Below are positions 1 to 64,000 of a DNA stretch of 64,000 nt, piece after piece. The stretch is from the IMG/VR virus record IMGVR_UViG_3300042545_001134, positions 246,692-310,691 of that record. One strand, written 5' to 3'. The notes under the pieces were generated by a model. The model searched no databases and was not told the origin of the DNA. It worked only from the letters and a program-made list of their open reading frames with translations. The position numbers were made by a program, and so were the translations under genes. Numbering within the stretch: position 1 is the stretch's first letter; the number at the start of each line of letters is the position of its first letter.

Positions 1-2
1 TG

Positions 3-2792
3 GTCAACCCAATATTGGTCGACCAATTCAAGACTGTTATCTACATACATAAAGAATGGGTCTCGTTGTACTCTATTCCAAAATATAACCTCACCATCAG
101 ATAAAGTCATTACTTCATCAAACTTATCTTGACCCTCTTCTTTTAATGGGAAACCACTCACAAGTTCACATTGTGTTTTAGTAAAGTATTGTCTGTCCTT
201 CGGGTCCTCAATTAAAATATCCTCACGAATAGATGGATTAAATGCAACCAATAGTGGTTCCACTCGTTTGTTAAAATTGGTAAGATATCGAGCAATATTA
301 TATTCACCCGTTAAATTGGGGTTATCCATAATCTCCTTTTCAGGAATCATATAACAATTGATTTGAATATAATTGTCGGGGATTGTTGTTCCGTGTTTCG
401 CTAAAAAATCCTCTTGTTGTTTTTTAGTTGCCTTAGTAACCTTTTGAACATCTCCATCTGATTTTTTAAAACCATTGTTTACATAGTATATGGTTTCACC
501 AAGACCAGCGGGATAATCATTTTGAAGAATTAATTCCATGTGGGCCTGTCTTGACATTAACGAACCTGACTTAGTTGTTTTCTGAATATGTTTTCTATAT
601 TCATTTACGGATTGTTTAACACGAGATTTATTGGCAATTTTTGCCAAAGGAATTTCTTGATTATAAATCATCCCCACATATTTGTAGTAAAGTTCTACAA
701 AAGACAAACCATCACCATCTAAAAGGTATTTTAATCCCTCATCTAAGAAGTCAACAACATATTGTGATAATTTTTTAGATTTAATGGTGTTACCTGTTAA
801 TTTAATAACCTCTTTACCTTTTTTATTTAATTTAATTATGTAATTTTTTCTCGATACATTAAGACATGAAGGTGCCACATAATCAATATCTAAACCCATT
901 TCATTTCTCATAAAGATATCGTTAAACTCCGCGGTGTCCGCCTCAATCCCACGATATTCCTTACCTTCGATAACTAATTCATTTAAACCCTTACCTATAT
1001 AAACCGTATCATTAATATTGTCGGGGGTCTCAAAGTTTACACCGTCCGTATCCATTACGAGTGGTTTATACCCTTTCTTCATGTAGAACATAATCATCAT
1101 ACGTAAACATTGACGACCTGTACATGTAATCGTTTCACCCATATTCATGTCACCCCATGGGAATACGTGTGGTGCAGATAACGAACCAAAGTATGCGTTG
1201 ATAAAAATCTTAATCGGTAACTGTTTACGGTCATACATCTCAGATGCAACGGGGTCACTTGATTTTAATTCACCAGCAAGATGTTTGTATTTGATACGAA
1301 TGTTACGGAAGTATTTTAACATTGATTTCTGTACACCCATAACATCACAATCGGGGAACACATCGTATACTAATTGAATAGATGGATATAGTGACGAGTA
1401 GTCAAACTTAACAATGTTCTTTGCATAACCCACATTCAATAAACGAGATAAACCTCCTGTAATTGAACGTCTTTCGTCCTTTGCCGGTATTGCTAAATTG
1501 TTTTCGTATGACCACGCCAACATAATAATCTTCCACAATGTTGCGGTACCCATCGTTGCGATTCTCTCATATGTGGTGGGTACGACTTTCGAAAGTAGAA
1601 ACGTAGATTGACTGAATGAATCATCAACAATCATAGTTTCATACAAGTCATCGTCAAGATATTGTTCGACGATTTTACGACCTGTCCATATTTCAAACTT
1701 ACCGGGATATTTCTCTAATAAACCTTCAGTTCCAACATCACCGATTTTTTTATACTTTCCTGTTTTTGGATTTAAATAATAACTTTCGTTATCTAAATAA
1801 ATCTTTGAAATCCACGCACCATCAACGTAAACACGATTCTCTTTTTCTTTTTCCAAATACTTCGTAATGTACTTCAATCCCCACGATTTAATTTCTGAGT
1901 TGATTGCCTGTGCTCTACGAACTGAGTGTGCAATGTCAATAATGTTAAATCCCCAAATTACGTGTTGAGTGTAATCTTCTTGCTCATTCGCAAGTTTTAA
2001 CATTCCCTTTTTCTCTTTGATTCCTTGTGATGTAAGGATTTGAGTAAGAGAACTCACATCAACATCTAATATTTCGGCACGTTTTAATATAAACGGCCAG
2101 TCAAAGAATGCTGAGTTATATCCACCAATAATAGTTGGTTTTAATTCTCTAATAACATTAAAGAATCTCTCAATACATTTCTTTTCTCCATCTTCACCAA
2201 AGGCAGAGATGGTCTCAGTTACACCACGGTTGTCCTTAACTCCAATCAAAATGATATTACAAGTTTCGGGGTCTAAACCTGTGGTCTCGATATCGAATAC
2301 GAATCGATGAACACCACTATACTCCTCAATACCCTTAAACAATCTTTTTTTCTTTTGAATCAAATATTGTTCTGCGGGGTTCAAAATGGTAAACAACTGT
2401 TTTGTTTTTTCACCCCATGGGTCGATACCACCTTGTTTAAAAAAGTTAATTAACTCGGTGTACCCTTTCATGCACTTAACTAAGTAGGTCATACCAAGTT
2501 CAAGACGTTCATTACCATGGGTTTCCAATTTTTCAATCAGAATACCGTATTCCCCCATTTTTTTCTTTTGGAGTGCCTTGTTGTTTTGATAGAAATTAAA
2601 TCCCGTTAGGTCTCCAACCCAAAGAAAGGGGACAATTGTGTCCTGTTTAACGATTTTACCCTTTTCGGGGTCTTGGATAATTTTGTAGATTTTGTTGGTT
2701 CTGTAGTCATACTCAACCCCTACTATGAATTCTTCGGGGTCCCAACCATTTAAGAAACCCTCGATGGTTTCTTGAGAAATTACTTCTGCCAT
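3..2792 (-). CDS. Family B DNA polymerase with 3'-5' exonuclease (3' end runs off the window; missing from the ORF track)
   Basis: Manual minus-strand translation from ATG 2792 (MAEVISQE...): ExoI FVFDIETTGLD, motif A KFDYSSLYPS, motif B KQLPIKIFINAYFG, motif C VMDTDG. Confidence 0.95.
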   Translation of the reverse strand, partial: MAEVISQETIEGFLNGWDPEEFIVGVEYDYRTNKIYKIIQDPEKGKIVKQDTIVPFLWVGDLTGFNFYQNNKALQKKKMGEYGILIEKLETHGNERLELGMTYLVKCMKGYTELINFFKQGGIDPWGEKTKQLFTILNPAEQYLIQKKKRLFKGIEEYSGVHRFVFDIETTGLDPETCNIILIGVKDNRGVTETISAFGEDGEKKCIERFFNVIRELKPTIIGGYNSAFFDWPFILKRAEILDVDVSSLTQILTSQGIKEKKGMLKLANEQEDYTQHVIWGFNIIDIAHSVRRAQAINSEIKSWGLKYITKYLEKEKENRVYVDGAWISKIYLDNESYYLNPKTGKYKKIGDVGTEGLLEKYPGKFEIWTGRKIVEQYLDDDLYETMIVDDSFSQSTFLLSKVVPTTYERIATMGTATLWKIIMLAWSYENNLAIPAKDERRSITGGLSRLLNVGYAKNIVKFDYSSLYPSIQLVYDVFPDCDVMGVQKSMLKYFRNIRIKYKHLAGELKSSDPVASEMYDRKQLPIKIFINAYFGSLSAPHVFPWGDMNMGETITCTGRQCLRMMIMFYMKKGYKPLVMDTDGVNFETPDNINDTVYIGKGLNELVIEGKEYRGIEADTAEFNDIFMRNEMGLDIDYVAPSCLNVSRKNYIIKLNKKGKEVIKLTGNTIKSKKLSQYVVDFLDEGLKYLLDGDGLSFVELYYKYVGMIYNQEIPLAKIANKSRVKQSVNEYRKHIQKTTKSGSLMSRQAHMELILQNDYPAGLGETIYYVNNGFKKSDGDVQKVTKATKKQQEDFLAKHGTTIPDNYIQINCYMIPEKEIMDNPNLTGEYNIARYLTNFNKRVEPLLVAFNPSIREDILIEDPKDRQYFTKTQCELVSGFPLKEEGQDKFDEVMTLSDGEVIFWNRVQRDPFFMYVDNSLELVDQYWVD

Positions 2793-2855
2793 ATTTGTAT
2801 ATTTTTTAGTTGACCCATTATCTTATGACGGAATTGTCATAGTTTGTCTTAGGGC

Positions 2856-2863
2856 CAAATATA
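2856..2863 (-). promoter_or_regulatory. Bacteroidota-type -7 promoter element (TATATTTG) for the DNA polymerase
   Basis: TAnnTTTG match ~64 nt upstream of ATG 2792. Confidence 0.6.
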
Positions 2864-2881
2864 CAAAAATATATTGATAAA

Positions 2882-3250
2882 TTAAAAAATGGTAATAAAT
2901 AATTTTTCCTTTACGGGTAAAATTAACTTTGTCGTTGGACTTAGACTGGTGTTTAAGAATTGAATTGTAACTTTACCTTCGTACTTACCGGGTTTAATTG
3001 TTTGAGATTCAGTAAATCTATGAACAATATAGTACTCGTCAGTTGTTTGGTTGTATTTTTTGTCTCTCGTTGTGATTTGACAATCGGAATTTAAAATCTC
3101 AGGTTCACCAGTAACCACATCATACATATCAAATGTGATGTCACATAATTCCAATGAGTCATTGAATGATGATTTATCATTTTTACCATCATCAATTAGT
3201 TTCATTTTCAATATGGGTTCAGATGCCCCTTGTCTGATAAAAAATTCCAT
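2882..3250 (-). CDS. BppU-N-like baseplate/virion protein
   Basis: FFIRQG..P.L N-terminus and GKYEG.V.I.F...LILP pattern typical of BppU N-terminal-like domains. Confidence 0.55.
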   Translation of the reverse strand: MEFFIRQGASEPILKMKLIDDGKNDKSSFNDSLELCDITFDMYDVVTGEPEILNSDCQITTRDKKYNQTTDEYYIVHRFTESQTIKPGKYEGKVTIQFLNTSLSPTTKLILPVKEKLFITIF

Positions 3251-3492
3251 TACTTAATTGTTAAAATAAATTCGTTACCTGATTTAAATGGTGCGTTATC
3301 TTCATTTTTTAATTCATTTGACTTACAGTAAAATTCTTCTTTTACTATTTCAAATGGAAATCCCATTTCATTTTTAATAACACCTTTAATGTGTTCAACC
3401 GTTAATGGTTCATTAGTGTTAAAGGTTTTTTGAAACCTTTTAATTTTTTGTTTGTCTTTGATGACTTTAACATCAATATCTAATATTTTCAT
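3250..3492 (-). CDS. Hypothetical protein
   Basis: 80 aa ORF whose stop overlaps the next start. Confidence 0.7.
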   Translation of the reverse strand: MKILDIDVKVIKDKQKIKRFQKTFNTNEPLTVEHIKGVIKNEMGFPFEIVKEEFYCKSNELKNEDNAPFKSGNEFILTIK

Positions 3493-3511
3493 AATCTATT
3501 TTTTTTAATTT

Positions 3512-5620
3512 TTAGTCATTTTGATAAATCCAATCATTCGTAGATTCTTCACTACTATAATCTTGAGTTGTTACTGATGTTATAGTATTTTCACTAACTA
3601 AATAAACTTCAACCGTATCATCCCCATTATAGTTCATAACAACAAATCTATCTTCAACACCATATGTATTATCCCAACCATTAGTCCAAGTTGTTGTTTC
3701 ACTGTTTAATAATGTTCCAGAAAAATTATACAATCTTATTTTAGTTACACCACCGTTAGTTTCATTATATACAAACATAAACTTGCTCTCACCAACTGAA
3801 ATATCAAAACTATTATACTCAGGGAAACTAAACTCATTAGTTATTCCGGTTGATGTTAATACTCTAAAATCTAATTGGTCGGTGTTATATAAAACCATTG
3901 CACCATTGTACTTGTCTGTGCCTGAGAAATGGGAATCTGTGTAATTAAAATTATTATAATAATCTGTTGAGGTAAATCCTGTACTACCACTATATACATA
4001 ATAACCAAGAATGCCCGCAGAAACCCCAATAATTGTAAGATAGGCGGTTTCACCAAAAGAATACATACTTGAACTATAAGGTGAGGTTAATTCATAGTTA
4101 TCTAATGAATCAATTACAACACCTAATTCGTTAATTAATTTGTAAGTTACATTGTTATTACTATTAGTAAAAATCTGTACAGCCGTTCTATTACCCAATG
4201 AATTCCAGTTCAAATTAGTAACACCAGAAAAACTAACATTCATACTTTCTATACGAGTACTACCCGACATAATGGTTAACATAGATACAATACCATCACC
4301 ATTTACACACGGTGTTCTGTAAATGTCACTTAATTGACCGTAAGAATTGATTGTTTTTGATACGTTGTCTGCGAATGTATATGTGCTAAACGATGTTTGA
4401 TTATCAAACATATACATAATATCACAGTATGTAACTTCTGCACCAATATTATTCGAAGTTACAGAATCATATAAAGTTATTACAACACCACCATCATTTC
4501 CCTCACTATCTGGATATAAACCAGAATCTCCATCTATAATGCTTTGAGTATATCCTGTACCTCTAGCGTGTGATGTTTCAATTAAGTTTGATGTGTTACC
4601 ATTATAACTTATTATTTTATATGGTGTTTCTACGTTATTAACATCCCATAGTAATATGGTATATTTGTTTGTTCCGTGAAATTGGTCATTATAACTGCTA
4701 TATGTGGCACCAGTTAATGAAACCGTCTCTAAAATGGTTCCACTTGTGTTATATATTTCAAAATTTGTGAATGTACCTGAGGTACCTTGAGCTTCAGTTA
4801 AAACAGCAATAAAATCAGATGAATTTGTCATTTTATGTCTAATGTATGTTCCATCTGTCCAAGTTTTAAATAAAGTTGTTGTACCGTCAGTTGGATTAAC
4901 TATGTGTGATGTACCTGGTCCATTGTATGTCCATCCACTTAAAGGTGGAACTTCCCATTTTTCGATAATCATTGTACCATCAGACGTGACTGCATTAAAA
5001 TTCCACTCAATATCAATACTATATAATGCTGGGTTCCAAGTGTATGTGTATACTGACACACCATCTGAGTAAGTAAACACACCATTATCCACATCTTCAA
5101 ATGTAACCCACTTACCATCTAAATCGTTACCACTATAACCATTAGTTGTACCACTATATCTTCCAATTTCTTCGTGAATGGCATTTGTGAATATCACTAA
5201 TCTATCATCACCATCGTCAACACCTGTGAAATAGTGCATATAACCTGAATTATCTAACACATATATATTCTGATTATTCCATACATTAGTATCAACACCT
5301 AAGTCAATAATTTCTGCGGTTAAAACATCAAAATTTAAAAACGCAGCACCGTAGTTGTCAGAACCAACCATTCTATTTTGATAAACAAACGATTGAACAC
5401 TTGCATCTGGTTGTGGTATGGTTAACGTGTATGTGTAATCATATTCAGCAAAGTATAGATTATAAACACCATACGGGTGTGTGGTGATGTTATTGAAAGG
5501 GATTACCTTAGTTCCGAGGTTTTGAGTTGTACCCGATGTTGCCCCTGTATATGGTACAAACGTTACTGTTGCCGTTTTACCACTCAGGTGTGTACTTGTT
5601 ATTCTTGCTCCTACTGCCAT
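3512..5620 (-). CDS. Putative virion structural protein (beta-rich, T/S/G/N-rich)
   Basis: 702 aa ORF with late-type TATTTAT motif upstream; composition like tail/fibre proteins. Confidence 0.6.
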   Translation of the reverse strand: MAVGARITSTHLSGKTATVTFVPYTGATSGTTQNLGTKVIPFNNITTHPYGVYNLYFAEYDYTYTLTIPQPDASVQSFVYQNRMVGSDNYGAAFLNFDVLTAEIIDLGVDTNVWNNQNIYVLDNSGYMHYFTGVDDGDDRLVIFTNAIHEEIGRYSGTTNGYSGNDLDGKWVTFEDVDNGVFTYSDGVSVYTYTWNPALYSIDIEWNFNAVTSDGTMIIEKWEVPPLSGWTYNGPGTSHIVNPTDGTTTLFKTWTDGTYIRHKMTNSSDFIAVLTEAQGTSGTFTNFEIYNTSGTILETVSLTGATYSSYNDQFHGTNKYTILLWDVNNVETPYKIISYNGNTSNLIETSHARGTGYTQSIIDGDSGLYPDSEGNDGGVVITLYDSVTSNNIGAEVTYCDIMYMFDNQTSFSTYTFADNVSKTINSYGQLSDIYRTPCVNGDGIVSMLTIMSGSTRIESMNVSFSGVTNLNWNSLGNRTAVQIFTNSNNNVTYKLINELGVVIDSLDNYELTSPYSSSMYSFGETAYLTIIGVSAGILGYYVYSGSTGFTSTDYYNNFNYTDSHFSGTDKYNGAMVLYNTDQLDFRVLTSTGITNEFSFPEYNSFDISVGESKFMFVYNETNGGVTKIRLYNFSGTLLNSETTTWTNGWDNTYGVEDRFVVMNYNGDDTVEVYLVSENTITSVTTQDYSSEESTNDWIYQND

Positions 5621-5692
5621 AGTTTGTTATTTTTGTGTTTATTATAAATACTTTATCTTGTTGTATCTTTTCTTTTTTATTGTTTTTTATTT

Positions 5693-8600
5693 TTAGGAAC
5701 CAATCTGTAATGTTATGGAATCACTTCCCCAATCATACAAATAAGTACCGGGTGTTAATCCCATACTTGATATTGTTTTGTTCGCAAATGTTGCCGTACC
5801 ACTTAAAGGACTACCTGAAGTATAACCTATCGGTAAAATTATATCTTTACCTAGTGACCCATCCTGAATACCAAATGTTTGTCCTGAGTATGATGTTGGT
5901 GCTGTATATCCTGAACCGAAACTATTTGGGTAAACATTTAGATTATTTCCAAAAAATTTCCTAGCAAAAAATAGATTAGATTGACCAATTACCCAATAAC
6001 CCAACGTACCGTTAATACCTCCGGCTGTTTGTACTGAACCCTCAATTAATCCTGTTAGGTTAAGAGAACCAGAACCTGACATTATAACGTCAGAACCAAC
6101 CTCTAAAATTGTTACCACAAGACCTGATGTAGGTGTTGGAGTAGGTGTACTCGTAGGAGTTGGGGTACTTGTTGATGTTGGAGTAGGTGTATTTGTTTCC
6201 GTCGGAGTTGGTGTTGGTGTCTCTGTCGCCGTAGGTGTTGGTGTAGGTGTTGGTGTTGGTGCACAATCAACTAATATTGATTTTACAACAATATTTGATA
6301 GGTTGTTTCTATCTCTCGCAGCGACCCAATATGTTTTCGTGATGTTAGGTATTGGAAGACCGTAACCAACATAACCATTAGGATTCAAAACTGTTGACCA
6401 TTGCGTTTCATTCAATGCCTCCAATTCGGTATCATATAATCCATTACCTCTATCATAAAAACCTGAACCACCAGTGTAGTGATGTGTACTAACCGCACCG
6501 TCATCAACACAAGTACCTGAAATTTCAAAATCTAAAGGACTTTCTGTTGGAGTTGGTGTACTTGTTGCGGTCGGTGTCGGTGTAGGAGTTGGGGTTTCCG
6601 TAGGGGTTGGAGTTGGTGTAGGACAAATCCAAGTGGTTACTGAATCATTATAATTCTGTAAAACATCTGAAGATGAAATTGCACCATCCCATATTTCTAA
6701 TCTACCAAATTTAAGTGCGGAATATGTTCCATCATTTAAGTTTGTACTATCCGTTGCACCTATTGCATAATATAAACCATTACCACTTTGGTATGGTGCC
6801 TCTCTAACAACTGTTGATGAACCAGCACTTTGACCATTTACATATGCGGTTAAAGTTGTGTTGTTGTATACAAATCCAATATAATACCAATTATTAAGGG
6901 GTGTTGATATTGATGATGTTATTTCACTACCATATGGCCACACACTAAACTTCAATGTTCCATCAACTAACTCAATTTGTGAATCGTGCCAACCAATGTT
7001 TAAAACAGCACTACCTTGTTCACTCAATATTACACCATTATCTGTTAAATAAACCCAAAGAAATATAGATGTATCTGTAGAATCATAAAGTGTATTAATT
7101 GAGGTGTTGGTTAAAATATATTGACTGGTACCGTTCAACACTATTGACGAAGTACATCCATCATTTTGATATGATGGTGAACCAATTATACTTGCATTTG
7201 TGTTACCCAAAATGTCCGTAACCGTTGTTCCACTTCCAGAATATGATATTGAATCATTTATGTTTAAGTCAACAATTTTGTTATATGGTACCATTGTTGG
7301 TGTAGGAGTAGGTGTTGGTGTATTAGTTGGAGTTGGTGTACTTGTCTCCGTAGGTGTTGGTGTTGGGGTTTCCGTAGGGGTCGGAGTTGGGGTTATTGGA
7401 CAGACCCCACAATCAGTTCTATATGTTGCGATATTACTCCCATCCATATTAATGGTTTTATAATAACCATTATGGACAATTGTTCCCCAACCACTAAAAC
7501 CAAATCCATCTCCATTTGTTACAAAAACATTTGAATCACAGAACGTTGGCCCGTCACCCGTCACATAAAATCTTGGACATTCTCCCACAGGACAATTACA
7601 AGTTCCCTCAACAGAATCTTCTCCCAATGTTATTTCACCATAAAATACTGCTGGTGGTCTTAATACTGTATATTGAATATCGTTATTCGGTATTAATGTA
7701 TAAGATAAATCGGTATTCGGTATTATTGTATATGTTACATCGTTATTGGGTAAGGTTATATAAAGAACATCGTTGTCTGGAATAAAAGTTGTTGAAAAAT
7801 CACCTGAAGGAATTAATGTATACGTTAAATCGTTATTCGGTATTAATGTGTAAATGAAATCTCCATTTGGAATAATATTATAAATAAAATCATTTTCAGG
7901 TATATAAGGAGTTACTGTTGATGTTGGTGTTGGAGTTGGAGTTGAAGTTAAACACACAACATCAGTACAATCAGAAACCGTTGTTAATGTATCTAAATCA
8001 TAATCGAATGTTGGACCTAAATCAAGACCAACAATTTCGTAACACACACTATTCCCAATACTATAAGTTATTCCAGCTAACCCACTTGTTAAACTTCTAC
8101 CTATCTTATTGTGTGTTCGATTACAATCCCTTAGATAGTAATAATAGTAAACTACCGGAGTTTGTGTTGGTGTACTTGTAGGAGTTGGTGTTAATGTTGG
8201 AGTAATAGTTCCTGTTGGTGTACTTGTAGGAGTTGGTGTTATCTCCGAAAAAATTAATGCCAATGAAACATTATCGTTAAATTGTTCGGTACTATTAGTA
8301 TTAATCACCAATGGAGTGTACTCAAAGAATGTTTTATTCAAATCATCAAAATTTTCGGGTAATGTTTGAGTGTATTGACCTATAAGGTCACCGGCATATA
8401 TTGTAATAGAAATTGGTATTTCTAAAATACTTTCGTCATTTAATTTTAAAGTGTTAGTGGTTGTTAAGGTAATATCATCCGCAATTACCCTATCTATGGT
8501 TGCATCGTAATGACAAACAATTGAACCACTACCGATTACGCCACTAAATGTTAACACAACGGGTCCGACCGTTGTGGTCGATGTTGGCGTGGGAGTTGGA

Positions 8601-9997
8601 GTCGATGTTGGTGTTGGTGTTGGGAATAAAACCCCTATCACCTCATCGGGACAATCCGCAACACATTCAACGATATTGTAATATGGTTTAACATCCACTA
8701 AATAATGGTGCCTAACGTGAACAAAATCAAGAGGTTCTTCATAGTATCGTACTCTCTTAAAGTTAAAACATGAAATACCCATATTGTGAATTCCACCTGA
8801 ATATTCCGTTCCTGACCCCCAAGATTGTATAAAAGGTTGAACACCTCTTGTTGATGGGATAATTTCCTCCCAATCTTTTATTTTATAAACAGGTCTACCA
8901 TTTAGGTATATTTTTAAAACACCTAATCGTCTATTTCTCTCGTCGGCCCATTTTTTATTTAATAATTCAACGGTATTATGTACTGCAATTTGTGTTGATG
9001 TAACCGCAGTAACTCCGGTATTTGGAACATATTCATTTACGATATGTTCAGGAATTAAGTCATTCCACCCACCGTCATTCTCAATATTACAATCCGTCAA
9101 ATGACGATATCTGTCAAAAGTTATTGTGATTTCAAAATCTTCAGATGTTCCATCAATACAAAGTTGAGGGGTTTGTCCCGATGCGATGTAATAACTTTGA
9201 CCATAAACACCATCATCCGAACACGCTCCCGAATAGTGAACTGCTCTCCATTGAATTCTTCTATCATCGGTAAATGAAAATGAAAGATTATTATCGGCAT
9301 AGTCAGAAATACTACTATCTCCTCTTGTACCTAAATAATAAAATACTTTACCCACAGACCACGGTAATTCTTCCCTATTGAATACAAAATCCAAAGTCCA
9401 ACCCTTTTCAGTTCTTCTTTGAATAATTGGATTACAGTCATTTCCCGAGGCGGCACCGTGATTGGTTTGATACGCCCATGGTTTTGCGTTTGATGGTGAA
9501 TCTACTGGACAACAATGGTCTTCCTCCCATAATCTTGGAATACACGCAATTGGTGCACCGACAGTTAATCCTGTGACATTTAAAGAAAATGGATTGGAAA
9601 GTGGAGAATTGTAACTATATGTTCTAAAATAATGGGTAATACCACTAACATCCACGAATTCATATACGTCATTTTGTAAAATTGTGTCAGAATTACCTAA
9701 ACGATTAGTGAAGTCAGAATATGAAAGGGTCCATGTATATGCAGAATATGGGTATGTGGGGTCATTAATTCTATTATCGTACTCGACAATAGTAATCCTA
9801 TCTCGGGAACATAATGTACCCATAAGACCCGTAGTATTTATCTTCAAAGAGGAATAAACGATTGGTGTGGTAAGGTCAAGAACCTCGGTATTGTAATCTA
9901 CCTCAGTTTTACCCACCTCATAATCGTGAAATTCCGATGTATCGAGTTTCAAATCAAATTTGCTACCCCAAAATTTTAGTATATTCTGACTATTCAT
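5693..9997 (-). CDS. Large modular virion protein: LamG/ConA-like domain, (PT)n linkers, 11-aa repeats
   Basis: Several PTPT linkers; LamG-like NNWYYIGFVYN..LTAYVNG; tandem IPNND..Y(T/N) repeats. Confidence 0.7.
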   Translation of the reverse strand: MNSQNILKFWGSKFDLKLDTSEFHDYEVGKTEVDYNTEVLDLTTPIVYSSLKINTTGLMGTLCSRDRITIVEYDNRINDPTYPYSAYTWTLSYSDFTNRLGNSDTILQNDVYEFVDVSGITHYFRTYSYNSPLSNPFSLNVTGLTVGAPIACIPRLWEEDHCCPVDSPSNAKPWAYQTNHGAASGNDCNPIIQRRTEKGWTLDFVFNREELPWSVGKVFYYLGTRGDSSISDYADNNLSFSFTDDRRIQWRAVHYSGACSDDGVYGQSYYIASGQTPQLCIDGTSEDFEITITFDRYRHLTDCNIENDGGWNDLIPEHIVNEYVPNTGVTAVTSTQIAVHNTVELLNKKWADERNRRLGVLKIYLNGRPVYKIKDWEEIIPSTRGVQPFIQSWGSGTEYSGGIHNMGISCFNFKRVRYYEEPLDFVHVRHHYLVDVKPYYNIVECVADCPDEVIGVLFPTPTPTSTPTPTPTSTTTVGPVVLTFSGVIGSGSIVCHYDATIDRVIADDITLTTTNTLKLNDESILEIPISITIYAGDLIGQYTQTLPENFDDLNKTFFEYTPLVINTNSTEQFNDNVSLALIFSEITPTPTSTPTGTITPTLTPTPTSTPTQTPVVYYYYYLRDCNRTHNKIGRSLTSGLAGITYSIGNSVCYEIVGLDLGPTFDYDLDTLTTVSDCTDVVCLTSTPTPTPTSTVTPYIPENDFIYNIIPNGDFIYTLIPNNDLTYTLIPSGDFSTTFIPDNDVLYITLPNNDVTYTIIPNTDLSYTLIPNNDIQYTVLRPPAVFYGEITLGEDSVEGTCNCPVGECPRFYVTGDGPTFCDSNVFVTNGDGFGFSGWGTIVHNGYYKTINMDGSNIATYRTDCGVCPITPTPTPTETPTPTPTETSTPTPTNTPTPTPTPTMVPYNKIVDLNINDSISYSGSGTTVTDILGNTNASIIGSPSYQNDGCTSSIVLNGTSQYILTNTSINTLYDSTDTSIFLWVYLTDNGVILSEQGSAVLNIGWHDSQIELVDGTLKFSVWPYGSEITSSISTPLNNWYYIGFVYNNTTLTAYVNGQSAGSSTVVREAPYQSGNGLYYAIGATDSTNLNDGTYSALKFGRLEIWDGAISSSDVLQNYNDSVTTWICPTPTPTPTETPTPTPTPTATSTPTPTESPLDFEISGTCVDDGAVSTHHYTGGSGFYDRGNGLYDTELEALNETQWSTVLNPNGYVGYGLPIPNITKTYWVAARDRNNLSNIVVKSILVDCAPTPTPTPTPTATETPTPTPTETNTPTPTSTSTPTPTSTPTPTPTSGLVVTILEVGSDVIMSGSGSLNLTGLIEGSVQTAGGINGTLGYWVIGQSNLFFARKFFGNNLNVYPNSFGSGYTAPTSYSGQTFGIQDGSLGKDIILPIGYTSGSPLSGTATFANKTISSMGLTPGTYLYDWGSDSITLQIGS
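7665..7905 (-). repeat. About 7 tandem 33-nt (11-aa) coding repeats, IP(N/S/D)(N/G)Dx xY
   Basis: Visible in the translation: IPENDFIYNI-IPNGDFIYTL-IPNNDLTYTL-IPSGDFSTTF-IPDNDVLYIT-LPNNDVTYTI-IPNTDLSYTL-IPNNDIQY (10-11 aa period). Confidence 0.8.
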
Positions 9998-10052
9998 GTT
10001 ATTGATAAATATCTTTCCCTTCTTTTGATATTTATATAAGAAACAATATTAA

Positions 10053-10802
10053 ATGGATAAATACGTAAAAAATATTATTGAAGAGAAATTTACATCAAAA
10101 TCACAGCAAAGATTCTTCTTCGCAAAGGCCGGAGATAAGGATTTATCGAAGAAAGAAAGGAAGAAGTGGGGTAAGTTGGCTAAGGAATTTTCTGATGATA
10201 CCAATTATGATAAACTTCCTGATAGTGTTGAAACTGACGTTGAAGAAATTGTTGATGTAAATGGTAACATTGCTAGAAGTAAAGTTCCCCTAACAAGAGC
10301 ATCAAAAGGTTCAACACATAAAACTAGTGATGAGGTTGTTAAGGCATCGTCAGGACAGATGGGTAATCATGGTCTTGGTAGAAGTGCACTTACATCTTTA
10401 AGATATTGGGCGGAATCTGATATGAGCGACGCTTTGGGATATGATAAGACTCTTGGTGATGATGCAACATATGATGAAGCATTTGAACATTTTACAAAAA
10501 AATTAGGGTTAGGTGACGAAGAGTCCAAAGAAAGACTAGAAGCACTTGGATACATTCCGGGAGAAAAAGATTTAGTTAGACTTGTTGAGAACCCAAAAAA
10601 ATATATTTCCGATTACGTTGAAAGTGTTTTATCAAAAAAATCTTCTTCCGAAGATTTAATCACTAAAGACCAAACCGAAGATGTGGATAAAGAAATCGGT
10701 CCAATTATTAAAAAACAAATAAAATCTTTAAAAAATACATTAGTTAAGAACAATCTTTCAATTAAAGATGTACTTAAATTATTAAACAAGGACGATGAAT
10801 AA
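10053..10802 (+). CDS. Putative internal head protein
   Basis: N-terminal ..IIEE propeptide-like segment followed by basic KFTSKSQQRFFFA domain; late motif upstream. Confidence 0.55.
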   Translation: MDKYVKNIIEEKFTSKSQQRFFFAKAGDKDLSKKERKKWGKLAKEFSDDTNYDKLPDSVETDVEEIVDVNGNIARSKVPLTRASKGSTHKTSDEVVKASSGQMGNHGLGRSALTSLRYWAESDMSDALGYDKTLGDDATYDEAFEHFTKKLGLGDEESKERLEALGYIPGEKDLVRLVENPKKYISDYVESVLSKKSSSEDLITKDQTEDVDKEIGPIIKKQIKSLKNTLVKNNLSIKDVLKLLNKDDE

Positions 10803-11292
10803 AGATTTAAAGGGTAGACAGTTTGATATCCCACAGGATATCTTGGATAAGATAAACCACACAATCACAGGTTTAAATGGTGGGAATGTGCGTGGAATCC
10901 AAAGAGCAAAAAAACTTTTACAAGACAAATCCGTAAAATACGGTCAGCTCAAAAGAATTATCTACGATATAAAAAACATGGATAAGGTGAATGAAAAAAC
11001 AAAATATGAGTTGTGTGGTGGGGAACTAATGGAAAAATGGGCAATGACACACTTACAAGGTGAAAGAGACTTAATAAGTAATGTTAAACAAGCAAGAAAA
11101 AGAGCAGATGAGATAGGTGGTTTAACAGGACAAAGAAAAAACAGTCACTTAAAGTCACACAGTAAAAATTTTAGTTTTAAAATTCCAACCAATTTGATAA
11201 AAAGTAATTCACATAAAACAAGTATATCGCCAATCACATCTTTGGGTTTGTTTGAAGAACTTGAAAAAATAAAAAAATTAATTACATACTAA
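10795..11292 (+). CDS. Hypothetical protein with C-terminal EELEKIKKLI motif
   Basis: 165 aa ORF coupled to upstream gene. Confidence 0.7.
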   Translation: MNKDLKGRQFDIPQDILDKINHTITGLNGGNVRGIQRAKKLLQDKSVKYGQLKRIIYDIKNMDKVNEKTKYELCGGELMEKWAMTHLQGERDLISNVKQARKRADEIGGLTGQRKNSHLKSHSKNFSFKIPTNLIKSNSHKTSISPITSLGLFEELEKIKKLITY

Positions 11293-11293
11293 T

Positions 11294-11956
11294 ATGCCTA
11301 CTCAATTAGAAATTATTGCCAACAAAGAACGTGTTGAGCACTTAGCAAGAAATGAATACAATTACGGTGACTTGTATGGTTCAAGTAACACAGGAGCATT
11401 ATCTGATGGTGATGAAAGAGGTAAGGGTGAACTAAACGGTCAAATCGGTTCTAAAACAGATATCTTAGAAAGACAATCGTTAGTTGCTAAAAATATTTAC
11501 AATCCAGCATTTTCATATGACTCTAATAACCCTAACGCATTGTCAGATGGTGACAATAAAGGTAAAGGTGAAAATGGAGGAAGTATTGGTGGTTTAATTG
11601 ACATTAATGAAAGAGCCACGTTATTAGCAAAAAACATTTATAATACAGGTTTTGAATATGACTCCAATAACCCTAACGCATTATCTAACGGTGATGAGAA
11701 GGGTAAAGGTGAAGATTCCGGTAATATTGGTGGTTTAACCGACATCAATACAAGAGTTTCATTGTTGGCTAAAAATATTTATAATGGTGGATTTGAATAT
11801 TCATCAGTAAACCCTAATGCTATTTCTGATGGCGACGATAAAGGTCGTGGTGAAAACGCTGGTGGAAGTGTTGGTACAAATAAAGATATAAACGAAAGAA
11901 TTGTCTTAAAGGCAAAAAACAAATACGGAGAAACTAAAACATATCCAGATTTTTAA
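11294..11956 (+). CDS. Tandem-repeat protein (about 4.5 copies of a ~46-aa unit)
   Basis: Repeated R..L.AKNIYN..F.Y.S.NPNALSDGD.KGKGE..G.IG..TDINE. Confidence 0.8.
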   Translation: MPTQLEIIANKERVEHLARNEYNYGDLYGSSNTGALSDGDERGKGELNGQIGSKTDILERQSLVAKNIYNPAFSYDSNNPNALSDGDNKGKGENGGSIGGLIDINERATLLAKNIYNTGFEYDSNNPNALSNGDEKGKGEDSGNIGGLTDINTRVSLLAKNIYNGGFEYSSVNPNAISDGDDKGRGENAGGSVGTNKDINERIVLKAKNKYGETKTYPDF

Positions 11957-12819
11957 TGAGAAATTTTGAAGACATAGTAATTGATATTTTAATGGAGGCA
12001 GCGCCTAAAGGTTCTATTAGAGCCAGGTTAAAGTCTGCCATTGAAAATCGTTACCCTGTTTCATTTTATTATAACGGACCAAAGGGTGAGGTTTTACCGG
12101 GAAGAAGAATTAAGGCGGAGATGGTCGCTATGGGGTTAACAAAAAAAGGTAATCTTGTTGTTAGAGCATGGGTACAACCACCATCAACCTCCAAAAAGGG
12201 GTTTGAAGAACACGGATGGAGACTTTTTAATTTAAAAAGAATGTCAGGTATTCAAATCTATGAAGATGAGACGTTTGACACTAAAAGACCCGATTATAAT
12301 CCTGACGGTGACCGTAGTTTAACCACAATTGACGCTAAGAGTAATTGGGGAACAACCACACCTACTAAGGTTGAACCTAAACCTACTGAAGTTCCAACAA
12401 TAGAAAAACCAATACCAACAGTTGAACCTAAACCACAACCCGAACCAACAACACCCGAATTACCACAACCAAAGAGTGATGAGAGACCTTCACCGGTCCC
12501 AACACCTGAAGTTAAAAGAGATGTTGAGGTTTTTAACGATTTAAAAACAAAAGTAACCGATGTTGAGGGTCAGAAACTAATATCTCCTGATGATTTTAAA
12601 AATTCGATAGATATTCTTTATAAAAAGAAATTAGAGGATTGGAAAGAATTACAAAACCAAGCGGGTGGTAATACAACTGCAGGTGAGGGTACAAGAAGAA
12701 GACTCGAGAAAGACTCGGAATCTGATTTGTATCAATTGATGAAAAATGACAAAATTGTTGTTGGTCAAACACAATTACAAGAATCTATAAAAAGAATGAA
12801 GACTTTAATCTTCTTCTAA
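11956..12819 (+). CDS. WYL-like domain protein with Pro-rich linker
   Basis: SAIENR..VSFYY...R......G....N.VVRAW...GWRLFNLKRM resembles the WYL fold; C-terminal LQESIKRMKTLI. Confidence 0.55.
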   Translation: MRNFEDIVIDILMEAAPKGSIRARLKSAIENRYPVSFYYNGPKGEVLPGRRIKAEMVAMGLTKKGNLVVRAWVQPPSTSKKGFEEHGWRLFNLKRMSGIQIYEDETFDTKRPDYNPDGDRSLTTIDAKSNWGTTTPTKVEPKPTEVPTIEKPIPTVEPKPQPEPTTPELPQPKSDERPSPVPTPEVKRDVEVFNDLKTKVTDVEGQKLISPDDFKNSIDILYKKKLEDWKELQNQAGGNTTAGEGTRRRLEKDSESDLYQLMKNDKIVVGQTQLQESIKRMKTLIFF

Positions 12820-12849
12820 AAATACTTATACTTAAAAAAAAGAAATATC

Positions 12850-13404
12850 ATGTCAGGAAAAGGAGTAATATCAGAAAATGGATTGATGCAAAAATTGGTA
12901 CAAGCCAAAAAAGTGATGAACAAAGTTGATGGTGGAAACTTTGAAAGAGGTAACGTTAACGAAGAAATGTTAAGGTCAATGCCAGAAGAATTGGATGTTA
13001 ACGAAATACAACAACCAAGAACAAGCCAAGTAAACCAAGCCAAAATTATGGAATCTAAATTACCTGAAGCGATTAAAAGAGCAATGATTGAAAATCACAT
13101 CCCACAAATTAGTTTAAATGATTCATTAGATTTTGATTTTGTAAAAAATACTAAAAAATTAATGGAAGCCGAAGGAGTTTCAACAAAATCCAAAAGTTCA
13201 CCATCAAACAACAAATCAACTTCGAACATTGACATGAACGAAATTGCCATTCTAATTGAAAATACTGTCCGTAAGGTTATGGACGAGAAATTAAATCAAC
13301 TTCTAACCGCACAACAAACACTATCAATCAATGAAAATTTAGTTTTGAAGGTTGGGGATTCTATATTCAAAGGTAAAATTACAGGTGTAAATAAATCCAA
13401 ATAA
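12850..13404 (+). CDS. Hypothetical protein
   Basis: 184 aa ORF. Confidence 0.7.
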   Translation: MSGKGVISENGLMQKLVQAKKVMNKVDGGNFERGNVNEEMLRSMPEELDVNEIQQPRTSQVNQAKIMESKLPEAIKRAMIENHIPQISLNDSLDFDFVKNTKKLMEAEGVSTKSKSSPSNNKSTSNIDMNEIAILIENTVRKVMDEKLNQLLTAQQTLSINENLVLKVGDSIFKGKITGVNKSK

Positions 13405-13458
13405 GGTTTGTTTTTCTCGATTTTTTTCTGTATCATTTAGACATACAAGTTTTATTTG

Positions 13459-14676
13459 ATGTCAAAAATTAGAATATTAGCAATACCACCAGACGCTCAT
13501 GGTGTCGGTAAGTACCGAATCTTAGACCCGTTTAAATATATTGGGGATAATCATGCTGAGGATTTCCACGTGGATATTGCGATGAATCCCACCGATGACG
13601 ATAATTTCTTCAAAAATTACGACATTGTTGTGTTTCACAGTTTTATCCATCAAACCACTCACGAAAACAATCTTGAAAGAATTAAGAAATTAAAATCCAT
13701 GGGGATTAAAGTCATTATGGATATTGATGACTTTTGGTCTGTTGACCATAGACACCCTATGTATCACCAAATTAAGGCAAACGAAATCCCAAGAAAAAAG
13801 GTTGAATTAATGAGGTCTTCTGATTGGGTTACATGTACAACGGAGGTGTTTGCTAACACAATCAAAACAAGATTGGGGATAAAGAACGTTATCGTTTTCC
13901 CAAATGCGGTTAATCCCGAAGAACCACAATTTAAATCAAATCCAACGGAATCTGAAATGATTCGTTTTGGTTGGTTAGGGGGTTCAAGTCACTTTCACGA
14001 CATTGAATTAATGTCAAGCGGAATCTCAAGTACGTTGAACAACTATAAAAACACACAATTTGTATTGTGTGGATTTGACCTAAGAGGAAACGTAACCGAA
14101 ATGAACCCAAAGACGGGTGAAAAACGAGTTAGACCAATCCAACCAACAGAGACCGTTTGGTACAGATATGAAAAAATATTCACTGACCATTATAAATCGG
14201 TTGATGAAGACTATAAAAACCACCTAATGACGTTTAATGAAGTTGAATATGATGACTCCACAAAACGTTATAAAAGGGTTTGGACTCAACCTGTTGGAAA
14301 ATATGCAATGAATTACAATTCATTTGACGTATCTTTAGCACCGTTAGTTCCAAGTGAATTTAACGCAAACAAATCACAACTTAAAGCAATTGAAGCGGGT
14401 TTTCATAAGAAGGCCCTGATTGCGAGTGAAACACTTCCCTATACAATTGATTTGGTACACGCACTTAACGAAGGTAAATTCACCGACAAGGGTAACGCAT
14501 TACTAGTTTCCCCAAGTAAGAACCACAAACAATGGGCTCAAAATATGAAGAAATTAATCGAGAACCCAAACATGATTGAGGATTTGGGTAATAGACTTTA
14601 CGAAACAGTTAAAGACAAATATTCACTCGTGAATGTATCAATAAACAGAACACAATTTTTCAAATCAATAATCTAA
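13459..14676 (+). CDS. Glycosyltransferase (GT-B fold)
   Basis: G..YRI..P, MDIDD, GWLGGSSH..D, DVSLAPL....FN..KS.LK.IE motifs. Confidence 0.85.
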   Translation: MSKIRILAIPPDAHGVGKYRILDPFKYIGDNHAEDFHVDIAMNPTDDDNFFKNYDIVVFHSFIHQTTHENNLERIKKLKSMGIKVIMDIDDFWSVDHRHPMYHQIKANEIPRKKVELMRSSDWVTCTTEVFANTIKTRLGIKNVIVFPNAVNPEEPQFKSNPTESEMIRFGWLGGSSHFHDIELMSSGISSTLNNYKNTQFVLCGFDLRGNVTEMNPKTGEKRVRPIQPTETVWYRYEKIFTDHYKSVDEDYKNHLMTFNEVEYDDSTKRYKRVWTQPVGKYAMNYNSFDVSLAPLVPSEFNANKSQLKAIEAGFHKKALIASETLPYTIDLVHALNEGKFTDKGNALLVSPSKNHKQWAQNMKKLIENPNMIEDLGNRLYETVKDKYSLVNVSINRTQFFKSII

Positions 14677-14689
14677 AAACAAAAAAAAC

Positions 14690-14920
14690 ATGCATTATTT
14701 AGTAACAGTAGGTTACGAGTTGGAGCAACTCGACCGCAACGGAAACCCAAGACTTCAAAAAGTGAAATACATTGTTGAAGCAGAATCAGTAGAAGAGGCA
14801 ACAATTGTTGTTTCAAAATACAAAGCAGGAGATATGCGTTCAAGTGAAAGTTTATCAATCGCTAAAATGACAATTGAGTGTATCATCGACAAAAACAACA
14901 CACCCGAATACTACAAGTAA
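14690..14920 (+). CDS. DUF4494-like small protein
   Basis: Y.V.V.YE....NG......KY.VEAESVEEA resembles Bacteroidota DUF4494. Confidence 0.5.
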   Translation: MHYLVTVGYELEQLDRNGNPRLQKVKYIVEAESVEEATIVVSKYKAGDMRSSESLSIAKMTIECIIDKNNTPEYYK

Positions 14921-14941
14921 TCACCTTTTAATAAAAACAAC

Positions 14942-15514
14942 ATGTTGACTATTGAGCAATTAGAATCCAATAAGAAAAAATTTCAGGAAACAAACCTCAA
15001 ATATGGTATTTTTACCGAAGAACTTCAAAACTTTTTAGGTGATGATTTTTATACCGCACCAGCAACAACCACATTAGATATGTACGGTTGTTATCCGGGT
15101 GGTCTGTTAAGTCATTGTATTAAGGCATGTAAGTACGCAGTTAAAACAAATGAGATGTTACCTGAAAACATGAGAGTAGATGTAAATTCAATTCTTAAAA
15201 CTGTTTTCATTTCTCAAATAGGTAAAGTGTTCTTGTTTTGTTTAAACCAAAATGAATGGCAAAAAAAGACACTTGGTAAAATGTACGATTTTACTGAGGA
15301 TATGGTTTCCCTTCGTGTTGGTGAGAGGTCAGTACATTATGCAACAAAACATGGTGTTGTACTAACTGAGGAAGAGTTTCAAGCAATTTTAAATTCAGAT
15401 AAAGAACCCGATGATAAAATGGCAAAATATCGTTCAACCACTCTTTCTCATGTAATAAAAATAGGGTTTGAACTATCAATTTTGGAAGAAAAAAATGGAA
15501 AAAAATCAAATTAA
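14942..15514 (+). CDS. HD-domain-like protein (degenerate active site)
   Basis: FYTAPA......YPGGL.SH motif; SQIGK where HDIGK is expected. Confidence 0.6.
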   Translation: MLTIEQLESNKKKFQETNLKYGIFTEELQNFLGDDFYTAPATTTLDMYGCYPGGLLSHCIKACKYAVKTNEMLPENMRVDVNSILKTVFISQIGKVFLFCLNQNEWQKKTLGKMYDFTEDMVSLRVGERSVHYATKHGVVLTEEEFQAILNSDKEPDDKMAKYRSTTLSHVIKIGFELSILEEKNGKKSN

Positions 15515-16082
15515 CGATTACATCGCCAAATTAAAAGAGATGGAAAAAGAGTTGTCTTCGGATGAACCCGGAGACCTCTCTATCTTTGGTGAATTAGATG
15601 GTTTATTATCATCATTAAATAAAGATGTTCAAAACGCGGTTATGGCTGATGTAAATCAACTAAAAGTGAACATCAAAAAATTACACCCAAATACAGTAAT
15701 TCCATCATATTCAAAAGATGGAGATGCTGGAATGGATTTAGTTAGTACTGAAATTATTTCTGAAACACTAAACCAAATAACCTATGGTACAGGAATTGCA
15801 TTAGAAATTCCAAAAGGATATGTTGGTTTAGTTTTCCCTCGTTCATCAATTAGAAAATACGAATTAGAATTAACTAATTCTGTTGGTGTAATTGATAGTG
15901 GTTACCGAGGTGAAATACAGGTAACCTTTAATAAAGTACATAACCGTTTAGAGGTTTACAAAGTTGGTGATAGAATTGCTCAGATAATGGTTATACCATA
16001 CCCTAAGGTAGTTTTCAGTGAAGTTAATGACTTATCTTCAACTGATAGAGGTGAAGGTGGATTCGGTTCAACTGGAGCATAA
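15495..16082 (+). CDS. dut: Trimeric dUTPase with N-terminal extension
   Basis: GDAGMDL, PRSS, NSVGVIDSGYRGEI, GDRIAQ, RGEGGFGSTG. Confidence 0.97.
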   Translation: MEKNQINDYIAKLKEMEKELSSDEPGDLSIFGELDGLLSSLNKDVQNAVMADVNQLKVNIKKLHPNTVIPSYSKDGDAGMDLVSTEIISETLNQITYGTGIALEIPKGYVGLVFPRSSIRKYELELTNSVGVIDSGYRGEIQVTFNKVHNRLEVYKVGDRIAQIMVIPYPKVVFSEVNDLSSTDRGEGGFGSTGA

Positions 16083-16106
16083 AAATATAATTTAAAATAT
16101 AGATAA

Positions 16107-16823
16107 TTGAGAAAATCAACTGTAAAATCCGGAATAGTAGACGAAAAAAAGAATCTACCTAAAAAAGAAAGAATTAGACAACTTATCAAACAACCAAAAG
16201 AGAAGTTTCTAACTAAACACCAAGAACAATATTGGAACATTTTAAGTGAAAATGAAATCACTTTATGTTTTGGTCCTGCAGGTGTGGGTAAATCTTATAT
16301 CGCAATGAAACGTGCGGTTGACTTGTTATGGGATGACACCAATAAGTACGAAAAAATTATCATTGTAAGACCAGCAGTAGAGGCGGAAGAAAAACTCGGT
16401 TCTCTACCGGGTGGTTTAGAGGAAAAACTTGACCCATACATTTATCCGTCATATTATCTATTAAATAAAATTATAGGTAAAGAGGCAAGAGAAAAACTTA
16501 AAGAAGAAGGGTTCATTGAAGTTGCAGCCCTTGCATACATGAGGGGATGGAACGTTGATAACACTATCCTTGTATTTGAAGAGGCACAAAACACAACTCC
16601 AGCACAAATGAAACTTCTTTTAACGAGAATCGGGTTTAACTCCAAATTCTTCATTTCAGGGGATTTAGACCAATCGGATAAATTTAAAGATAAAACTAAA
16701 ACAGGATTATACGATGCCAAGGTTAGACTTGGGGATATCAGAAATGTCGGCATTTTTGAATTCGATATGGATGATATTGTTCGTAACCCTATAATCTCTC
16801 AAATATTAAAAAGGTACGAATAA
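16107..16823 (+). CDS. phoH: PhoH-like ATPase
   Basis: GPAGVGKS, RPAVEAEEKLGSLPG, AYMRG, EEAQN, LTRIG, GDLDQSD. Confidence 0.95.
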   Translation: MRKSTVKSGIVDEKKNLPKKERIRQLIKQPKEKFLTKHQEQYWNILSENEITLCFGPAGVGKSYIAMKRAVDLLWDDTNKYEKIIIVRPAVEAEEKLGSLPGGLEEKLDPYIYPSYYLLNKIIGKEAREKLKEEGFIEVAALAYMRGWNVDNTILVFEEAQNTTPAQMKLLLTRIGFNSKFFISGDLDQSDKFKDKTKTGLYDAKVRLGDIRNVGIFEFDMDDIVRNPIISQILKRYE

Positions 16824-16862
16824 ACCTTTACTTATAATATTTTTTAAATTATATTTTCCTTT

Positions 16863-17540
16863 ATGGAAGTATATGTTAGTATTGATGGTGTGTTGAGGAA
16901 CATGCTACAAAAATTCGATTATCATTATAAAGATTACTTTGTTGATACGGAGTCAGAAACTGAAGAAACATTTGAATATTCAGTTTCTGAACCCGTTTTA
17001 AATGATGATGTATTGAATTCATACAAATTTCAATCAAATGAAGAATTCTTAAAATTCTTATATCTTGATTTCCCGATTGAAATTTTTGGTCACGCGGGTT
17101 TGAGTTATAATCAGGCGGTGACAGAATTAAACACGTTGATTTTCGAAAATCCTGACGTTAAATTCACATTAATTGGTTTAAGTGAAAAAGCCAAAGCCAA
17201 ACCATCAACATTATTTTTCTTATCACGTAACGGAGTAATCTGTGACAACATATCATTTTCTAAAATAGAAAACGTGAATGAACTTTGGAGAAAGTGTGAC
17301 TTATGGATTACTGACGACAGAAGAATTATAGAGTCGTGTCCACCAAAAAAGAAAGTGGTAAAATTTAATACCGCATTCAATAATCACTTTACAAATACCT
17401 TAAAAATAAATAAATTATCAGAAATAAAAAAAGAATGGTTGAAATTTTCGGAAAAAACTATTACATCGACATTGATGGAATTACTAACAAATGTCAAACA
17501 GGCAGTACAATCAAAAATGAAGACGGTACAGAAACCTTAG
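16863..17540 (+). CDS. HAD-like 5'(3')-deoxyribonucleotidase homolog (degenerate)
   Basis: SIDGVLR (DxDGVL-like), DLWITDD, FN..FN. Confidence 0.55.
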   Translation: MEVYVSIDGVLRNMLQKFDYHYKDYFVDTESETEETFEYSVSEPVLNDDVLNSYKFQSNEEFLKFLYLDFPIEIFGHAGLSYNQAVTELNTLIFENPDVKFTLIGLSEKAKAKPSTLFFLSRNGVICDNISFSKIENVNELWRKCDLWITDDRRIIESCPPKKKVVKFNTAFNNHFTNTLKINKLSEIKKEWLKFSEKTITSTLMELLTNVKQAVQSKMKTVQKP

Positions 17541-17719
17541 AAATAAATTTGTTCAAGTATGAAACAATTAAAATGTGTCTTGACAGGGTTCTAAATGAAT
17601 ACGAGGAACCCGGAGAAGGAAGTATTGGATTGTTTGGACAAAATGAACTATCCATATCATTTAAAATTGCATTTAACACCCTAATCAAATATCAAATCTT
17701 ACAAGAAGATGATGAATAA
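17435..17719 (+). CDS. Hypothetical protein
   Basis: 94 aa ORF; overlaps the tail of the upstream ORF and abuts the downstream glycosyltransferase. Confidence 0.6.
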   Translation: MVEIFGKNYYIDIDGITNKCQTGSTIKNEDGTETLEINLFKYETIKMCLDRVLNEYEEPGEGSIGLFGQNELSISFKIAFNTLIKYQILQEDDE

Positions 17720-18776
17720 AAATAAAGAAAACATAGAAAAACTAGAAAGTTCATTAAGTAAATTAAACTCTAATGAACACACAATCTATTTCTTGACATA
17801 TGACACAAGAAATAACGCAAGAGCATCAGTTAAACATATCTACGATATGGCATTGACATTAAAAGAATCGGGATATAACTCGAAAATCTTGGTTGAAGAT
17901 AAAACATACACAGGTATCAATGCTTGGTTAGGTGACAAATATGACTCATTAGAGGTTGTCACCATTAAAGACGATAGAGTTGAAATCAAAATTGAGGATA
18001 CCATTGTGGTTCCTGAATATTATTCAAACGTGTTGGAAAGTTTGGCTAATATTAAATGTGTTAAAGTAATGCTGGTTCAACAAAAAGAATACCTGTTCGA
18101 AACATTACCAATTGGTAGTCGTTGGTCCGATTATGGTTTTGATAGGGCAATTACAACAACCGACCTATCTAAAAAATACATTATGGAGAACTTCAATGAA
18201 GCATTGGTTCATATTATTCCACCTATGATAAGTGATAATTTTACTCCATCGGAAAAAATGGCAAAACCAATTATTGCCATTTTATGTAGAGACCGTTCAA
18301 TCAATAAGAAATTGATTTCTGAATTCTACATTAGATACCCACATTTAAGGTGGATTACATTCAGAGACATGAACCAAATGACTTATGAAGAGTTTTCAGA
18401 CAACCTTAAAGAGTGTTTGGTTTCTGTTTGGGTTGATGATGACTCAACATTCGGAACTTTTCCATTAGAATCGATGAAATGTGAGGTACCAGTAATTGGT
18501 AAAATCCCAAAGAACGAACCCGATTGGATTGGTGAAAATGGTATGTGGACATACGATGAATCTAAATTAACTGAAATCCTTGGTAAGTTCGTTTTAGCGT
18601 GGTTAGAAGGTGTTGAGATTAATGACGAGGTAAAACAAAAAATGAAAGAGTCATTATTACCTTACGATTCTGAGATTACAAAAACCAACATAATCTCAAT
18701 TTTCAATTCATTTAAAAATAACAGAGTTCAAGCCATCGAAAAGGCATTAGAAAAATTAAACAGCGAGGAAGTATAA
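17712..18776 (+). CDS. Glycosyltransferase-like protein (GT-B)
   Basis: IVVPE, STFGTFPLESMKCEVPVIG (EgFglpplEAMacg.pVi-like). Confidence 0.75.
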   Translation: MNKNKENIEKLESSLSKLNSNEHTIYFLTYDTRNNARASVKHIYDMALTLKESGYNSKILVEDKTYTGINAWLGDKYDSLEVVTIKDDRVEIKIEDTIVVPEYYSNVLESLANIKCVKVMLVQQKEYLFETLPIGSRWSDYGFDRAITTTDLSKKYIMENFNEALVHIIPPMISDNFTPSEKMAKPIIAILCRDRSINKKLISEFYIRYPHLRWITFRDMNQMTYEEFSDNLKECLVSVWVDDDSTFGTFPLESMKCEVPVIGKIPKNEPDWIGENGMWTYDESKLTEILGKFVLAWLEGVEINDEVKQKMKESLLPYDSEITKTNIISIFNSFKNNRVQAIEKALEKLNSEEV

Positions 18777-18778
18777 CC

Positions 18779-19558
18779 ATGAAAAATATAACAGTAATAT
18801 TACCAATTCATAAATGGGACGAAGAATACTCAACGATGTATGAGAATTCAGTTAAGTCCGTAGAACAATTTTACAATGACGTTAAATTAATCGTTGTGGG
18901 ACCATCTACAGTAACATCAAAAATTACATTTACATCGGATAAATTAGAAACTAAAATTGTGGTAAACGAAGGTTTAACAGATTTTTGTAGTCAAGTTAAC
19001 TTGGGAATCGATAATTGTGAAACCGAATGGTTTTCACTTTTAGAAGTTGATGATGAGTATAAATCATCGTGGTTGAAGTCTATGGACTCCTACATGAAAG
19101 AAAACCCAACGGCTGAGGTCTTCTTACCAATCGTAAGAGATATCAACGTAGAGGGTAAATTCTTGAGTTATACAAATGAGTCTACTTGGGCGTATGGTTT
19201 TACTGAGAAACAAGGCACTCTTGATAATGAGGCACTTTTAGACTATCAAAATTTTCAAATCAGTGGTGGATTGTATAAAACATCTGTGATTAAAGAACAA
19301 GGTAAGTTAAAAGACAACATCAAATTAACTTTTGGGTATGAGTTCTTATTAAGATTAACACACAATAACATTGTGGTTATGACAGTACCTAAAATCGGAT
19401 ATCAACACGTTAACTTCAGAGAGGATTCTTTGTTTTGGTCATATAAAAACGATGAAACAATAAAGATGACAGAGAATGAGGTTAAATTTTGGTTAGAGAC
19501 CGCAAAGAAAGAGTTTTTCTTTAAAAATAAACGAGACATAAATTATGTAAATAACTAA
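18779..19558 (+). CDS. Glycosyltransferase family 2-like (GT-A)
   Basis: ITVILP, VNLGI....TEWFSLLEVDD, YEFLLRL. Confidence 0.8.
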   Translation: MKNITVILPIHKWDEEYSTMYENSVKSVEQFYNDVKLIVVGPSTVTSKITFTSDKLETKIVVNEGLTDFCSQVNLGIDNCETEWFSLLEVDDEYKSSWLKSMDSYMKENPTAEVFLPIVRDINVEGKFLSYTNESTWAYGFTEKQGTLDNEALLDYQNFQISGGLYKTSVIKEQGKLKDNIKLTFGYEFLLRLTHNNIVVMTVPKIGYQHVNFREDSLFWSYKNDETIKMTENEVKFWLETAKKEFFFKNKRDINYVNN

Positions 19559-19560
19559 AA

Positions 19561-20259
19561 ATGCCACGCAAACGTACCCAAAAAATATATTTTGGGGAGG
19601 ACCAAGAACAAGCGGTGGTACGATATCTAGAATCAGAATCCGAATCAGAAAAGAATAAGATATTCAATGAATATTTAAGAGAACCTCTCATTATAATGGT
19701 TGAAAGTATCATTCGACGTTATAAATTATATAGAAAAAATTTAGAATTTGTGGACATCCACACTGATACAATGTCCTTTTTGATTACTAAAATCAATAAG
19801 TTCGACCATACAAAGAACCATAAGGCGTATTCGTACTTTGGTACCATTTGTAAGAACTATTTGATGGGGGCAATCCAAAAAGACACTAAGGAACAAAATA
19901 GAAGTGTTTCCTATGACGATATTTCATCATCATTAGAAGAGAGTCCTGAACACTCCTATGTCATCGATGAAACTCATGTTGATTATAGGGACGTTATCAT
20001 AAAGTTCAACATCCAAATGGAGGAATTTATGGAATCGGAAGAATTAACTGATAATGAACAAAAGTTAGGATATGCCCTTTTAGAAATCTTTGGCAATTTT
20101 GATAAAATCTTCCAAATAGGAGATGGAAACAAATTCAATAAGAACCTGATACTCTTATCTTTAAGGGAGATGACCTCCTTATCAACTAAGGAAATAAGGA
20201 TATCTCTTAGAAAATACAGAAAATTATACGAAGGTGTAATGTTAGGGTTCATAAATTAA
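19561..20259 (+). CDS. Phage sigma factor, T4 gp55-like (late transcription)
   Basis: Region-2-like KINKFDHTKNHKAYSYFGTICKNYL. Confidence 0.75.
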   Translation: MPRKRTQKIYFGEDQEQAVVRYLESESESEKNKIFNEYLREPLIIMVESIIRRYKLYRKNLEFVDIHTDTMSFLITKINKFDHTKNHKAYSYFGTICKNYLMGAIQKDTKEQNRSVSYDDISSSLEESPEHSYVIDETHVDYRDVIIKFNIQMEEFMESEELTDNEQKLGYALLEIFGNFDKIFQIGDGNKFNKNLILLSLREMTSLSTKEIRISLRKYRKLYEGVMLGFIN

Positions 20260-20280
20260 AAATAACCCTATTTATAGTGT

Positions 20281-20655
20281 ATGAGAGAGAGAAAAAATAT
20301 CATAGCACTCGATACAGACTCAGCGTTAGCGTTGATGCAGGAAATCTACAATGATATTGTGGAGCAAAAAAACACCGCATCAATGATAACGAAGAAAATG
20401 TTAACCTTCATGAAAGATGCGGAGGATATGAGTGTAATTGGTCCTGTTATTAAGGAACAACAAAAAATACTAAACGACTGTACCGAGAAGAAGATTTCGT
20501 TGGTTAAGTTACAAAGTGCATTATTAAAACAAACTCAAGGAACGGGCGCAAATTCTGGTGGTAAATTAAGTTTAACAGACGAAGATAGAACTCTTCTTGA
20601 GAAATTAATGAATGAACCCGACGACGAACCAAAACAAGGAACTTATAGAACGTAA
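20281..20655 (+). CDS. Hypothetical coiled-coil protein
   Basis: 124 aa ORF; late motif 5 nt upstream of ATG. Confidence 0.7.
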   Translation: MRERKNIIALDTDSALALMQEIYNDIVEQKNTASMITKKMLTFMKDAEDMSVIGPVIKEQQKILNDCTEKKISLVKLQSALLKQTQGTGANSGGKLSLTDEDRTLLEKLMNEPDDEPKQGTYRT

Positions 20656-22604
20656 TGAGCAAGTTAAAAAATACCAAAAAGAAGTTAGTTTCGAGGATTG
20701 AGGGAATCAAAAAAATAAGTGATGACCCAAAAACATTAGCAGATAATACTTCGGATACCTATTTAGGAAATATTCCGTCAGCGGAAGACTTTGTTGGTAA
20801 AAAACTTGATGCGTTAAAAAAGAAAAGAGCACAGAAAAAAGAAAACAAAAAAGACATTTTTAGTGAGTTACTTGAAGTTGTTGAACAATTTTTAGGTACC
20901 GAAAAGAAGTCTTCAGGTAATCAAACCGATACCGTACAAAGTGGTACAACCACCAACCCCGTTAAGAACAAAGATAAAAAAAGATTAACCCAACACGCAT
21001 TATCAGCATCTGACACAACATTAAGTCAGGCAAAAGAAATTGTGGTTAAAAGATTATCGGAGGCACTTTTTTTAGGGGATGGAATTTGTGGTACCGAATC
21101 AGTATTCAATGTGGATGCAATTAGTATCAAACCAGAAGAATTCGATGTTTTGGATATTCTTACAATTGACCCCGAAACTTCTTGTGGTCAAATCATCTAT
21201 GAACCAAAAAGTCCCGATAAGAATAAAGAAAAGGTAAATAGGGAACTATATAATTCCTTCAGTGGAGGTACCTATACGTTTACTTCAAATAACGGTAACG
21301 ATTTGTTTACCTCAACATGGAATCAAACAAATCAAGAATTCCAAATCACAGGATTAACACAGGGAGCGACCGGTGTAACCAAAGTACAAGATTTTATTAA
21401 CGATTATTATTCATCTCTCGAACTACCCGATGGGGAGGCAATTGCCAAAACGGCAATGTTACTAACCATCCAAGGAGGAGGTAAATGTGGTAAATCTAAA
21501 AAATTTGATGCATCATTAAATAATTTAGATAGACTAATAAAAAAATTACTTTCGATTTGTGGTTCAGAAACCAAAACAGATGAGTTAAAAAATCAAAATG
21601 CCGTTAATATGTTTGATGAATCGGAAGAAGACATTGAGTTTTATTTTGATTTTGATGACGTTGAAGGGATTGATTTAGATGACGAGGATTTAAGATATAG
21701 AAGAGTACTAAGATTCAAAGATTGTTACAATTTTGAAATTGACGTAGATGATACTCACATTGAGGACTTTGTTTACTTAGTAAAGAATAAAGACCCTAAA
21801 CAGGCGATTAACGAGGCACTTAATAAAGTTGCCACGGATGCGAGTGAACAATCTGATGGGTCTCTTTCAATATCTGATTTGTTAAATAACTTATTAAATA
21901 ATTTTATCCTTAGTTTACCAAAGGCATTAATTATGACGGTTTTATCTGCAAAGGTTTTTTTACCACTAATAATGATTTATAAAATTTTCAAACAAATGGC
22001 CCTAAATGTTGTGATAAACATAAAGGAATTAATGAAAAAGTTTTATAAGGCGATTAGTTTAATTATAAAAGATTTGTTTTGGATTTTTATCCGCGCATTT
22101 TGGAACTTAGTTAAGATTGATTTAATTGCATTTGTGACTAAATTAGTTCAAAAAATTATTAAAAGAAAATACAAGAGATATCTGTTGATTATCACATCCC
22201 TTCTGGCGTTACTTAAAAAAATATCAGAAACGGAAATGGATAGTTGTTATGAGATATTTCAGACAATCTTGGATACTATAACAGGGGCCATTAATATGAA
22301 AACACCCCTTACTGTTCCAAGTTTTCTTTTATTTGTTGCAGACTCGGCACCGGGTTATAGTCAAGATAGGGCGTTTTTGAATATTGTAGAAAGGTTAGAA
22401 TCCGCAGGGGTACCAACAGGTCCAATCTACGGTGAAAGTAATGACGTGTTAACATTAGTTAAATCCGTTATTGATGGACACACAGAAGAAGAAGATACGA
22501 ATTCATTTATAAAAATTGTTCTAAAAGGTGGAATATTACCAGGACCTACAGGTGGTGCGGTAATTCCTCCGGCATTAATATCTGGAGTTGGTAAAAAGTT
22601 TTAA
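20655..22604 (+). CDS. Putative baseplate/tail-associated protein with hydrophobic helices
   Basis: 649 aa ORF in an operon with a gp5-like gene. Confidence 0.55.
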   Translation: MSKLKNTKKKLVSRIEGIKKISDDPKTLADNTSDTYLGNIPSAEDFVGKKLDALKKKRAQKKENKKDIFSELLEVVEQFLGTEKKSSGNQTDTVQSGTTTNPVKNKDKKRLTQHALSASDTTLSQAKEIVVKRLSEALFLGDGICGTESVFNVDAISIKPEEFDVLDILTIDPETSCGQIIYEPKSPDKNKEKVNRELYNSFSGGTYTFTSNNGNDLFTSTWNQTNQEFQITGLTQGATGVTKVQDFINDYYSSLELPDGEAIAKTAMLLTIQGGGKCGKSKKFDASLNNLDRLIKKLLSICGSETKTDELKNQNAVNMFDESEEDIEFYFDFDDVEGIDLDDEDLRYRRVLRFKDCYNFEIDVDDTHIEDFVYLVKNKDPKQAINEALNKVATDASEQSDGSLSISDLLNNLLNNFILSLPKALIMTVLSAKVFLPLIMIYKIFKQMALNVVINIKELMKKFYKAISLIIKDLFWIFIRAFWNLVKIDLIAFVTKLVQKIIKRKYKRYLLIITSLLALLKKISETEMDSCYEIFQTILDTITGAINMKTPLTVPSFLLFVADSAPGYSQDRAFLNIVERLESAGVPTGPIYGESNDVLTLVKSVIDGHTEEEDTNSFIKIVLKGGILPGPTGGAVIPPALISGVGKKF

Positions 22605-22605
22605 T

Positions 22606-22806
22606 ATGGAAAAAGAAAAATTATTAGACGTAATTGAAAATGTAAAAGATAAATCAAACAAAGATTTATTAGACGCAGAAGGTTTCTTATTTGAGGAACA
22701 TGAAAAAACAAAAGAGTTAATCATAGAATTAACTCGACATTTAGATGGAATCGCAGATTTACATTCTAAAGTCGTTAAAGAAATTGAAAATAGAAAAGTA
22801 ATATGA
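22606..22806 (+). CDS. Hypothetical coiled-coil protein
   Basis: Short ORF coupled on both sides. Confidence 0.65.
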   Translation: MEKEKLLDVIENVKDKSNKDLLDAEGFLFEEHEKTKELIIELTRHLDGIADLHSKVVKEIENRKVI

Positions 22807-24362
22807 AAATAATAGATTTAGGTGTCTGTATCGATAACAACGACCCAAAAGTTTTGGGTAGAATACGTTGTATTGGTTATGATGATTATGTTTCAGGTAA
22901 AGAGAATTACAAAAAGTACACTCCATATGACGAGAATGACCCTTTTGTTGCCTTACCGTTTTTACCTAACAATATTAATTTTATACCTGAAGTTAACCAA
23001 ACAGTAAAAGTATTAAGATATAACACGGAAAAAACAACCGTGAACCAAGAATACATTGCCGGTCCATTTACTACAAGATACGATTATTCATCACAAACGT
23101 TTTCACAACAAATTGCACCAACAACCTTTGGTGTTGGGGTAAAGAAAAAGAAGGATATATTTAAAAACGGGTCATTACCACCTGATTGTGCAAATACCTT
23201 AGCAAAAAATACGGATTACGCAATTTCAGGTAAGTACGGTTCGGATGTTTTAATGACAGAAGGTGGTTTAGTTTTAAGGGGTGGTAAATTATTGTCAAAA
23301 CAAAGTGCGTCAGCACCAGAAAGAGAACGATTAGCGGATTTTCCATTATCATCTAAAAAGGTTGCCAAATTACAACTTAAAAAATTCCCCGAAAAAAGAA
23401 TTAGTAAGATTGATATTGTTAAAAAAACAACATATGAAAATGCGAACTTAAAATACATTATTGAATATGATTTAGATAGCCTAACCTCACCTCAAATTGT
23501 TAGTTTCTTTGTATATAAAATACAAGAAGGTACATATGGGGATTTATTTAAAACAAATACATTTACCGAATTCACCGATACATCAACATTACCTGTTGTC
23601 TTATTAAATTCAGATAACACCACGACCACACCGACGTTGACTGTAGATATGTCAACAATGGTAGGTTTTAACGATTTTGGTGTTGATGGTAAAATCACAT
23701 TAATTTGTTCTGAGATTAGGACTAAGTTATTAAAAATTAAAGAGGATGGTTTTATTGGTTTATTTAATGCGGATGTAAATAAAAAATTTAGTAATCCCGA
23801 AGAATTAACTAACATTTATCCGTTCTTTTTTAGACCTACCACTTCATTTAGAACAACTCAAACCAGTGACACAACCGTGTTAGAAAGAAAAGATGCGGTA
23901 CTTTCAAATATTAGATTAGCGAAAGGTGTGGTACAAAGCGGTTTAGTTTGGTCAGCAATTCAATTTAAGGCTCCGTCATTCACCAAAGAGGAGGAAGTTG
24001 AAAAACTAATTAAAGATAGTTCATCAAGAGAACAGACATTTGGTAGTGTGGTTGCAGATAAGTTATACCTACTATCTACAGACACAAACTTTACAGGTAA
24101 AAGTATTGATTTTGAGAAATTGGATGGATACGAGTATACCCAAGAAAATTATTTAAACCTTATTGACCCAAATACGTATGGTGTCGTTAGGGGTGAGATT
24201 TTATTGGAATTTTTAAGGTCAATGTTCAACGTAATGTTGACACATACCCATAACATTAATAAACCATATGCGAGGACCGATTACGAGGCACATAACACTA
24301 TGGCAGAACTTTACAACAAACTTGAATCTGAGTTATTAAATAAATCGGTTAGAATCAACTAA
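22803..24362 (+). CDS. Baseplate hub/spike protein, gp5/VgrG OB-fold-like N-terminus
   Basis: G.CIDNNDPK.LGRIR...P..NQTV; C-terminal V.GE.L...L......HTH. Confidence 0.7.
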   Translation: MKIIDLGVCIDNNDPKVLGRIRCIGYDDYVSGKENYKKYTPYDENDPFVALPFLPNNINFIPEVNQTVKVLRYNTEKTTVNQEYIAGPFTTRYDYSSQTFSQQIAPTTFGVGVKKKKDIFKNGSLPPDCANTLAKNTDYAISGKYGSDVLMTEGGLVLRGGKLLSKQSASAPERERLADFPLSSKKVAKLQLKKFPEKRISKIDIVKKTTYENANLKYIIEYDLDSLTSPQIVSFFVYKIQEGTYGDLFKTNTFTEFTDTSTLPVVLLNSDNTTTTPTLTVDMSTMVGFNDFGVDGKITLICSEIRTKLLKIKEDGFIGLFNADVNKKFSNPEELTNIYPFFFRPTTSFRTTQTSDTTVLERKDAVLSNIRLAKGVVQSGLVWSAIQFKAPSFTKEEEVEKLIKDSSSREQTFGSVVADKLYLLSTDTNFTGKSIDFEKLDGYEYTQENYLNLIDPNTYGVVRGEILLEFLRSMFNVMLTHTHNINKPYARTDYEAHNTMAELYNKLESELLNKSVRIN

Positions 24363-24385
24363 TTTGATATTTATTAAATAAAAAG

Positions 24386-25762
24386 ATGTCATACTTCCGT
24401 TCATATTTTGAGAAGAACAATACCATACTTAAAAATAAGTCAGTAAATACGGCCAAAAACCCTACTACTGAGATATTTTATGGTTCAGGTTTTTCTAAGT
24501 TCCTTTTTAAAGTGGACTTCACAGATTTAATCAATAAAGTCACAAATGGTGATTTAGTAATTGATTCAAATACCAAACATTATTTAAAAATGACTAACAC
24601 CGTATCGGGTGATGCAACATTAGTTGGTCAGAAAAGAAATACAGGTAGAGAAAGAACAACTTCTTTCGATTTAATTGTATTCAAAATCCCCGAAAATTGG
24701 GATGAGGGTGTTGGTTTTGATTATGAAGATGGTGGGTACGACTACACCACGGGTAACGAAACTTTTGATGAAAGACCATCTAACTGGTATTATAGAACCA
24801 CATTAAATCAATGGACAGCGGACGGTGTTTATGGTATTAACCCAACAGTTGTTGAGACTATCCACTTTGATAATGGAGATGAGAACATTGATGTCGATAT
24901 CACTAATTATGTGAACGGTATCGTTGTCTCAGGTAACACTAACCATGGTATAGGTTTGGCATTTGCGGTCTTATATCAAGACCTAACCGCAGAATTCGAC
25001 CAATCTGTTGCATTTTTCACAAAATACACACAAACATTCTACGAACCATTTGTTGAGACTGTTTTTGAAGATAGAATTCAAGACCATAGACAGAGTTTCA
25101 TTGGTGAGAGACAAAACAACCTTTATTTGTATGTAACAAAGGGAACCAACTTCTATGATTTGGATAATTTACCAACCGTAGATATATTGGACAGTTCAAG
25201 TAGCCCAATTTCGGGTTTAACGGGTCTCACAACGACTAAAATCAGAAAGGGTATATACAAGGTTACTTTTGGTATTTCAGGTCATCTATGTGACGGAAAA
25301 CGATTCTTTTATGATAAATGGAAGAATCTAACAATCGACGGTGTATCAATTGCCGATGTTGTACAAAAATTTGTACCAAAACCATTCACCGCACAATACT
25401 CATTTGGGGCAAATCCCACGGAAATACAAAAATACGTTACTCAATTCTCGGGAATTAAACAAAACGAAAGAATCATCAGAGGAGAACTTAAAAAGATTGT
25501 TTTAGGATTCAAATCAATTGATGTACCAAACGCTCAACTATTTGATGAGGTACATTATAGAATCTTCGTTAAAGAGGGTAGAACCAATGTAATAGTTAAT
25601 GATTGGACCCAAGTTGACATGACGACTACTGAAAATTCATTCTACTTAGATACATCTTATATGATTCCGAGAGAGTACTTTATGGAATTTAAAGCAAAAA
25701 CACATACTGAGGAGATTTTCTACGATGAGTATGTAAAATTTGAAATATTATCAGAAAAATAA
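24386..25762 (+). CDS. Virion structural protein (DNRLRE-like N-terminal domain)
   Basis: I.ENWDEG.G, SNW......W...G, DITNYVN....N.GIGL pattern; late motif upstream. Confidence 0.55.
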   Translation: MSYFRSYFEKNNTILKNKSVNTAKNPTTEIFYGSGFSKFLFKVDFTDLINKVTNGDLVIDSNTKHYLKMTNTVSGDATLVGQKRNTGRERTTSFDLIVFKIPENWDEGVGFDYEDGGYDYTTGNETFDERPSNWYYRTTLNQWTADGVYGINPTVVETIHFDNGDENIDVDITNYVNGIVVSGNTNHGIGLAFAVLYQDLTAEFDQSVAFFTKYTQTFYEPFVETVFEDRIQDHRQSFIGERQNNLYLYVTKGTNFYDLDNLPTVDILDSSSSPISGLTGLTTTKIRKGIYKVTFGISGHLCDGKRFFYDKWKNLTIDGVSIADVVQKFVPKPFTAQYSFGANPTEIQKYVTQFSGIKQNERIIRGELKKIVLGFKSIDVPNAQLFDEVHYRIFVKEGRTNVIVNDWTQVDMTTTENSFYLDTSYMIPREYFMEFKAKTHTEEIFYDEYVKFEILSEK

Positions 25763-25777
25763 AAACAAGTTTAATAT

Positions 25778-26047
25778 ATGTCCGAAAATCAAAGTAGTAT
25801 TACTGACACTTTCTTTACTAAATTAAAAGAACAATCGTTTACAATTATATTGTTGGTTGCGATGTTGTGGTATCAAAACAACACGTATAAAAACAATTTA
25901 GAGGGTTATAAATTAATGATTAGAGAGAAGGATGATATAATATTAAAAATGATGACCACTGAGAGACAAATAATGCTTGAACGTAATGAACGTTTGATGG
26001 AACAAAGAGACGACTATGTTGAAGAACTAATTAACTCAAAAAAATAA
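25778..26047 (+). CDS. Single-TM coiled-coil protein (possibly holin/spanin-like)
   Basis: Hydrophobic FTIILLVAMLWY followed by coiled coil. Confidence 0.5.
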   Translation: MSENQSSITDTFFTKLKEQSFTIILLVAMLWYQNNTYKNNLEGYKLMIREKDDIILKMMTTERQIMLERNERLMEQRDDYVEELINSKK

Positions 26048-26060
26048 GGTATTTATAGTT

Positions 26061-26786
26061 ATGAAAAATTTAGAATCAATTATAAGAAAGAATCTTAAAC
26101 AGATGATTTCAGAACAACCTTCGGAAACTAACTACATGTTCTTTTCTAATTTAGAACAAATTAAAAGACAATGTGAAATGTTACTTGAGATGGACCACGC
26201 TGTTCTTGATAATATTATCATTAATGGGCACGATTGGGCTGATGACCATGTGTCTGAGGCAAAAAACAATATGGACCAAGTATTTGACTTTTTCATGAAT
26301 GAAACCAAAAAAAGTGACAATCCCGATAACCTAAATGAAGAAGAATCAATTGATGAGGGTAAAAACAAACCAACAAATTCTAAATTGTGGTCTCGTGCAA
26401 AATCTTTAGCAAAATCCAAATTTGATGTTTACCCCTCAGCATTGGCAAATGGTTGGGCGTCAAAATGGTATAAAGAACACGGTGGGGGATGGAGAAAAAA
26501 AACAAATGAAAGTATTGATGGGTCAAAAAAAAATGATGACGTGTATCACAAGACATACACATCAGCAATTAATACTGCACTCGAATATGCCGAGAAAAAA
26601 GGTTACACATATGACAAGGAAGAAGTTGCACGTGAAATTGGGATGGGTCCAAGAAAACCAAAAGATGGGGATACAAATCGTTTCACAATAAGTTTGAAAA
26701 AAGACGATAAGGAACAAAAAAAATCACTTCATATACAAGTTTATGGTATGAAAGAGACATATGAACTAAATTGTTATATTAATTAA
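26061..26786 (+). CDS. Modular putative internal head protein
   Basis: Domains separated by xxE sites (ISE, LNE, IDE, TNE); basic KPTN..LW..AK..AK.KF.VYPSA.ANGW domain. Confidence 0.6.
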   Translation: MKNLESIIRKNLKQMISEQPSETNYMFFSNLEQIKRQCEMLLEMDHAVLDNIIINGHDWADDHVSEAKNNMDQVFDFFMNETKKSDNPDNLNEEESIDEGKNKPTNSKLWSRAKSLAKSKFDVYPSALANGWASKWYKEHGGGWRKKTNESIDGSKKNDDVYHKTYTSAINTALEYAEKKGYTYDKEEVAREIGMGPRKPKDGDTNRFTISLKKDDKEQKKSLHIQVYGMKETYELNCYIN

Positions 26787-26789
26787 TTT

Positions 26790-27203
26790 ATGAATATCAT
26801 CGTATCTAAAGAAGATAAAGAGTACATCAATGAATGTCTTAAATCAGGTGAGGTTTTAAAAGAAGACCTTAGGCGTTGGTTTAAAGAAAAATGGGTTGAT
26901 GTCAGTAAAAAGGTTGATGGTAAACATCCACCATGTGGTAGAAAGGATGCCGATGGTAAATCGTATCCAAAATGTAGACCTTCAAAGAAAGTCTCAAAGG
27001 AAACCCCAAAAGTTGTATCATCTTATAGTAAAAAAGAAAAGAAATCCATGACCACACAAAAAAGACGTGCGGAAAAGGAAGACCCAAAAATTGGTAAAGG
27101 AAATAAACCTACCATGACAAGATTCGATGAGGAAATAAAAAAAAGACAACTAATCAAAATAACCGAGGAACAATTTAAAAAATTGTTTGAATCAAAAAAA
27201 TAA
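26790..27203 (+). CDS. Basic phage protein (LRRWFKEKWVDV...PCGR...YPKCRP)
   Basis: Domain common in large phages; ends in IKITEEQFKKL. Confidence 0.7.
   Translation: MNIIVSKEDKEYINECLKSGEVLKEDLRRWFKEKWVDVSKKVDGKHPPCGRKDADGKSYPKCRPSKKVSKETPKVVSSYSKKEKKSMTTQKRRAEKEDPKIGKGNKPTMTRFDEEIKKRQLIKITEEQFKKLFESKK
27138..27196 (+). repeat. 59-bp direct repeat, copy 1
   Basis: 58/59 identical to 28116-28174. Confidence 0.95.
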
Positions 27204-27228
27204 GCCCACAAACCCTAAATTTAAATTA

Positions 27229-28113
27229 ATGAAAAGGTTAATACTCACATTATCATTACTTTGTATGGGGTTCATATCAAACGCACAAACACCGGATACG
27301 TTAAAACTATCACCAAAAGAACTATTTGGGGAAAGTGGTAATTTAAATAAAGTAGGGGTATTACAATCCTACGTGAATTTCTCAAAAGACGTTCTTTCAA
27401 CATCAAATCTTTCAATTGGTGTAATTGGTAAACAAATATCTACCACCTTAAATTTAGGATATAGTAGGACATCTAATAATAATAAATGGGGTCACTCATT
27501 CGCATCATCAATAAATCCTATTTGGAAATATTATGGTGTGGGTTACGGTCTTAGTAGAAATGTAGAAAAAAGAACCACCACATTACAGACATTCTTTTCA
27601 ACGGATTTTGATTTTCAAAACGATATCACACTATCATTTATAGATGTGATTAGAACTAAAAAATATGGAACCTTCGGTTACAGTTTAGTTGTATCTAAAA
27701 CCTTTTGGGGTGGTTATCAAGGTCAATGGCAAGGTGAATATATTGTTGATTCAAACGGTAATTGGTTGTCTAATGTATACCCACAAATGTCTCCATCTAA
27801 TGAAATGAATTATAGAGGAATGGTGATGTATACGTATACGTACAAAACAAAGATTGTTAACATATCTCCTCAGTTATTCTTTATGGGTGACATATATAAA
27901 ACATTCCAAGACGATTCTTTAAACATATCATATCTAAATAAATTTAATTTAGACTTGTATTATGGGACATCTATGGATTGGAAAATAACTAAAAGGTATG
28001 TATTAAATACTAATTTCAGATATAACACAACTTGGGATAAATTAAGTGAATCAGTCGGGTATAAAAAGAGTAATCCTTTTGTATTTATGATAGGAACAAA
28101 CTTTCAATTTTAA
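27229..28113 (+). CDS. Outer-membrane beta-barrel-like protein with signal peptide
   Basis: Signal MKRLILTLSLLCMGFISNA/Q; alternating aromatic strands; C-terminal ...GTNFQF BAM-type signal. Confidence 0.7.
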   Translation: MKRLILTLSLLCMGFISNAQTPDTLKLSPKELFGESGNLNKVGVLQSYVNFSKDVLSTSNLSIGVIGKQISTTLNLGYSRTSNNNKWGHSFASSINPIWKYYGVGYGLSRNVEKRTTTLQTFFSTDFDFQNDITLSFIDVIRTKKYGTFGYSLVVSKTFWGGYQGQWQGEYIVDSNGNWLSNVYPQMSPSNEMNYRGMVMYTYTYKTKIVNISPQLFFMGDIYKTFQDDSLNISYLNKFNLDLYYGTSMDWKITKRYVLNTNFRYNTTWDKLSESVGYKKSNPFVFMIGTNFQF

Positions 28114-28517
28114 TGAAAAAAAGACAAGTAATCAAAATAACCGAGGAACAATTTAAAAAATTGTTTGAATCAAACGAAAATGTACACGTATTAAGTTACG
28201 ATGATGAATTTGGTTCAGTGGAAAATACCTCATTTGAGGCATATGGTTTATTAAACGAGGCCGAATACCAAGGACGTAAGGTACAACTTGGTAAGATTAT
28301 GCAAGGTGACATTAAGAAATTTAAAGTTTACGTTAAGAATGACAAAGGAAAAGTCGTAAAGGTAAACTTTGGTTTTGGTGGTAAATCCGCAAAGGGTAAG
28401 AGAATGGTTATTAAAAAGAATAATCCCGCAAGAAGAAAATCATTTAGAGCGAGGCACCATTGTGAGAATCCGGGTCCACGTTGGAAACCAAGATATTGGG
28501 CCTGTAAAACTTGGTAA
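28113..28517 (+). CDS. Basic phage protein (AEYQGRKV...RRKSFRARHHC...RYWACKTW)
   Basis: Domain common in large phages, after an LNE site. Confidence 0.7.
   Translation: MKKRQVIKITEEQFKKLFESNENVHVLSYDDEFGSVENTSFEAYGLLNEAEYQGRKVQLGKIMQGDIKKFKVYVKNDKGKVVKVNFGFGGKSAKGKRMVIKKNNPARRKSFRARHHCENPGPRWKPRYWACKTW
28116..28174 (+). repeat. 59-bp direct repeat, copy 2
   Basis: 58/59 identical to 27138-27196. Confidence 0.95.
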
Positions 28518-28522
28518 TTAAT

Positions 28523-28930
28523 ATGAACTTACAAGAGAACATACAAAGAATTAAAGAGGTGATGGGAATAATCAATGAAGGATTACATGACACATCTTGG
28601 GAGAACGAAGAAGGAAATAAAATAACCCTTATGGATTTATTAAATGCCACGGAAAATATTCCTGTGGAAAACATATCTGTAGAAGAATTAAAACCACACC
28701 TATTAACTTGGGACGATGATGAAGGTGAGGTTAAGAAAATAGATGGTGCCGACTTACAATACCCCATACTAATCTTTGTTAATGATGACGGTGAGTTTAT
28801 ATCAATTATAGACGGACACCACAGAGCACAAAAGGCGGTAAGAAAAGAGTTAAAAACAATCAGGGCAAAAGTAATACCAATTAACTCTTTACCCAAAGAT
28901 ATTAGAAAAGTGTTTAGTCACATGAATTAA
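28523..28930 (+). CDS. ParB/Srx-like domain protein
   Basis: ADLQYPIL......IIDGHHR..KA; N-terminal LQENIQRIKEVM. Confidence 0.75.
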   Translation: MNLQENIQRIKEVMGIINEGLHDTSWENEEGNKITLMDLLNATENIPVENISVEELKPHLLTWDDDEGEVKKIDGADLQYPILIFVNDDGEFISIIDGHHRAQKAVRKELKTIRAKVIPINSLPKDIRKVFSHMN

Positions 28931-28950
28931 TATGAACCTACAATAAATAA

Positions 28951-29391
28951 TTAATAAAACATTACCTGTACACCACACTCATTAAGTAATTGAATACTTT
29001 TAAGTTGGGATTCCTCCCACTTTTCTTTATTCTTAGTTGTACATGTTCTTTTACACCATATAACTTTAATTCCCGAATTTACAATCCCTCTGGAACAATC
29101 CATACAAGGAACTCCCGATGTTAAGTAAATCTTGGAGTTTTTTAATGCCGTTCCGACACGTGCAGCGTTATAGATTGCGTTACGTTCAGCATGTTCGAAC
29201 CAGAAGTACTTTTCAGGTCTTTCCTGACGTTCTTGTTTAGAATCATCCATTCCCCTCGGAAATGAATTATAACCCGTAGAAAGTACCTCATTATCCTCCC
29301 CAACGATAACTGCACCTATCTGTGTAGATTCATCTTTTGATTTTAATTTTACTTGTTCGGCAATGTTCAGGAAATACTCGGTCCAATTCAT
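28951..29391 (-). CDS. dCMP deaminase
   Basis: SKD.STQIGAVIV, TGYN, HAERNAI, PCMDC. Confidence 0.95.
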   Translation of the reverse strand: MNWTEYFLNIAEQVKLKSKDESTQIGAVIVGEDNEVLSTGYNSFPRGMDDSKQERQERPEKYFWFEHAERNAIYNAARVGTALKNSKIYLTSGVPCMDCSRGIVNSGIKVIWCKRTCTTKNKEKWEESQLKSIQLLNECGVQVMFY

Positions 29392-29729
29392 GTAAGTTTT
29401 TGTTTAGAATTATAATGTATACGGTCATTCGTGTACATACCTATGTTTTTAGCAATACCTTTAGAAACTAATTGACCCATTTCATTTAGATTTTTGGTAT
29501 CATTTAATGCAATGCCAACAATAAACGAACCATCGGGTTGTTTATCATACGTAATAGGTCTAACGTATTTTTCCTCATCGTCTAACTTTAAATGTTTGAT
29601 GATTTCTTCTTTGGTTTGTTTACAATCGATATTTCTACCATCTATTAACATCTTTAAGACATCCACCCTTAATTTTTCGTAGTCTACTTGGTCAATACTT
29701 TCTTCAGGTATTTTTTTTATTTTCGACAT
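29388..29729 (-). CDS. Hypothetical protein
   Basis: 113 aa ORF; TAnnTTTG at 29736-29743 upstream. Confidence 0.7.
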   Translation of the reverse strand: MSKIKKIPEESIDQVDYEKLRVDVLKMLIDGRNIDCKQTKEEIIKHLKLDDEEKYVRPITYDKQPDGSFIVGIALNDTKNLNEMGQLVSKGIAKNIGMYTNDRIHYNSKQKLT

Positions 29730-29760
29730 ATTTTACAAATATACTGAATTTCTATAAAAT

Positions 29761-29790
29761 AAAAAAGGGTCCCTTTTGAGGACCCTTTCT
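29761..29790 (-). terminator. Intrinsic terminator after the major capsid gene
   Basis: AAAGGGTCC-loop-GGACCCTTT hairpin with U tract on the minus strand. Confidence 0.8.
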
Positions 29791-29808
29791 TTATGACTGA
29801 TAATTAGA

Positions 29809-31539
29809 TTATCTTAATGTGTCAAGACTGAATGTAGCCAATCCATGTACGTCAATTAAGCCATAGTAACGGTTATTAACCATTTTCTTAGCGTATCTTG
29901 TCATAATACCCTTAATTGGGGTAAAGTTGAACGGGTTATACATTGTAGGAGTCAATTGTAAAGGAACGTAAGGTGCGTAAATGTAACCTGCGTCTAACAA
30001 TGATTTTCCTTTGTGACCGATGATTACTTTACCTGCTGGTAAGTAAGGGTCACGGTAAACTTGGTAACGACCAGCTAATGAACCGATTTTCTCGATACCC
30101 ATGTTGTAAGTGTCAGCCTCTGGACCAGCACTTGATACGTGGAAATATTCTAAGTCATCGAATACTGCTGATACTTCAGAAGAAACAACAACCCAGTTAG
30201 CTCCACCACGAAGAGTTGTCTTGTGGATTTGAGCAGAGATTTGGTTGATTTTGGTAACCAAAGTTTGGTTCCAATCTTTCTGAGTGTAACCCATGAAAGG
30301 AGTGTTACCGGTTGCTCCGTATTTCCATTCGTTATAGTCCCACTTAGTTCTCCAAGCGGCACCTTTACGGATGTCACGTAAAATTTCACGGTCAATTTCT
30401 GCCGCAACTTGCTCAGACAATAAAGCTGTTAATTCAGCCTCAGCGTCGATGTTGTGGAATGCAGAAACGTCTTGTGCTAATTCTGGAGACCAGCTAGCTC
30501 TTAGTTTTCTTTCAGTTACAGAAACTGTTACTGACTCAAGGTCGAAAGAAACCTCACCGATTTCTTCTTCGAATTCAAGAGAAGCATAAGTGTTGTAAGA
30601 AACAACTAAGTTAGCAAGTGCTAAGTCGTTAGAACTAAAGTCAGATGCAGAGAAACCATTTGTTGTACTGTAAGATTCGAAATCTACATTTAAGTAAATT
30701 TTACCTTCTTCGTCACAAATGTCATTGTATTTAGCAACACCACTACCTGATTTTTGTCCGTACTCAACGATACCTTTACCATATTTCTGAGTTACAACGT
30801 TAAAGTTTTTAACACCGTTTTGTGCTGTTGTGTTACCAGTAACTGTGATTGCTAATGAAGCTAAAAATTCTTCAGTGTCCATAATGTTACCATTAGCACC
30901 TACCATTTTACCTTCACCTGCTGTAGTGAAACCACTAAGAACAACGATTGCACTTGATACTGAATCTCCACTCAAAGCGGCTGTACTTTCAGATGCAGCA
31001 CCATTACTGAATGTTACGAATGCGAAAGGTGCTGCTGCGATTGCAGTAACTGCTCCTTTAGAATAATCGAACAAACCTGAAGTTGCTGTGTCATCTTCTT
31101 CGTAGAAACGGTCGTACAAGTTAGTACCTGTGTAACCTGAAGTTGGGTTAGTTTGAGACGAAGGGAAACCATAAGGTTGGTTATGGTAACCACCTGAAGT
31201 TCTTTCCTGAATTTTAGGGATAAAGAAGAACAATTTACCAATAGGTAAGTTCATTGCTTGTACCGAAACGATGTCGTTTGCTAATAATTTAGAGAATACA
31301 CGACGGATAATTGGGAAAACTACAGTCTCGAAAGAACCACTAGCATCAGAAACTGCTGCTTCGTTGATTAAGTAAGACGCTTGGTTTTCATACAATTGCG
31401 CGATGTTATCTTTTTTATGGCCTTCAAGGCCTTCTAGGAAACCTAAGTCATCCCATTTTTTGATGGTATCTTCTTTGATAACTCTAAGGTGTTTTAACCC
31501 GATGTTACCTACCATACCTGATTCTAATAATGCTCCCAT
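29809..31539 (-). CDS. gp23: Major capsid protein, T4 gp23-like
   Basis: IVSVQAM, RKLRASWSPELAQD, AEAELTALLSEQVAAEIDREI, YAPYVPL, GIMTRYA. Confidence 0.97.
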   Translation of the reverse strand: MGALLESGMVGNIGLKHLRVIKEDTIKKWDDLGFLEGLEGHKKDNIAQLYENQASYLINEAAVSDASGSFETVVFPIIRRVFSKLLANDIVSVQAMNLPIGKLFFFIPKIQERTSGGYHNQPYGFPSSQTNPTSGYTGTNLYDRFYEEDDTATSGLFDYSKGAVTAIAAAPFAFVTFSNGAASESTAALSGDSVSSAIVVLSGFTTAGEGKMVGANGNIMDTEEFLASLAITVTGNTTAQNGVKNFNVVTQKYGKGIVEYGQKSGSGVAKYNDICDEEGKIYLNVDFESYSTTNGFSASDFSSNDLALANLVVSYNTYASLEFEEEIGEVSFDLESVTVSVTERKLRASWSPELAQDVSAFHNIDAEAELTALLSEQVAAEIDREILRDIRKGAAWRTKWDYNEWKYGATGNTPFMGYTQKDWNQTLVTKINQISAQIHKTTLRGGANWVVVSSEVSAVFDDLEYFHVSSAGPEADTYNMGIEKIGSLAGRYQVYRDPYLPAGKVIIGHKGKSLLDAGYIYAPYVPLQLTPTMYNPFNFTPIKGIMTRYAKKMVNNRYYGLIDVHGLATFSLDTLR

Positions 31540-31572
31540 TTTAGTATTTTTTTTGGTTTTTTATTTTTATGT

Positions 31573-32760
31573 TTATTTTATTTTTGTCATCAAATCTTTC
31601 ATTCTCTTAAATTGAGGATTCTCATAAGCCTTTGACTCAGATAAAACTTCAGTAGAAGATGAACTACTCGGTGCTGACGTGATTTTTTCAACCACTGATT
31701 CTGAAATTGGTTTTTTAACTTCAAATTCAGATTTTAATGTACTATACAAGTTCTTAGATTCTTTCAAGGTTGAAATTGAATCGAATCTCTTTAAGATGTT
31801 TAACTTTTCTTGTTTTGTTGTTGAATGTTCAGTGAACAAACGTGTAGCGTACGCTAAGTTTGCATTGAACACAGCAACTTCATTAAGTTTCTCTTTGAAC
31901 AATATAAGGGCCTTTTTGTATTCAGAGTTTTGTTTTTTCAAGGTCTCAACTTCTTCGTTGATTGCTCCTGCTGCAAATACTTTTTTACCTTTGATACCTG
32001 TTCTGTTCGCTCCGGCTTTATCACCGTGTGCGTTCCACTTAGTTCTAGCGGCTTCTTCTACATCACCCTCCATTGGTTCTGCAAATTCCTCTTCAGAAAC
32101 TTCTTCTTCACCAATTGGTTCGTCAAGTTCGATTTCATAAACTACTTCTTCATTTTCTTCTCCTTCAGCATCTGCACCATCAAGGCCAGCACCTGAAAGG
32201 TCGAAAGAATCGTCTTCGTTCATGTCAAATGATTCTTCTTCCGTAGATTCATCTTCTAACTTGATGATGTATTCGTCATCGCCATCTGATAATTCAATGT
32301 GATTGTTATCTTTCTTAACGATGATACCATCTTCAGGACCCATTGCTTTGAAAACTTTTAATATTTCGTCTTCGTCAGCATCAGTCATGTCAACAACATC
32401 TTCTTCATCTTCAGAATCCATACCCATACCCATATTAGGCATTTCGTCTTCATCTTCAAAATCCATTGAATCGATATCTTTTGATATTTCTTCATCGTCA
32501 GATGATTCTTCACCTGATTCATCATTATTAAGACCGTCTTCTTCATCTCCAGCTTCAGCTGGTACATCGTCTTGTGTCTCTTCTTCAGAATCGGGTTGTT
32601 CTGCAACAACCTCTTCCTCTTCTTCCATAGATTCTTTTAGCAAATCATTTAGTTCTTGTTTCATGGTAGAAGCAAGTATACCTTTTGCATTTGCCCTTAC
32701 TGCCTCTTCAAGTGTCTGCACCTGAAGTAACGCTTGTTCTAAGATTGATTTTTCGCTCAT
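31573..32760 (-). CDS. Prohead core scaffolding protein (gp22-like)
   Basis: Very acidic coiled coil between protease and major capsid genes. Confidence 0.75.
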   Translation of the reverse strand: MSEKSILEQALLQVQTLEEAVRANAKGILASTMKQELNDLLKESMEEEEEVVAEQPDSEEETQDDVPAEAGDEEDGLNNDESGEESSDDEEISKDIDSMDFEDEDEMPNMGMGMDSEDEEDVVDMTDADEDEILKVFKAMGPEDGIIVKKDNNHIELSDGDDEYIIKLEDESTEEESFDMNEDDSFDLSGAGLDGADAEGEENEEVVYEIELDEPIGEEEVSEEEFAEPMEGDVEEAARTKWNAHGDKAGANRTGIKGKKVFAAGAINEEVETLKKQNSEYKKALILFKEKLNEVAVFNANLAYATRLFTEHSTTKQEKLNILKRFDSISTLKESKNLYSTLKSEFEVKKPISESVVEKITSAPSSSSSTEVLSESKAYENPQFKRMKDLMTKIK

Positions 32761-32840
32761 TTTAAAAAATTAGTTTATTATAAATATTGTGATTATGTAA
32801 AAAAGTACTTTTTACGGTATTATAATCTTAAATAAATTAG

Positions 32841-33524
32841 TTATTTAGATAAAAAACTATCCAACTTATTCATTAGATTTATCATTTTGTTAGACTGTTC
32901 AGGTCTTTCTTGGGTTGATTCCTGATATTGTTCTCTCTCACTTGGGTCCTTAAATACATAGGCACCGGGGGTAGATGGAGATGATACTAAATCGTAACAT
33001 ACGAGTTCAAAGTCCTCTTGTACTATATTCTGACCTCTAACATTCTTTAAGGAACCGACACCTCTTGATGATATACCCAACGTTGCCCCGTTCATAAGTA
33101 ACATTGCGGCTTGGTCACCCTTAGTACTAACGATACCCATCTTCTTCCAACCTGGTGAAGTGAATAGTTTAATTTTACCCATTAGGATTTTACCATCCCA
33201 CCAAGTTTCAAGGATTGAATGGGAAACCCTATCTAAATCGATAAGTGATGATGATGGGTGATTTAACTCATTTAGAGCACCACCTTTTTTAATAAGGGTT
33301 TGATATTTCTCGTTTTCTCTCTTTAATAATACTTCAGGGTAGATTCTACCGTTCTTATTTGGAGTATCATATTTTTGTAAAACAGCATACAAAATAATAT
33401 CCTGAGAGAAGTCTGTATCTTTCATCTCGGATATTATTTTTTTATTGTCTTGGGGAGAAACGTGACCGGCGTCGTATTCTATTAATATACCTCTTCCGAT
33501 TTCATTGGGTCCGAGTATTTTCAT
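32841..33524 (-). CDS. gp21: Prohead core protease, T4 gp21-like
   Basis: NKNGRIYP, ELNHP, VSH, LGISSRGVGS, DLVSSPSTPGA. Confidence 0.95.
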   Translation of the reverse strand: MKILGPNEIGRGILIEYDAGHVSPQDNKKIISEMKDTDFSQDIILYAVLQKYDTPNKNGRIYPEVLLKRENEKYQTLIKKGGALNELNHPSSSLIDLDRVSHSILETWWDGKILMGKIKLFTSPGWKKMGIVSTKGDQAAMLLMNGATLGISSRGVGSLKNVRGQNIVQEDFELVCYDLVSSPSTPGAYVFKDPSEREQYQESTQERPEQSNKMINLMNKLDSFLSK

Positions 33525-33558
33525 TTATCTTTTTCATAATAAATACCCCGTTCCTACA

Positions 33559-33984
33559 TTAATTCTTCGTTTCGTTGAAATTAAAGAGAGTTTCGTCAGT
33601 TAAAACGTTATCAATTAGTGTCTCAGATAAATCTGCAACGATTTGTTTTATCTCTTTTGACCTTACATCAAAATATTTTTCAACGTATAATGTAATTTCT
33701 AGGTCCATAAATGACCGTTTATTAATTTTAACTCCGCTGGTCTTTATGTCCAAATCCACAATTGATTGTGGTTTAAAATATTCGCAGTTTAAATTGTGAA
33801 TATTTTCTTTTATTTGTCTTCTTGTTTTGTTAATCAATCTATCGAAGTCACAATCCTCTGTATCGGGTTGTGTCCATGAGTTTAATTGGATATAGATTGT
33901 CTTTAGGTCTTTGTAGTCAACTGTACCGTATCCTATTTTAACATTGTTGTGGACACCAATTGGAATAAATTTTCCTCTTTTCAT
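33559..33984 (-). CDS. Hypothetical protein
   Basis: 141 aa ORF. Confidence 0.7.
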   Translation of the reverse strand: MKRGKFIPIGVHNNVKIGYGTVDYKDLKTIYIQLNSWTQPDTEDCDFDRLINKTRRQIKENIHNLNCEYFKPQSIVDLDIKTSGVKINKRSFMDLEITLYVEKYFDVRSKEIKQIVADLSETLIDNVLTDETLFNFNETKN

Positions 33985-34081
33985 TTAATATTTTCATACT
34001 TAGTTATTTTATGGTGTATTTAAAATATACAAAAAAAAGTCAAGAAATCAAAATAATTTCATTATAATTGTAAAAAAGAAT

Positions 34082-34273
34082 ATGATAATCATCAATGTAC
34101 TAAAAGAAAAAAACCTTGAAGTAGCACTTAAAAAGTACAAATTCAAGGTTCTTAAAACTAAACAAACTGAACAACTAAGAGAGAGACAACAATTTGTGAA
34201 ACCTTCGGTTGTTAAAAGAAGTGAAAAGTTAAAGGCGATTTACAAACAGCACAAGAACAATCCCGAGGATTAA
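34082..34273 (+). CDS. rpsU: Ribosomal protein bS21 (phage-encoded)
   Basis: LEVALKKYKFKV.KTK...QLRERQQFVKPSVVKR matches the bS21 pattern. Confidence 0.92.
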   Translation: MIIINVLKEKNLEVALKKYKFKVLKTKQTEQLRERQQFVKPSVVKRSEKLKAIYKQHKNNPED

Positions 34274-35001
34274 TCCAAGTTATTCTTCAACTCTGTTAAT
34301 CTAAAATAGTTGTATTTCGATACTACCGATTCATTAACGTCGTTTTTAACGTTAGTTAATTTATCACGTAGTTCATTGTCTGATTCGGTTAAAAGAGAAT
34401 CAATCTTAGTATTAAGACTTTCCTTTAATGTTTCCATTTCAGATTTTAATTCAGTTTCATCCATAGAAACAATTTTCTTAAACATTTCTTTTTGACCCTC
34501 ATTCATAAAATCAACAAACTTGGTGTTGAAGTTATTCACCAAAACCGCATTCAATAAAGATTGATTATCGGTATGAGTTGATTCTGAAACTTGAGATGAT
34601 TTCTTTTTAGTAAGGTGTGAGATTAATGTTTGTTTAGACTCAACCTTCTTCTCAATGTTTAAAAGGGTATTCTTTTCAGAAATAATATCTAAACATTCAT
34701 AGATTACATTCTTTTCAATTGATACATCACCCAATATCTTATTCAAAGATTTACAAGATTCTTTAATCGAGTTTGATTTTTCAATCAACAATGATTCAAT
34801 TTGTTCAACGAACAATTTGGCGGTATCGGTACTTGAGATGTGTTTATTTTCGATATCTTCATAGAACAAGTACATTTCTGACAAGTTCTTATCTGATTTA
34901 ATTTGTTTTAATAATTCTTTTACGTCTGATTTTTTATCAGAAGTGTAAGATTCTGTTAATTTGTTTAACAGTTTTGATTTTACATTACCAAAGTTTGACA
35001 T
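34270..35001 (-). CDS. Hypothetical head-module protein
   Basis: 243 aa helical ORF directly after the portal gene. Confidence 0.7.
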   Translation of the reverse strand: MSNFGNVKSKLLNKLTESYTSDKKSDVKELLKQIKSDKNLSEMYLFYEDIENKHISSTDTAKLFVEQIESLLIEKSNSIKESCKSLNKILGDVSIEKNVIYECLDIISEKNTLLNIEKKVESKQTLISHLTKKKSSQVSESTHTDNQSLLNAVLVNNFNTKFVDFMNEGQKEMFKKIVSMDETELKSEMETLKESLNTKIDSLLTESDNELRDKLTNVKNDVNESVVSKYNYFRLTELKNNLD

Positions 35002-35003
35002 TC

Positions 35004-36815
35004 TTATTGTTCGTTTAGTATATCTTTTAATTTATTTTCTATTTCATAAATATTCTGTTGTGCCCTATTCATATCGAATAAATCGGTAAACTCTTCGCTC
35101 TCACCCAACATTCCTAATATTTTACGTTTTTTTGATGATTCCGCTAACGGTTCGGCTCCACCCGATGGAGGTGCCTCCGCCGCTGGCGCTCCACCACCCA
35201 TATCCATTCCACCTGGTTCTCCACCACCTTCCGGTGCATCACCACCCTGTTCTCTTTCTTCCTCAGGAACACCGTACTTAGTATCTACTTCATCAAATAC
35301 ACCTGAACGTTTAATAACATTCTGAGTGTTTGTTAATTCAAATCCCATTGCTCTTTCAAGACGTTGTTGTTGTAAATCAAGTATAACCTCACTATCACTC
35401 ATACCAAGAATATTTTTCTTAGCCCATGTGTGGGATACTGGTAATATACCAACTTGTGATGTGTCAGACGTTGCATCTTTATATAGAACAATTTTTTCTT
35501 TCCACTGCTCAATACGTAATAAGTCTGATTGTGCTGAAGGGTTAGTTAATGATAATGTGAAATTATCCAACTCATCCTCCAATCCAAGAAGATACAAATG
35601 CATAAGTGCAATTTTGTTTAATTCTTGAATCATAGACTTTTGAATTCTATTGATGGTTCTAGCGAAACGGATATCCATTAACGCTAAAGTTTTACCGTCA
35701 CCAACCACCTCTTCAAAACCTAAGAATGCCTTAGGTATACGAAGTGCCGCCAACATTTTCTTTTGGATGTATTCAATATCCGCAATCTCACCTAAGTTTT
35801 GTGCTCCCGGTAGAGTTTCAATTGGATTAGTTTGTGCCGCATCACGTACAGGAATGAAATAATCTTGGTCAACAGCCATTTGGTTATATCTCATATCCAC
35901 TTGACCATTTCTACTGTCAACTATTTGGTCCCTTTTAAATTTGTTCGCCACACGTTGCACATACGCCTCGATATCTTTATCATCCATGTTACCAACGAAT
36001 ACTTTGAATACACGTCTTTCGGGTGCTCTTGTTGTTCTATAAATTAACATCGCATCTTCGGCAAGAAGTAATTGTTTCCAAATTCTTCTAATCTTATCCA
36101 ACATTGATGTACCATATGGTAACTTTCTATCGTCACCCAGTAATCTAAAGTGGGCAATTTCCCATGCTTGGAATTCTAAATCTTTATTTTTCCATTGGAA
36201 CCTTAATTCTCTCGATGGCATCTTAGAATCATTTTGGTTAGGTGCTTTAGTTGAGCCACCCTCCATTCTTTCAATCTCAATATTCGGTAATTGTTGACAA
36301 CCAACAATACCTTTTTCGGGGTCAATTTTTAAATAAACAAAATCATCACCGTACTTACACACACCACGAGCCCACATTTGTAGGTTAGTGTTCAAATCTA
36401 AACGATTAATGAATAAGTCCTCAAGTATGGTTTTAATTCTTGAAGATTCTGAAAATATAGTAAGAATTTCACCTTTTTCTGATAATGTAGTAGATTCTTC
36501 TGCATAGATGTCTAATGCCGCCGAAATCTCAGGAGTAAACTCCATTGATTCATAATCATAATACGCCGACATTCTATTTGGTTCATAATAAACCGATTGG
36601 TTATATAATGATTGTTCAAGTTTTGTCCACTTGTCAGCAACGTATTGACTCTGTTGAGCCTGTAACATCGCCTTTTCGTATTCTTCCCTACTATTGGTTT
36701 TTAGTATTTCTTCTCTCGAGAAATTAAATGACGGTGAATCCTCGGGTTTTACTTGTCCCGGGAAACCAAACATCTTGGTTAACCTCTGAAATACAGTTAT
36801 GTTATTATCTGCCAT
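35004..36815 (-). CDS. gp20: Portal protein, T4 gp20-like
   Basis: PEISAALDIYAEE, EDAMLIYR..RAPERRVF.V.VGN, DYFIPVR, IETLPGAQNLGEIADIEY. Confidence 0.96.
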   Translation of the reverse strand: MADNNITVFQRLTKMFGFPGQVKPEDSPSFNFSREEILKTNSREEYEKAMLQAQQSQYVADKWTKLEQSLYNQSVYYEPNRMSAYYDYESMEFTPEISAALDIYAEESTTLSEKGEILTIFSESSRIKTILEDLFINRLDLNTNLQMWARGVCKYGDDFVYLKIDPEKGIVGCQQLPNIEIERMEGGSTKAPNQNDSKMPSRELRFQWKNKDLEFQAWEIAHFRLLGDDRKLPYGTSMLDKIRRIWKQLLLAEDAMLIYRTTRAPERRVFKVFVGNMDDKDIEAYVQRVANKFKRDQIVDSRNGQVDMRYNQMAVDQDYFIPVRDAAQTNPIETLPGAQNLGEIADIEYIQKKMLAALRIPKAFLGFEEVVGDGKTLALMDIRFARTINRIQKSMIQELNKIALMHLYLLGLEDELDNFTLSLTNPSAQSDLLRIEQWKEKIVLYKDATSDTSQVGILPVSHTWAKKNILGMSDSEVILDLQQQRLERAMGFELTNTQNVIKRSGVFDEVDTKYGVPEEEREQGGDAPEGGGEPGGMDMGGGAPAAEAPPSGGAEPLAESSKKRKILGMLGESEEFTDLFDMNRAQQNIYEIENKLKDILNEQ

Positions 36816-36872
36816 GTATATAAATAGTTTTCTTTATAATATAAATAATTTTAAGGGGATATTAAAGTCGTG

Positions 36873-38642
36873 TTACCTCTTTTTGGAAAATAACCACGAA
36901 TATTCTTTATAGTGGTCCTTAGTCGCATTACCGTGTATCTGTTGAACCACATTAGCGTCCGTACCCATTGAACCTATTTGGTCAAATGCGGTACCATATG
37001 AATAAAACGATTTGTTCGGTTCGTAGGTTCTTTCAGTTACCGTCCACGACTCCAACATTGCCTTATTTGCGTTCTCGTTTTTTTCTAATTGACTAAAACA
37101 CATATCGGCCGCGTAAAGTGCCATCGACATACTCATAATTGCATCATCATGATGTCCTTTCATGTGGTCAGGTCTACCGTTGATATAAACAAATGTGTTT
37201 AATTCATTTACTAATCTACTTGACCTAACTTGGAATCCTTTTCTTAATTGTTCTTCAAATGCGGCAACAATCTGAGTTCTTTTATTGTTAAAATTTAATC
37301 CGGGGATTTTTTCCATCGCCTTCGAATTATATTCCCAAATATTCTTTGTATTAACACCATCAATATACAGGTTCCTATAATTCATCTCCTGTAATTTTCT
37401 GGATGTTGCCACACCCATACCACCGGTGATATCAATTACAATAAACGCCTCATATAAAATTCCCCATTTATATGCAACTGACGCTAAATCGTCGGGTGGA
37501 ATCTTACCTATATATTCCGCAACTTGTTCCCTCTCATCAAAGTCAATTATATTAATAGATGAGAAGTCTTCACTGTCCCCTCTACTCACATCGACACCCA
37601 TAATGTATTTATGTCCTTGTACCGGTTCTTTCCATTGCCAAAAGGTACCTTGCATGTACTTTTCTTTTGGTGTGCGTAACATGTTCTTAGTTATATTATC
37701 TTGAATATCACCCGGAATAACACCATCACCCGAACCCAAGAAGTCACACTCTAACTCTTGCGCAATCTTACGTCTATCATATTTGAACTTTTTTGACATT
37801 GATTCAAACCATGAAGAAAACGGTTTATATCCCAATTCTTCAAGTTCGGCATACTTTTCTATGTCAAAGTCATATATTATCACTTCAGTATCGTCATATT
37901 GTTCTCTATTCAACATGTAATGACATATATCCTGACATTTAACCCAACGTAAGTCCTTTGTGTAACGAGGGTCTTTAAACCACCTTAAATCGGTTATATG
38001 GAAGTCATTGATACCTCTCATCGCTTGGTCATAAACACCATAGTAAATTGGGTCATATCCATTCGGAGTAGAAACAAGAATAATCTTACCACCTGTAGAT
38101 AGGGATGCCATAGATGCCGCCCAAAAATCTTCACCGGCTTCGATATATGCCGCCTCGTCAAATACAAGGATTGTTGGGGTATAACCACGTAACGCATCCG
38201 CAGATGTCGCAACCGCCTTAACCTCACACCCGTTGTTTAACCTAAATCTACTTTCTGAATTTTTATCGGGTGAAAACCCAACATTCAACCAATCTGGCCA
38301 TTGGTCTAAGAAATGACGAACCTTATTGGCCATTTCCACCGCGGTATCCTTTTTGTTGGCAATTAATAATACCCTTTCAGGGTTTTCTGGTTTTGCCAAT
38401 TGTAGTCTTCTGGAAATCCATGCGGCAGTTACTGTGGTAACACCGGCCTGTCTATATTTCCTCGTAATATTTTCGTTGTATACTTCGTAATCCTTGATTA
38501 ACTGAACTTGGTCAGGGAATAACTCTAAAGGAACATATTTCTTTTGCGTATTGTCATATGTCGTTAAGTATGTTTTTAACGCATATGGAGCATCCTTCAT
38601 TATACGAGCATACTCTTTTAATTGTTCTATCTTATTACTCAT
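36873..38642 (-). CDS. gp17: Terminase large subunit, T4 gp17-like
   Basis: KYRQAGVTT, LVFDEAAYI, STPNG, QELECDF, GVDVSRG..EDFS, HDDAIM. Confidence 0.96.
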   Translation of the reverse strand: MSNKIEQLKEYARIMKDAPYALKTYLTTYDNTQKKYVPLELFPDQVQLIKDYEVYNENITRKYRQAGVTTVTAAWISRRLQLAKPENPERVLLIANKKDTAVEMANKVRHFLDQWPDWLNVGFSPDKNSESRFRLNNGCEVKAVATSADALRGYTPTILVFDEAAYIEAGEDFWAASMASLSTGGKIILVSTPNGYDPIYYGVYDQAMRGINDFHITDLRWFKDPRYTKDLRWVKCQDICHYMLNREQYDDTEVIIYDFDIEKYAELEELGYKPFSSWFESMSKKFKYDRRKIAQELECDFLGSGDGVIPGDIQDNITKNMLRTPKEKYMQGTFWQWKEPVQGHKYIMGVDVSRGDSEDFSSINIIDFDEREQVAEYIGKIPPDDLASVAYKWGILYEAFIVIDITGGMGVATSRKLQEMNYRNLYIDGVNTKNIWEYNSKAMEKIPGLNFNNKRTQIVAAFEEQLRKGFQVRSSRLVNELNTFVYINGRPDHMKGHHDDAIMSMSMALYAADMCFSQLEKNENANKAMLESWTVTERTYEPNKSFYSYGTAFDQIGSMGTDANVVQQIHGNATKDHYKEYSWLFSKKR

Positions 38643-38654
38643 ATATATAAATAC

Positions 38655-38682
38655 AAAAAAAGGAGGTTAAAAACCCCCTTTT
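38655..38682 (-). terminator. Putative intrinsic terminator
   Basis: AAAAGGGGGTT-loop-AACCTCCTTTTTTT on the minus strand after the 477-aa gene. Confidence 0.55.
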
Positions 38683-38687
38683 AAATA

Positions 38688-40121
38688 TTATCGATTATCG
38701 TCATCATCGTCATCCGATAAACTAATACCTAAATCACCTAAAAGATTTCTCATATCATCATCAGTAAAATCATCCGCAACATCATCTAAATCATTATTAA
38801 ATGATTCCATTGCATCTTGGTAATCTTGGTCTCTAAGTAATTGTTCAATCCCTAACATTAATTCATTCATTAATCTTTTACCATTTGCAGAACCTGAAAC
38901 AACCTCCTTTGCGAATACCAATAAATTTTTTGCTGGTAATTTGAAAATTGTCATTAGTAATCTATTCTGTAGATGCATCTTATTTACATCGGTTAAGATG
39001 TCTTCAGGAAATTGTCTTCTCATCCTTTCCCATATTGCTGGTCCTAATCTCAAATCCCATACTTCTTTTTCTAAAGTATCTTCTGATTGTTGTACCGCAT
39101 TAAAAGTTTCTAAATCATCTGGGTCACCGGCGTATGAAATTAAATCCATCACCGCTTTAACTAATTCATGGACAAGTACGGGAAAATTAACAGCTTCTAT
39201 TGTTATTTTAGGGGGGTTGGAATTTCTATCTGTTTTTTGTTTACCAGCCATACTTGACCCACCTTCTCCGCCTCCACCCATCATCATTTTCATTTGTTCG
39301 TCACTTAATTGCCAATAAAGTGTATCGTTAATTGACATTAAAATACCGTATTGATTTATCAAGTTTTCAGAACCAGTAATTTCTTCAATTTTATCAGGAA
39401 CATAATGATACATATAGTGAGCCTTTTCTGATGCACCTTGTATCATACTATTAATAAATCTTCTTTTTGCTTTTTCTAAATCAAGTTTTTCCAAATCACC
39501 CATTAAATCCTCCTCAACCTCAATATTTACTTCTGGAGCATTTTGTTGTTGACCTTGTTCTCTATTGAAATCACTCGAATCAATTTCACCTGTATTAACA
39601 ATTTTAACATCAAATTGTAAAATATTTACTTTTTTTCTAGTTGTTCCGGTTATTTGATACTTATATGCCATATATACACCATCAATAAATTCAACACCAG
39701 CACCTTCTTCAATCTCCTTTGGTTTAAAAACATTCAGTTCTTTTACAACTAAATCAACTGATAATTTTTCTAATTCTCCTCTATGTGCTCTTTCGGTTTG
39801 TACAATTTGATTATGAGCAGTCATCATCATTTGAGCTAATGGCATTATATCATTAATAGTCCTAAGAGGTGTATTAATACCCGTATATTGTCTTAGGTTA
39901 CTAATTACTTGTCTATATCTTTCAGATGCTAAAAGTTCTTGGAAATTTTTATTGGGTTCATCACCTGTTTTAGGAAATGGAATTTTTTTCAATGGAGTAT
40001 CTCCTTGAGCTAGTTTATTTTGTATACCTTGGTCAGGTCTATCTTCCGTATCGAAATCCATTGCCATCTCTTCTAAATTTTCTTTAATTAAAGATAACAA
40101 ATTTTTTTTACTAAATTCCAT
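38688..40121 (-). CDS. Hypothetical protein (conserved-looking, head module)
   Basis: 477 aa ORF; contains HELVK, an HExxK-like segment. Confidence 0.7.
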   Translation of the reverse strand: MEFSKKNLLSLIKENLEEMAMDFDTEDRPDQGIQNKLAQGDTPLKKIPFPKTGDEPNKNFQELLASERYRQVISNLRQYTGINTPLRTINDIMPLAQMMMTAHNQIVQTERAHRGELEKLSVDLVVKELNVFKPKEIEEGAGVEFIDGVYMAYKYQITGTTRKKVNILQFDVKIVNTGEIDSSDFNREQGQQQNAPEVNIEVEEDLMGDLEKLDLEKAKRRFINSMIQGASEKAHYMYHYVPDKIEEITGSENLINQYGILMSINDTLYWQLSDEQMKMMMGGGGEGGSSMAGKQKTDRNSNPPKITIEAVNFPVLVHELVKAVMDLISYAGDPDDLETFNAVQQSEDTLEKEVWDLRLGPAIWERMRRQFPEDILTDVNKMHLQNRLLMTIFKLPAKNLLVFAKEVVSGSANGKRLMNELMLGIEQLLRDQDYQDAMESFNNDLDDVADDFTDDDMRNLLGDLGISLSDDDDDDNR

Positions 40122-40707
40122 TTTTAATTCTTTTTTTTTCAGCTAATGCTTTTGGAGCATGATTAGGTCCCGGTTTAGGACTAAATGGGTCATCAGTTTT
40201 AGGTTTTTCTGTTGGTTTCTCTCTAACAGGTCTTTCTCTAACCGGTGTTTCGGTTTCTTTTTCTTTGGTTGATGATGACATGATTGAATCATAAGTCATA
40301 AATTCAGGAACACCGTTGTGTCCTTTGTTTGCCTTAGTTGCCGGCATTGGTGTTGAAGTTTCTTTAACTTTAGAACTAATAATTTCCATAATTTCACTTT
40401 TTTTCGTAAAATTACTAAATTTTTCCTCAGCCAAATTTAAAACCCAAGATTCAACCTCATTTTCTTTTTGAACATGAGACCATTCTTCATTTTCATCCCC
40501 TTCTTCACTCTTTTCTTCGTAAGTTTCAATTGTCTTACCTAATTTTTTTGCATTTTCAATGTCCTTAACGTTATCTGACTTAATTATTACCGCTTCTTTT
40601 AAAACAGTTTTGGCTAAAACGGTAAGTTCCTTGTCTCCCATACGAGAAAGGGTCTTTTCAGAAAACCCCTCAGATAATAGTTTTTCGATTATATCTTTTC
40701 TTTTCAT
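40111..40707 (-). CDS. Hypothetical protein
   Basis: 198 aa ORF in operon. Confidence 0.7.
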   Translation of the reverse strand: MKRKDIIEKLLSEGFSEKTLSRMGDKELTVLAKTVLKEAVIIKSDNVKDIENAKKLGKTIETYEEKSEEGDENEEWSHVQKENEVESWVLNLAEEKFSNFTKKSEIMEIISSKVKETSTPMPATKANKGHNGVPEFMTYDSIMSSSTKEKETETPVRERPVREKPTEKPKTDDPFSPKPGPNHAPKALAEKKRIKNGI

Positions 40708-41105
40708 AACGATTTAAATTTTAATTCTTGGGTTTCTAAAATATAACCTCTTGATTTTAGTTTTTTCTCTACTGATTCCATGGATTCACCAAAACGGAAA
40801 AACATTCTATCTTCATCCATGTCGAAATTAGATTTTTCCCATGCCATGGCAATTATACCATCCACAGCATCAATAACACCGAAATAGTCAGAATTTTGTA
40901 TTAATTCAAAAACCACATCGGTGTCACGTAAAAGACCTACAAGGTCAATATATTCAATACTTGGAGACTTTGAGGTCATTGTTGAAGATGCTGGAACGTC
41001 AAACCATTCCTCCATGTCAATTTCTACGCTTTCACTAAAAATGAATTCGTACTGTCTTTGACCTTTAAAATCGGAACCGATTTCATTGACGTATATTAAA
41101 CGCAT
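40704..41105 (-). CDS. Hypothetical protein
   Basis: 133 aa ORF in operon. Confidence 0.7.
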   Translation of the reverse strand: MRLIYVNEIGSDFKGQRQYEFIFSESVEIDMEEWFDVPASSTMTSKSPSIEYIDLVGLLRDTDVVFELIQNSDYFGVIDAVDGIIAMAWEKSNFDMDEDRMFFRFGESMESVEKKLKSRGYILETQELKFKSL

Positions 41106-41106
41106 C

Positions 41107-42084
41107 TTACTTGAAATATTTACCTAAAGTTTCCCCGATATTTCTGTTAATTTCTTTCTTTATTTCCTCCAAGTCGATTTCCATTACGTCATCTTCTTGT
41201 ACCGAACCTAAATCAGCATAATTGCTCAAATCAATTTCTTCGTCTTGAACTGCTGGCATATTAACAAAACTCTCCAATTTATCCATTATTGACATTTCAC
41301 CCAAATCTTCGTCTGCTTCAGGTTCTTCTGCCGGCATTTCAGGTTCTTCTGCAGGAATCCCTTCCTCATCACCAAAATCCTCTTCATCTCTGTCGAATTT
41401 TTTAGCGATGTCTTCGATGTCCTCAATCTCAAGTTTGTTAAGGTCAACCGCCGAGATAATCATGTTAAGTACGTATTTGATATCGTCACTTTCCATTTTT
41501 TCTTTTTGGTCTCTTAATTCTTGACCTAATTTACCTGCGAATTTTTGAACTTCAGCCATGTAATCAGATGGTTTGGGTGTGTTTTCATCACCCATTTCAG
41601 GTTCCATTGATGTATCATCAGAAGGAACATCTGAACCCATATCATCCATAGATGTTACCGGTGTCTCGTCTGCAGATGGTTCTGATGGAACATCAGTTGG
41701 CATCGGTGCTGGCGCATCAACAGGCATTGCAGGTTCTGTGGTTTTGTTTTGTTTTAATACATATTTTGTGGCTTCCTGTAATTGTTCTTGACCATTTAAA
41801 AGGTCAAGTCTTTTCAATGCCTCAGCGTATGAACTAAATTTGTTTTTATTTTTCATGAAAAGACCACCAATGTAATCCAATGAACTTTCATTTAAACCTT
41901 TCTTTACGAAATATCCATCTTTTTCTTTGACGATACCGTATACACCGTTTACTGATTCTGAGATATACTCAGCCTTAGACGATGTGTTGTTTGTTTTATT
42001 ACCGTAATAAGTCAACTCAAGAATTCTCTTTAATTTGTCGTCTCCTTGAAGTTTCTCACTTCCTAATGGTTTTAAGTCTGCCAT
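41107..42084 (-). CDS. Acidic hypothetical protein (possible prohead core component)
   Basis: 325 aa, acidic low-complexity segments; late motif upstream. Confidence 0.65.
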   Translation of the reverse strand: MADLKPLGSEKLQGDDKLKRILELTYYGNKTNNTSSKAEYISESVNGVYGIVKEKDGYFVKKGLNESSLDYIGGLFMKNKNKFSSYAEALKRLDLLNGQEQLQEATKYVLKQNKTTEPAMPVDAPAPMPTDVPSEPSADETPVTSMDDMGSDVPSDDTSMEPEMGDENTPKPSDYMAEVQKFAGKLGQELRDQKEKMESDDIKYVLNMIISAVDLNKLEIEDIEDIAKKFDRDEEDFGDEEGIPAEEPEMPAEEPEADEDLGEMSIMDKLESFVNMPAVQDEEIDLSNYADLGSVQEDDVMEIDLEEIKKEINRNIGETLGKYFK

Positions 42085-42159
42085 GTTTTTTAAATATTGA
42101 TAATGTGTTATTCTTAGTATCCTATAAATACATGCATATAGGTAAAAAAATTATGATTA

Positions 42160-42945
42160 CTACTGTGGAAGGGACAATTTCTTATTCCTCACACTCGTTT
42201 TTATGTTCATCAATTTTTCAATGTACCCATTTCTTCTGAGTAATTTGAAGGTTAGATTCTCATAAGAATACTCCCCACCACTCTCAAGACCACATTGTCT
42301 GAACTTTTTTATCTTTGATTTTAATTCATCAACCTCTTTTGTTGTATCCTCACCCATCTCTTCTCTATTAACCATAAGGTCAATTTGTTTGGCGTATTCT
42401 TCCGACTTTTCTAAAATTTTTTTCTCATCTAAGTCAAAAGGTGAGTCTAACTTCTTTGGTTCAACAACCCATTCATTATTTAAAATAGAGTAAACCCCCG
42501 TTGATAGATGTTCTTCATCTACGTCTTGTACATATAACTCAACCTCAAAATCCTTTACTTTAATGTCGGTGGTTGTGTTCCAAATTACCTTTTTACTATC
42601 AAAAAACTCTTTAACGATTTGGTGGTATATGGTTGGGGTAACTTTATTCCCATCAAATTCATCCAAATCAATTAAGATGTGTAAATCAACATCAGAATAT
42701 TTTGACCAATTAAAGTTTGCTAAAGAACCTGTTAGAACGATGTCGTGAACAAAAAAATCAATACCAATGAATTCTAAGAACTCATTTGAAATTTCCAATA
42801 ATTTTTCTCTAATTTCTTCGTTTAAAACATAAGAGTCACCCTTCAAAGAAAAGATTGTTTCGGGCAACGTATCTTTAGGGATGAATGATTTTACAATCTC
42901 ATTATCCTTTTCAATATCCTCTATTAGTTCTTTAATTAAACTCAT
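42160..42945 (-). CDS. Pol-beta superfamily nucleotidyltransferase
   Basis: LTGSLANFNWSKYSDVDLH (GS...DxD) and VELYVQD. Confidence 0.8.
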   Translation of the reverse strand: MSLIKELIEDIEKDNEIVKSFIPKDTLPETIFSLKGDSYVLNEEIREKLLEISNEFLEFIGIDFFVHDIVLTGSLANFNWSKYSDVDLHILIDLDEFDGNKVTPTIYHQIVKEFFDSKKVIWNTTTDIKVKDFEVELYVQDVDEEHLSTGVYSILNNEWVVEPKKLDSPFDLDEKKILEKSEEYAKQIDLMVNREEMGEDTTKEVDELKSKIKKFRQCGLESGGEYSYENLTFKLLRRNGYIEKLMNIKTSVRNKKLSLPQ

Positions 42946-43187
42946 TTTACTTTTTGATACTTGTATGTTTTAGAAATACTTGTATTGAAAAACTTACCCT
43001 GAGATTCCGCCATTCGGAATTTAGTGAAGATTTCCCATGGTACTTCATTATACTCATAAATAGCACCATTATTAAATTCCACCATCAGAGTCTTTTCTTC
43101 GGTGTTATATGTTGCACTTTTAAGATTAGACGATGTTATTAACACCTCAATCAGAAGACCATTAATTTTTTCAGATGTAATTCCCAT
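42942..43187 (-). CDS. KTSC domain protein
   Basis: SSNLKSATY....L.VEFNNG..YEY..VP......F..AESQGKFFN..I. Confidence 0.92.
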   Translation of the reverse strand: MGITSEKINGLLIEVLITSSNLKSATYNTEEKTLMVEFNNGAIYEYNEVPWEIFTKFRMAESQGKFFNTSISKTYKYQKVK

Positions 43188-43431
43188 AATGTTTTTTTAT
43201 CTGATAATATACACAATAAATACCAAATAAAAAACCCCGATTCCTCGGGGTTTAACTTAATTCAACAAAATAATATGTTAAAGTAATTTTTTTTCATATA
43301 TTCGTATCAAAATATATTCCGAATGAATAAATAAGACAATATGTCAGTTATATCTTTATACTAACTGAAAAAATGTCATCATTTTGTTTTTAGAATTATT
43401 TTTGTTATCTTTATTAAAAACACATTATATA

Positions 43432-45450
43432 ATGGCAGTAGATTTTTTCGAAGAGGGTCAGACCTCCACTCCAAAGAGGGGTAAAAAGGGTTCTACAACC
43501 CCAATCCTTGATAACTTTTCAAGGGATTTAAACAAACTTGCCGAAGAGGGTAAAATCGACCCTGTGATTGGTAGAGACAAAGAGGTAAAGAGAATCGCTC
43601 AGATTCTTTCAAGAAAGAAGAAAAACAATGTGGTTGTTGTTGGTGATGCCGGTGTTGGTAAATCTGCTCTTGTTGAGAAATTAGCATTGTTAATTGTTAA
43701 AGGTGAATGTCCAACCAATCTTTTGGAAAAAAGAATAATGTCGTTGGATTTAACTTCATTAGTTGCAGGTACAAAATACCGTGGACAGTTTGAGGAGAGA
43801 ATCAAGGCAATTTTAAATGAGTTACAACACGAACCAAATGTGATTGTCTTTATTGACGAATTACATACAATGATTGGTGCGGGTAATGCAAGTGGTTCAA
43901 TGGATGCCGCAAATATTCTTAAACCCGCATTGGCAAGAGGAGAAATTCAATGTATTGGTGCCACAACTTTTGATGAGTTTAAAAAACATATTGAGAAGGA
44001 TTCCGCATTAGTTAGACGTTTCCAAAAGATTATTTTAAAGGAACCGACTCACGAGGAAACCATTCAAATTTTGGATAACCTAAAAGATTCTTATGAAAGT
44101 TACCATAAAGTACACTACGAAGATGGTGTTGTTAATATAATTGTTAAACTTTGCGGTCGTTTCATCACGGATAGACAATTCCCCGATAAGGCAATTGATG
44201 TATTAGATGAATTGGGTTCAGATAAAAAAATCAACACTAAGGTTCCCGAAATAATTGAAAAACTAAAAAAAGAATCTGACGAACTTAAAGAAAAAAAGAT
44301 TCAAGTTGTAAAAAACCAAAACTACGAGCAGGCGGCGAAACTCAGAGATGAGGAACGTAAAATTCTAACCAAGTTAGAAGAAGAGAAAACATTATGGTTA
44401 GACAAACAAAAGGATAACAAAGTCCCTGTTTGTGTTGACGATGTTTATGAAATAATCTCACAAATGACAGGTGTCCCAATTACCAAATTGGATGATAGAG
44501 AAACTCAAAACCTATTAAAATTAGAAGAGAGGTTATCGGCGAAAGTTATTGGTCAGGAAGATGCGATTTCAATTATATCCAAATCAATCAGACGAAATAG
44601 GGTTGGTATTAAAGACACAAACAAACCAATTGGTTCGTTTATCTTTTTAGGTTCGACAGGTGTCGGTAAAACTTACCTCGCCAAGTCTATTGCGGAGTTG
44701 TTATTTGGTGACCCCGAAAAAGTGATTAGAGTAGACATGAGTGAGTTTATGGAAAAACATAATGTATCTCGTTTAATCGGTTCTCCTCCGGGTTATGTTG
44801 GTTATGATGAAGGTGGTCAATTAACTGAGAAGATTAAAAACAATCCATTCTCAGTAGTATTGTTCGATGAGATTGAAAAGGCACACAAAGACGTGTTTAA
44901 CATCCTACTTCAAATTTTAGATGAAGGACATTTAACGGATTCATTTGGTAGGAAGGTTAACTTTACCAATACCATCATTATTATGACCTCTAACGTAGGT
45001 GCAAAAAAAGTATCAGATTTCGGAGGTGGTGTTGGATTCACAACTAACTCAAGTGAGGAACAAAAACACGAGGTTAGGAAATCAATCATTCAAAAATCTT
45101 TGAAACAACATTTCAATCCCGAGTTTCTTAATCGTATTGATGATATTATTTTGTTTAATAAATTGAATGGTGATACTATTAATAAAATTATCGAAATTGA
45201 GTTAGGTAAATTACTCATTCGTTTAAAAGAAAAGAATTTCAATGTAGTATTTGATAAAAGTGTAATATCTCGAATTTCCGAGTTAAATATTCAAGAAGAA
45301 TATGGTGCACGACCAATTAAGAGAATCATTCAAAATCTTTGTGAGGATTTCCTCAGTGAAGAGATTTTAAGGGGTTCGATTAAGGAAAACGAACTTACAA
45401 CATTGAAATTTAAAGACGGTCAACTAAAAATATTTAAGAAATTGGTATAA
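43432..45450 (+). CDS. clpC: ClpC-type AAA+ chaperone lacking the N-terminal domain
   Basis: Two Walker A motifs (GDAGVGKS, GSTGVGKT), UVR-like QNYEQAAKLRDEE, RLIGSPPGYVGY, VGF loop. Confidence 0.92.
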   Translation: MAVDFFEEGQTSTPKRGKKGSTTPILDNFSRDLNKLAEEGKIDPVIGRDKEVKRIAQILSRKKKNNVVVVGDAGVGKSALVEKLALLIVKGECPTNLLEKRIMSLDLTSLVAGTKYRGQFEERIKAILNELQHEPNVIVFIDELHTMIGAGNASGSMDAANILKPALARGEIQCIGATTFDEFKKHIEKDSALVRRFQKIILKEPTHEETIQILDNLKDSYESYHKVHYEDGVVNIIVKLCGRFITDRQFPDKAIDVLDELGSDKKINTKVPEIIEKLKKESDELKEKKIQVVKNQNYEQAAKLRDEERKILTKLEEEKTLWLDKQKDNKVPVCVDDVYEIISQMTGVPITKLDDRETQNLLKLEERLSAKVIGQEDAISIISKSIRRNRVGIKDTNKPIGSFIFLGSTGVGKTYLAKSIAELLFGDPEKVIRVDMSEFMEKHNVSRLIGSPPGYVGYDEGGQLTEKIKNNPFSVVLFDEIEKAHKDVFNILLQILDEGHLTDSFGRKVNFTNTIIIMTSNVGAKKVSDFGGGVGFTTNSSEEQKHEVRKSIIQKSLKQHFNPEFLNRIDDIILFNKLNGDTINKIIEIELGKLLIRLKEKNFNVVFDKSVISRISELNIQEEYGARPIKRIIQNLCEDFLSEEILRGSIKENELTTLKFKDGQLKIFKKLV

Positions 45451-45489
45451 ATATTTGGGTTTTTTTAAAAATCATATATATTTATATCA

Positions 45490-45586
45490 ACAAGGAAATC
45501 TTTGCCGAAATCCTTTCGTTTTTTAGTCCGTGGGGTTGAACCCACAAAAATGACCTTAAGCCCCGATTCCCGTCGGGGCTTTTTTT
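45490..45586 (+). ncRNA. Putative ~100-nt small RNA
   Basis: TATTTAT at 45479-45485, two hairpins, then terminator AAGCCCCGA-TTCCCG-TCGGGGCTT-U tract; no credible ORF. Confidence 0.45.
45558..45586 (+). terminator. Intrinsic terminator
   Basis: 9-bp GC-rich stem plus U7. Confidence 0.85.
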
Positions 45587-45615
45587 ATTCCGTAATTTTT
45601 CGTATATTTGTAACT

Positions 45616-45792
45616 ATGAGAAAATATACTTTGATTTTCGCAATTATCGCAACAGTTGCGATGACTGCATGTGGTAACGAGTCTACCACATCAACCGAAA
45701 CAACCGACTCAACTGCAACTGTTGCTGATACAACAGTTGTTGCTGATTCCGATGCAACACAGGAAACTGTGGATAGCACTGTGAAACAGTAA
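45616..45792 (+). CDS. Small lipoprotein (58 aa)
   Basis: MRKYTLIFAIIATVAMTA-C lipobox, T/D/S-rich tail; TAnnTTTG 5 nt upstream. Confidence 0.8.
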   Translation: MRKYTLIFAIIATVAMTACGNESTTSTETTDSTATVADTTVVADSDATQETVDSTVKQ

Positions 45793-45886
45793 TTAAATGA
45801 GTGCTCACTACCGTTGGTGGAAATGTGGGTTAAATGTATTGATTGTGACACCACAGCTCGTTTTTTTAATTTAAAAATTTTAAAAT

Positions 45887-46270
45887 ATGGAATTAATATT
45901 AGTAAGGGGTTTACCGGGTTCAGGTAAATCAACATTCGCAAAATCTTTGGGTTGTCCTTGTTTCGAGGCAGATATGTATTTCATCAACGAAGATGGGGTG
46001 TACAACTTTGATGCGTCAAAAATTAAAATGGCCCATCAATGGTGTAAAGACAGGTTAGTACAACTCATGGAAGTGGACATCAAAAAAATTGCGATATCGA
46101 ATACATTCACCCAAGAATGGGAAATGGATGATTACTATAAATTGGCGGAACAATACGGGTACACCGTGTTTAGTGTTATCGTTGAGAATAGACATAACGG
46201 AAAAAATGTTCACGGGGTACCTCAGGACAAATTAGAAATCATGAAAGAAAGATTTCAAGTGAAACTTTAG
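45887..46270 (+). CDS. P-loop kinase (AAA_33 / polynucleotide-kinase-like)
   Basis: LILVRGLPGSGKST, EADMYF, SNTF, HGVP. Confidence 0.85.
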   Translation: MELILVRGLPGSGKSTFAKSLGCPCFEADMYFINEDGVYNFDASKIKMAHQWCKDRLVQLMEVDIKKIAISNTFTQEWEMDDYYKLAEQYGYTVFSVIVENRHNGKNVHGVPQDKLEIMKERFQVKL

Positions 46271-46275
46271 ACATT

Positions 46276-47340
46276 ATGTTAGACATTTTAGAAAGATATC
46301 ATAAGGATGGTTTGTTACATAAACAAACCCACCCAACTCTTGATTTGACCATATGGAATTATTCGCCGAAAGTTCAATATGAAAGACTGTGGGATGAGAT
46401 AACTGTGCAATGTCGTGGTCTTGTTACTAACAGTAAAGGTGAAATTGTTGCGAAACCATTCAAAAAGTTCTTCAACTATGAAGAACATAAACCAGAAGAA
46501 ATACCAAATGAGTATTTTGAGGTTTATGAAAAAATGGATGGTTCTTTAGGTATATTATTCAACTATAATGGTGAATGGGTAATGGCAACCCGTGGTTCGT
46601 TTATTTCTGAACAATCAGTTAAAGGTCGTAAGTTACTTGAGAAATATGATTATAATCGGTTACATACCGACTACACTTATTTATTTGAAATAATCTATCC
46701 CGAAAATAGAATTGTGTGTGTTTACGATTTTGAAGATTTAGTTTTATTGGGTGTAATCCACACAGAAAGTGGTAACGAGGTTAATATTCATAACCTCAAT
46801 AATGAAGATATCCGATTAAACAACATGATTGGTAATTTAGGTTTCAGAGTCGTTACCTTATATAAAACATGGGGTGAAGGATTTGACGTACTGAAAGAAG
46901 AAATATCAAAAGATAGAGAAGGATACGTTATTCGTTTTAGAAATGGTTTTCGTATGAAAATCAAAGGGGATGAATATGTCCGTTTGCACCGAATATTAAC
47001 CAATATATCTAATAGAGACATTTGGGAGTATTTGAAAGATGGTAAACCTATGGATGAAATCTTAGATAAAGTACCCGATGAATTTTACGATTGGGTTAAG
47101 AACACCAAAAATGATTTAATTACACAATTCAATATATTAGAAAAAGAATATCAATGGATATTCAAAGTAACAAACAGGGTTCACGGTATTGAGAATCGTG
47201 CAGTCTTTGCTGAGTACGCAAAAAAATACAAACACCCCAACTTATTATTTAATATGTTGGATGGTAAAGACTATTCGCAACAAATATGGAAACTTCTGTA
47301 CCCAACATATTCAAAACCATTTAAAAAAGATGAAATATAG
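46276..47340 (+). CDS. RNA ligase 1 (T4 Rnl1/RnlA-like)
   Basis: CRGLV, KFFN, EKMDGSLG, ATRGSF, FEIIYPENRIV, EGYVI, MKIK. Confidence 0.92.
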   Translation: MLDILERYHKDGLLHKQTHPTLDLTIWNYSPKVQYERLWDEITVQCRGLVTNSKGEIVAKPFKKFFNYEEHKPEEIPNEYFEVYEKMDGSLGILFNYNGEWVMATRGSFISEQSVKGRKLLEKYDYNRLHTDYTYLFEIIYPENRIVCVYDFEDLVLLGVIHTESGNEVNIHNLNNEDIRLNNMIGNLGFRVVTLYKTWGEGFDVLKEEISKDREGYVIRFRNGFRMKIKGDEYVRLHRILTNISNRDIWEYLKDGKPMDEILDKVPDEFYDWVKNTKNDLITQFNILEKEYQWIFKVTNRVHGIENRAVFAEYAKKYKHPNLLFNMLDGKDYSQQIWKLLYPTYSKPFKKDEI

Positions 47341-47764
47341 AATTTATTTAGACGATGTTAGAACACCAATTAGTCCAAACAATGAATGGGTGGATGGTAT
47401 TGAGGAATGGACTGTTGTTAGGAATTACGTGGAATTCGTAGAGAAAATAACCGAGATTGGTTTGGAGAACATAGAATTAATTTCTTTGGACCACGATTTA
47501 GGTGATACCGCAATGGCCGAATGGCATCGTAATGTTTATCACAACTATGAGTTGGATTATGATAATATCCTTGAAAAAACCGGAATGGATTGTGTTAAAT
47601 GGTTGGTTGAAAAATGGATGGATGGTGAACCCGTGGTTACTGTTGTTGTACACTCGGCAAACGCAATCGGTAGTGGAAATATGATGGGTTATATAAACAA
47701 TTACCGACACATCAATAAATTACCACAAAATTGTATTAGAGTTCAGTGGGAACACACGGTGTAA
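47330..47764 (+). CDS. Cyclic-phosphate-processing receiver domain protein
   Basis: YLDDVR.P, ISLDHDLG, TGMDCVKWL, HSAN..G; coupled to the ligase. Confidence 0.8.
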   Translation: MKYRIYLDDVRTPISPNNEWVDGIEEWTVVRNYVEFVEKITEIGLENIELISLDHDLGDTAMAEWHRNVYHNYELDYDNILEKTGMDCVKWLVEKWMDGEPVVTVVVHSANAIGSGNMMGYINNYRHINKLPQNCIRVQWEHTV

Positions 47765-47826
47765 AAATCGTTTGGATAATTTAATTTTTTTAATCACCTT
47801 TGTACTGAACCAAACAATTTATTAAA

Positions 47827-48156
47827 ATGGATACAAATACTAACTCAATTGCGACCAAAAAATTATTAATAAAAGGAAAGTATGAAGGTTTTAAAGACTT
47901 TTATGATGTTAACAAAATTGTTATTTACAAAAACATTTTAAAACTTTTTACCAACTTCAAAAAACAAGATAAAGACCAATTAGTTCTTATCATTTCGGCA
48001 AAGATTAGTAATTTAGATTGGGAAACCGAATTGAAATTTCAAAGAAAAGAGTCCATCGTTTTAGTTCGTGATATCATGCCGTACTTCGAGCAAATCGAAG
48101 ACTATGAAACATGTGGTCAAATCTGTGACCTATACAAAAAAATACAATCAGTTTGA
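47827..48156 (+). CDS. Hypothetical protein
   Basis: 109 aa; C-terminal EQIEDYETC is UVR-like. Confidence 0.65.
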   Translation: MDTNTNSIATKKLLIKGKYEGFKDFYDVNKIVIYKNILKLFTNFKKQDKDQLVLIISAKISNLDWETELKFQRKESIVLVRDIMPYFEQIEDYETCGQICDLYKKIQSV

Positions 48157-50439
48157 TGAGTGAGATAAGTTTGAATCACCTTTAACAATATACTTTATGT
48201 TAAGGGTGACAGAACTTGTCACAAAATTTATAGTAAAACTCGTAACGGGTGTTACTGTTTTATAATTTGATGGAGTTATCGAATTAAAATCTGACGCAGT
48301 ATACCACCACACTTTATCAAACGTAATCATACCTGTAAGATTTGCACCAAGTAAGTACGCATCAGGTATGGTAACAACACCGTCATCATTAATGTCACCA
48401 GCCCTCATTTTAGGTCCACTGTTCAAATGTATTCCTGAAAGTGTATTGTTGGGTGTATTTTCATTTTGAGACTCGTTAAACACCAAATCAAAGTCTGATG
48501 AAGTTAGTGTTGGCGTAAATGAAGGTACAACTTTGAAAGTTGCATTATGTTTTGTTGGATTCAATGTATATGTTCCGTTTGTTGCGACCGTTACGGTTTG
48601 TAATAATGTGTCCGTAGTACCCACAACCAAATATAATTTAACCTGCGGTCTTGTGGATAGTCCAGATGGAATTGTAATTGTACCACTAATTGTTTCAGTT
48701 ATAATTGAAACCGTACCATTACTACTATATGCAAATCCACAAGTACCACTTTGTAATTGTGCTCTAAATAATGTTTTGGTTGTAATGTTTGTATAACTAT
48801 TACTTGCAGTTGTGTTTGTTATGTCTGTCCAGTTGACACCGTCATTAGTAGACTTCTGCCATTTAACAATAGTTCCAGTATAACTACTTAATGTCAATGT
48901 ACCTGAGTTTGTTGTACTCGTGTGAGTTGCTGATGACACACCACCACCAACAGGGGGTGTTCCCGATGTTACGCTGATAGTTTTAGCACCTGATAATACC
49001 GCACTACCACAACTCGGTGTTTGGACTTCAACACGATAATAATATGTACCAGCGGAACTTATGGTTTCTGTTAAACTTGTTGTTGTGTTAGAGATATTAG
49101 TCCAATTCACGTTGTCCGTTGAGCGTTGCCATTTATTTACATTACCCTGTTGACCTGATAATGTTAATTCAACTTGACCACCGGCACATATAGAATTATT
49201 TGCCGCGAATACCGACCCCGATTTAGTTGGTTTTACGGTAACATAGACACTTGAGGTTGCCAATCCCGAACAACTAACAGGACTTGATGAATTCACAATT
49301 GCTCGGTAATATGTTGTCTTCGTTAAATTGGTTACCGTTATACTTGTTGATGTACTTGTGATAGTTGTTCCTGCAGTAAAAAAGTTATCGAAAGATGATT
49401 CCCATCTAACAACACTACCCGATAAATTATTTAATGTTAATGTCGTACTATTACTTCCTGAACATACGTTAACATCACCACCACTTATGTAACCACTTGA
49501 AGAGTTACTGACCTCAATATTTCTTGTTAATATAGTTGTACTCGTTGTTATATCACCCGGCATGTCACCATACTCACAAATATAACCCGGTAGAGTACTA
49601 TTTGCTAAGTCATTCCATTGACCACTATTTGATGAATAGAATTGTCCAAACGCTTCCGAGGTACCATTTGGTTCTCCACCCGCCCATTTATGATACATAC
49701 CCGATACTAAGGTTGTACTTGGGGTATTTCCATTTGAAAAGTTTTGACCTTTTTCAGGACCTGTAACCCAGTGCCACTTTCCTTCTGATGCGGATTGACT
49801 CGCATAAACAGTTGAACCCTTTGCAGTGTTGATATAGTTGTAATCATCCGATGCACCAAACCAAGCATCGTTTGCCATTAATTTCCAAATAAAGTTATTT
49901 TCCGCCTCGGATAAAACTGTTGCCAAATAACCAACCCTTCCGAAGTATGATTTATTACTTGCGTTTGTATATGAATTAGTCCAACTTGTATTACCCGACA
50001 CATATTCATAAAAGTGTTCGGTTAATGGATTATAAAAAACAGTACCTGCAACGAAAGTCACTCTTCTTTGAAGTGCGTAACATGTGGAGGTGGTTGATTT
50101 AAATTCAACACCCCTTAATACTGATTCCCAATTTGTTGCAGTTGTTGAACCACTAAAAATTAAAACACCCGTTGTGGTATTAAATGATGAAGAAACTCCC
50201 GATGGAAGTGTTGCCGTTGACCTTAATTGGTCACCACTCGTATATGTTTGAGATATTTGAACTCTAAAACCTGTAATCGTTCCATTTGCGGTTAAAGTTA
50301 GATTTGGGTCAACTTTAGTCCACGTATTATATGTCGATGAAAGAGCACTCGTACTTGATGTTCCAAGACTAACAGATGTTGCCTGTGAAAAACCTAAGAC
50401 TGGTAACAATAAAAATAATATGTATAGTAGTTTTCTCAT
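48148..50439 (-). CDS. Secreted C-type lectin, Ig-like repeats and C-terminal dockerin-like domain
   Basis: Signal peptide; GYLATV.S.AEN, WFGASD, EGKWHW, W..GEPN, WNDL, YICEY; three G..V.WQ.S repeats; AGDINDDGVVTIPDAYLL. Confidence 0.85.
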   Translation of the reverse strand: MRKLLYILFLLLPVLGFSQATSVSLGTSSTSALSSTYNTWTKVDPNLTLTANGTITGFRVQISQTYTSGDQLRSTATLPSGVSSSFNTTTGVLIFSGSTTATNWESVLRGVEFKSTTSTCYALQRRVTFVAGTVFYNPLTEHFYEYVSGNTSWTNSYTNASNKSYFGRVGYLATVLSEAENNFIWKLMANDAWFGASDDYNYINTAKGSTVYASQSASEGKWHWVTGPEKGQNFSNGNTPSTTLVSGMYHKWAGGEPNGTSEAFGQFYSSNSGQWNDLANSTLPGYICEYGDMPGDITTSTTILTRNIEVSNSSSGYISGGDVNVCSGSNSTTLTLNNLSGSVVRWESSFDNFFTAGTTITSTSTSITVTNLTKTTYYRAIVNSSSPVSCSGLATSSVYVTVKPTKSGSVFAANNSICAGGQVELTLSGQQGNVNKWQRSTDNVNWTNISNTTTSLTETISSAGTYYYRVEVQTPSCGSAVLSGAKTISVTSGTPPVGGGVSSATHTSTTNSGTLTLSSYTGTIVKWQKSTNDGVNWTDITNTTASNSYTNITTKTLFRAQLQSGTCGFAYSSNGTVSIITETISGTITIPSGLSTRPQVKLYLVVGTTDTLLQTVTVATNGTYTLNPTKHNATFKVVPSFTPTLTSSDFDLVFNESQNENTPNNTLSGIHLNSGPKMRAGDINDDGVVTIPDAYLLGANLTGMITFDKVWWYTASDFNSITPSNYKTVTPVTSFTINFVTSSVTLNIKYIVKGDSNLSHSSN

Positions 50440-52067
50440 AGATTAACCTTACTACCTATTAAGAAGAAAGATAAAATAGGAATTTCGGGGTTCGAACTTA
50501 TATTCGCCTTATAATTCATGTTTATTTTAAATCTTTTTGAGATTTGATAATCAAATCCACTACCCAAGAATCCACTAAAAAATCTATCGGTTATTGTTAC
50601 TTGTTCTTTTGTTGAGTAAACCAACGGTGTTGACATTACATATAATTCGGGTGACACCATTAATTTTTTACCGACCTTAAACGGTCTGGTGTAAAACGCA
50701 GTTACAGATGGTGAATAATAACCACTCTTATCTTCTGAAATGATTGATACCGCACCACTTACGTTAAAACCCGTAACACCCCATTTACCTGCGTTTAAAA
50801 TACCACTATATCCTAAGAAACCAAGTATATTTCCATAGGTGTATACACCAGTTAGACTAGCGTTATGTATGTACTTTATTGTGTTCTTTTTATTGTAATG
50901 TAACTTAGTATATTTTGTCGATATCGCAAATTGATTAAGATTTGCCCAAATCATAGCGGTCGCCCCGAAACTCGATAAACCTGTCATTGATGACCTGTTT
51001 GCACTCAAGTTAAGAATTGGAGTAAATGTTTTATTTAAATTTTGTGCGGTTGTTAAATCAGAAGAAACAATCAATGGATTTGAACTACCTGATTTACCAC
51101 CACCTGATTTACCACCACCTGATTTACCACCACCCGATTTACCACCACCTGAACTACCACCACCACTACCATTATCGTTGTGAGCGTCATTATTCATTGT
51201 TGTGGTTGCCCCAACCTCTTCATTACTTTGACTGTTTGAATTGTTACCCGACCCCGTTCCACCACCTGTTGTACTTCCGCCTGTGGTTCCACCCGAACTA
51301 CCCGTAGAACTACCATTACCACCGGTTCCACTTCCACCTGTTGTACTACCGCCAGTTGTTCCTGAACCACCCGTTCCACTTCCTCCTGTTGTACTACCGC
51401 CAGTTGTTCCTGAACCACCTACAGGTGGCTGAGACGAGCCACTTCCCCCTTGAGGTGGGTTACTTGAACCTGTGCTGTTTCCTCCCTGTGTTCCAGTTGA
51501 ACCTCCCTGAGAAGAATTAGTTCCTCCAGTCGACCCAGTAGTTCCTCCTGAACCTTGGGATTGACCTCCATTCTCGCCTCCCTGAGAAGACGAACCACTT
51601 CCGTTATTGTTATTACCTGACCCATTTGAATTTCCATTAGATTGTTTATTCCCATCTTTTTTATTATTCCCACCGGCATTAAGATTACCCCCACTCGATG
51701 ATGATTGAGCGGATGACATAATACTACCAACAACCGATTGTACGGTACTACTAATAATTTGGGATGTGATTTGATTTTGTGTTACTTGACCTTGTTGTTG
51801 TGAACATGGGTTTGTTTGACGATACTCGGAGTATGTTTGATTAACCCAACTTGAGAATACTCCACTGGCAACATCCGCAGCGGTAAAGTATTGACTTTTA
51901 TTTAAAAAAAATATTGTAGTACCACCTTGTAATGGTACGGTAAAAAGAGTTACTTCTTTTGTACATGGGTCGATAAATGTTTGCACCGACACCTGAGCCT
52001 TTATATTCTGACTAAACAGAACAAAAAAACTTATAAAAAATAATGTCTTTATTGTTTTCCAATACAT
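50436..52067 (-). CDS. Secreted protein with long Gly/Ser/Thr linker and C-terminal beta-barrel-like region
   Basis: Signal peptide, ~200 aa G/S/T/N low complexity including GGGKS x3-4, then alternating strands ending GSKVNL. Confidence 0.7.
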   Translation of the reverse strand: MYWKTIKTLFFISFFVLFSQNIKAQVSVQTFIDPCTKEVTLFTVPLQGGTTIFFLNKSQYFTAADVASGVFSSWVNQTYSEYRQTNPCSQQQGQVTQNQITSQIISSTVQSVVGSIMSSAQSSSSGGNLNAGGNNKKDGNKQSNGNSNGSGNNNNGSGSSSQGGENGGQSQGSGGTTGSTGGTNSSQGGSTGTQGGNSTGSSNPPQGGSGSSQPPVGGSGTTGGSTTGGSGTGGSGTTGGSTTGGSGTGGNGSSTGSSGGTTGGSTTGGGTGSGNNSNSQSNEEVGATTTMNNDAHNDNGSGGGSSGGGKSGGGKSGGGKSGGGKSGSSNPLIVSSDLTTAQNLNKTFTPILNLSANRSSMTGLSSFGATAMIWANLNQFAISTKYTKLHYNKKNTIKYIHNASLTGVYTYGNILGFLGYSGILNAGKWGVTGFNVSGAVSIISEDKSGYYSPSVTAFYTRPFKVGKKLMVSPELYVMSTPLVYSTKEQVTITDRFFSGFLGSGFDYQISKRFKINMNYKANISSNPEIPILSFFLIGSKVNL

Positions 52068-52080
52068 AATAATAAATACT

Positions 52081-52104
52081 AAAAAGGGGGTTATTAACCC
52101 CCCA
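52081..52104 (-). terminator. Putative intrinsic terminator
   Basis: GGGGGTT-AAT-AACCCCC plus U tract on the minus strand. Confidence 0.55.
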
Positions 52105-52135
52105 AATTTTTAATTATCAATAATAAAAAATAACA

Positions 52136-52903
52136 TTAATTAGGAAAAACACCCTTCTTAATCATCCTAAGTAGGATTCTACTACATGCGATGTCCAATG
52201 ATTTTTTTGTTGCGATTCCAATTGTTGATTGGTTGAATTTTACTTCACTTAGATTATCATCGTTTAATAAACTTAATTCTCTTACCGTCGTCGCCTCACC
52301 CAAACCACTAGCACCAATAATGGCACCCGTTTCTGCGTCTGTGAATCGAACTTGCATACCAATACGAGTTGTTACAGTATTTTTAACTCCATTTGCCATG
52401 TTTACTGTTTCATCTTCACTAACAGAATAATCATATAGTTCAATTGTAACAAAGTAATGTGCCAAACGTATTTTACCTCTACCGTTTAAAGTATCTTGGG
52501 AAATACCCGCTTGAGATGCTTGGAATTGTTTTACCATTCTATTCTTAATCTCTGTTTTATCCTCAGTGAAAATAAAACGATTAAGATTCTCAAGATATTC
52601 AAGTGTCATATTCGCAACACCCAAACCAACTTTCTTTTCCTTTAGTTCAGGGTATAGTTCATATACCTCATCACTAATACCGATTTTTAATATCTGTATT
52701 GGAATTTGAGGTCCCTCATAATCCATTAAAGAATCGATATTAACACTGGTTTCAAAAGATGCCTTATATTGTTCTGTTTGTGTTTTACCGATAGTTTGTG
52801 CGGTTGCCTTATTGGCAAACGCAAACATTAAAAGAAACCATAAGATAACAACCATGATTGGCATCAAATATTGTTTTACTTTATCGTTATTTAATAGTTT
52901 CAT
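52136..52903 (-). CDS. CsgG/HfaB-family-like protein
   Basis: GLGVANM..E.L...NRF...E......., A.YFV...L.DY, IGMQVRFTDAETGAII. Confidence 0.65.
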   Translation of the reverse strand: MKLLNNDKVKQYLMPIMVVILWFLLMFAFANKATAQTIGKTQTEQYKASFETSVNIDSLMDYEGPQIPIQILKIGISDEVYELYPELKEKKVGLGVANMTLEYLENLNRFIFTEDKTEIKNRMVKQFQASQAGISQDTLNGRGKIRLAHYFVTIELYDYSVSEDETVNMANGVKNTVTTRIGMQVRFTDAETGAIIGASGLGEATTVRELSLLNDDNLSEVKFNQSTIGIATKKSLDIACSRILLRMIKKGVFPN

Positions 52904-52904
52904 A

Positions 52905-53459
52905 TTATAAACTGCCTTCTTCTTTTATTTTTCCGCACTTTAAACATTCTTCTTCACCATCTCCGTCAGCATCACCCCAAACGTGTTCACACTGTCTGTG
53001 GTCAAAATACTCATCGATGATTCCGTCGTTGTCAAAGTCTAATCCGTCCATAACACCATCTCCATCTTCATCGATTTCAACACCTTTTTTGGCAACTTGG
53101 ACAGGTTGTTCAAGTTCCTCGATTATGGGTGACGATGTTGGTCCACTTGGTATATCAGACGTGTTTGATATCGAAATACCGTCCTCCTCATCCATTTTCT
53201 GAACTAACATTTTATCCTTATCGGTATCACTAAACCAATAGTCAATGATTTTCCCGTAAGAACCAATAAATGCACCTAATAAAAGGAGTAAAAGTTCTTT
53301 CCACTCTCCTTCAATTGGTGATTTGGAGAATATCGCAAAAAACATTCCGCCAACGATGAACATGAACCCACCTAATACTAAAGCGGTAATGTACCATCTT
53401 CTACGCATCATTGCATATAATAATTGCTTAAATCCGTCTGGTTGTTGTGTATTTGACAT
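52905..53459 (-). CDS. Two-TM membrane protein with Ca-binding DxDxDG loops
   Basis: Two hydrophobic helices; DEDGDG, DFDNDG, DADGDG; CEH...CLKC. Confidence 0.7.
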   Translation of the reverse strand: MSNTQQPDGFKQLLYAMMRRRWYITALVLGGFMFIVGGMFFAIFSKSPIEGEWKELLLLLLGAFIGSYGKIIDYWFSDTDKDKMLVQKMDEEDGISISNTSDIPSGPTSSPIIEELEQPVQVAKKGVEIDEDGDGVMDGLDFDNDGIIDEYFDHRQCEHVWGDADGDGEEECLKCGKIKEEGSL

Positions 53460-53483
53460 ATTTCTTTTTTTTACTTTAAATTA

Positions 53484-53804
53484 TTACCATTTTGGCTCTT
53501 CAGCCGCAAATTCGTCTTTTTTCTTTTCTTTAGGTTTTTCAGCTGGTGCTGATGCCGCTGGTTTTTCAACAACTCTTTCAATCACTTTGGTTGTACCACC
53601 TGATTGTTGTTGTTGGTTAGCGTTACTGTTAGTAATGTTAATAACGGGTGCTGCTTGTTGAACTGGTTGTGCTTCTTCAGCACCTCCACCTAACATTGTT
53701 GCGAACCATGTACCGGCGCCTAATACTGCTGTTGACAATACACCGATTATGGTTTTTTTAAGTCCTGTCCAAGTTCCTTCTTGTTCTTGTGTTTCTTCGC
53801 TCAT
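53484..53804 (-). CDS. Single-TM hypothetical protein
   Basis: 106 aa ORF in operon. Confidence 0.7.
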   Translation of the reverse strand: MSEETQEQEGTWTGLKKTIIGVLSTAVLGAGTWFATMLGGGAEEAQPVQQAAPVINITNSNANQQQQSGGTTKVIERVVEKPAASAPAEKPKEKKKDEFAAEEPKW

Positions 53805-53808
53805 AAGT

Positions 53809-55716
53809 TTAGAGTTTTATAAATTGTTTTGTTAATTGGTTATTTTGATTGTTTAATACTAAATAGTAGTGACCCGTACTTGATGATGTCATGTCAATTT
53901 GTTTGTATCCCACTGTGGAACCTTGACCTGAAATTTCACCAATGTGTTTCACCAATCTACCTTGCATATCATAAATACTACCATTTAACTTAATATTCGG
54001 GTCGGGGAAAAGAACCTCAATCTCAAACCATCCTGTTACTGGATTTGGTCTAATAAGTGCGCTAATTTCTTTAAATTCACCGGGTAAAGTGGTTGGTGAC
54101 ATTTTATAGAAAAGTGTGGTCACTTGACTTGCTAAGTTTATTTCCAAATGGTCACCGTTATTATCAGATGCATCCATTAATTTTCTCACATAAATGTTTG
54201 TACTAACATCAACATTACCAATTGGACTAAATTTTATTTTAAATGGAGTGTGTGAACCAACCAATCCGTCTTTTTGTTGGTTGTTCATACCACCGAATCT
54301 GATGGTTCCCGCGGCCTCATCATGAGTTAAGTATTGTAACCAAGGACCACCATTAAAGTTGGAAACTATTTCATCAAATTTAACCTTTGTTTTATCGTAC
54401 TTCATCTCAAACTGTAAACCGTAGTTTTGGTCACCATTTGTGTTGATGTTAAATGGAACATACATTGGTTGTCCAAGTGATGATGTATTAGGAATTTCAA
54501 CATCTAATTTACCTTTATAAACCGCCTTAGCAACTAATACACCTGAACTGTTATAAACAGGAGATGAATAAGTTCTATCAACGTCACCTAATACAAAGTA
54601 CTTAATATCGATGTTAGTTAAGTTAGTGGTACCAATACTATCCACAACATAATTGTATGCGGTTGAGTGGTTTGTCCATTCTGTCCATTGGTTAGCGCCT
54701 AACACTAATGAATCAAATACATTTCTGTGGAATGCGTGAATCATTGTGGTTGTGTCAATCTTTTTAAGACCACTTATGTTTGCGTAAATCAAATAAGGGT
54801 CACCACCATCGATTTTACCGTTTTTGTTAACATCACCAATCAAATACGCCAAACCATGTTTCAAGTAGTTTTGTGATGGTGTTTGACTAACATCGGTAAC
54901 CGAATATTCATCATATGTTTTAACCGCATCAGATATAGTAACACCATAATCTCTAATAGTAGTCATACTATCTGCTGGGAATCTTACTGTTAATTTATAT
55001 TTTGTATTTTTATCTACGTTGTTAAGAGAGTAAAGACCTGCAGTATCCACTTGTTGTGAAGATACAAATTCACCTGTGTTAAATTTAGTACAAATGATTG
55101 TAGGTCTCATTCCAACACCTACCATAGTAGGTGGTAACCATACTTTACCACTAATAACCAAGTTACCCAAAAGTTCAAGATGCATATCCTGTACGTTCAA
55201 GGTCGCAATGTTATCACCAATTGTGGTACCATCAAATTTGAACATACGAGCCCAGTTAATTTCAAGACTATCCGCGTTGAAGTTTGATGTAACATCATTT
55301 ATGATAAATTTGTTATGTATTAAGAAAGTATCCGCAGTAATCTGAGAACCACTTGATAATACTAAGTAATTTCTGGCAACAGTGTAGTTAGTATCGGTTG
55401 CATATGTGTACGAACTTGTACTTGAGTTGTAACCCGAATACTTGTAGTCATTAAAGAACTTAATAGACAACGAAGGGGTCATACTACTAACGGTAGCGTC
55501 AACAGTTGTTGATACGTGAGTAAAAAGTTGTTTTCTATATTGAAAATCAACTTGGAAGGTTCTTATGTCCACAGATGACGATGCGTCATATTTGAACACC
55601 ACATCTAATGTGTCTCCTCTTTTAATGGTTTTATAGGCAACTGGGTTACCTATACCTTGTGCAAATGCCGACGATGATGTAATTAATACAACAAGGGCTA
55701 AAATTAGTTTTTTCAT
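53809..55716 (-). CDS. T9SS-tagged scaffold protein: cohesin-like, Ig-like, dockerin-like, cohesin-like, T9SS type A CTD
   Basis: Signal peptide; GDTLDV...FQVDFQY; GDVNKNGKIDGGD; VPF.I.....YGLQFEMKYD..KVKF; IRPNP...IYDMQGRLV...GHYYLVL...TKQFIKL. Confidence 0.8.
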   Translation of the reverse strand: MKKLILALVVLITSSSAFAQGIGNPVAYKTIKRGDTLDVVFKYDASSSVDIRTFQVDFQYRKQLFTHVSTTVDATVSSMTPSLSIKFFNDYKYSGYNSSTSSYTYATDTNYTVARNYLVLSSGSQITADTFLIHNKFIINDVTSNFNADSLEINWARMFKFDGTTIGDNIATLNVQDMHLELLGNLVISGKVWLPPTMVGVGMRPTIICTKFNTGEFVSSQQVDTAGLYSLNNVDKNTKYKLTVRFPADSMTTIRDYGVTISDAVKTYDEYSVTDVSQTPSQNYLKHGLAYLIGDVNKNGKIDGGDPYLIYANISGLKKIDTTTMIHAFHRNVFDSLVLGANQWTEWTNHSTAYNYVVDSIGTTNLTNIDIKYFVLGDVDRTYSSPVYNSSGVLVAKAVYKGKLDVEIPNTSSLGQPMYVPFNINTNGDQNYGLQFEMKYDKTKVKFDEIVSNFNGGPWLQYLTHDEAAGTIRFGGMNNQQKDGLVGSHTPFKIKFSPIGNVDVSTNIYVRKLMDASDNNGDHLEINLASQVTTLFYKMSPTTLPGEFKEISALIRPNPVTGWFEIEVLFPDPNIKLNGSIYDMQGRLVKHIGEISGQGSTVGYKQIDMTSSSTGHYYLVLNNQNNQLTKQFIKL

Positions 55717-56213
55717 AGTAGTTTATCGAGTAAGTTTATTGTTGTTTTCTTTATTGCAGAACTTGCGGATTCTTGATTGAATTTACCTCCCTCATCAATA
55801 ATGATTGTTGAAGTTGATATTTCAGTCGATTTACCTTCCGCAAATTCAGTTTTAATTTTTTTATCTCCTTTATAGAGAACACCCTTCATTCTAATGACGG
55901 TGGTACTTTTATCTTGGTGAAATACAGCAATTCCTGATTTAGTATTGACGATATCAAAGAATATTAATTCAACCTGTATTGAGTATTCGGCCTTTTCTTT
56001 TACCCCAATCAAGACCAAACTATCTTGTTCATTTATTATTTCTTGAACAATGTTTTTTACTCCAAACGCCAAATTTTTGTTACCAACAAGAGTACCAACA
56101 CGGATGTTGTTAATCACGGGTTCAACAAAAATAGTCGGTCCTGTCTGAGCAGTTACGCTCAAAAAGGGACATAGGAATAGCACAGAAAAAATTATACTTT
56201 TGATAAGTCTCAT
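55713..56213 (-). CDS. Secreted protein (possible CsgG/TolB-N-like alpha-beta fold)
   Basis: Signal peptide; GVKNIVQE and FNQES.S.AIKK echo the 255-aa CsgG-like protein. Confidence 0.55.
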   Translation of the reverse strand: MRLIKSIIFSVLFLCPFLSVTAQTGPTIFVEPVINNIRVGTLVGNKNLAFGVKNIVQEIINEQDSLVLIGVKEKAEYSIQVELIFFDIVNTKSGIAVFHQDKSTTVIRMKGVLYKGDKKIKTEFAEGKSTEISTSTIIIDEGGKFNQESASSAIKKTTINLLDKLL

Positions 56214-56237
56214 GGTTAAACAGTGGAATAAATTAGA

Positions 56238-56498
56238 TTATTCAGAGATTTCGTCTTCCGATTTTTTATTCTTGTTGTTAATCCACTTATCGACAGATGC
56301 GATACCGAATGAACCTAACGTGATTACTAAAAATCCGTCAAAGATAAATTCGTTAATTAGTAATTCTTTACCCATCCAACCTGTAATAAGGTCAACGAAT
56401 AGAGAGATTACCATCATGAGAAACGCGATGAATCCCACTACTGATTTCTCGTTAATTGTGTTGTTATCGTTAAATAACTGGCTGAAAAATTTTTTCAT
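56238..56498 (-). CDS. Small two-TM membrane protein
   Basis: Two hydrophobic helices; first gene of the operon. Confidence 0.7.
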   Translation of the reverse strand: MKKFFSQLFNDNNTINEKSVVGFIAFLMMVISLFVDLITGWMGKELLINEFIFDGFLVITLGSFGIASVDKWINNKNKKSEDEISE

Positions 56499-56632
56499 AG
56501 TTGTAGTTTGTGTTTGTTTTTATGTTTGGTTATCAATAAATATCCCGGCAAAGTGTTAAGGAAAAAAAATTCGAGAAAATCAAGTCTAAAAAAATTTTAT
56601 ATCTTTTTTGATACTTTTCTTTGTTTTTTGCA

Positions 56633-56650
56633 TACTTATTGTTATCTTTG
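56633..56650 (+). promoter_or_regulatory. Promoter elements for tRNA array 1 (TACTTAT and TATCTTTG)
   Basis: Late-like TAYTTAT at 56633-56639 and Bacteroidota TAnnTTTG at 56643-56650. Confidence 0.6.
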
Positions 56651-56681
56651 TAAAAGATTTAAAAACTAAATAAAAAATTCA

Positions 56682-56771
56682 ATGACACGCAACACACATA
56701 CAATGTCGTTTACTATCTGTTCGAAATGGGCGGAAGTGATTGATATTGCCATGTCTCGAGGTGTCTTGTAA
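56682..56771 (+). CDS. Putative attenuator leader peptide 1 (29 aa, MTRNTHTMSFTICSKWAEVIDIAMSRGVL)
   Basis: ATG after an A-rich tract; contains TCTCGAGGT (56754-56762), the exact complement of the terminator 5' arm. Confidence 0.7.
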   Translation: MTRNTHTMSFTICSKWAEVIDIAMSRGVL

Positions 56772-56800
56772 GTTGTTTAGTTTTAAAACGATATTAAAGG

Positions 56801-56830
56801 AACCTCGAGAGAAATCTCGGGGTTTTTTTT
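56801..56830 (+). terminator. Intrinsic terminator/attenuator upstream of tRNA array 1
   Basis: AACCTCGAGA-GAAA-TCTCGGGGTT plus U tract, ending 6 nt before tRNA-Ala. Confidence 0.88.
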
Positions 56831-56836
56831 GTTTTA

Positions 56837-56909
56837 GGGCTGTTGGTATAGTTGGCTAACACACGACATTTGCACTGTCGAATCCCCGGTTCGAAGCCGG
56901 GACGGTCCA
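56837..56909 (+). tRNA. tRNA-Ala(TGC)
   Basis: Cloverleaf, CGACA-TT TGC AC-TGTCG, G3:U70. Confidence 0.93.
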
Positions 56910-56940
56910 CAAAGTGTTCTTTGACATATTGGTTTAATTT

Positions 56941-57013
56941 GGTACCGTAGCTCAGTTGGTAGAGCGTCGCCCTGAAGAGGCGAGCGTCACTGGTTCGAAT
57001 CCGGTCGGTACCA
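56941..57013 (+). tRNA. tRNA-Phe(GAA)
   Basis: TCGCC-CT GAA GA-GGCGA. Confidence 0.93.
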
Positions 57014-57018
57014 CATTT

Positions 57019-57092
57019 GTCTCCGTAGCTCAGTTGGTTAGAGCACCTCACTTTTAATGAGGGAGTCACGCGTTCGAGTCGCGTCGGGGACA
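57019..57092 (+). tRNA. tRNA-Lys(TTT)
   Basis: CCTCA-CT TTT AA-TGAGG. Confidence 0.93.
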
Positions 57093-57094
57093 CA

Positions 57095-57229
57095 AAGGTT
57101 GATTGGGGAATGATTATGTCGATAGTTCGAGAGTGAATACTGACTGACATAATCGGAGTTTGGAGGTGTTCACCTAAGTAATGCCAATCATAAAAGTAGA
57201 TGTCCACTGAACCATCTTCTACTTTCCTT
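57095..57229 (+). ncRNA. Unassigned structured RNA A
   Basis: Helices TGATTGG/CCAATCA, GATTATGTC/GACATAATC, AAAGTAGA/TCTACTTT. Confidence 0.6.
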
Positions 57230-57234
57230 TATTT

Positions 57235-57307
57235 AGTTCCGTAGCTCAGTTGGGAGAGCATCTGCCTTACATGCAGAGGGTCACTGGTTCGAACCCAGTC
57301 GGAACTA
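57235..57307 (+). tRNA. tRNA-Val(TAC)
   Basis: TCTGC-CT TAC AT-GCAGA. Confidence 0.93.
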
Positions 57308-57316
57308 CAAATACAC

Positions 57317-57388
57317 ATGGGTGTGGTGCAATGGTTAGCATAAGAGTCTCCAAAACTTTTGATGGGAGTTCGAGTCTCTCCACCCGTG
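57317..57388 (+). tRNA. tRNA-Trp(CCA)
   Basis: AGAGT-CT CCA AA-ACTTT. Confidence 0.9.
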
Positions 57389-57409
57389 CAAACTTTAAAA
57401 ACAAATAAC

Positions 57410-57838
57410 ATGGAAAGAGATGACAACATCGATGCCGTCAAAATGAGATTTGAGGCGGAGAAAATGAAATTAAGGGAAGAAAGGGAAAAAACAATTAAAC
57501 AGTATTGGGAAAATTTACCAAAACTTAATAATCCTGAAGATGTACCAACACTCCCAAGAGTTGATGAAAAACAATGGAGGGAGTTTTATGTCCCAAAATT
57601 AATCGAAGCGGGAGCAATCCCAAAAAATGATTTAATTCATGGTCAAATTTATATTGGTGAACATAGAAACACAACCATCGCAAGATGGAATCAAGAAACA
57701 GATAAATTTGTACACATGAGATATAAGTTTGGTTGGAGAGAAGATGAATGTAATCACTTTGAGGATGATAATGGATTTGCGTTGTTTGTACCAATTAGAT
57801 TGGGTACACAAGAAGAATGGGATGAAAGAATTAAATAA
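57410..57838 (+). CDS. Hypothetical protein within the tRNA array
   Basis: Start re-assigned to ATG 57410 because the track start lies inside tRNA-Trp. Confidence 0.75.
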   Translation: MERDDNIDAVKMRFEAEKMKLREEREKTIKQYWENLPKLNNPEDVPTLPRVDEKQWREFYVPKLIEAGAIPKNDLIHGQIYIGEHRNTTIARWNQETDKFVHMRYKFGWREDECNHFEDDNGFALFVPIRLGTQEEWDERIK

Positions 57839-57845
57839 TTAAGTT

Positions 57846-57919
57846 ACTCTCGTAGTTCAATGGATTAGAACATTTCACTACGGATGAAAGGGTTGGGAGT
57901 TCGAGTCTCTCCGAGAGTA
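57846..57919 (+). tRNA. tRNA-Arg(ACG)
   Basis: TTTCA-CT ACG GA-TGAAA. Confidence 0.92.
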
Positions 57920-57925
57920 CGATAA

Positions 57926-57995
57926 GGTCAGTTTGGTCGTGGAGGCCGGTTAGTCTGCAAAATTAACGGAGTTGGTTCGATTCCAACATTGACCT
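57926..57995 (+). tRNA. tRNA-Cys(GCA)
   Basis: TTAGT-CT GCA AA-ATTAA, U73, short D-loop. Confidence 0.85.
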
Positions 57996-58001
57996 CAATA
58001 T

Positions 58002-58079
58002 GGTGGATATAGTTCAGTTGGTTAGAACGTCTGATTGTGGTTCAGAAGGTCGCCGGTTCGAATCCGGTTATTCACCCCA
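58002..58079 (+). tRNA. tRNA-His(GTG) with G-1 and encoded CCA
   Basis: TCTGA-TT GTG GT-TCAGA; G-1:C73. Confidence 0.93.
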
Positions 58080-58082
58080 TAT

Positions 58083-58156
58083 TGGAATATAACTCAGTTG
58101 GTTAGAGTGTCATCCTGATACGGTGAAAGTCGGTGGTTCGAGTCCACCTATTCCAA
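58083..58156 (+). tRNA. tRNA-Ile(GAT)
   Basis: TCATC-CT GAT AC-GGTGA. Confidence 0.92.
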
Positions 58157-58163
58157 CAAACAT

Positions 58164-58237
58164 TGCGGGGTGGTCTGGAGAGGTTCCAGCTCGGTCTCAT
58201 AAGCCGAATCACGTGGGTTCGATTCCCACTCCCGCAA
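58164..58237 (+). tRNA. tRNA-Met(CAT)
   Basis: TCGGT-CT CAT AA-GCCGA; initiator-like acceptor TGCGGGG; atypical D arm. Confidence 0.85.
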
Positions 58238-58301
58238 CTTTTTAAAAACATTTTGAAGTGTGACTTTTATTATGTATATTTGAAATGTTCTTTGATTTAA
58301 T

Positions 58302-58378
58302 GCCTCCTTAGCTCAGTTGGCCGGAGCGCCTCACTTGTAATGAGGATGTCGGCGGTTCGAATCCGTCAGGAGGCTCCA
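58302..58378 (+). tRNA. tRNA-Thr(TGT) with encoded CCA
   Basis: CCTCA-CT TGT AA-TGAGG. Confidence 0.93.
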
Positions 58379-58380
58379 TT

Positions 58381-58453
58381 GGTCCCGTGGTTGAATGGTT
58401 ACAATTCCACCCTGTCACGGTGCGAGGTACGGGTTCGAATCCCGTCGGGACCG
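58381..58453 (+). tRNA. tRNA-Asp(GTC)
   Basis: CACC-CT GTC AC-GGTG, G73. Confidence 0.92.
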
Positions 58454-58455
58454 CG

Positions 58456-58660
58456 TTGAGTAAGAGATACTCACTAAGTTTGGTAACGTTCTTTCAAGAT
58501 GTTATAGTTGTCGCCTTCCACAACTTTAAAGAGGAGGTCGTCGGAGTATGGTCGTAACAAAACCACCGAGTATGTTTGACGTTTATGTGCGGGTAAGACC
58601 GTCTCGTGTTTTCAATACGAAAACAGAAGAAAAATCTACTCATTGGAATCTCAGGTGGGA
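58456..58660 (+). ncRNA. Unassigned structured RNA B
   Basis: Hairpins TGAGTA/TACTCA, TAACGTT/GATGTTA, AGTTGT/ACAACT, TGTTTTC/GAAAACA; GC-richer than flanks; no ORF. Confidence 0.5.
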
Positions 58661-58665
58661 AAATT

Positions 58666-58751
58666 GGAAGGATGGCAGAGTTGGTCTATCGCATCGGTCT
58701 TGAAAACCGAAGTACTGAAAGGTACCGTGGGTTCGAATCCTACTCCTTCCG
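58666..58751 (+). tRNA. tRNA-Ser(TGA)
   Basis: TCGGT-CT TGA AA-ACCGA, long variable arm. Confidence 0.93.
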
Positions 58752-58797
58752 CAAACGATTGTTGTTCTTTGACAAATTAAAAACAAAATTAAAAGAT

Positions 58798-59088
58798 ATG
58801 GATACATTATCATTTATTTTAGGAATGTCCTCGGTGGTGGTTATCGCAATTGCGGTAGTTGCTGTTAAAGGATTTTTTAAGGTCAGAAATGTTGAGAAAC
58901 ACTTCAATGAATACAAACAAAACTTTACAGTTGAGTTTGATAATAGAACAAAAGATATTCATGATAGTATGAATCGTGTGAATGATGAATTACATCGTAG
59001 AATTGATAACACAGAAAGAGAAGTCTTTTCCCAATTAGACTCTCGATTAGATAAATTGGAAACTAAGTTAACGAGCCGTAAGGCATAA
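58798..59088 (+). CDS. Single-TM coiled-coil protein
   Basis: Start re-assigned to ATG 58798 (MDTLSFILG...). Confidence 0.75.
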   Translation: MDTLSFILGMSSVVVIAIAVVAVKGFFKVRNVEKHFNEYKQNFTVEFDNRTKDIHDSMNRVNDELHRRIDNTEREVFSQLDSRLDKLETKLTSRKA

Positions 59089-59122
59089 TAAATAAATCGT
59101 TAAAGACAACAATCGTTTATAT

Positions 59123-59194
59123 GGCCCTTTCGACTATCGGTTAGGTCGTCAGGTTTTCATCCTGAAAAGTCGGGTTCGATTCCCGGAGGGGCTA
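59123..59194 (+). tRNA. tRNA-Glu(TTC)
   Basis: TCAGG-TT TTC AT-CCTGA. Confidence 0.92.
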
Positions 59195-59217
59195 CAATGG
59201 AATTAAATTAAACCAAT

Positions 59218-59457
59218 ATGTTAGAAAGAATATTAGGAATTTACGAAGATGAAGGATTACTTATCGCTGATGGATTCGATGATGCAGTAATTGGAATTGA
59301 TGAATCGTCAATGAGAGTAATCTATTCGGTTGCCAAATGTCTCCACATTTTAGAACGTGATATGGAGATGATTGATGCGATTGAATACTTTGAATTTAAC
59401 GTAAAAGGCGCATACGTTGGAGACAAGACTCCGATATGGTGTGAAGATTTTTTTTAA
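59218..59457 (+). CDS. Conserved phage hypothetical protein
   Basis: ADGFDDAVIG...EYFEFNV.GAYVG..TP motif seen in many phages. Confidence 0.8.
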   Translation: MLERILGIYEDEGLLIADGFDDAVIGIDESSMRVIYSVAKCLHILERDMEMIDAIEYFEFNVKGAYVGDKTPIWCEDFF

Positions 59458-59459
59458 TT

Positions 59460-59669
59460 ATGATTAATTATTTAGGTTACTTCGCAACATTCTTAACTCT
59501 ACTTTCTTTTTCTTTTAAAAATATTACAAAATTAAGAATTGTTAGTTCAACGTCATGTGTGTTTTGGATTGTTTATGGGTGTTTAAAAAATGATTATCCA
59601 ATCATCAGCACAAATGTTTTAATAATCATAATACATGTGTACTACCTACTAAAAACAAAAAATAAATAA
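59460..59669 (+). CDS. YgjV/PQ-loop-like small membrane protein
   Basis: LGY.AT...L.SF......KLR......FWIVYG.....P.I.TN. Confidence 0.7.
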   Translation: MINYLGYFATFLTLLSFSFKNITKLRIVSSTSCVFWIVYGCLKNDYPIISTNVLIIIIHVYYLLKTKNK

Positions 59670-59676
59670 ACTTTTG

Positions 59677-59695
59677 TATATTTGTATATACTTAT
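59677..59695 (+). promoter_or_regulatory. Promoter elements for tRNA array 2 (TATATTTG and TACTTAT)
   Basis: TAnnTTTG at 59677-59684, TAYTTAT at 59689-59695. Confidence 0.6.
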
Positions 59696-59702
59696 TAAAA
59701 CA

Positions 59703-59801
59703 ATGATGAACTTGGATAACATACAACAACTGTCTAACAACCCGATAAGTGGTAATGGGAGAGGTACGTATTTATGTCACCCAAGTTCGGAATCCAAATG
59801 A
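59703..59801 (+). CDS. Putative attenuator leader peptide 2 (32 aa, MMNLDNIQQLSNNPISGNGRGTYLCHPSSESK)
   Basis: Same layout as leader 1; GTTCGG (59785-59790) is complementary to CCGAAC in the terminator 5' arm. Confidence 0.65.
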   Translation: MMNLDNIQQLSNNPISGNGRGTYLCHPSSESK

Positions 59802-59830
59802 ATGTAAGAATTTTAAACTCTATACTCACG

Positions 59831-59872
59831 AGACCCGAACATCCCAAAAAGATTTTCGGGTTTTTTGTTTTT
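59831..59872 (+). terminator. Intrinsic terminator/attenuator upstream of tRNA array 2
   Basis: ACCCGAA-C-ATC-loop-GAT-T-TTCGGGT plus U tract. Confidence 0.82.
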
Positions 59873-59929
59873 AGAGATATTCTTTTGTATATTTGTGATG
59901 TAGTTCTTTGACATGTTGGTGAAAAAAAT

Positions 59930-60014
59930 GCTGAGGTGATGGAATGGTAGACATGACAGACTTAAAATCTGTTGAGTAGTAATGCTCGTGTGGGTTCGAC
60001 TCCCATCCTCAGTA
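59930..60014 (+). tRNA. tRNA-Leu(TAA)
   Basis: ACAGA-CT TAA AA-TCTGT, long variable arm. Confidence 0.93.
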
Positions 60015-60015
60015 C

Positions 60016-60218
60016 AAAAAACAATACCTTACATAAGACGGATTAGCACCGTTGAAAGGAACCTTGGCTTCAATCGGAGTAATTACCGTAACCGAAGTAA
60101 TAATGACCCAAGGTACTATGTGATGGACCCTGCTCTATGGTGCACTCATAACAGGTGAACAGTAAACTATGTTCAATCAAATTCAAAACCACGGTGAGCG
60201 TGGAAGGTATTGTTTTTT
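60016..60218 (+). ncRNA. Unassigned structured RNA C (multibranch, ~200 nt)
   Basis: Perfect 15-bp closing helix AAAAAACAATACCTT/AAGGTATTGTTTTTT enclosing five helices. Confidence 0.7.
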
Positions 60219-60225
60219 ATTTAAC

Positions 60226-60300
60226 GCACCCGTAGCTCAGCTGGATTAGAGCAACTGCCTTCTAAGCAGTAGGTCACAGGTTCGAATCCTGTCGGGTGTA
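60226..60300 (+). tRNA. tRNA-Arg(TCT)
   Basis: ACTGC-CT TCT AA-GCAGT. Confidence 0.93.
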
Positions 60301-60341
60301 CAAATGGAGTCCTTTACTTTATCCTTTTATATTCATATAAT

Positions 60342-60986
60342 ATGGAAAAAAGTATGAGATATAAAAAAAAATTAAACAGTGAGTGTAAATGGTGTGGGGA
60401 AACCTTTAATGTAGAAGATAAACCAAAAGGTTTCATGGCAAATCATAGTAGATGGTGTGTAAAAAACCCAAATAAAAATGATTACATGAAAACTCTATCA
60501 AAAAATAGAAAATCAATTACCGAAGAATCCAGAAAATTGGCAGGAAAATCGATATCGAAAGCATGGGAAAACGGTTCGTATTCTCATGTTAAGTTTAATA
60601 GCTTCCAAGGAAGAACACACACCGAAGAAGCGAAAGAAAAAATAAGAAGAGCACAACTATTATTAAATTACCGAAGACTTAGAAAACATCAAGTAATGTA
60701 TAAAGATGTGTTATTAGATAGTAGTTGGGAATTAGCGTTAGCAATCCGTTTAGATGAATTAAACATAAAATGGATACGACCTGAACGCATTATGTGGATT
60801 GATAAAAATAATTTAAAACGTTCATATTATCCTGATTTTTATTTAAACGATTATGATATGTATTTGGACCCAAAAAATCCAGCGGCATATCAAAATCAAA
60901 TTGAAAAAATTGAAATTTTAAAAAACACAATTCCAAATTTAAAGTTCATTTTAAGTTTGAAAGAATGTAAGGAGTTTAACATATAG
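60342..60986 (+). CDS. Free-standing homing-endonuclease-like protein (Zn finger, NUMOD3, PD-(D/E)xK)
   Basis: CKWC...H..WC; GRTHTEEAKEKIR; DSSWE...YYPDFYL......DPK. Confidence 0.8.
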   Translation: MEKSMRYKKKLNSECKWCGETFNVEDKPKGFMANHSRWCVKNPNKNDYMKTLSKNRKSITEESRKLAGKSISKAWENGSYSHVKFNSFQGRTHTEEAKEKIRRAQLLLNYRRLRKHQVMYKDVLLDSSWELALAIRLDELNIKWIRPERIMWIDKNNLKRSYYPDFYLNDYDMYLDPKNPAAYQNQIEKIEILKNTIPNLKFILSLKECKEFNI

Positions 60987-61058
60987 GGAATTAGCGTAGT
61001 TCGGTATCGCGCTTGGTTTGGGACCAAGAGGTCGTCAGTTCGAATCTGGCATTCCCTA
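60985..61058 (+). tRNA. tRNA-Pro(TGG)
   Basis: CTTGG-TT TGG GA-CCAAG. Confidence 0.92.
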
Positions 61059-61063
61059 CAAAT

Positions 61064-61137
61064 TCCTCGATAGCTCAGTCGGTTAGAGCATTTGACTGTT
61101 AATCAAAGGGTCCCAAGTTCGAGTCTTGGTCGGGGAG
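61064..61137 (+). tRNA. tRNA-Asn(GTT)
   Basis: TTTGA-CT GTT AA-TCAAA. Confidence 0.93.
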
Positions 61138-61146
61138 CAAATAAAT

Positions 61147-61220
61147 ACCTTCGTAGGAGAACTGGTATATCCACTGCACTTAGGATGCAGATTTTGTGGG
61201 TTCGAATCCCACCGAAGGTA
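61147..61220 (+). tRNA. tRNA with TAG (Leu) anticodon and short variable loop
   Basis: CTGCA-CT TAG GA-TGCAG; 5-nt variable loop; A73. Confidence 0.85.
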
Positions 61221-61225
61221 CAAAT

Positions 61226-61353
61226 AGTCAGGTGGCGGAAAGATTACGGCGCTGGGATAAAAACTGGGGCCTTGATAATCGTGGTAGACGCCCTGTTTCT
61301 AGACGATGGCCGAAAGCAAGATTTCGGTACAGGTTCAAATCCTGTCCTGACTA
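61226..61353 (+). ncRNA. tRNA-like RNA with D-loop insertion and irregular anticodon arm
   Basis: Acceptor AGTCAGG/CCTGACT, T arm ACAGG-TTCAAAT-CCTGT, split GCGGAA...TGGTAGACGC D arm. Confidence 0.75.
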
Positions 61354-61363
61354 CAAACATTAT

Positions 61364-61445
61364 TGGAAGGTGGGTGAGTGGTTAAAACCGACAGACTGTA
61401 AATCTGTTCCCATTGGGTACGGGGGTTCAAATCCCTCCCTTCCAA
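61364..61445 (+). tRNA. tRNA-Tyr(GTA)
   Basis: ACAGA-CT GTA AA-TCTGT, long variable arm. Confidence 0.93.
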
Positions 61446-61461
61446 CTTAAAAATTATTATT

Positions 61462-62037
61462 ATGGCAAGAAGTAAAATTTTATCTGACTTATTAAAATCC
61501 ATAACTCCTGAAATGGAAGAAAAGTGGAAACAGGAAAGAATGAATTATAAAAAAAGTTTAAGTATCGAATATCAATTGGGGTATTATGTTGGGTTGGAAA
61601 TTGTACATCGTTACTTACCAACACTATCAACTGATATGATTCAATCGAATTATGTAATTGAGGTATCTCAGATGGATTCTGAGGAGAACAAACGATTAGA
61701 AGTGGAATGGTTCACAACCACCAAACACGGTGGAGAATGGGATGGTAAAAGTGATAACGGTAATAAAGAAAGATGGGATGATTTATTTGACCACAATAAA
61801 ATGTTGGAGGTAAAATATCTACCACATACTTTAACATGTCACATGGATGTTTTGAACATCAACGACATGAAACAATTTAAAGAGGGAATAAGAACAAGTC
61901 TATGGGATTGTGATATGTGTTCATATAATATCGATATCGAAAACATAAAAATTTATGACGATGAGGATATTAGATTTACAATTATTGAATTCACATTGGA
62001 TTCATTAAATGATACTAAAACAGATGAAGAGATTTAA
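61462..62037 (+). CDS. Hypothetical protein
   Basis: 191 aa ORF. Confidence 0.7.
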   Translation: MARSKILSDLLKSITPEMEEKWKQERMNYKKSLSIEYQLGYYVGLEIVHRYLPTLSTDMIQSNYVIEVSQMDSEENKRLEVEWFTTTKHGGEWDGKSDNGNKERWDDLFDHNKMLEVKYLPHTLTCHMDVLNINDMKQFKEGIRTSLWDCDMCSYNIDIENIKIYDDEDIRFTIIEFTLDSLNDTKTDEEI

Positions 62038-62713
62038 GATTATATCAGTAGTGGTGGTAACACTAACAATTTTATTTGCGTCACTCATGTTAATTTCAAG
62101 TCAATCCTTGAAAAGTGTGAAGGTAAAAAAAGATGTGGTTAAATCACCGTCTTTAAATGTGGATACGGTTGTTGATGTGAATGGTAAACATGTTTTGTTT
62201 ATTGGTGATTCTCACACCGCAAATCATGACTTTGGTTGGCAAGTTATTCTGTGTCAGAAAACGGGGATGAAAATGAATAACACCGCAGTTATAGGTAAAC
62301 ACTTACCATGGATGGTATCTGTCGCAAGACAAACAATTTCACCCTATTATGATTATTGTTTTATCTACGGTGGTGCAAATGATATCCATGGAAATCGAAA
62401 TCCATATTCTGTTGTTAAAGACGTTCAGAAGATTGTTGAGATGTGCACAATGAATGGGGTTGAGGCAATTGTTCTTACAGGGTTTAATGCAGAAGAATGT
62501 GTTAGACCGTTAAAAGGACAAGAATTTTATCCAAAGGCGTACACTCGTTATCAAAAAATATTGATGGATAGTATCGTAGATGCAACTGTTGTTGATACAA
62601 GAGTGGTGGTGAGAACGGATTGCGGTGATTGGACTTGTCACATGCACCCAACGGGACATAGAAAAGTGGCAAACGCAGTTATTAAACAAATGAACTTTAA
62701 AACAAAAAACTGA
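62024..62713 (+). CDS. SGNH/GDSL hydrolase with N-terminal membrane anchor
   Basis: FIGDSHT, GGAND, D..CH...GH. Confidence 0.85.
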   Translation: MKRFKIISVVVVTLTILFASLMLISSQSLKSVKVKKDVVKSPSLNVDTVVDVNGKHVLFIGDSHTANHDFGWQVILCQKTGMKMNNTAVIGKHLPWMVSVARQTISPYYDYCFIYGGANDIHGNRNPYSVVKDVQKIVEMCTMNGVEAIVLTGFNAEECVRPLKGQEFYPKAYTRYQKILMDSIVDATVVDTRVVVRTDCGDWTCHMHPTGHRKVANAVIKQMNFKTKN

Positions 62714-63318
62714 TGACAAAATATACCTTAGTAATCGGTGGTTGGGAGTTGAACGCTTCCGGTCATCAACTCACAAACGAAGAAGTTGTAAAACTTAGAA
62801 ACCACATGTCTGAAAATGGTATCGATGATTTAAGTTCAATGGGATTTGACATTGAAGAAGTTTTAAATTATGATATATTCGATGCGAATATGTGGGTGAT
62901 GGATAAACCTCTTTGGAATGGTACACCACACTTCATGGTATTCAAATCGGATGACATGGAAAATAGAGTTCTTGAATTCGAAGAAAAAGAAATGTCTGAC
63001 CATTATGAAGTAGATGAAGATGCAGATTACGGTGACACATTTAACGGATTTCCAATTGAAGGTGAGGAGGAAAATATCATCCTTTGGTTAGAAGAAAATA
63101 AAGGATGGGTATGTGACTTTGAATTTGAGTCTGATGAAATTCCAACTGCAAAAGATTTCAGTATGGTTGGTGGTTGTATTGAAACACCTAACGGAGATTG
63201 GGACTTTATTGATAAAATGTACTTCAAGGGTAAAGAACTTCAGATGGACTTTAACCACCAAGAAACTCGAGGTAAGGCATTAACAATAGAACTTTGGACA
63301 TTAGAAAACACCAAATAA
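62713..63318 (+). CDS. Acidic hypothetical protein
   Basis: 201 aa ORF. Confidence 0.7.
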   Translation: MTKYTLVIGGWELNASGHQLTNEEVVKLRNHMSENGIDDLSSMGFDIEEVLNYDIFDANMWVMDKPLWNGTPHFMVFKSDDMENRVLEFEEKEMSDHYEVDEDADYGDTFNGFPIEGEEENIILWLEENKGWVCDFEFESDEIPTAKDFSMVGGCIETPNGDWDFIDKMYFKGKELQMDFNHQETRGKALTIELWTLENTK

Positions 63319-63319
63319 A

Positions 63320-63535
63320 ATGAACGAAAATTTAGATAACAACTTAAAATCAATTATTGCTGAAAAAATTGAAAACTCCGGATTTTATAAACTTCAAGGA
63401 GTAGCCCCTGACGGATTCAAATTATTACCAATTGAGGTAATCGAAGATTTGAAAGAATTTGAAAATTGGAAAGAGTTCAAACACAACGAACAATGGCTTG
63501 ACGCTCAGTCAAAAATCTATATGAAAGACAAATAA
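63320..63535 (+). CDS. Hypothetical protein
   Basis: 71 aa ORF. Confidence 0.65.
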   Translation: MNENLDNNLKSIIAEKIENSGFYKLQGVAPDGFKLLPIEVIEDLKEFENWKEFKHNEQWLDAQSKIYMKDK

Positions 63536-63598
63536 TTAAAAATATTTGTTTATTTAAAAAAATGATTGTATCTTTGTATTACTAAAAGAAATAAAGAT

Positions 63599-63856
63599 AT
63601 GCCAAAATTTAGCACCTACGTAGATGTTGATATCCATGAATTTATGGGAGAATGTAGCAAAAGAGAAATTAAAGAACTTATTGATTATTTGGTTCAAGAT
63701 GGACACATTAATTCAAGTTCAATCATCGTCCCAAGTAAGAAAAACTCATTGATGGAAATTGAACACATCGAAACATGTAATAAATTATCATCAGTTTATC
63801 TTAGAATGAATCGTGAAGACTGGGAGTTAATAAAACAAATCGCATCGAAATATTAA
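63599..63856 (+). CDS. Hypothetical protein
   Basis: ATG 63599 downstream of TATCTTTG (63569-63576). Confidence 0.65.
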   Translation: MPKFSTYVDVDIHEFMGECSKREIKELIDYLVQDGHINSSSIIVPSKKNSLMEIEHIETCNKLSSVYLRMNREDWELIKQIASKY

Positions 63857-63868
63857 TCATAATTAAAT

Positions 63869-63940
63869 TGGGCATTAGCTCAGCGGTAGAGCTCTCGACT
63901 GTTAATCGAGTGGTCCTAGGTTCAAATCCTAGATGCCCAG
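63869..63940 (+). tRNA. tRNA-Asn(GTT), second divergent copy
   Basis: CTCGA-CT GTT AA-TCGAG, G73. Confidence 0.92.
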
Positions 63941-63948
63941 CAATATAT

Positions 63949-64000
63949 TGCGATATTGGTGTAAGGTCGGTCTCATGAGCCGAGTTGGTAGATATACCCC
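63949..64000 (+). tRNA. Partial CAT-anticodon tRNA-like element (cut by the window end)
   Basis: TCGGT-CT CAT GA-GCCGA arm; D arm unclear; T arm not visible. Confidence 0.35.

What the first reader, a model, noticed from the sequence alone, without database searches (positions are those of the whole stretch)
5643..56542. Late promoter TA(T/C)TTAT with frequent leaderless spacing
Seen: TATTTAT on the coding strand upstream of many structural or late genes. Plus strand: 10029, 20269, 24368, 26050, 45479. Minus strand: 5644, 10005, 32780, 33539, 36820, 38647, 42124, 43216, 52072, 56536. The spacing to ATG is exactly 4 nt for 26061, portal, terminase and 52067, and 5 nt for 20281. The motif is the reverse complement of the T4 late box (TATAAATA) core but follows gene orientation. 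Inference: it is the target of the gp55-like sigma (19561-20259), and several late mRNAs are leaderless.
Basis: partly seen in the sequence, partly recalled or inferred. Interest (0 to 1): 0.6.

Follow-up and report, generated by a model that had tools for sequence, protein, structure and literature searches.

The report
Late promoter box of Bacteroidota phages
A seven-base box, TATTTAT, sits just upstream of the structural and lysis genes of this 311-kb phage and its relatives; it is most likely their late promoter, read by a phage-encoded sigma factor, and it often lies so close to the start codon that the message can have almost no leader.

Summary
All 15 listed TATTTAT copies exist and the stated spacings (4 or 5 nt) are exact. 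The box is not over-represented in the window overall (35 copies, 35.4 expected). Its placement is far from random. In upstream regions there are 16 sense and 3 antisense copies in the window (shuffles 2.5), and 68 versus 21 in the whole 310,691-bp phage genome (shuffles 13.4). Inside genes it is depleted about threefold. Across four sets of relatives' loci, 14 of the 15 listed sites are intact in 80-100% of aligned relatives (52072: 5 of 10), while chance copies decay. The same box precedes terminase, portal, sheath, tube, baseplate, tail-fibre and lysis genes in cultured Flavobacterium phage immuto, and terminase and portal-like genes in a Microcystis phage. There is no -35/-33 element. A second, mutually exclusive class (TAnnTTTG with TTG upstream, the Bacteroidota sigma-A type) serves DNA polymerase, helicase and other early genes. 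ORF 19561-20259 is a divergent sigma-70-family protein. T4 gp55 is its best PDB sequence match and is among its best fold matches, but it carries an extra C-terminal domain. It is linked to the box only by co-occurrence and synteny. Leaderless starts follow from geometry; no start sites were mapped. The TACTTAT variant is not supported.

The parts
19561..20259 (+). Divergent sigma-70-family gene ('sigmaL', 232 aa), the candidate late sigma
   Evidence: Pfam Sigma70_r2 E = 0.003, below cut-off; 21 of 53 family members hit Sigma70_r2. Best PDB sequence hit is T4 gp55, 7d7c_F, E = 0.016. The family profile hits SigA at E = 0.0023. AF2 model pLDDT 91. VIA-align gives Z = 10.7 to gp55, and all top-50 matches are sigma factors. 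More than 1,250 clusters at 50% identity.
20269..20275 (+). TATTTAT box immediately after the sigma gene, 5 nt before the ATG of 20281-20655 (head of a 20281-24362 gene run)
   Evidence: Intact in 74/75 relatives. The same sigma-then-box synteny occurs in immuto, L088 and L089.
5644..5650 (-). Box 23 nt before the ATG of 3512-5620 (702 aa, unknown function)
   Evidence: intact in 9/9 relatives.
10005..10011 (-). Box 7 nt before the ATG of 5693-9997 (1434 aa, Laminin_G_3 domain, fibre-like)
   Evidence: intact in 52/52 relatives.
10029..10035 (+). Divergent partner box, 17 nt before the ATG of 10053-10802
   Evidence: intact in 50/52 relatives.
24368..24374 (+). Box 11 nt before the ATG of 24386-25762
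   Evidence: intact in 63/64 relatives.
26050..26056 (+). Box 4 nt before the ATG of 26061-26786
   Evidence: Intact in 15/18 relatives. Orthologues have spacers of 4 (5 cases), 5 (2) and 2 (1).
28943..28949 (-). Box 46 nt before the TTG of 28444-28896; status uncertain
   Evidence: No diverged relative aligned here, so it was not tested.
32780..32786 (-). Box 19 nt before the ATG of 31573-32760; the major capsid gene 29809-31539 follows in the same run
   Evidence: capsid homology to immuto gp23-like. Intact in 40/40 relatives; 23/23 distinct orthologous upstream regions carry it.
33539..33545 (-). Box 14 nt before the ATG of the prohead protease gene 32841-33524
   Evidence: Pfam Peptidase_S77, E = 9.5e-22. 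Intact in 40/40 relatives. Contigs from RNA libraries cover the gene up to 33504, and none cover 33546-33943 in three runs (weak evidence).
35046..35052 (-).
   Evidence: Intact in 61/61 relatives; 34/34 distinct orthologous upstream regions, spacer 41-44.
36820..36826 (-). Box 4 nt before the portal ATG (35004-36815)
   Evidence: PHROG portal, E = 1.6e-65. Intact in 76/76 relatives. Spacer is 4 in 31 of 39 distinct relatives, otherwise 5 or 7.
38647..38653 (-). Box 4 nt before the large terminase ATG (36873-38642)
   Evidence: PHROG terminase hits. Intact in 77/77 relatives. Spacer is 4 in 36 of 43 distinct relatives, 6 in six.
38658..38682 (-). Intrinsic-terminator hairpin and T-run that abut the terminase box
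   Evidence: The stem covaries among relatives (GGGGG/CCCCC, GGTGG/CCACC, GGAGG/CCTCC) while the box stays fixed.
42124..42130 (-). Box 39 nt before the ATG of 41107-42084
   Evidence: Intact in 41/41 relatives; 24/24 distinct orthologous upstream regions.
43056..43062 (-).
   Evidence: Intact in 36/36 relatives at 74% flank identity. Whether it acts as a promoter or is kept by its codons is not resolved.
43216..43222 (-). Box 28 nt before the ATG of 42942-43187, directly after the terminator hairpin 43232-43253
   Evidence: Intact in 28/35 relatives; 26/28 distinct upstream regions.
45479..45485 (+). Box followed about 75 nt later by the terminator 45558-45581: a candidate late small RNA rather than a protein gene
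   Evidence: Intact in 23/26 and 15/15 relatives.
52072..52078 (-). Box 4 nt before the ATG of 50436-52067, directly after the hairpin 52086-52103 and a T-run
   Evidence: Present in 4 of 5 distinct relative variants, spacer 4-7.
56536..56542 (-). Box 37 nt before the ATG of 56238-56498(-), a homologue of immuto gp192, which heads that phage's lysis cassette
   Evidence: the homology shows that the + ORF 56212-56559 is a shadow of this gene. Intact in 4/4 relatives. immuto gp192 is itself preceded by a terminator and TATTTAT.

Best explanation
TATTTAT, usually R-TATTTAT-A/T, on the coding strand is the single -10-like element of the late promoter class of this jumbo phage of a Bacteroidota host, and of a large clade of relatives. 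Host core RNA polymerase carrying the phage sigma encoded at 19561-20259 ('sigmaL') most likely recognises it without any -35/-33 element. In logic this resembles T4 gp55 at TATAAATA. Early and replication genes use the host sigma-A promoter type instead (TTG ... TAnnTTTG). At about one late promoter in six (12 of 66) the box ends 3-5 nt before the ATG, so transcription must begin at or within a few bases of the start codon. That gives leaderless or nearly leaderless late mRNAs. Other late promoters give leaders of roughly 8-20 nt. Shown: the box's placement, strand bias, depletion in genes, conservation, lack of an upstream element, and association with structural and lysis genes; the sigma fold of the ORF.
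For: Position and strand. Specificity of the exact 7-mer. No upstream element. Depletion in genes. The L box and the host-type box are mutually exclusive (67 and 45 genes, none with both). Footprinting: listed sites are kept in about 80-100% of relatives at 72-92% flank identity, while chance copies are lost. Genes lacking the box lack it in 0 to 3 of 15-36 orthologous upstream regions. The box is fixed next to a covarying terminator. Function: box-led genes with an assignable role are terminase, portal, prohead protease, the capsid operon, sheath, tube, baseplate, head completion, fibres and endolysins. Host-box genes are DNA polymerase, DnaB, a nucleotidase, an RpoD-like sigma, a ClpB-like ATPase and a glycosyltransferase. 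My tally is 17/19 late-type against 0/6, Fisher p = 1.6e-4. The cultured Flavobacterium phage immuto has 41 forward-intergenic boxes against 13 reverse, before its structural and lysis genes; it has a sigmaL homologue (gp118) followed at once by the box, and no RpoD-like sigma. Microcystis phage Mel-JY01, from a different host phylum, has a partial sigmaL homologue and the same box before terminase and portal-like genes. This argues for a phage-borne reader rather than a host sigma. Sigma identity. No phage RNA polymerase was found. Leaderless inference: the spacer histogram peaks at 4 nt (8 genes; Poisson p = 1.2e-5, 7e-4 after correction), and the spacer and the ATG are conserved in relatives. 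Host-type boxes in the same genome pile up at exactly the spacing that the published Flavobacterium geometry (box at -12 to -5, PMC9723704) predicts for a start at the A of ATG.
Against: No transcription start or timing data exist. The only RNA evidence is assembled metatranscriptome contigs, which cannot show ends. One contig from a relative runs to 36824, 9 nt upstream of the portal ATG. The sigmaL-box link is correlative. The genome has a second, canonical sigma (regions 2 and 4). SigmaL has an extra C-terminal domain whose resemblance to sigma region 4 is inconclusive (best Z = 6.0), yet no -35-like element exists. The sigmaL gene has no promoter of its own and sits in a run headed by a late box at 10029, with no clear terminator between, so how it is first switched on is unexplained. 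With T4's geometry (box from -13, PMC2988020) a 4-nt spacer would place the start inside the ATG, so this box must sit about 2 nt closer to the start than T4's. A DnaG-like primase gene also carries the box. Sequence-level similarity to gp55 is marginal (E = 0.016 single sequence, 0.11 profile).
Confidence: 0.7

Rival explanations
1. The box is a genuine late promoter, but it is read by something other than sigmaL: the host sigma-A (perhaps re-targeted by a phage factor, as T4 does at middle promoters), or the phage's canonical RpoD-like sigma (G000:C1:176350-177159).
For: TATTTATA shares 6 of 8 positions with TAnnTTTG (the two free n positions counted as matches), giving 4 of its 6 specified bases. 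The RpoD-like sigma has clear regions 2 and 4 and sits behind a host-type early promoter, as expected for a sigma made early to switch on later genes. The link between sigmaL and the box is only correlative.
Against: immuto has the box but no detectable RpoD-like sigma (best tblastn E = 0.83). The box is shared with a cyanophage whose host sigma differs. No variant bridging the two box types is enriched, no -33 element is present, and the two classes never co-occur at one gene.
Confidence: 0.2
2. The box acts at the RNA level, as a processing site, a translation enhancer for Shine-Dalgarno-less ribosomes or a binding site for a phage protein, on transcripts that start further upstream.
For: It lies on the sense strand near start codons. 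U/A-rich leaders favour initiation in Bacteroidota (PMC6847099, from its abstract). One contig from an RNA library spans the portal box.
Against: Spacing ranges from 4 to more than 60 nt. The box often directly follows a terminator hairpin and T-run. It is depleted on both strands of coding DNA, which an RNA signal would not require. It also heads a short unit that ends in a terminator and has no ORF. In the cyanophage it coexists with ordinary GGAG-type ribosome sites.
Confidence: 0.06
3. It is a by-product of AT-rich intergenic composition or of terminator T-runs, with no function of its own.
For: The total count in the window equals the shuffle expectation. Intergenic DNA here is very AT-rich.
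Against: Composition-matched shuffles of the upstream regions give 2.5 against 16 observed in the window and 13.4 against 68 in the genome. Neighbouring 7-mers are not enriched. Conservation is near-complete in diverged relatives, while chance copies decay. Only 5 of 70 sites follow a terminator-like fold.
Confidence: 0.01

Closest known systems
Bacteriophage T4 late transcription (gp55 sigma, gp33 co-activator, gp45 sliding clamp; late box TATAAATA)
   Same: A single AT-rich -10-like box with no -35 element drives structural genes on either strand (PMC2988020, PMC7892883). The phage encodes a highly diverged sigma whose region-2 domain matches gp55. Terminase, portal, capsid and prohead protease are distant T4-type proteins.
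   Different: The box is TATTTAT(A/T), not TATAAATA; TATAAATA in the sense orientation is not enriched (8 copies, 4.4 expected). The box must lie about 2 nt closer to the start than T4's -13 to -6. The sigma is 232 aa with an extra C-terminal domain that gp55 lacks. No T4-type clamp was detected by Pfam, and gp33 was not sought. The host is Bacteroidota, whose mRNAs lack Shine-Dalgarno sites.
Bacteroidota primary sigma-A promoters (-33 TTG, -7 TAnnTTTG)
   Same: They begin with TA and are T-rich, they sit very close to the start site (-12 to -5 in F. psychrophilum, PMC9723704), and they occur in the same genome, where they serve early genes.
   Different: The late box has A, not T, at position 6, has no G at position 8 and has no -33 element. 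It serves a disjoint gene set. It is shared with a cyanophage.
Leaderless mRNAs of Bacteroidota hosts
   Same: The promoter box sits at a fixed short distance from an ATG. Such mRNAs exist in the hosts: 5.5% of mRNAs in F. psychrophilum (PMC9723704), and about 3.7% of 5' UTRs under 10 nt in B. thetaiotaomicron (PMC7366714).
   Different: They are far more frequent here. 12 of 66 late promoters have a spacer of 5 nt or less, and 18 of 66 have 9 nt or less. They include essential genes such as terminase and portal. None has been verified experimentally.
Other phage-encoded sigma factors, such as Bacillus phage SPO1 gp28 and gp33/34 (from my own knowledge, not tested here)
   Same: A phage sigma redirects host core polymerase to a phage-specific promoter class in a temporal cascade.
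   Different: Those promoters are two-part (-35 and -10). No sequence relationship to them was examined.

Membership tests
T4-type late system (gp55/gp33/gp45) | Promoter is one -10-like box with no conserved -35 | tested here: met
   Information content over 70 aligned sites is confined to the box, plus R at -1 and A/T at +8. No enriched upstream word remains once stop-codon words are discounted.
T4-type late system (gp55/gp33/gp45) | Box sequence TATAAATA on the non-template strand | tested here: not met
   TATAAATA in the sense orientation: 8 copies against 4.4 expected. TATTTATA in the sense orientation: 44.
T4-type late system (gp55/gp33/gp45) | gp55 homologue: a small sigma with region 2 only and a C-terminal clamp-binding tail | tested here: inconclusive
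   gp55 is the best PDB sequence hit at E = 0.016, scores 0.11 with the family profile, and gives Z = 10.7 over 117 residues. No PHROG family hit. The protein carries about 90 extra C-terminal residues.
T4-type late system (gp55/gp33/gp45) | T4-type sliding clamp (gp45) as activator | tested here: not met
   PF02916 and PF09116 have no match in the 310-kb genome at E <= 1. A diverged clamp could be missed, and the record is estimated 93% complete.
T4-type late system (gp55/gp33/gp45) | gp33-like co-activator on the beta flap | not tested
   No search was made.
T4-type late system (gp55/gp33/gp45) | Targets are virion and lysis genes | tested here: met
   Fisher p = 1.6e-4.
Sigma-70 family | Region 2 (core binding, -10 recognition) | tested here: met
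   Sigma70_r2 is hit by 21 of 53 family members, best E = 3e-5. The profile hits SigA region 2 at E = 0.0023. All top-50 structural matches are sigma factors, Z 8.6-10.9.
Sigma-70 family | Region 4 helix-turn-helix (-35 recognition, flap binding) | tested here: inconclusive
   No Pfam region-4 hit in any of 53 members. The C-terminal domain model (pLDDT 86) finds several region-4 structures (sigma-H Z 5.7, SigA region 4 Z 5.1, sigma-E region 4 Z 4.7), but none stands above unrelated rows.
Sigma-70 family | Binds host core RNA polymerase | not testable with these tools
Bacteroidota sigma-A promoter | -7 box TAnnTTTG with -33 TTG | tested here: not met
   The late box differs at positions 6 and 8 and lacks a -33 element. 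The genome's other class meets this test: 45 genes, 31 of them with TTG upstream.
Leaderless mRNA | Primary 5' end at the A of the AUG | not testable with these tools
   Only Logan contigs of three RNA runs were available, and contigs cannot show ends.
Leaderless mRNA | Promoter box at a fixed minimal distance from an ATG start codon | tested here: met
   Eight genes have a spacer of exactly 4 nt, and all start with ATG. Spacer and ATG are conserved in relatives.

The most novel reading that the evidence does not exclude
A previously unannotated phage sigma family (more than 1,250 clusters at 50% identity, mostly labelled 'hypothetical') and its cognate one-element promoter TATTTAT form a late-transcription system. 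It is shared by distant T4-like phages of two host phyla, Bacteroidota and Cyanobacteria. In the Bacteroidota phages the promoter has moved up against the start codon, so that core genes such as terminase and portal are translated from leaderless mRNAs, an adaptation to hosts that do not use Shine-Dalgarno sites.
Probability: 0.4. Interest if true: 0.65.

Novelty: new variant of a known kind. Interest (0 to 1): 0.55.

Why it matters
The clade is abundant in freshwater and estuarine metagenomes. The searches returned more than 7,800 close sigma homologues and contigs up to 333 kb. Most of its genes have no annotation. A precise, conserved late-promoter box labels late transcription units directly from sequence. 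Here it flags dozens of unknown proteins as probable virion or lysis components, corrects several gene calls, and reveals a candidate late small RNA. It also gives a testable sigma-promoter pair in a cultured system (Flavobacterium phage immuto), in a phylum whose transcription and Shine-Dalgarno-independent translation are poorly understood. If the leaderless starts are confirmed, the phage would be a natural model for leaderless translation in Bacteroidota. I found no description of this box or sigma in the searchable literature. That library is incomplete, so prior description cannot be excluded.

Tried and rejected
- Megablast of 8 kb against GenBank phages gave no match.
- PHROGs found nothing for the sigma ORF or for most box-led proteins, so function had to come from homology to immuto and from Pfam.
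- A sigma-70 consensus scan showed no enrichment: 69 against 80.9 expected, and 75 against 74.0. E. coli-type promoters are therefore not in play.
- A search for a -35-like word upstream of the box found only stop-codon-related words.
- Pyrimidine at -1 in the short-spacer class is 11/11, but 61% of all genes have one, so it is a weak argument.
- The TACTTAT variant was rejected.
- Pfam searches for a phage RNA polymerase (PF00623, PF00940) and a T4 clamp (PF02916, PF09116) found nothing. The PF00940 control rang nowhere, so that result is uninformative.
- ESM Atlas look-alikes for the sigma C-terminal domain all scored below 0.8. The fold search of that domain alone was inconclusive.
- Reads were laid on 5,951 bases, within the operators' 6,000-letter limit. 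Only contigs were available. They show the region occurs in three RNA libraries but give no starts.
- No alternative genetic code was used.
- The costly word-index protein search was used once, only after family scans left the sigma ORF open.
Full report
**What the window is.** The window is the last 64 kb (246692-310691) of a 310,691-bp IMG/VR virus record that CheckV rates 93% complete. GC content is about 34%.
- Genes are preceded by A/T-rich leaders without Shine-Dalgarno sites.
- One protein carries a type-IX-secretion sorting domain.
- A large promoter class in the genome matches the Bacteroidota sigma-A consensus.
- The closest cultured relative is Flavobacterium phage immuto, with terminase 28% identical.

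Together these point to a Bacteroidota host. Terminase, portal, prohead protease and capsid are distant T4-type proteins. The clade is very common in metagenomes. More than 7,800 close homologues of one protein were found, and relatives occur on contigs up to 333 kb.

**Checking the observation.** All 15 listed TATTTAT copies exist on the stated strands, and the stated spacings are exact. The raw count is not enriched: 35 copies against 35.4 in shuffles. Enrichment shows only when position and orientation are considered.
- I used a simple ORF-based gene model of the whole genome: 352 genes, 8.7% intergenic.
- 90 of the 146 copies are intergenic, where 12.7 are expected by area.
- In the 80 nt or less upstream of genes there are 68 sense and 21 antisense copies. 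Dinucleotide-preserving shuffles of those same regions give 13.4.
- Within the window the figures are 16 sense, 3 antisense and 2.5 from shuffles, with a maximum of 8 in 200 shuffles.
- TATTTAT is the most over-represented 7-mer upstream of genes, z = 16.
- None of its 21 one-mismatch neighbours behaves likewise.
- Inside genes the word is about threefold under-represented on both strands: 32 against 85.8, and 20 against 67. This is expected if stray copies are harmful.
- Aligning 70 sites shows information only in the 7-mer, a purine just before it and A/T just after it. There is no -35/-33 element.

**Comparative evidence.** I fetched four sets of relatives' loci from IMG/VR. They lie around terminase (80 loci, 86-100% identity), around the sigma ORF (80 loci, 79-100%), and around 50436-52067 and 3512-5620 (21 and 18 loci).
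- Where the flanks are only 72-92% identical, the listed boxes are almost always intact:

| Site | Intact in relatives |
|---|---|
| 10005 | 52/52 |
| 10029 | 50/52 |
| 20269 | 74/75 |
| 24368 | 63/64 |
| 26050 | 15/18 |
| 32780 | 40/40 |
| 33539 | 40/40 |
| 36820 | 76/76 |
| 38647 | 77/77 |
| 42124 | 41/41 |
| 43216 | 28/35 |
| 45479 | 23/26 and 15/15 |
| 5644 | 9/9 |
| 56536 | 4/4 |

- Copies that look like chance are mostly lost: 9835, 10057, 11776, 17406, 36841, 37606, 43327, 45447, 46678, 2895 and 7880.
- By gene, every distinct orthologous upstream region of a box-led gene carries the box (8/8, 23/23, 30/30, 39/39, 43/43, 24/24). Genes without it lack it in 0 to 3 of 15-36 regions.
- Upstream of terminase the box is invariant, while the adjacent terminator stem changes by compensatory pairs.

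**Deeper relatives.**
- *Flavobacterium phage immuto.* In this 160-kb cultured phage nearly all genes lie on one strand. It has 41 forward-intergenic boxes against 13 reverse. They precede terminase, portal, sheath, tube, baseplate hub, tape measure, tail fibres, structural proteins and the lysis cassette.
- *Distant metagenomic lineages.* Two lineages whose sigma is only 33% identical keep the box directly after the sigma gene. A third has AACTATTTA[A/C] there instead.
- *Microcystis phage Mel-JY01.* This phage of a cyanobacterium has a partial homologue of the sigma and the same box before terminase, a portal-like gene and others. There the leaders are 20-37 nt and contain GGAG-like sites.

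**What kinds of genes carry the box.** Functions came from Pfam, PHROGs and homology to annotated immuto genes.
- Box-led genes with an assignable role are terminase, portal, prohead protease, the capsid operon, sheath, tube, baseplate assembly with wedge, head completion, several structural and fibre proteins (including a 4,057-aa one) and two endolysins.
- The exceptions are a DnaG-like primase and a small NadR-like fragment.
- A second promoter class, TAnnTTTG with TTG about 19 nt upstream and often extended to TTGGAATATTC, precedes 45 genes and never the same ones.
- Assignable genes in that class are DNA polymerase B, DnaB helicase, a deoxyribonucleotidase, an RpoD-like sigma, a ClpB-like ATPase and a glycosyltransferase.
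- My tally is 17 of 19 late-type genes for the box against 0 of 6 for the host-type class, Fisher p = 1.6e-4.

'Late' is therefore well supported by gene function. No expression timing was measured.

**The sigma.** ORF 19561-20259 has no PHROG match and only a sub-threshold Pfam Sigma70_r2 match.
- Its best sequence match among all PDB chains is T4 gp55: E = 0.016, residues 17-140 against 18-145.
- A profile of 53 diverse homologues hits cyanobacterial SigA region 2 at E = 0.0023 and gp55 at 0.11.
- 21 of the 53 members hit Sigma70_r2, and none hits region 4.
- The AlphaFold model is confident, pLDDT 91.
- Foldseek's top hits are all sigma factors.
- VIA-align ranks gp55 second (Z = 10.7, rmsd 4.6 Å, 117 residues) among 50 matches that are all sigma factors.
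- Residues 140-232 form an extra helical domain that gp55 lacks. Folded alone (pLDDT 86), it finds several sigma region-4 structures at Z 4.4-5.7, but they do not stand above unrelated rows.

It is therefore a diverged sigma-70-family protein. 'gp55-like' holds for the N-terminal domain only.

**Other candidate readers of the box.**
- The genome also encodes a canonical sigma of 269 aa with regions 2 and 4, placed behind a host-type promoter.
- immuto has the box and a sigmaL homologue but no detectable copy of that second sigma.
- No phage RNA polymerase or T4-type clamp was found.
- A complex prediction with host beta' could not be run.

**Leaderless starts.** Among 66 box-led genes, the distance from the box to the start codon has a sharp peak at 4 nt. 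Eight genes share it, Poisson p = 1.2e-5. It is essentially the smallest value seen: the single 3-nt case has a second ATG 9 nt from the box.
- A broad hump follows at 11-20 nt.
- The 4-nt spacer and the ATG are conserved for terminase (36 of 43 distinct relatives) and portal (31 of 39).
- A promoter element cannot overlap the start site, so transcripts from these promoters can have at most about 4 nt of leader.
- The host-type class provides an internal calibration. In F. psychrophilum the TAnnTTTG box lies at -12 to -5 (PMC9723704). In this genome five host-type boxes lie exactly 4 nt from an ATG, the spacing which that geometry predicts for a start at the A.
- For the late box the geometry must be about 1 nt tighter than that, and about 2 nt tighter than T4's box, which starts at -13 (PMC2988020).
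- Host leaderless mRNAs are rare: 5.5% in F. psychrophilum (PMC9723704), and about 3.7% of 5' UTRs under 10 nt in B. thetaiotaomicron (PMC7366714). Here 12 of 66 late promoters have spacers of 5 nt or less.

**Direct RNA evidence.** It is weak. Three metatranscriptome runs hold parts of 32750-38700, but only as contigs.
- Coverage of the protease gene stops at 33504, and nothing covers 33546-33943 in any run. This fits a start near the 33539 box.
- One contig from a relative reaches 36824, beyond the portal ATG. That could be read-through or DNA.

**Open points.**
- The sigmaL gene has no promoter of its own. It lies in a gene run headed by the late box at 10029, with no clear terminator between, so its first expression is unexplained.
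- The role of its C-terminal domain is unknown.

**Verdict.** The promoter interpretation is strongly supported. The sigma assignment and the leaderless claim are reasonable inferences, at about 0.65 each. The system works like T4 late transcription but fails two of that family's defining tests (box sequence, clamp). I therefore class it as a new variant of a known kind. I found no prior description in the searchable literature.

Noticed in passing
window 45486-45592 (+): Candidate late small RNA. The TATTTAT box at 45479 is followed by a conserved unit of about 100 nt with two hairpins and a strong terminator (45558-45581 plus a T-run). Five pairs show compensatory changes among 8 relatives. 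No Rfam family reaches its gathering score.
   Followed up: partly
window 45502-45792 and 45603-45792 (+): The TTG-start ORF 45502-45792 looks like a mis-call. The likely gene is 45616-45792 (58 aa) with a lipoprotein-type signal ending in a Cys. It sits behind its own host-type box, TATATTTG at 45603-45610, with a 5-nt spacer.
   Followed up: partly
G000:C1 about 1-100 kb; in the window at 2856-2871(-), 29736-29743(-), 43397-43404(+), 63569-63576(+): The early promoter class is of the Bacteroidota sigma-A type (TTG, often TTGGAATATTC, then about 19 nt, then TAT(A/C)TTTG). It precedes 45 genes. Five have exactly 4 nt to the ATG, so they are predicted leaderless by the published host geometry. 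The palindrome GAATATTC (9 intergenic copies) is part of the extended -33 region.
   Followed up: partly
G000:C1:176350-177159 (-), outside the window: A second phage sigma factor of 269 aa with clear Sigma70 regions 2 and 4, related to RpoD-like sigmas of other jumbo phages. It lies behind a host-type TACATTTG box. Its target promoters are unknown.
   Followed up: partly
window 56837-63941 (+): An array of 21 tRNA genes covering 18 amino acids, interspersed with small ORFs.
   Followed up: no
window 56212-56559 (+) and 56238-56498 (-): The + strand ORF is a shadow. Its translation matches the opposite strand of immuto gp192, so the real gene is 56238-56498(-), a homologue of the gene that heads immuto's endolysin/holin cassette.
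   Followed up: partly
window 53809-55716 (-), 48148-50439 (-), 5693-9997 (-): Large late-run proteins carry a T9SS C-terminal sorting domain (Por_Secre_tail), a weak C-type lectin match and a Laminin_G_3 domain. They are probably host-surface-binding or fibre proteins, and the sorting domain is a host clue.
   Followed up: no
L171 (Microcystis phage Mel-JY01, PP395634.1 804-32255): A cyanophage with a partial homologue of the sigma uses the same TATTTAT box before terminase, a portal-like gene and others. Its leaders are 20-37 nt and contain GGAG-like sites, and none has a short spacer.
   Followed up: partly
L090:10783-10808, 14824-14846, about 1150-1185: In one distant lineage (sigma 34% identical) the syntenic box reads AACTATTTA[A/C] rather than TATTTAT. 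This may be a case of sigma and promoter changing together.
   Followed up: no
G000:C1:184633-185580 (-), outside the window: A DnaG-like primase gene carries a late box only 3 nt from its first ATG (9 nt from a second ATG). It is an exception to the pairing of the late box with structural genes.
   Followed up: no
window 16829-16835 (+): The TACTTAT upstream of 16863-17540 is kept in 35 of 55 relatives and reads TATTTAT in 4. It may be a weak or decaying late promoter inside the run that leads to the sigma gene.
   Followed up: partly
window 43432-45450 (+): A ClpB/ClpA-like double AAA+ ATPase (PHROG 'ATP-dependent protease', E = 3e-241) encoded by the phage behind a host-type promoter.
   Followed up: no

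Follow-up and report, generated by a model that had tools for sequence, protein, structure and literature searches.

Some phage morons encode outer-membrane proteins, lambda Lom and Bor among them. In T4-like phages a gene can be brought into pieces by insertion, as in Aeromonas phage Aeh1, where nrdA is split by mobE (PMC3045599). The PeSLs of T4-type phages are non-coding units of a promoter and a stem-loop, present in many near-identical copies (PMC2839356, PMC4122927); circles are excised between flanking repeats, and less than 50 bp of homology suffices for T4-type recombination (PMC2839356). The ip loci of T-even phages encode diverse injected proteins that have only an N-terminal capsid-targeting leader in common (PMC3012670, PMC12373910, PMC5694885), and gp21-type proteases cleave after Glu (PMC5694885).

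The locus described here comes from a lake-water phage with a genome of 310,691 bp and a GC content of 35%. The final 64 kb of this genome, the whole stretch of DNA that was analyzed, are hereafter referred to as the window. In it, a gene of two modules is found in two halves, genes A and C, with a gene for a predicted beta-barrel protein between them (Table 1). The genome contains T4-type head genes (PF07068 Gp23, 247.8 bits; PF03420 Peptidase_S77, 77.9 bits), and the split gene lies 1.3 kb from the gp23-type capsid gene. The host is probably a member of the Bacteroidota, as suggested by a T9SS sorting domain in a 635-aa protein (PF18962, 32.9 bits vs 27; TIGR04183, 27.7 vs 23).

Table 1. Features of the split gene, its insert and the signal-peptide cluster, in coordinates of the window.
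Feature	Position	Strand	Remarks
Gene A, upstream half of split gene	26790..27203	+	137 aa; DUF5872 module and C-terminal leader copy
Direct repeat, copy 1	27138..27196	+	59 nt, reaching 27134 when extended; encodes KKRQLIKITEEQFKKLFES
Left junction	27197..27228	+	AAAAAATAA and 25-nt spacer ahead of barrel gene
Inserted barrel gene	27229..28113	+	294 aa from its ATG
Gene C, downstream half of split gene	28113..28517	+	134 aa; leader and phrog_7595 module
Direct repeat, copy 2	28116..28174	+	59 nt, reaching 28112 when extended; encodes KKRQVIKITEEQFKKLFES
Signal-peptide/membrane protein cluster (usual home of the barrel gene in relatives)	48148..56213	-	
543-aa signal-peptide protein	50436..52067	-	C-terminal ~214 residues barrel-like
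635-aa protein with T9SS type A sorting domain	53809-55716	-	PF18962, TIGR04183

An earlier, sequence-only reading of the window had described 59-bp direct repeats encoding the same peptide at the C-terminus of one ORF and at the N-terminus of the next, and had predicted that recombination between them would fuse the two ORFs in frame. The description was confirmed. The copies are the same at 58 of 59 bases, with a single C/G mismatch (L vs V), and widen to 63 nt with two mismatches. With a spacing of 978 nt (326 codons), the two are in frame with each other. A 39-nt core of the repeat occurs exactly twice in the window, where no occurrence is expected (100 dinucleotide shuffles), and just twice in the entire genome. 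The C-terminus of gene A reads ..KKRQLIKITEEQFKKLFESKK, comes from copy 1 and ends in KK before the stop; the N-terminus of gene C, MKKRQVIKITEEQFKKLFES.., comes from copy 2. Deletion between the repeats yields an open frame of 249 aa, which is collinear with single-ORF relatives and 86% identical to them.

The arrangement resembles PeSL cassettes and mini-circles in that an accessory ORF lies between short direct repeats, that crossing over between these would release the ORF as a small circle, whose insertion would be the reverse reaction, and that a recurrent element marks variable positions. Unlike PeSLs, the repeat codes for a peptide leader and, at the DNA level, occurs in the genome in only two similar copies. 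The promoter and terminator stem-loop of a PeSL-type mobile regulatory cassette are not seen: the repeat is coding, and neither promoter-like (18 vs 16.0) nor terminator-like sites (2 vs 1.5) were in excess over shuffles, both repeats being devoid of such sites on the + strand.

Comparison with relatives bears out the proposal that genes A and C are parts of a split gene. In 58 of 65 related viral loci a single ORF with one motif copy takes the place of the two flanking ORFs, and the fused allele is also found in 45 of 61 metagenome loci carrying both parts. The fused ORF of most relatives has about 250 aa and consists of a DUF5872 module, a 20-residue leader helix and a phrog_7595 module. Gene A aligns to residues 1-134 of single-ORF homologues and matches DUF5872 (PF19197) at residues 8-96 with 50.4 bits (gathering cut-off 27.5); gene C matches phrog_7595 (E 3.8e-10). 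The label of a head-protein gene, which had been attached to the split gene, found no direct support: DUF5872, phrog_23735 and phrog_7595, the only matches obtained, have no assigned function. The AF2 model of a fused homologue (27-row alignment) was unusable (pLDDT 43.9, pTM 0.22), with a short helix over the motif. In other lineages the two modules are encoded as separate overlapping genes, and splitting is presumably tolerated for that reason. In fused kin, modules are found inserted in frame in the linker.

As in Aeh1, an inserted gene has divided a phage gene into two ORFs that are translated separately, sequence created by the insertion extends one half at its C-terminus and the other at its N-terminus, and function is presumably retained. 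The differences are that the cargo is a predicted barrel gene with no nuclease domain instead of a homing-endonuclease gene, and that the tails are a duplicated copy of the split gene's own leader. Since the modules are natural separate genes elsewhere, their reassembly may not be needed, unlike in Aeh1. The locus is a natural example of one phage gene becoming two, with the fused state before the event seen in more than 100 relatives, the state after it fixed in one lake population, and a 59-bp footprint of the event itself. It adds variation to known phage gene shuffling.

The insert is carried only by the present genome and by identical contigs of four other metagenomes. Gene A is 87-92% identical in the nearest kin with a fused gene, and a metagenome scan with gene A found no relative above 92% identity. 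An exact-pattern scan for a fused allele of the same species (A-flank, 57-69 nt, C-flank) was blank in IMG/VR and in JGI metagenome contigs, and Logan contigs of four runs, which drop rare variants, contained no joint skipping the 978 nt. A variant strain has two synonymous changes, at 27164 and 27170, in repeat copy 1 only, which indicates that the copies are not being homogenized.

The product of the inserted gene, read as OMP-like from sequence, has the predicted fold of an outer-membrane beta-barrel. The AF2 model is all-beta with about 14 strands (pLDDT 74.9, pTM 0.66). Foldseek returned 54 PDB chains at E <= 0.001 (best 2e-5) with TM-scores of only 0.45-0.47, and among the matches listed all are outer-membrane barrels (NanC, EspP, PcoB, FapF, BamA). 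Structure matches in the Atlas include an autotransporter (TM 0.64) and DUF2490 (0.55-0.58). The N-terminus, MKRLILTLSLLCMGFISNAQ, is signal-peptide-like by eye; the C-terminus reads ..GTNFQF, and F294 is nearly invariant in a 28-sequence alignment. No family was found for the protein in Pfam (E <= 0.1), PHROGs (<= 0.01) or NCBIfam (<= 1), PorP/SprF (PF11751) included. The barrel family is small (25 clusters at 50% identity among 1.84 billion proteins) and phage-only, all members in the Atlas being viral. The most likely destination of the protein during infection is the outer membrane of the host, and the effect on the host surface that had been suggested is plausible.

In 27 relatives, and for one 40%-identical homologue in addition, the barrel gene sits in a conserved cluster together with genes for a large signal-peptide protein, two lipoproteins and a small membrane protein. 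In three relatives it is 27-30 kb from the fused gene (contig coordinates), on the opposite strand. The cluster of the present genome encodes signal-peptide and membrane proteins of 166, 635, 106, 184, 255, 543 and 763 aa and is without the barrel gene and without both small lipoproteins. The barrel gene is single copy in the genome, and its GC content is like that of neighboring genes. It clusters (100/100) with two homologues that are likewise in unusual contexts, and may for this reason come from another phage rather than from the phage's own cluster; its sublineage occurs in three different genomic contexts. No leader was found beside the barrel gene at the usual locus of the 27 relatives or in L276 and L277, and the latter two have no direct repeats of note flanking it. 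As with lambda Lom and Bor, an accessory gene for a host-envelope protein lies within a block of virion genes. The differences are that no homology is detected (no Pfam family), that there is no promoter or terminator of its own, that the gene is inside coding sequence, and that it derives from a conserved phage-internal cluster, not from the host. A phage-only family of outer-membrane barrels in a conserved cluster with signal-peptide proteins, lipoproteins and a T9SS-sorted protein, in probable Bacteroidota jumbo phages, has been little described, and the same is true of a barrel sublineage found in three contexts.

The best explanation overall, to which we assign a probability of about 0.75, is that the barrel gene was inserted into the fused gene, that the target was duplicated, perhaps by microhomology, and that the product is likely to be exported. 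We regard the split, the duplication, the gain of KK and a stop, the downstream Met start and the TAATG coupling as established. The barrel gene cut the two-module gene with duplication of 59-63 bp of the target, so that both halves kept the leader. The upstream half gained KK and a stop from the left end of the insert: AAAAAATAA at the left junction provides two Lys codons and the stop of gene A, its first A being the last base of repeat copy 1. The downstream half starts at a Met codon inside the duplicated segment. In TAATG the stop of the barrel gene overlaps the ATG of gene C; the barrel gene of relatives ends TTTTAATGAAAAA[AG], overlapping the start of the next gene, and gene C is coupled to the barrel gene much as the latter's neighbor is at the usual locus.

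Both junctions lie in A-runs, and the 32-nt left flank of the barrel gene resembles no relative's flank. At the right junction there is microhomology, in that the fused gene of relatives carries an ATG at the corresponding site (ATGAAAAAAAGA in L085, for example). The A-run junctions fit a one-off microhomology insertion, for which they are weak evidence, the genome being 35% GC. No closely related pre-insertion genome was found, so the junctions cannot be rebuilt base by base. At about even odds, the duplication would be the footprint of one microhomology-mediated insertion, made either by template switching or by two illegitimate joins within A-runs. Such an insertion would have departed from the target where the leader ends and returned to it 59 nt further upstream, at ATGAAAAAAA. 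Recombination between the repeats could still remove the barrel gene, and the fused gene would then be restored in frame.

A homologous route through the leader is possible but rather doubtful. A circle or fragment with the barrel gene and one leader would have integrated into the leader of the fused gene by a single Campbell-type crossover, an event that by its nature places a leader copy at either end of the insert; just as tentatively, the reverse crossover would excise a circle of 978 bp, able to enter leader-bearing genes or co-infecting relatives. The motif had been taken for a recurrent one, and it is indeed present as an N-terminal leader on 8 of the 334 ORFs of the genome, against 0.8 expected, which speaks for such capture. 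In relatives, cassettes of other kinds are inserted at the boundary between A and C, and some of them come with repeated leader DNA: in L247 a tandem gene shows 24 identical nt of leader DNA, and two cassettes of L235 have a common 5′ region of ~95 nt and unrelated bodies. The module insertions in the linker of fused kin, the T4-type head genes and the three contexts of the barrel sublineage point the same way. However, the barrel gene is leaderless, as is its surrounding in the 27 relatives, L276 and L277, and an illegitimate join between the leader and AAAAATAAG would still be required at some stage. The similarity of the other leaders of the genome to the repeat is patchy and covers 15-26 nt at most; their DNA is too diverged for recombination with this pair. 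For this species, contigs of four runs, IMG/VR and JGI metagenome contigs yielded neither a fused allele nor an empty site nor different cargo, and the variant strain is changed in one repeat only. The recombination handle proposed earlier is partly supported: the motif is recurrent and cassettes lie at the same boundary in relatives, but capture of the barrel gene by homologous recombination is not supported, given its lack of a leader here and at the usual locus, the divergence of the other leaders and the A-run junctions. Leader-flanked cassettes at this boundary in relatives leave room for a homology-driven route.

It is improbable that the repeats act as a reversible switch, toggling as in phase variation between the split gene with the barrel gene and the fused gene without it. 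In favor, the repeats are 98% identical and of sufficient length for recombination in phages, and the deletion product is an intact ORF resembling the orthologues. Against this, the repeats gather independent changes, the contigs of the four runs show no 978-nt skip (a rare allele would be missed in contigs), and IMG/VR and JGI metagenome contigs contain no exact match to the fused allele.

That strains were mis-joined, so that the duplication or the position given to the barrel gene would be spurious, or that the repeat arose by chance, is hardly credible: the record is a metagenome-assembled virus and related strains do co-occur in the same samples (loose ends, high depth at the conserved 3′ end of the barrel gene), but the same arrangement is present in four further IMG/VR contigs from different metagenomes with all proteins 100% identical (tblastn), both junctions are crossed by Logan contigs from other lake-water runs, the left one by 26882-28045 (7 strain differences) and the right one by 28092-28390 and 28093-28524, and zero chance occurrences of the repeat are expected. 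Of the doubts raised with the sequence-only reading, the artefact is rejected, and the fused allele is found in relatives. Three further candidates were dismissed: a transposon or insertion sequence (one ORF with no transposase domain, no terminal inverted repeats, a duplication of 59-63 bp), fragmentation driven by a homing endonuclease (no match to a nuclease family, and the predicted fold is a membrane barrel) and a host-derived moron (GC like that of neighbors, family phage-only).

Capsid-targeting leaders of T4 end in (I/L)-x-E. The leader described here has such an ending, and the phage encodes a gp21-family protease. By analogy, the leader, M-K-K-x-x-I-T-E-x-Q-F/L, might be a capsid-targeting and cleavage signal like that of T4, with its DNA serving as a crossover point for cassettes in lake Bacteroidota jumbo phages, though we consider this unlikely. 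The boundary between A and C would then encode, much like T-even ip loci, a hypervariable series of proteins that carry the leader, are packaged and are probably injected; cleavage at ITE would give identical mature products from the fused and split genes and thereby make the foreign gene cost-free, and the barrel gene would be an escapee from a phage cluster encoding surface and secretion proteins. The likeness to ip loci consists of a short leader (M-K-..-I/L-x-E) ahead of unrelated small, often basic bodies, of variable tandem cassettes, and of a gp21-family protease together with a gp23-family capsid protein. The differences are that the leader shows no sequence homology to that of T4, and that the barrel gene inserted here does not belong to the leader-bearing cassettes. 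Recurrent N-terminal leaders located at module boundaries and insertion points have been little described; were this one a packaging signal, the locus would be the freshwater equivalent of the internal-protein hotspots of T-even phages, in which anti-defence proteins are encoded.

The inserted barrel was also compared with the barrel region of the 543-aa protein, as the sequence-only reading had suggested. The two are remotely related by hhalign (probability 98.3%, E 2.4e-14), with a tblastn E-value of 0.046, and the C-terminal ~214 residues of the 543-aa protein are a remote paralogue of the inserted barrel. The barrel ORFs of L175, L180 and L187 are intact and start with GTG.

The source record (310,691 bp, 34.7% G+C, estimated completeness 93%; the window corresponds to its bases 246692-310691) carries a pair of 59-nt direct repeats. 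The sequence-only reading had described them as the C-terminus of one ORF and the N-terminus of the next, flanking an inserted gene, and this was confirmed as written in coordinates, frame and ORFs. The flanking ORFs are hereafter referred to as A and C, and the inserted ORF as the barrel gene. A longer, 63-nt form of the repeat (27134-27196 and 28112-28174) has two mismatches. The repeat spacing of 978 nt equals 326 codons, both copies are read in one frame, and the stop codon of the barrel gene overlaps the start of C (TAATG). A 39-nt repeat core has exactly two occurrences in the window, against none expected from 100 shuffles, and a search of the whole genome revealed no other repeat-like DNA with resemblance beyond 15-26 nt.

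Features of the split gene, its surroundings and related loci (window coordinates unless a locus of a relative is named; G000, whole 310,691-bp genome)
Feature	Position	Strand	Size	Remarks
Direct repeat, copy 1	27138-27196		59 nt	One mismatch versus copy 2
Direct repeat, copy 2	28116-28174		59 nt	One mismatch versus copy 1
ORF A	26790-27203		137 aa	C-terminus is repeat copy 1, ..KKRQLIKITEEQFKKLFESKK before the stop
Barrel gene	27229-28113		294 aa	Signal-peptide-like N-terminus, C-terminal ..NFQF
ORF C	28113-28517		134 aa	N-terminus is repeat copy 2, MKKRQVIKITEEQFKKLFES..
T4-type head module	29809-31539, 32841-33524, 35004-36815, 36873-38642	all (-)		gp23-family capsid protein, S77 prohead protease, portal, large terminase
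Syntenic cluster	48148-56213	(-)	166, 635, 106, 184, 255, 543, 763 aa	Seven co-oriented genes
635-aa protein	53809-55716	(-)	635 aa	Signal peptide; T9SS type A C-terminal sorting domain
Leader ORFs	G000 11150-11398, 20614-21000, 30859-32178, 32666-32884, 35251-36303, 66554-67183; window 28113-28517
Second-leader genes	L149:4292-4756, L232:1991-2455, L235:3035-3976, L237:387-962, L253:297-689

An assembly artefact, the possibility raised in the same reading, was rejected. The identical arrangement was found in four further IMG/VR contigs (3300042363_000700, 3300044675_006684, 3300042997_001281 and 3300044547_001026), independently assembled from different metagenomes, with all encoded proteins 100% identical by tblastn. 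The stretch is present in twenty runs of lake water or fresh water, spread over twenty studies, and both junctions are bridged by contigs in the four runs examined: the right one by contigs 28092-28390 and 28093-28524, the left one by contig 26882-28045 from a strain with 7 differences. Two synonymous changes of this strain (27164 and 27170) are confined to the left repeat, and therefore the insertion is older than the strain divergence and the repeat copies are not being homogenised.

Hundreds of relatives were retrieved from IMG/VR by searching with A and with C. A and C form one ORF in 58 of the 65 distinct viral loci having both parts, and the fused state was likewise found in JGI metagenome contigs (45/61 such loci). 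The fused ORF of the closest kin is 249-255 aa long, with a single motif copy near residue 121-127; alignment A2 revealed two strongly conserved modules and, between them, a variable linker holding the motif helix. Removing one repeat and the intervening DNA in silico leaves an open frame of 249 aa, collinear with and 86% identical to the fused homologues of L084, L085 and L103, which supports the reading of A and C as halves of a split gene. The fused allele without the barrel gene, the key expectation of the sequence-only reading, is the usual state among relatives, but it belongs to related species (at most 87-92% identical to the window in A) and not to this one. An exact-pattern scan of IMG/VR and metagenome contigs for this species' fused junction gave no matches, and no 978-nt skip was seen in assembled contigs, which a rare allele could escape. 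A and C occur as natural separate genes in one other sublineage, represented by L019, L030, L156 and several metagenome loci. There the last residues of A are ..YEKK, the stop codon of A overlaps the start of C (ATGA), and C starts with MK.IITESQYNKLF. The modules can therefore function apart, and this accounts for the tolerance of a split.

In-frame extra modules, either a CxxC..CxxC zinc-ribbon-like segment or a helical segment of ~50 aa, lie in the linker of several fused homologues (L016:3530-4393, L047:3401-4423, L025, L038, L115 and L134); from these sequences the linker is a putative hotspot for module gain. Single ORFs of 323-355 aa in L055, L063 and L068 join an A-like module, a KLW..YPSA.ANGWA..GGGW module and the C module. 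The KLW..YPSA.ANGWA..GGGW module is that of the 241-aa gene upstream of A (26061-26786), and these three small basic modules are apparently shuffled into different fusions across phages.

The label "head-protein gene" for the split gene was not established: A matches Pfam DUF5872 (50.4 bits) and C matches phrog_7595, both families of unknown function, and neither Pfam nor PHROG matches indicate a head protein. AF2 modelling of a fused homologue gave no usable structure (pLDDT 43.9). The T4-type head genes of this freshwater phage encode a prohead protease of the T4 gp21 family (PF03420, 77.9 bits) and a gp23-family capsid protein (PF07068, 247.8 bits), accompanied by portal and terminase genes; a dCMP deaminase gene, 28951-29391 (-), sits between them and the split gene. 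The repeated peptide is indeed recurrent: at N-termini it forms a leader, M-(K/R)-K-..-(I/L/V)-(T/S)-E-x-(Q/D/E)-(L/F/Y), that starts 8 of 334 genome ORFs (among them MKKIKITESQLK, MRKIIITESQLK and MAKIIKLTENDLK), a roughly 10-fold excess over the ~0.8 that the motif's overall rate would predict. One 439-aa protein has two copies, relatives' A-type genes begin with it as well (MKLIITERQ..), and the fused proteins look, by sequence, like chains of "leader plus small module". Proteases of gp21 type cleave after Glu (PMC5694885), and an N-terminal capsid-targeting leader is the only common part of T-even internal proteins (PMC3012670, PMC12373910). The I-T-E of the leader would fit this pattern, which is a lead and not a result.

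The barrel protein has no family matches in Pfam, PHROG or NCBIfam. In an exhaustive HMMER search against 1.84 billion representatives its family comprised no more than 25 clusters, and its closest Atlas clusters are all viral. The AF2 model is all-beta (pLDDT 74.9, pTM 0.66). Foldseek matched it to the outer-membrane barrels NanC, EspP, PcoB, FapF and BamA (E from 2e-5, with TM only 0.45-0.47), and Atlas structural matches include an autotransporter domain (TM 0.64) and Bacteroidota DUF2490 (TM 0.55-0.58), in agreement with the proposed OMP-like nature of the inserted gene. The suggested comparison with the barrel region of 50436-52067 revealed relatedness (profile-profile probability 98.3%, E 2.4e-14).

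Homologues 61-75% identical to the barrel protein are encoded in 27 related contigs, within a conserved co-oriented cluster. It contains a ~760-aa signal-peptide protein with a marginal C-type lectin match, whose stop is overlapped by the start of the barrel gene; two small lipoproteins (TAATG overlap), a 104-aa membrane protein and homologues of window genes 52905, 52136 and 50436 follow. The same neighbours surround a 40%-identical barrel homologue. In contigs that have both, 27-30 kb separate the cluster from the fused gene, and the two are on opposite strands. The syntenic cluster of the window lacks both the barrel gene and the lipoproteins, and the latter were not found anywhere in the genome. 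Most of its genes encode signal peptides of Bacteroidota style or transmembrane segments, and the cluster may serve in surface remodelling, secretion or lysis. The sorting domain of its 635-aa protein, above both cut-offs (PF18962, 32.9 bits versus 27; TIGR04183, 27.7 versus 23), points to a Bacteroidota host and suggests that the protein may be phage cargo for the host type IX secretion system. In a maximum-likelihood tree the window barrel groups, at 100/100 support, with two homologues that are 80-82% identical to it, and this clade is nested among cluster-resident barrel genes. Both clade-mates have unusual contexts, one preceding a 50436-like barrel gene and the other lying between 155-aa and GGACT-family genes. 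Since homology stops at ORF boundaries, the mobile unit in this sublineage appears to be the ORF alone. The GGACT/AIG2-like (gamma-glutamyl cyclotransferase family) gene after the barrel gene, L277:1420-1869, is unusual in a phage contig.

Most relatives have a barrel gene ending with ..TTTCAATTTTAATGAAAAA(A/G), where the ATG is the start of the next gene, and a fused gene with a Met codon where C starts (..DESMEKR..; ATGAAAAAAAGA in L085). The right junction in the window reads TTTTAATGAAAAAAAGACAAG, and thus the right join lies within 7-11 nt common to donor and target. The left junction, ..GAATCAAA/AAAATAAGCCCAC, sits in an A-run, and the 32 nt 5' of the barrel ATG have no match in any relative. 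Two illegitimate joins with a 59-nt stagger would create the duplication exactly as seen, as would a replication template switch re-entering the target upstream of the exit point. T4-type phages use recombination-dependent replication. A-run microhomology is weak evidence for mechanism in an AT-rich genome, and a single insertion event by microhomology is judged about as likely as not.

The idea that the motif is a recombination handle stands in part: the leader is recurrent, and the A-C boundary of the split-gene lineage also holds other inserted genes. One inserted family has a common leader, MNRSFSKIRHIQEANLRLEKRMLSEQV, on unrelated bodies (L149, L232, L237, L253 and L235, the last with two in tandem sharing a 5' region of ~95 nt), and in L247 a 247-aa gene shares its leader, MKIIITESQ, with C (24 identical nt). 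The in-frame linker insertions of fused kin, and a likeness to cassettes flanked by PeSLs (promoter plus stem-loop), whose flanking repeats excise mini-circles and for which <50 bp of homology is enough (PMC2839356), would also agree with homology-mediated capture via leader DNA. However, the barrel gene has no leader, nor is there one beside it at its other loci, and so at least one illegitimate join is needed in every scenario; in addition, this genome's other leaders are too diverged to pair with the repeat leader. Neither alternative cargo nor an empty site turned up for this species. Such capture is not established and seems rather unlikely, and frequent reversible switching between the split and fused states is highly improbable.

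The closest known cases are Aeh1 nrdA/mobE, PeSL cassettes, T-even internal-protein (ip) loci and outer-membrane "morons", and the window case is unlike each. In phage Aeh1, mobE inserted into nrdA created a gene in pieces, with insertion-made tails that matter for assembly (PMC3045599), whereas the cargo here is no nuclease. Unlike PeSL cassettes, the repeat is coding and without regulatory signals. In contrast to morons, the barrel gene originates in a cluster internal to phages and not in a host, and its GC content (0.304) is like that of neighbouring genes.

A second leader family, MN(R/K)SFSKIRHIQE(A/S)NLRLEKRMLSEQV, precedes unrelated C-terminal bodies in genes inserted between relatives' A-type and C-type genes.

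What the first reader, a model, noticed from the sequence alone, without database searches (positions are those of the whole stretch)
48148..56542. Phage-encoded cohesin-dockerin-lectin surface assembly using the host T9SS, with CsgG-like and beta-barrel partners
Seen: eight co-oriented genes, all with signal peptides or TM helices, behind late-type TATTTAT motifs (56536-56542, 52072-52078). They include a 635-aa protein with two cohesin-like domains, a dockerin-like Ca-loop and a T9SS type A CTD; a 763-aa C-type lectin (EPN/WND) with a C-terminal dockerin-like domain but no CTD; a CsgG-like protein; a Gly/Ser-linker beta-barrel-like protein; and a membrane protein with DxDxDG loops. Established: cohesin-dockerin pairs assemble cellulosome-like complexes, T9SS CTDs direct export in Bacteroidota, and EPN marks mannose/glucose-type C-type lectins. 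Inference: the phage builds a lectin-displaying, possibly self-polymerising scaffold on the infected cell. It could aggregate new hosts, attach the cell to particles, or shield it from grazers or competing phage.
Basis: partly seen in the sequence, partly recalled or inferred. Interest (0 to 1): 0.85.

Follow-up and report, generated by a model that had tools for sequence, protein, structure and literature searches.

The report
Phage envelope module: lectin, cohesin, CsgG-like
A large phage of Bacteroidota carries a conserved set of genes that send a sugar-binding lectin, a cohesin scaffold, two CsgG-like proteins and a probable outer-membrane barrel into the host envelope, and in related phages these genes sit among the lysis genes, so the module probably acts when the phage leaves the cell.

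Summary
The eight minus-strand genes are real, intact and under purifying selection (dN/dS 0.02-0.26). Confirmed by tools:
- Sec signal peptides obeying the Bacteroidota Q-rule, or TM anchors
- a T9SS type A CTD and one cohesin domain in the 635-aa protein
- an EPN/WND C-type lectin in the 763-aa protein
- a length-variable Gly/Ser linker in g7

Not confirmed:
- The 'dockerin-like' part is not a dockerin. It is a transthyretin-like sandwich plus an alpha/beta domain with one Ca loop, shared by the lectin and the scaffold.
- The N-terminal 'cohesin' is unassigned.
- The beta-barrel is only weakly supported.

Genes g2-g8 keep their order in 67 environmental phage loci, and at least 562 contigs carry g6. 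The module also occurs in cultured Flavobacterium phage immuto (gp013-gp019). In relatives, an endolysin and the holin-like g1 lie inside or directly beside the cassette at several different positions. The g2/g6/barrel trio also occurs in bacterial genomes.

Best reading: an envelope complex made alongside the virion genes and linked to egress. Its biological role is unproven. It is uncharacterised and testable in a culturable phage.

The parts
56536..56542 (-). TATTTAT motif 38 nt upstream of g1; candidate late-type promoter element
   Evidence: It is the most upstream-enriched A/T 7-mer in the window and is shared with the portal and terminase genes.
56238..56498 (-). g1, 86 aa: two TM helices and a charged C-terminus; holin-like
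   Evidence: g1 homologues lie 0-48 nt from an endolysin in 6 related loci, and inside the cassette in 21 of 67 loci.
55713..56213 (-). g2, 166 aa: signal peptide plus a short CsgG-superfamily paralogue of g6
   Evidence: An ORF in L028 hits both g2 and g6 by BLASTP. jackhmmer from g2 recovers all g6-like proteins. Its orthologue is immuto gp019.
53809..55716 (-). g3, 635 aa: secreted scaffold protein (whole gene)
55192..55644 (-). g3 N-terminal beta-sandwich (residues ~25-175); family unassigned
   Evidence: The AF2 model is confident here, pLDDT ~80-90. It shows no similarity to the cohesin domain by hhalign.
54562..55155 (-). g3 shared module (residues 188-385): transthyretin/CarboxypepD_reg-like sandwich plus a Ca-loop domain
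   Evidence: BLASTP against g8 residues 584-762 gives E 2e-6. Hits are reciprocal across the two families. Alignment A4. CarboxypepD_reg matches in 21 of 41 homologues.
54082..54519 (-). g3 cohesin domain (residues ~400-545)
   Evidence: Pfam Cohesin matches in 26 of 41 homologues. In P0022 it covers residues 402-499 at 26.5 bits, above the cutoff of 24.1. Foldseek hits cohesins 5lxv, 3kcp, 4fl4, 2w1n and 3l8q.
53815..54048 (-). g3 T9SS type A C-terminal sorting domain (residues 557-634)
   Evidence: Pfam PF18962 E 8e-8 and TIGR04183 E 2e-6, both above their cutoffs.
53484..53804 (-). g4, 106 aa: bitopic inner-membrane protein with a low-complexity periplasmic tail ending in a conserved Trp
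   Evidence: Its orthologue is immuto gp016.
52905..53459 (-). g5, 184 aa: membrane protein with an acidic C-terminal region carrying DxDxDG loops and a Cys cluster
   Evidence: The C-terminal region is variable or absent in distant relatives.
52136..52903 (-). g6, 255 aa: signal peptide plus CsgG-superfamily domain; the most conserved gene of the cassette
   Evidence: 217 representative relatives. 20 of 33 distant relatives hit Pfam CsgG, best E 1.9e-25. The family profile hits E. coli CsgG in the PDB at E 0.004. Identity to relatives is 83-98% in the loci, with dN/dS 0.02-0.08.
52085..52103 (-). G+C-rich hairpin followed by a T run, between g6 and g7; terminator-like
   Evidence: The layout hairpin, then GTATTTAT, then ATG is the same as upstream of the terminase gene.
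52072..52078 (-). TATTTAT motif directly upstream of g7
51738..51992 (-). g7 N-terminal domain (residues 26-110) with a conserved Cys pair
   Evidence: It is conserved in L023, L025, L035 and immuto gp018.
51096..51737 (-). g7 Gly/Ser/Thr/Asn low-complexity linker (residues 111-324), encoded partly by tandem repeats
   Evidence: Whole-protein length among homologues ranges from 423 to 604 aa.
50439..51095 (-). g7 C-terminal domain (residues 325-543): putative outer-membrane beta-barrel
   Evidence: It occupies the position that bacterial loci fill with an OMP placed after the CsgG-like lipoprotein. hhalign against those OMPs gives probability 48%, E 2e-4. There is no Pfam or PDB sequence hit.
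49567..50031 (-). g8 C-type lectin domain (residues 137-291) with EPN and WND
   Evidence: Pfam Lectin_C gives 19.5 bits, below the cutoff of 22.6. The PDB hit CEL-I has E 5e-4. The motif is kept in 111 of 120 homologues. Immuto gp013 passes Pfam at 57 bits.
48700..49542 (-). g8 repeated Ig-like domains with Cys pairs (residues ~300-580)
   Evidence: The repeats are visible in the sequence. Ig_7 is annotated on the L004 orthologue.
48151..48690 (-). g8 C-terminal shared module (residues 584-763): transthyretin-like sandwich plus a Ca-loop alpha/beta domain; no CTD
   Evidence: The AF2 model has pLDDT 75 and pTM 0.72. Foldseek finds only transthyretin/CnaB-type hits and no dockerin.

Best explanation
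The cassette is a conserved phage module that builds a multi-protein complex in the envelope of a Bacteroidota host, transcribed from the same motif as the virion genes, and it is functionally tied to egress.

Shown:
- All eight products are targeted to the envelope by Q-rule Sec signals or TM anchors.
- g3 carries a cohesin domain and a T9SS type A sorting domain.
- g8 is an EPN-type C-type lectin.
- g3 and g8 share one homologous module, a transthyretin-like sandwich plus a Ca-loop alpha/beta domain.
- g2 and g6 are CsgG-superfamily paralogues.
- The trio of g2-like, g6-like and an outer-membrane protein also occurs together in bacterial genomes.
- Gene order is conserved in many phages.
- In relatives, a holin-like gene and an endolysin are interleaved with the cassette.

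Inferred:
- g6, g2 and the g7 barrel form an outer-membrane platform. The long flexible g7 tether and the bitopic proteins g4 and g5 connect it to the inner membrane.
- g3 is exported by the host T9SS and anchored on the surface. In lineages without the CTD it may be held by a co-encoded lipoprotein.
- The lectin, which has no export signal of its own, is recruited through the shared module, possibly to the cohesin.
- The complex acts around lysis. Most likely it binds or masks host surface glycans so that progeny are not lost on debris or on already infected cells. It may also help to weaken the outer membrane.
For: - Phage context.
- Synteny and purifying selection.
- Abundance: at least 562 IMG/VR contigs carry g6, and the order g2-g3-g4-g5-g6-g7-g8 holds in 67 unique loci.
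- Cultured relative: immuto gp013-gp019 carries the same parts as separate proteins, namely lectin+module, sandwich+module and cohesin+CTD.
- Domain evidence.
- Shared module.
- Q-rule signal peptides: with PMC5837995; precedent in P. gingivalis phages in PMC10367356.
- Bacterial counterparts have a CsgG-like lipoprotein, a second paralogue and an OMP. In Cloacimonadota a T9SS-CTD protein lies just upstream.
- Co-regulation with virion genes.
- Link to lysis genes: an endolysin lies within the locus in 23 of 67 loci, within 70 nt of a cassette gene in 14 of them, at five or more different positions. The holin-like g1 lies inside the cassette in 21 loci and directly beside the endolysin in 6.
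Against: - No protein-protein contact was tested.
- The shared module is not a dockerin, and nothing shows that it binds the cohesin.
- The CTD was detected in only 21 of about 60 g3 variants, so surface display through the T9SS cannot be the universal route.
- The g7 barrel is unproven.
- The phage CsgG-like proteins lack the lipid anchor of their bacterial relatives, and channel formation was not tested.
- No endolysin lies in this 64-kb window.
- In immuto the module lies next to nucleotide-metabolism genes.
- Late timing is inferred only from a shared upstream motif.
Confidence: 0.42

Rival explanations
1. Outer-membrane disruption machine, a functional replacement for spanins. g4 and g5 in the inner membrane, and g2, g6 and g7 at the outer membrane, form a periplasm-spanning complex through the long g7 tether. 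Once the endolysin removes the peptidoglycan, this complex breaks or fuses the membranes. The acidic Ca-binding parts might also strip divalent cations from the outer membrane.
For: A holin-like gene and an endolysin are repeatedly inserted inside or directly beside the cassette, at different positions. g4 has i-spanin-like topology, with an N-terminal TM and a periplasmic tail. g7 has a length-variable flexible linker between a small domain and a putative barrel. The core genes are extremely conserved. No PHROG-annotated spanin was found in the cassette.
Against: It does not explain a 635-aa T9SS cargo or a conserved EPN lectin. Homologous trios of CsgG-like, CsgG-like and OMP exist in ordinary bacterial loci, where lysis is not their function. 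g4 has a low-complexity periplasmic part, not a coiled coil, and the window's cassette has no lipobox lipoprotein. No endolysin is present in this window.
Confidence: 0.25
2. A true cohesin-dockerin, cellulosome-like, self-polymerising lectin scaffold is displayed through the T9SS, and its purpose is adhesion: aggregating new hosts, attaching the cell to particles, or shielding it.
For: A cohesin domain, a CTD and a lectin are present. The lectin and the scaffold share a C-terminal module, as cellulosomal components share dockerins. Immuto has a minimal set of anchor, adaptor and cargo proteins.
Against: The module fails every dockerin test made here. The second cohesin is not shown. The CTD is missing in many lineages. 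The genes share their upstream motif with virion genes of a T4-like phage for which no lysogeny genes were seen, and they are linked to lysis genes. That would leave little time before lysis for adhesion or grazer protection to pay off.
Confidence: 0.15
3. A cluster of independent secreted or membrane accessory proteins (morons) that sit together only because envelope-directed genes cluster. They form no complex.
For: Most proteins have no direct family hit. No interaction was tested.
Against: Gene order is fixed over deep divergence: g3 falls to 23-28% identity while the order is kept. g3 and g8 share a module. The same trio co-occurs in bacteria. g3 is a fusion of two neighbouring genes of immuto, and such fusions are typical of interacting partners.
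Confidence: 0.1
4. Virion components, such as fibres or decoration proteins, wrongly taken for secreted proteins.
For: In L004 the cassette lies between LamG-type fibre-like genes and the neck protein gp13. The cassette shares an upstream motif with the structural genes. BFVD fold hits include Ig-rich virion proteins.
Against: Five products have cleavable Q-rule signal peptides, conserved across nearly all orthologues checked. One has a T9SS sorting domain, others are TM proteins or CsgG-like. Tailed-phage virions assemble in the cytoplasm.
Confidence: 0.04

Closest known systems
Flavobacterium phage vB_FspM_immuto gp013-gp019 (NC_055915, host Flavobacterium sp. LMO8)
   Same: It has the same module. 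gp013 is a C-type lectin plus the shared module. gp014 is a beta-sandwich plus the shared module. gp015 is a cohesin plus a T9SS CTD. gp016 corresponds to g4, gp017 to g6 (52% identity) and gp019 to g2. gp018 corresponds to g7 by position and by the N-terminal Cys motif, although BLASTP found no hit. A tRNA cluster lies nearby.
   Different: g3 of the window is a fusion of gp014 and gp015. Immuto lacks g1 and g5, and its lectin is much shorter. The genome is 160 kb against about 310 kb. The GenBank record carries only domain names, and no functional study was found.
Cellulosome-type cohesin-dockerin assemblies
   Same: There is a cohesin domain on a surface-anchored protein. A common C-terminal module with an EF-hand-like DxNxxGxxDxxD loop sits on otherwise different secreted proteins of one operon.
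   Different: The module is not a dockerin. It has one loop instead of two tandem F-hand repeats, an alpha/beta fold, no Pfam Dockerin_1 match and no Foldseek match. The anchor is a T9SS CTD rather than SLH or sortase. The cargo is a lectin, not an enzyme. The module is encoded by a phage.
Curli secretion channel CsgG and the wider CsgG/LpoB/TolB-N superfamily
   Same: g6 and g2 belong to this superfamily. The bacterial relatives are outer-membrane lipoproteins.
   Different: The phage copies have no lipobox. No CsgA, B, E or F partners are present. Instead they are paired with an OMP. Channel formation is untested, and identity to E. coli CsgG is very low (profile E 0.004).
Holin-endolysin-spanin lysis cassettes of phages of Gram-negative bacteria
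   Same: g1 is small, has two TM helices and a charged tail, and lies next to the endolysin in relatives. Inner- and outer-membrane proteins are encoded together with the lysis genes.
   Different: There is no recognisable i-spanin coiled coil and no o-spanin lipoprotein. The cassette has large extra components (lectin and cohesin scaffold). No endolysin lies in this window.
Phage-encoded envelope proteins that mask receptors or exclude superinfection (T5 Llp, T4 Imm/Sp, Cor); comparison from general knowledge
   Same: They are phage-made proteins placed in the host envelope that could protect progeny from debris or block later infection.
   Different: Those are single small proteins. Here there are seven or eight proteins, including a lectin, and no homology to any of them.
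T9SS type A cargo proteins of Bacteroidota
   Same: A Sec signal with the Q-rule plus a C-terminal Por_Secre_tail domain above the curated cutoffs.
   Different: The cargo is encoded by a phage with lytic-type gene content. The CTD is dispensable across the family.

Membership tests
Cohesin (Pfam PF00963) | Profile match above the curated cutoff | tested here: met
   The window's own protein gave no cohesin match at E <= 1. 26 of 41 full-length homologues (55-93% identical) match. P0022 residues 402-499 score 26.5 bits, above the cutoff of 24.1.
Cohesin (Pfam PF00963) | Beta-sandwich jelly-roll fold like solved cohesins | tested here: met
   The AF2 model hits cohesins 2w1n, 3kcp, 4fl4, 5lxv (TM 0.57) and 3l8q at probability 1.0. 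Generic Ig-like multidomain proteins score similarly.
   hhalign of the N-terminal domain against the cohesin domain gives probability 0.1%. No Pfam match covers residues 25-175.
Cohesin (Pfam PF00963) | Binds a partner module | not testable with these tools
   No multimer prediction or binding assay is available.
Dockerin (Pfam PF00404) | Profile match | tested here: not met
   No Dockerin_1 or EF-hand match at E <= 1 in any of 41 g3 homologues, nor at E <= 0.1 in g8.
Dockerin (Pfam PF00404) | Two tandem ~22-residue F-hand repeats | tested here: not met
   There is one canonical DxNxxGxxDxxD loop followed by a helix. Only a short conserved GDxD...SS motif follows, about 70 residues later.
Dockerin (Pfam PF00404) | Small all-helical Ca-binding fold | tested here: not met
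   The AF2 model of the module (pLDDT 75, pTM 0.72) is a mixed alpha/beta domain behind a transthyretin-like sandwich. Foldseek against the PDB returns only transthyretin/CnaB-type hits. In the g3 model this region had pLDDT 30-38.
T9SS type A cargo | C-terminal Por_Secre_tail domain above the curated cutoffs | tested here: met
   PF18962 scores 32.9 against 27, and TIGR04183 scores 27.7 against 23, over residues 557-634.
T9SS type A cargo | N-terminal Sec signal peptide | tested here: met
   A hydrophobic N-terminus with an A/Q cleavage motif, conserved in all orthologues.
T9SS type A cargo | Actual export by a host T9SS | not testable with these tools
   The host is inferred to be a Bacteroidota from the immuto host Flavobacterium and from MAG bin labels. 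32 g3 variants have the cohesin but no detectable CTD.
C-type lectin domain (Pfam PF00059) | Profile match above the cutoff | tested here: inconclusive
   The window protein scores 19.5 bits, below the cutoff of 22.6. Its orthologue immuto gp013 scores 57.3 bits and aligns to g8 at E 4e-10. The PDB hit CEL-I has E 5e-4.
C-type lectin domain (Pfam PF00059) | EPN and WND Ca/sugar-site motifs | tested here: met
   Both are present in g8. They are kept in 111 of 120 homologues and in 39 of 40 g8-like ORFs of related loci.
C-type lectin domain (Pfam PF00059) | Ca-dependent sugar binding | not testable with these tools
   This needs a glycan array or a binding assay.
CsgG (curli channel, Pfam PF03783) | Profile match | tested here: inconclusive
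   g6 itself has no match. 20 of 33 distant full-length relatives match, best E 1.9e-25, and 8 match LpoB. The family profile hits E. coli CsgG at E 0.004. g6 is therefore a superfamily member, not a shown orthologue.
CsgG (curli channel, Pfam PF03783) | Lipoprotein signal (lipobox Cys) | tested here: not met
   Bacterial relatives have a GC lipobox. Phage g6 and g2 have signal peptidase I sites followed by Gln.
CsgG (curli channel, Pfam PF03783) | Partners CsgE/CsgF and amyloid subunits CsgA/CsgB | tested here: not met
   No such family was found among the cassette proteins.
CsgG (curli channel, Pfam PF03783) | Oligomeric transmembrane channel | not tested
Outer-membrane beta-barrel protein | Recognisable barrel domain in g7 residues 325-543 | tested here: inconclusive
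   There is no Pfam or PDB sequence hit. hhalign against the OMPs that follow g6-like genes in bacteria gives probability 48%, E 2e-4. One of those OMPs matches OMP_b-brl at E 6e-4.
Phage lysis cassette (holin, endolysin, spanin) | Small holin-like membrane protein next to an endolysin | tested here: inconclusive
   g1 has the holin-like features. This window contains no endolysin. In relatives, g1 homologues lie 0-48 nt from a GH19 endolysin in 6 loci.
Phage lysis cassette (holin, endolysin, spanin) | i-spanin and o-spanin pair | tested here: not met
   There is no lipobox lipoprotein in the window's cassette. g4 has the right topology but a low-complexity tail. No PHROG spanin hit was found.

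The most novel reading that the evidence does not exclude
Bacteroidota phages, for which I know of no recognised spanins (from memory; one paper read here mentions spanins in P. gingivalis phages, PMC10367356), may use this module as a new kind of trans-envelope egress machine. In this reading, CsgG-like rings and a tethered outer-membrane barrel are coupled to inner-membrane proteins. A cohesin scaffold and lectin, exported by the T9SS or anchored by a lipoprotein, grip the host surface glycan layer. Together they open the outer membrane and clear the surface for release of progeny.
Probability: 0.2. Interest if true: 0.9.

Novelty: new variant of a known kind. Interest (0 to 1): 0.72.

Why it matters
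- Phage proteins placed in the host envelope are known, but as single small proteins. This is a seven- to eight-protein module that is strongly conserved and very abundant, with at least 562 IMG/VR contigs and more than a thousand protein variants.
- It combines host T9SS export, a eukaryote-like Ca-dependent lectin, a cohesin and two CsgG-like proteins, and it is physically mixed with the lysis genes.
- How phages of Bacteroidota breach or leave the outer membrane and surface layer does not appear to be established, as far as I know. This module is a concrete candidate.
- It also gives a handle on an uncharacterised bacterial trio: two CsgG-like lipoproteins plus an outer-membrane protein.
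- Because a cultured phage-host pair carries it (immuto on Flavobacterium sp. LMO8), the question can be tested directly.

Tried and rejected
- Direct Pfam, PHROG, NCBIfam and PADLOC scans of the eight proteins gave only the CTD and a sub-threshold lectin hit.
- PDB sequence searches gave nothing useful for g3 (single sequence or profile) or for the g7 C-terminal profile.
- All three large homology searches were saturated by close relatives (55-100% identity), so they added abundance but no distant annotation.
- The genome scan with the broad g6 alignment failed because no stretch was conserved enough. It was repeated with a narrower alignment.
- megablast of the region against GenBank phages found no match.
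- 'Decaying host-derived island' is rejected: the ORFs are intact in all relatives and dN/dS is low.
- 'TATTTAT is just AT-rich noise' is rejected on position, although the total count is at chance.
- 'The lectin head is lineage-specific' was considered after BLAST aligned only the C-terminus of the 584-aa forms. It was rejected when EPN/WND was found in them too.
- A type B CTD or PorP/SprF reading of the g8 tail and g7 found no NCBIfam or Pfam support.
- Nine literature searches found no description of the module.

Full report
**Context**

The window is part of a large T4-like myophage. It holds a major head protein (29809-31539), a portal (35004-36815), a large terminase (36873-38642) and a T4-type RNA ligase. 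It is identical over the fetched loci to IMG/VR contigs of up to 310,691 bp. GC is about 0.32-0.39 throughout, and the cassette is not compositionally foreign.

**The observation**

I call them g1 to g8 in order of transcription. Five of them (g2, g3, g6, g7, g8) start with a hydrophobic signal sequence. g1 has two TM helices, and g4 and g5 have one clear anchor each.

Every signal peptide, here and in the orthologues I looked at, is followed by Gln; the only exceptions were two distant g2 orthologues (L023, L024). This is the Bacteroidota Q-rule for signal peptidase I substrates (PMC5837995). It has been noted before for a few proteins of P. gingivalis phages (PMC10367356).

The TATTTAT motif occurs at both stated sites. 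Its total number in the window is exactly what chance gives. However, 17 of 35 copies sit within 60 nt upstream of a same-strand start codon, against 8.3% for A/T-only 7-mers. It ranks first among all such 7-mers and precedes the portal, the terminase and other virion-region genes.

A G+C-rich hairpin with a T run at 52085-52103 separates g6 from g7. The layout is hairpin, GTATTTAT, a few bases, then ATG, and it is the same as in front of the terminase gene. The cassette is therefore probably two transcription units that share the regulatory element of the structural genes. Late timing is an inference.

**g3 (635 aa)**

- The C-terminal sorting domain passes the curated cutoffs of both Pfam and NCBIfam.
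- The protein has hundreds of full-length relatives. 26 of the 41 I aligned match Pfam Cohesin. One was examined in detail: it matches at residues 402-499 with 26.5 bits, above the cutoff of 24.1.
- 21 of 41 match CarboxypepD_reg in the middle of the protein.
- The AlphaFold model (mean pLDDT 69) is confident for an N-terminal sandwich, the middle sandwich and the CTD, and moderate for the cohesin domain. It is poor (pLDDT 30-38) for residues 255-320, where the Ca loop lies.
- Foldseek against the PDB returns several cohesins with probability 1.0, alongside generic Ig-like proteins.
- The N-terminal sandwich shows no profile similarity to the cohesin domain, so only one cohesin is shown.

**g8 (763 aa)**

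- The C-type lectin call holds. Pfam gives a sub-threshold hit. PDB hits go to CEL-I, collectins and other C-type lectins, across the EPN...WND stretch.
- The motif is kept in 111 of 120 homologues, in the shorter 584-aa forms, in immuto gp013 (which passes Pfam at 57 bits), and in 39 of 40 g8-like ORFs from related loci.
- There is no CTD.

**The 'dockerin-like' part**

g3 residues 188-385 and g8 residues 584-762 are homologous. BLASTP gives E 2e-6, the hits are reciprocal between many members of the two families, and the alignment shows 19 invariant columns.

The module has two parts. The first is a transthyretin/CarboxypepD_reg-like sandwich. The second is a domain with one EF-hand-type loop (D-x-N-x-x-G-x-x-D-x-x-D) followed by a helix, which ends in a conserved I-K-Y-x-x-x-G-D-x-x-x-S-x-S-S.

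It is not a dockerin:
- No Pfam Dockerin_1 or EF-hand match appears in any homologue.
- It has one loop rather than two tandem repeats.
- An AlphaFold model built on the joint alignment (pLDDT 75, pTM 0.72) is a mixed alpha/beta domain.
- Its Foldseek hits in the PDB are only to the transthyretin-like half.

The Ca-loop domain thus has no solved relative that I could find. Its distribution still looks like that of a docking or sorting module, because it sits on two otherwise different secreted proteins of one operon.

**The cultured relative**

Flavobacterium phage vB_FspM_immuto (160 kb, host Flavobacterium sp. LMO8) carries the module as gp013-gp019:

| Immuto gene | Content | Window counterpart |
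|---|---|---|
| gp013 | signal peptide, C-type lectin, shared module | g8 |
| gp014 | signal peptide, g3-like N-terminal sandwich, shared module | first half of g3 |
| gp015 | signal peptide, cohesin, T9SS CTD | second half of g3 |
| gp016 | | g4 |
| gp017 | 52% identical | g6 |
| gp018 | by position and N-terminal Cys motif; no BLASTP hit | g7 |
| gp019 | | g2 |

So g3 of the window is a fusion of two neighbouring immuto genes. The unfused arrangement is a surface-anchored cohesin plus two proteins that end in the same module. This is the best comparative argument for an assembly. The GenBank record names the lectin and cohesin domains only, and papers that cite the phage deal with other topics.

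**g6 and g2**

- g6 is the most conserved gene, at 83-98% identity where g3 is 65-89% in the loci, with dN/dS 0.02-0.08.
- An exhaustive search found 217 representative relatives. The distant full-length ones are bacterial lipoproteins with a GC lipobox. 20 of 33 match Pfam CsgG (best E 1.9e-25) and 8 match LpoB.
- The family profile finds E. coli CsgG in the PDB at E 0.004.
- The phage protein has a signal peptidase I site and no lipid anchor. Whether it forms a channel was not tested.
- g2 is a short paralogue. A bacterial ORF next to a g6-like gene hits both g2 and g6, and an iterated search from g2 collects all g6-like proteins.

**g7, g4, g5, g1**

- g7 has a small N-terminal domain with a conserved Cys pair. 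It then has a Gly/Ser/Thr/Asn linker of about 215 residues, encoded partly by tandem repeats and very variable in length among homologues (423-604 aa in total). It ends in a conserved domain of about 220 residues.
- That C-terminal domain has no Pfam or PDB sequence match. A barrel is suggested only indirectly. In bacterial loci the g6-like lipoprotein is followed by a protein that ends in Phe, and one such protein matches OMP_b-brl at E 6e-4. hhalign between these proteins and the g7 domain gives 48% probability. In a gammaproteobacterial MAG contig the neighbour also has the g7 N-domain.
- g4 is a bitopic protein with a low-complexity periplasmic tail and a conserved C-terminal Trp.
- g5 has an acidic tail with DxDxDG loops that is variable between lineages.
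- g1 is small, has two TM helices and a charged C-terminus.

**Distribution and bacterial counterparts**

- In the 80 best loci (67 unique), the order g2-g3-g4-g5-g6-g7-g8 is kept.
- More distant versions, binned into Sediminibacterium, Flavobacterium and 'Bacteroidetes' MAGs, keep the order with g3 only 23-28% identical.
- Real bacterial loci in KSB1, Ignavibacteriales, Rhodothermales, Bacteroidota, Chitinivibrionales, Cloacimonadota and Nitrospinota hold a g6-like lipoprotein. Several also have a second CsgG-like paralogue and/or an adjacent putative outer-membrane protein. In Cloacimonadota a T9SS-CTD protein lies directly upstream.
- The phage module therefore looks derived from an uncharacterised cellular outer-membrane system.
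- By a family-specific HMM, only 21 of about 60 unique g3 variants have the CTD, while 32 have the cohesin without it.
- In two CTD-less lineages a small lipoprotein gene follows g3, with acidic residues just after the lipobox Cys. This may be an alternative anchor, which is an inference.

**The link to lysis**

A PG_binding_1 + GH19 endolysin lies between g5 and g6 in L004 and L019, between g1 and g2 in L023, after g6 in L024, and just upstream of g3 in L025.

In the 67 unique loci:
- An endolysin is within the locus in 23. In 14 of these it lies within 70 nt of a cassette gene, and at five or more different positions overall.
- g1 homologues are present in 32. In 21 they lie inside the cassette between g4/g5 and g6.
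- g1 homologues are directly next to the endolysin (0-48 nt) in 6.

In genomes of 150-300 kb this repeated interleaving is unlikely to be accidental. It makes g1 a good holin candidate and ties the module to the time of lysis. In this window no endolysin was found, and in immuto it lies about 6 kb away.

**Interpretation**

What is shown is a conserved set of proteins, directed to the envelope and adapted to the host, with defined domains. It has a shared module, a bacterial ancestry for three parts, co-regulation signals with the virion genes, and physical linkage to lysis genes.

What I infer is an envelope complex:
- g2, g6 and g7 sit at the outer membrane.
- The g7 linker, g4 and g5 tether the complex towards the inner membrane.
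- g3 is exported by the T9SS, or held by a lipoprotein.
- The lectin is recruited through the shared module.

For the biological role I favour action at egress: binding or masking host surface glycans so that progeny are not wasted on debris or on infected cells, possibly together with weakening the outer membrane (confidence 0.42).

The main rival is a spanin-replacing machine that disrupts the outer membrane (0.25). Independent morons (0.10) and virion components (0.04) are unlikely.

**Novelty**

All the domains are known, and phage-encoded envelope proteins are a known kind. The module as a system is not described in the literature I could search, and no PHROG family matches any of its proteins. 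I rate it a new variant of a known kind. There is a one-in-five chance that it is a new type of egress machinery.

Noticed in passing
window 56837-63941 (+): An array of 21 tRNA genes starts 339 nt upstream of g1, on the opposite strand. Several ORFs listed there (for example 56794-57207 and 57359-57838) overlap tRNAs and are probably spurious. Phage immuto also has tRNA genes a few kb from its copy of the module.
   Followed up: partly
window-wide, e.g. 36820-36847, 38647-38653, 52072-78: TATTTAT(A) is the most start-proximal A/T 7-mer in the window. It often lies 11-30 nt before the ATG and sometimes directly after a terminator-like hairpin, as at the terminase gene and g7. It is a candidate late promoter of this phage group, comparable to T4 TATAAATA.
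   Followed up: partly
window 43384-47764 (+): A ClpB-like double AAA+ ATPase (688 aa; its best PHROG match is annotated 'ATP-dependent protease') is followed by an AAA_33 kinase-like gene (by synteny with relatives), a T4-type RNA ligase 1 and a cREC_REC cyclic-phosphate-processing receiver domain protein. This looks like an RNA or tRNA repair set next to the tRNA array.
   Followed up: no
window 62009-62713 (+): An SGNH/GDSL-type hydrolase (Pfam E 1.4e-6, below the cutoff) with a weak PHROG tail-fibre match. A similar gene lies upstream of the cassette in L001.
   Followed up: no
L033 5573-7261 and L034 5440-7128 (Nitrospinota MAGs): A caspase-like Peptidase_C14 protein with an N-terminal CsgG/DUF3280-like domain and an EF-hand lies directly upstream of the two CsgG-like lipoproteins and the OMP.
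   Followed up: no
L023 6343-6699; L024 6213-6584: In lineages whose g3 lacks the T9SS CTD, a 118-123-aa lipoprotein gene sits between g3 and g4. It has acidic residues just after the lipobox Cys, like a Bacteroidota surface-export signal. It may be an alternative anchor.
   Followed up: partly
L036 3936-4514 (immuto gp012): A NUC1/endonuclease G-type nuclease with a Q-rule-type signal peptide (Gln follows the hydrophobic core) lies immediately upstream of the immuto module. It may be a secreted or periplasmic phage nuclease.
   Followed up: no
window 51087-51164 and 51297-51419: Tandem DNA repeats (15 nt x 5 and 48 nt x 2) encode the GGGKS and Gly/Ser/Thr repeats of the g7 linker. This fits the large length variation of the protein among relatives.
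   Followed up: yes
L035 (gammaproteobacterial MAG contig NZZP01000013): It carries g6-like, g7-like (N-domain plus barrel, no long linker) and g2-like genes in a row, followed by many small genes. It may itself be a phage fragment outside Bacteroidota.
   Followed up: no
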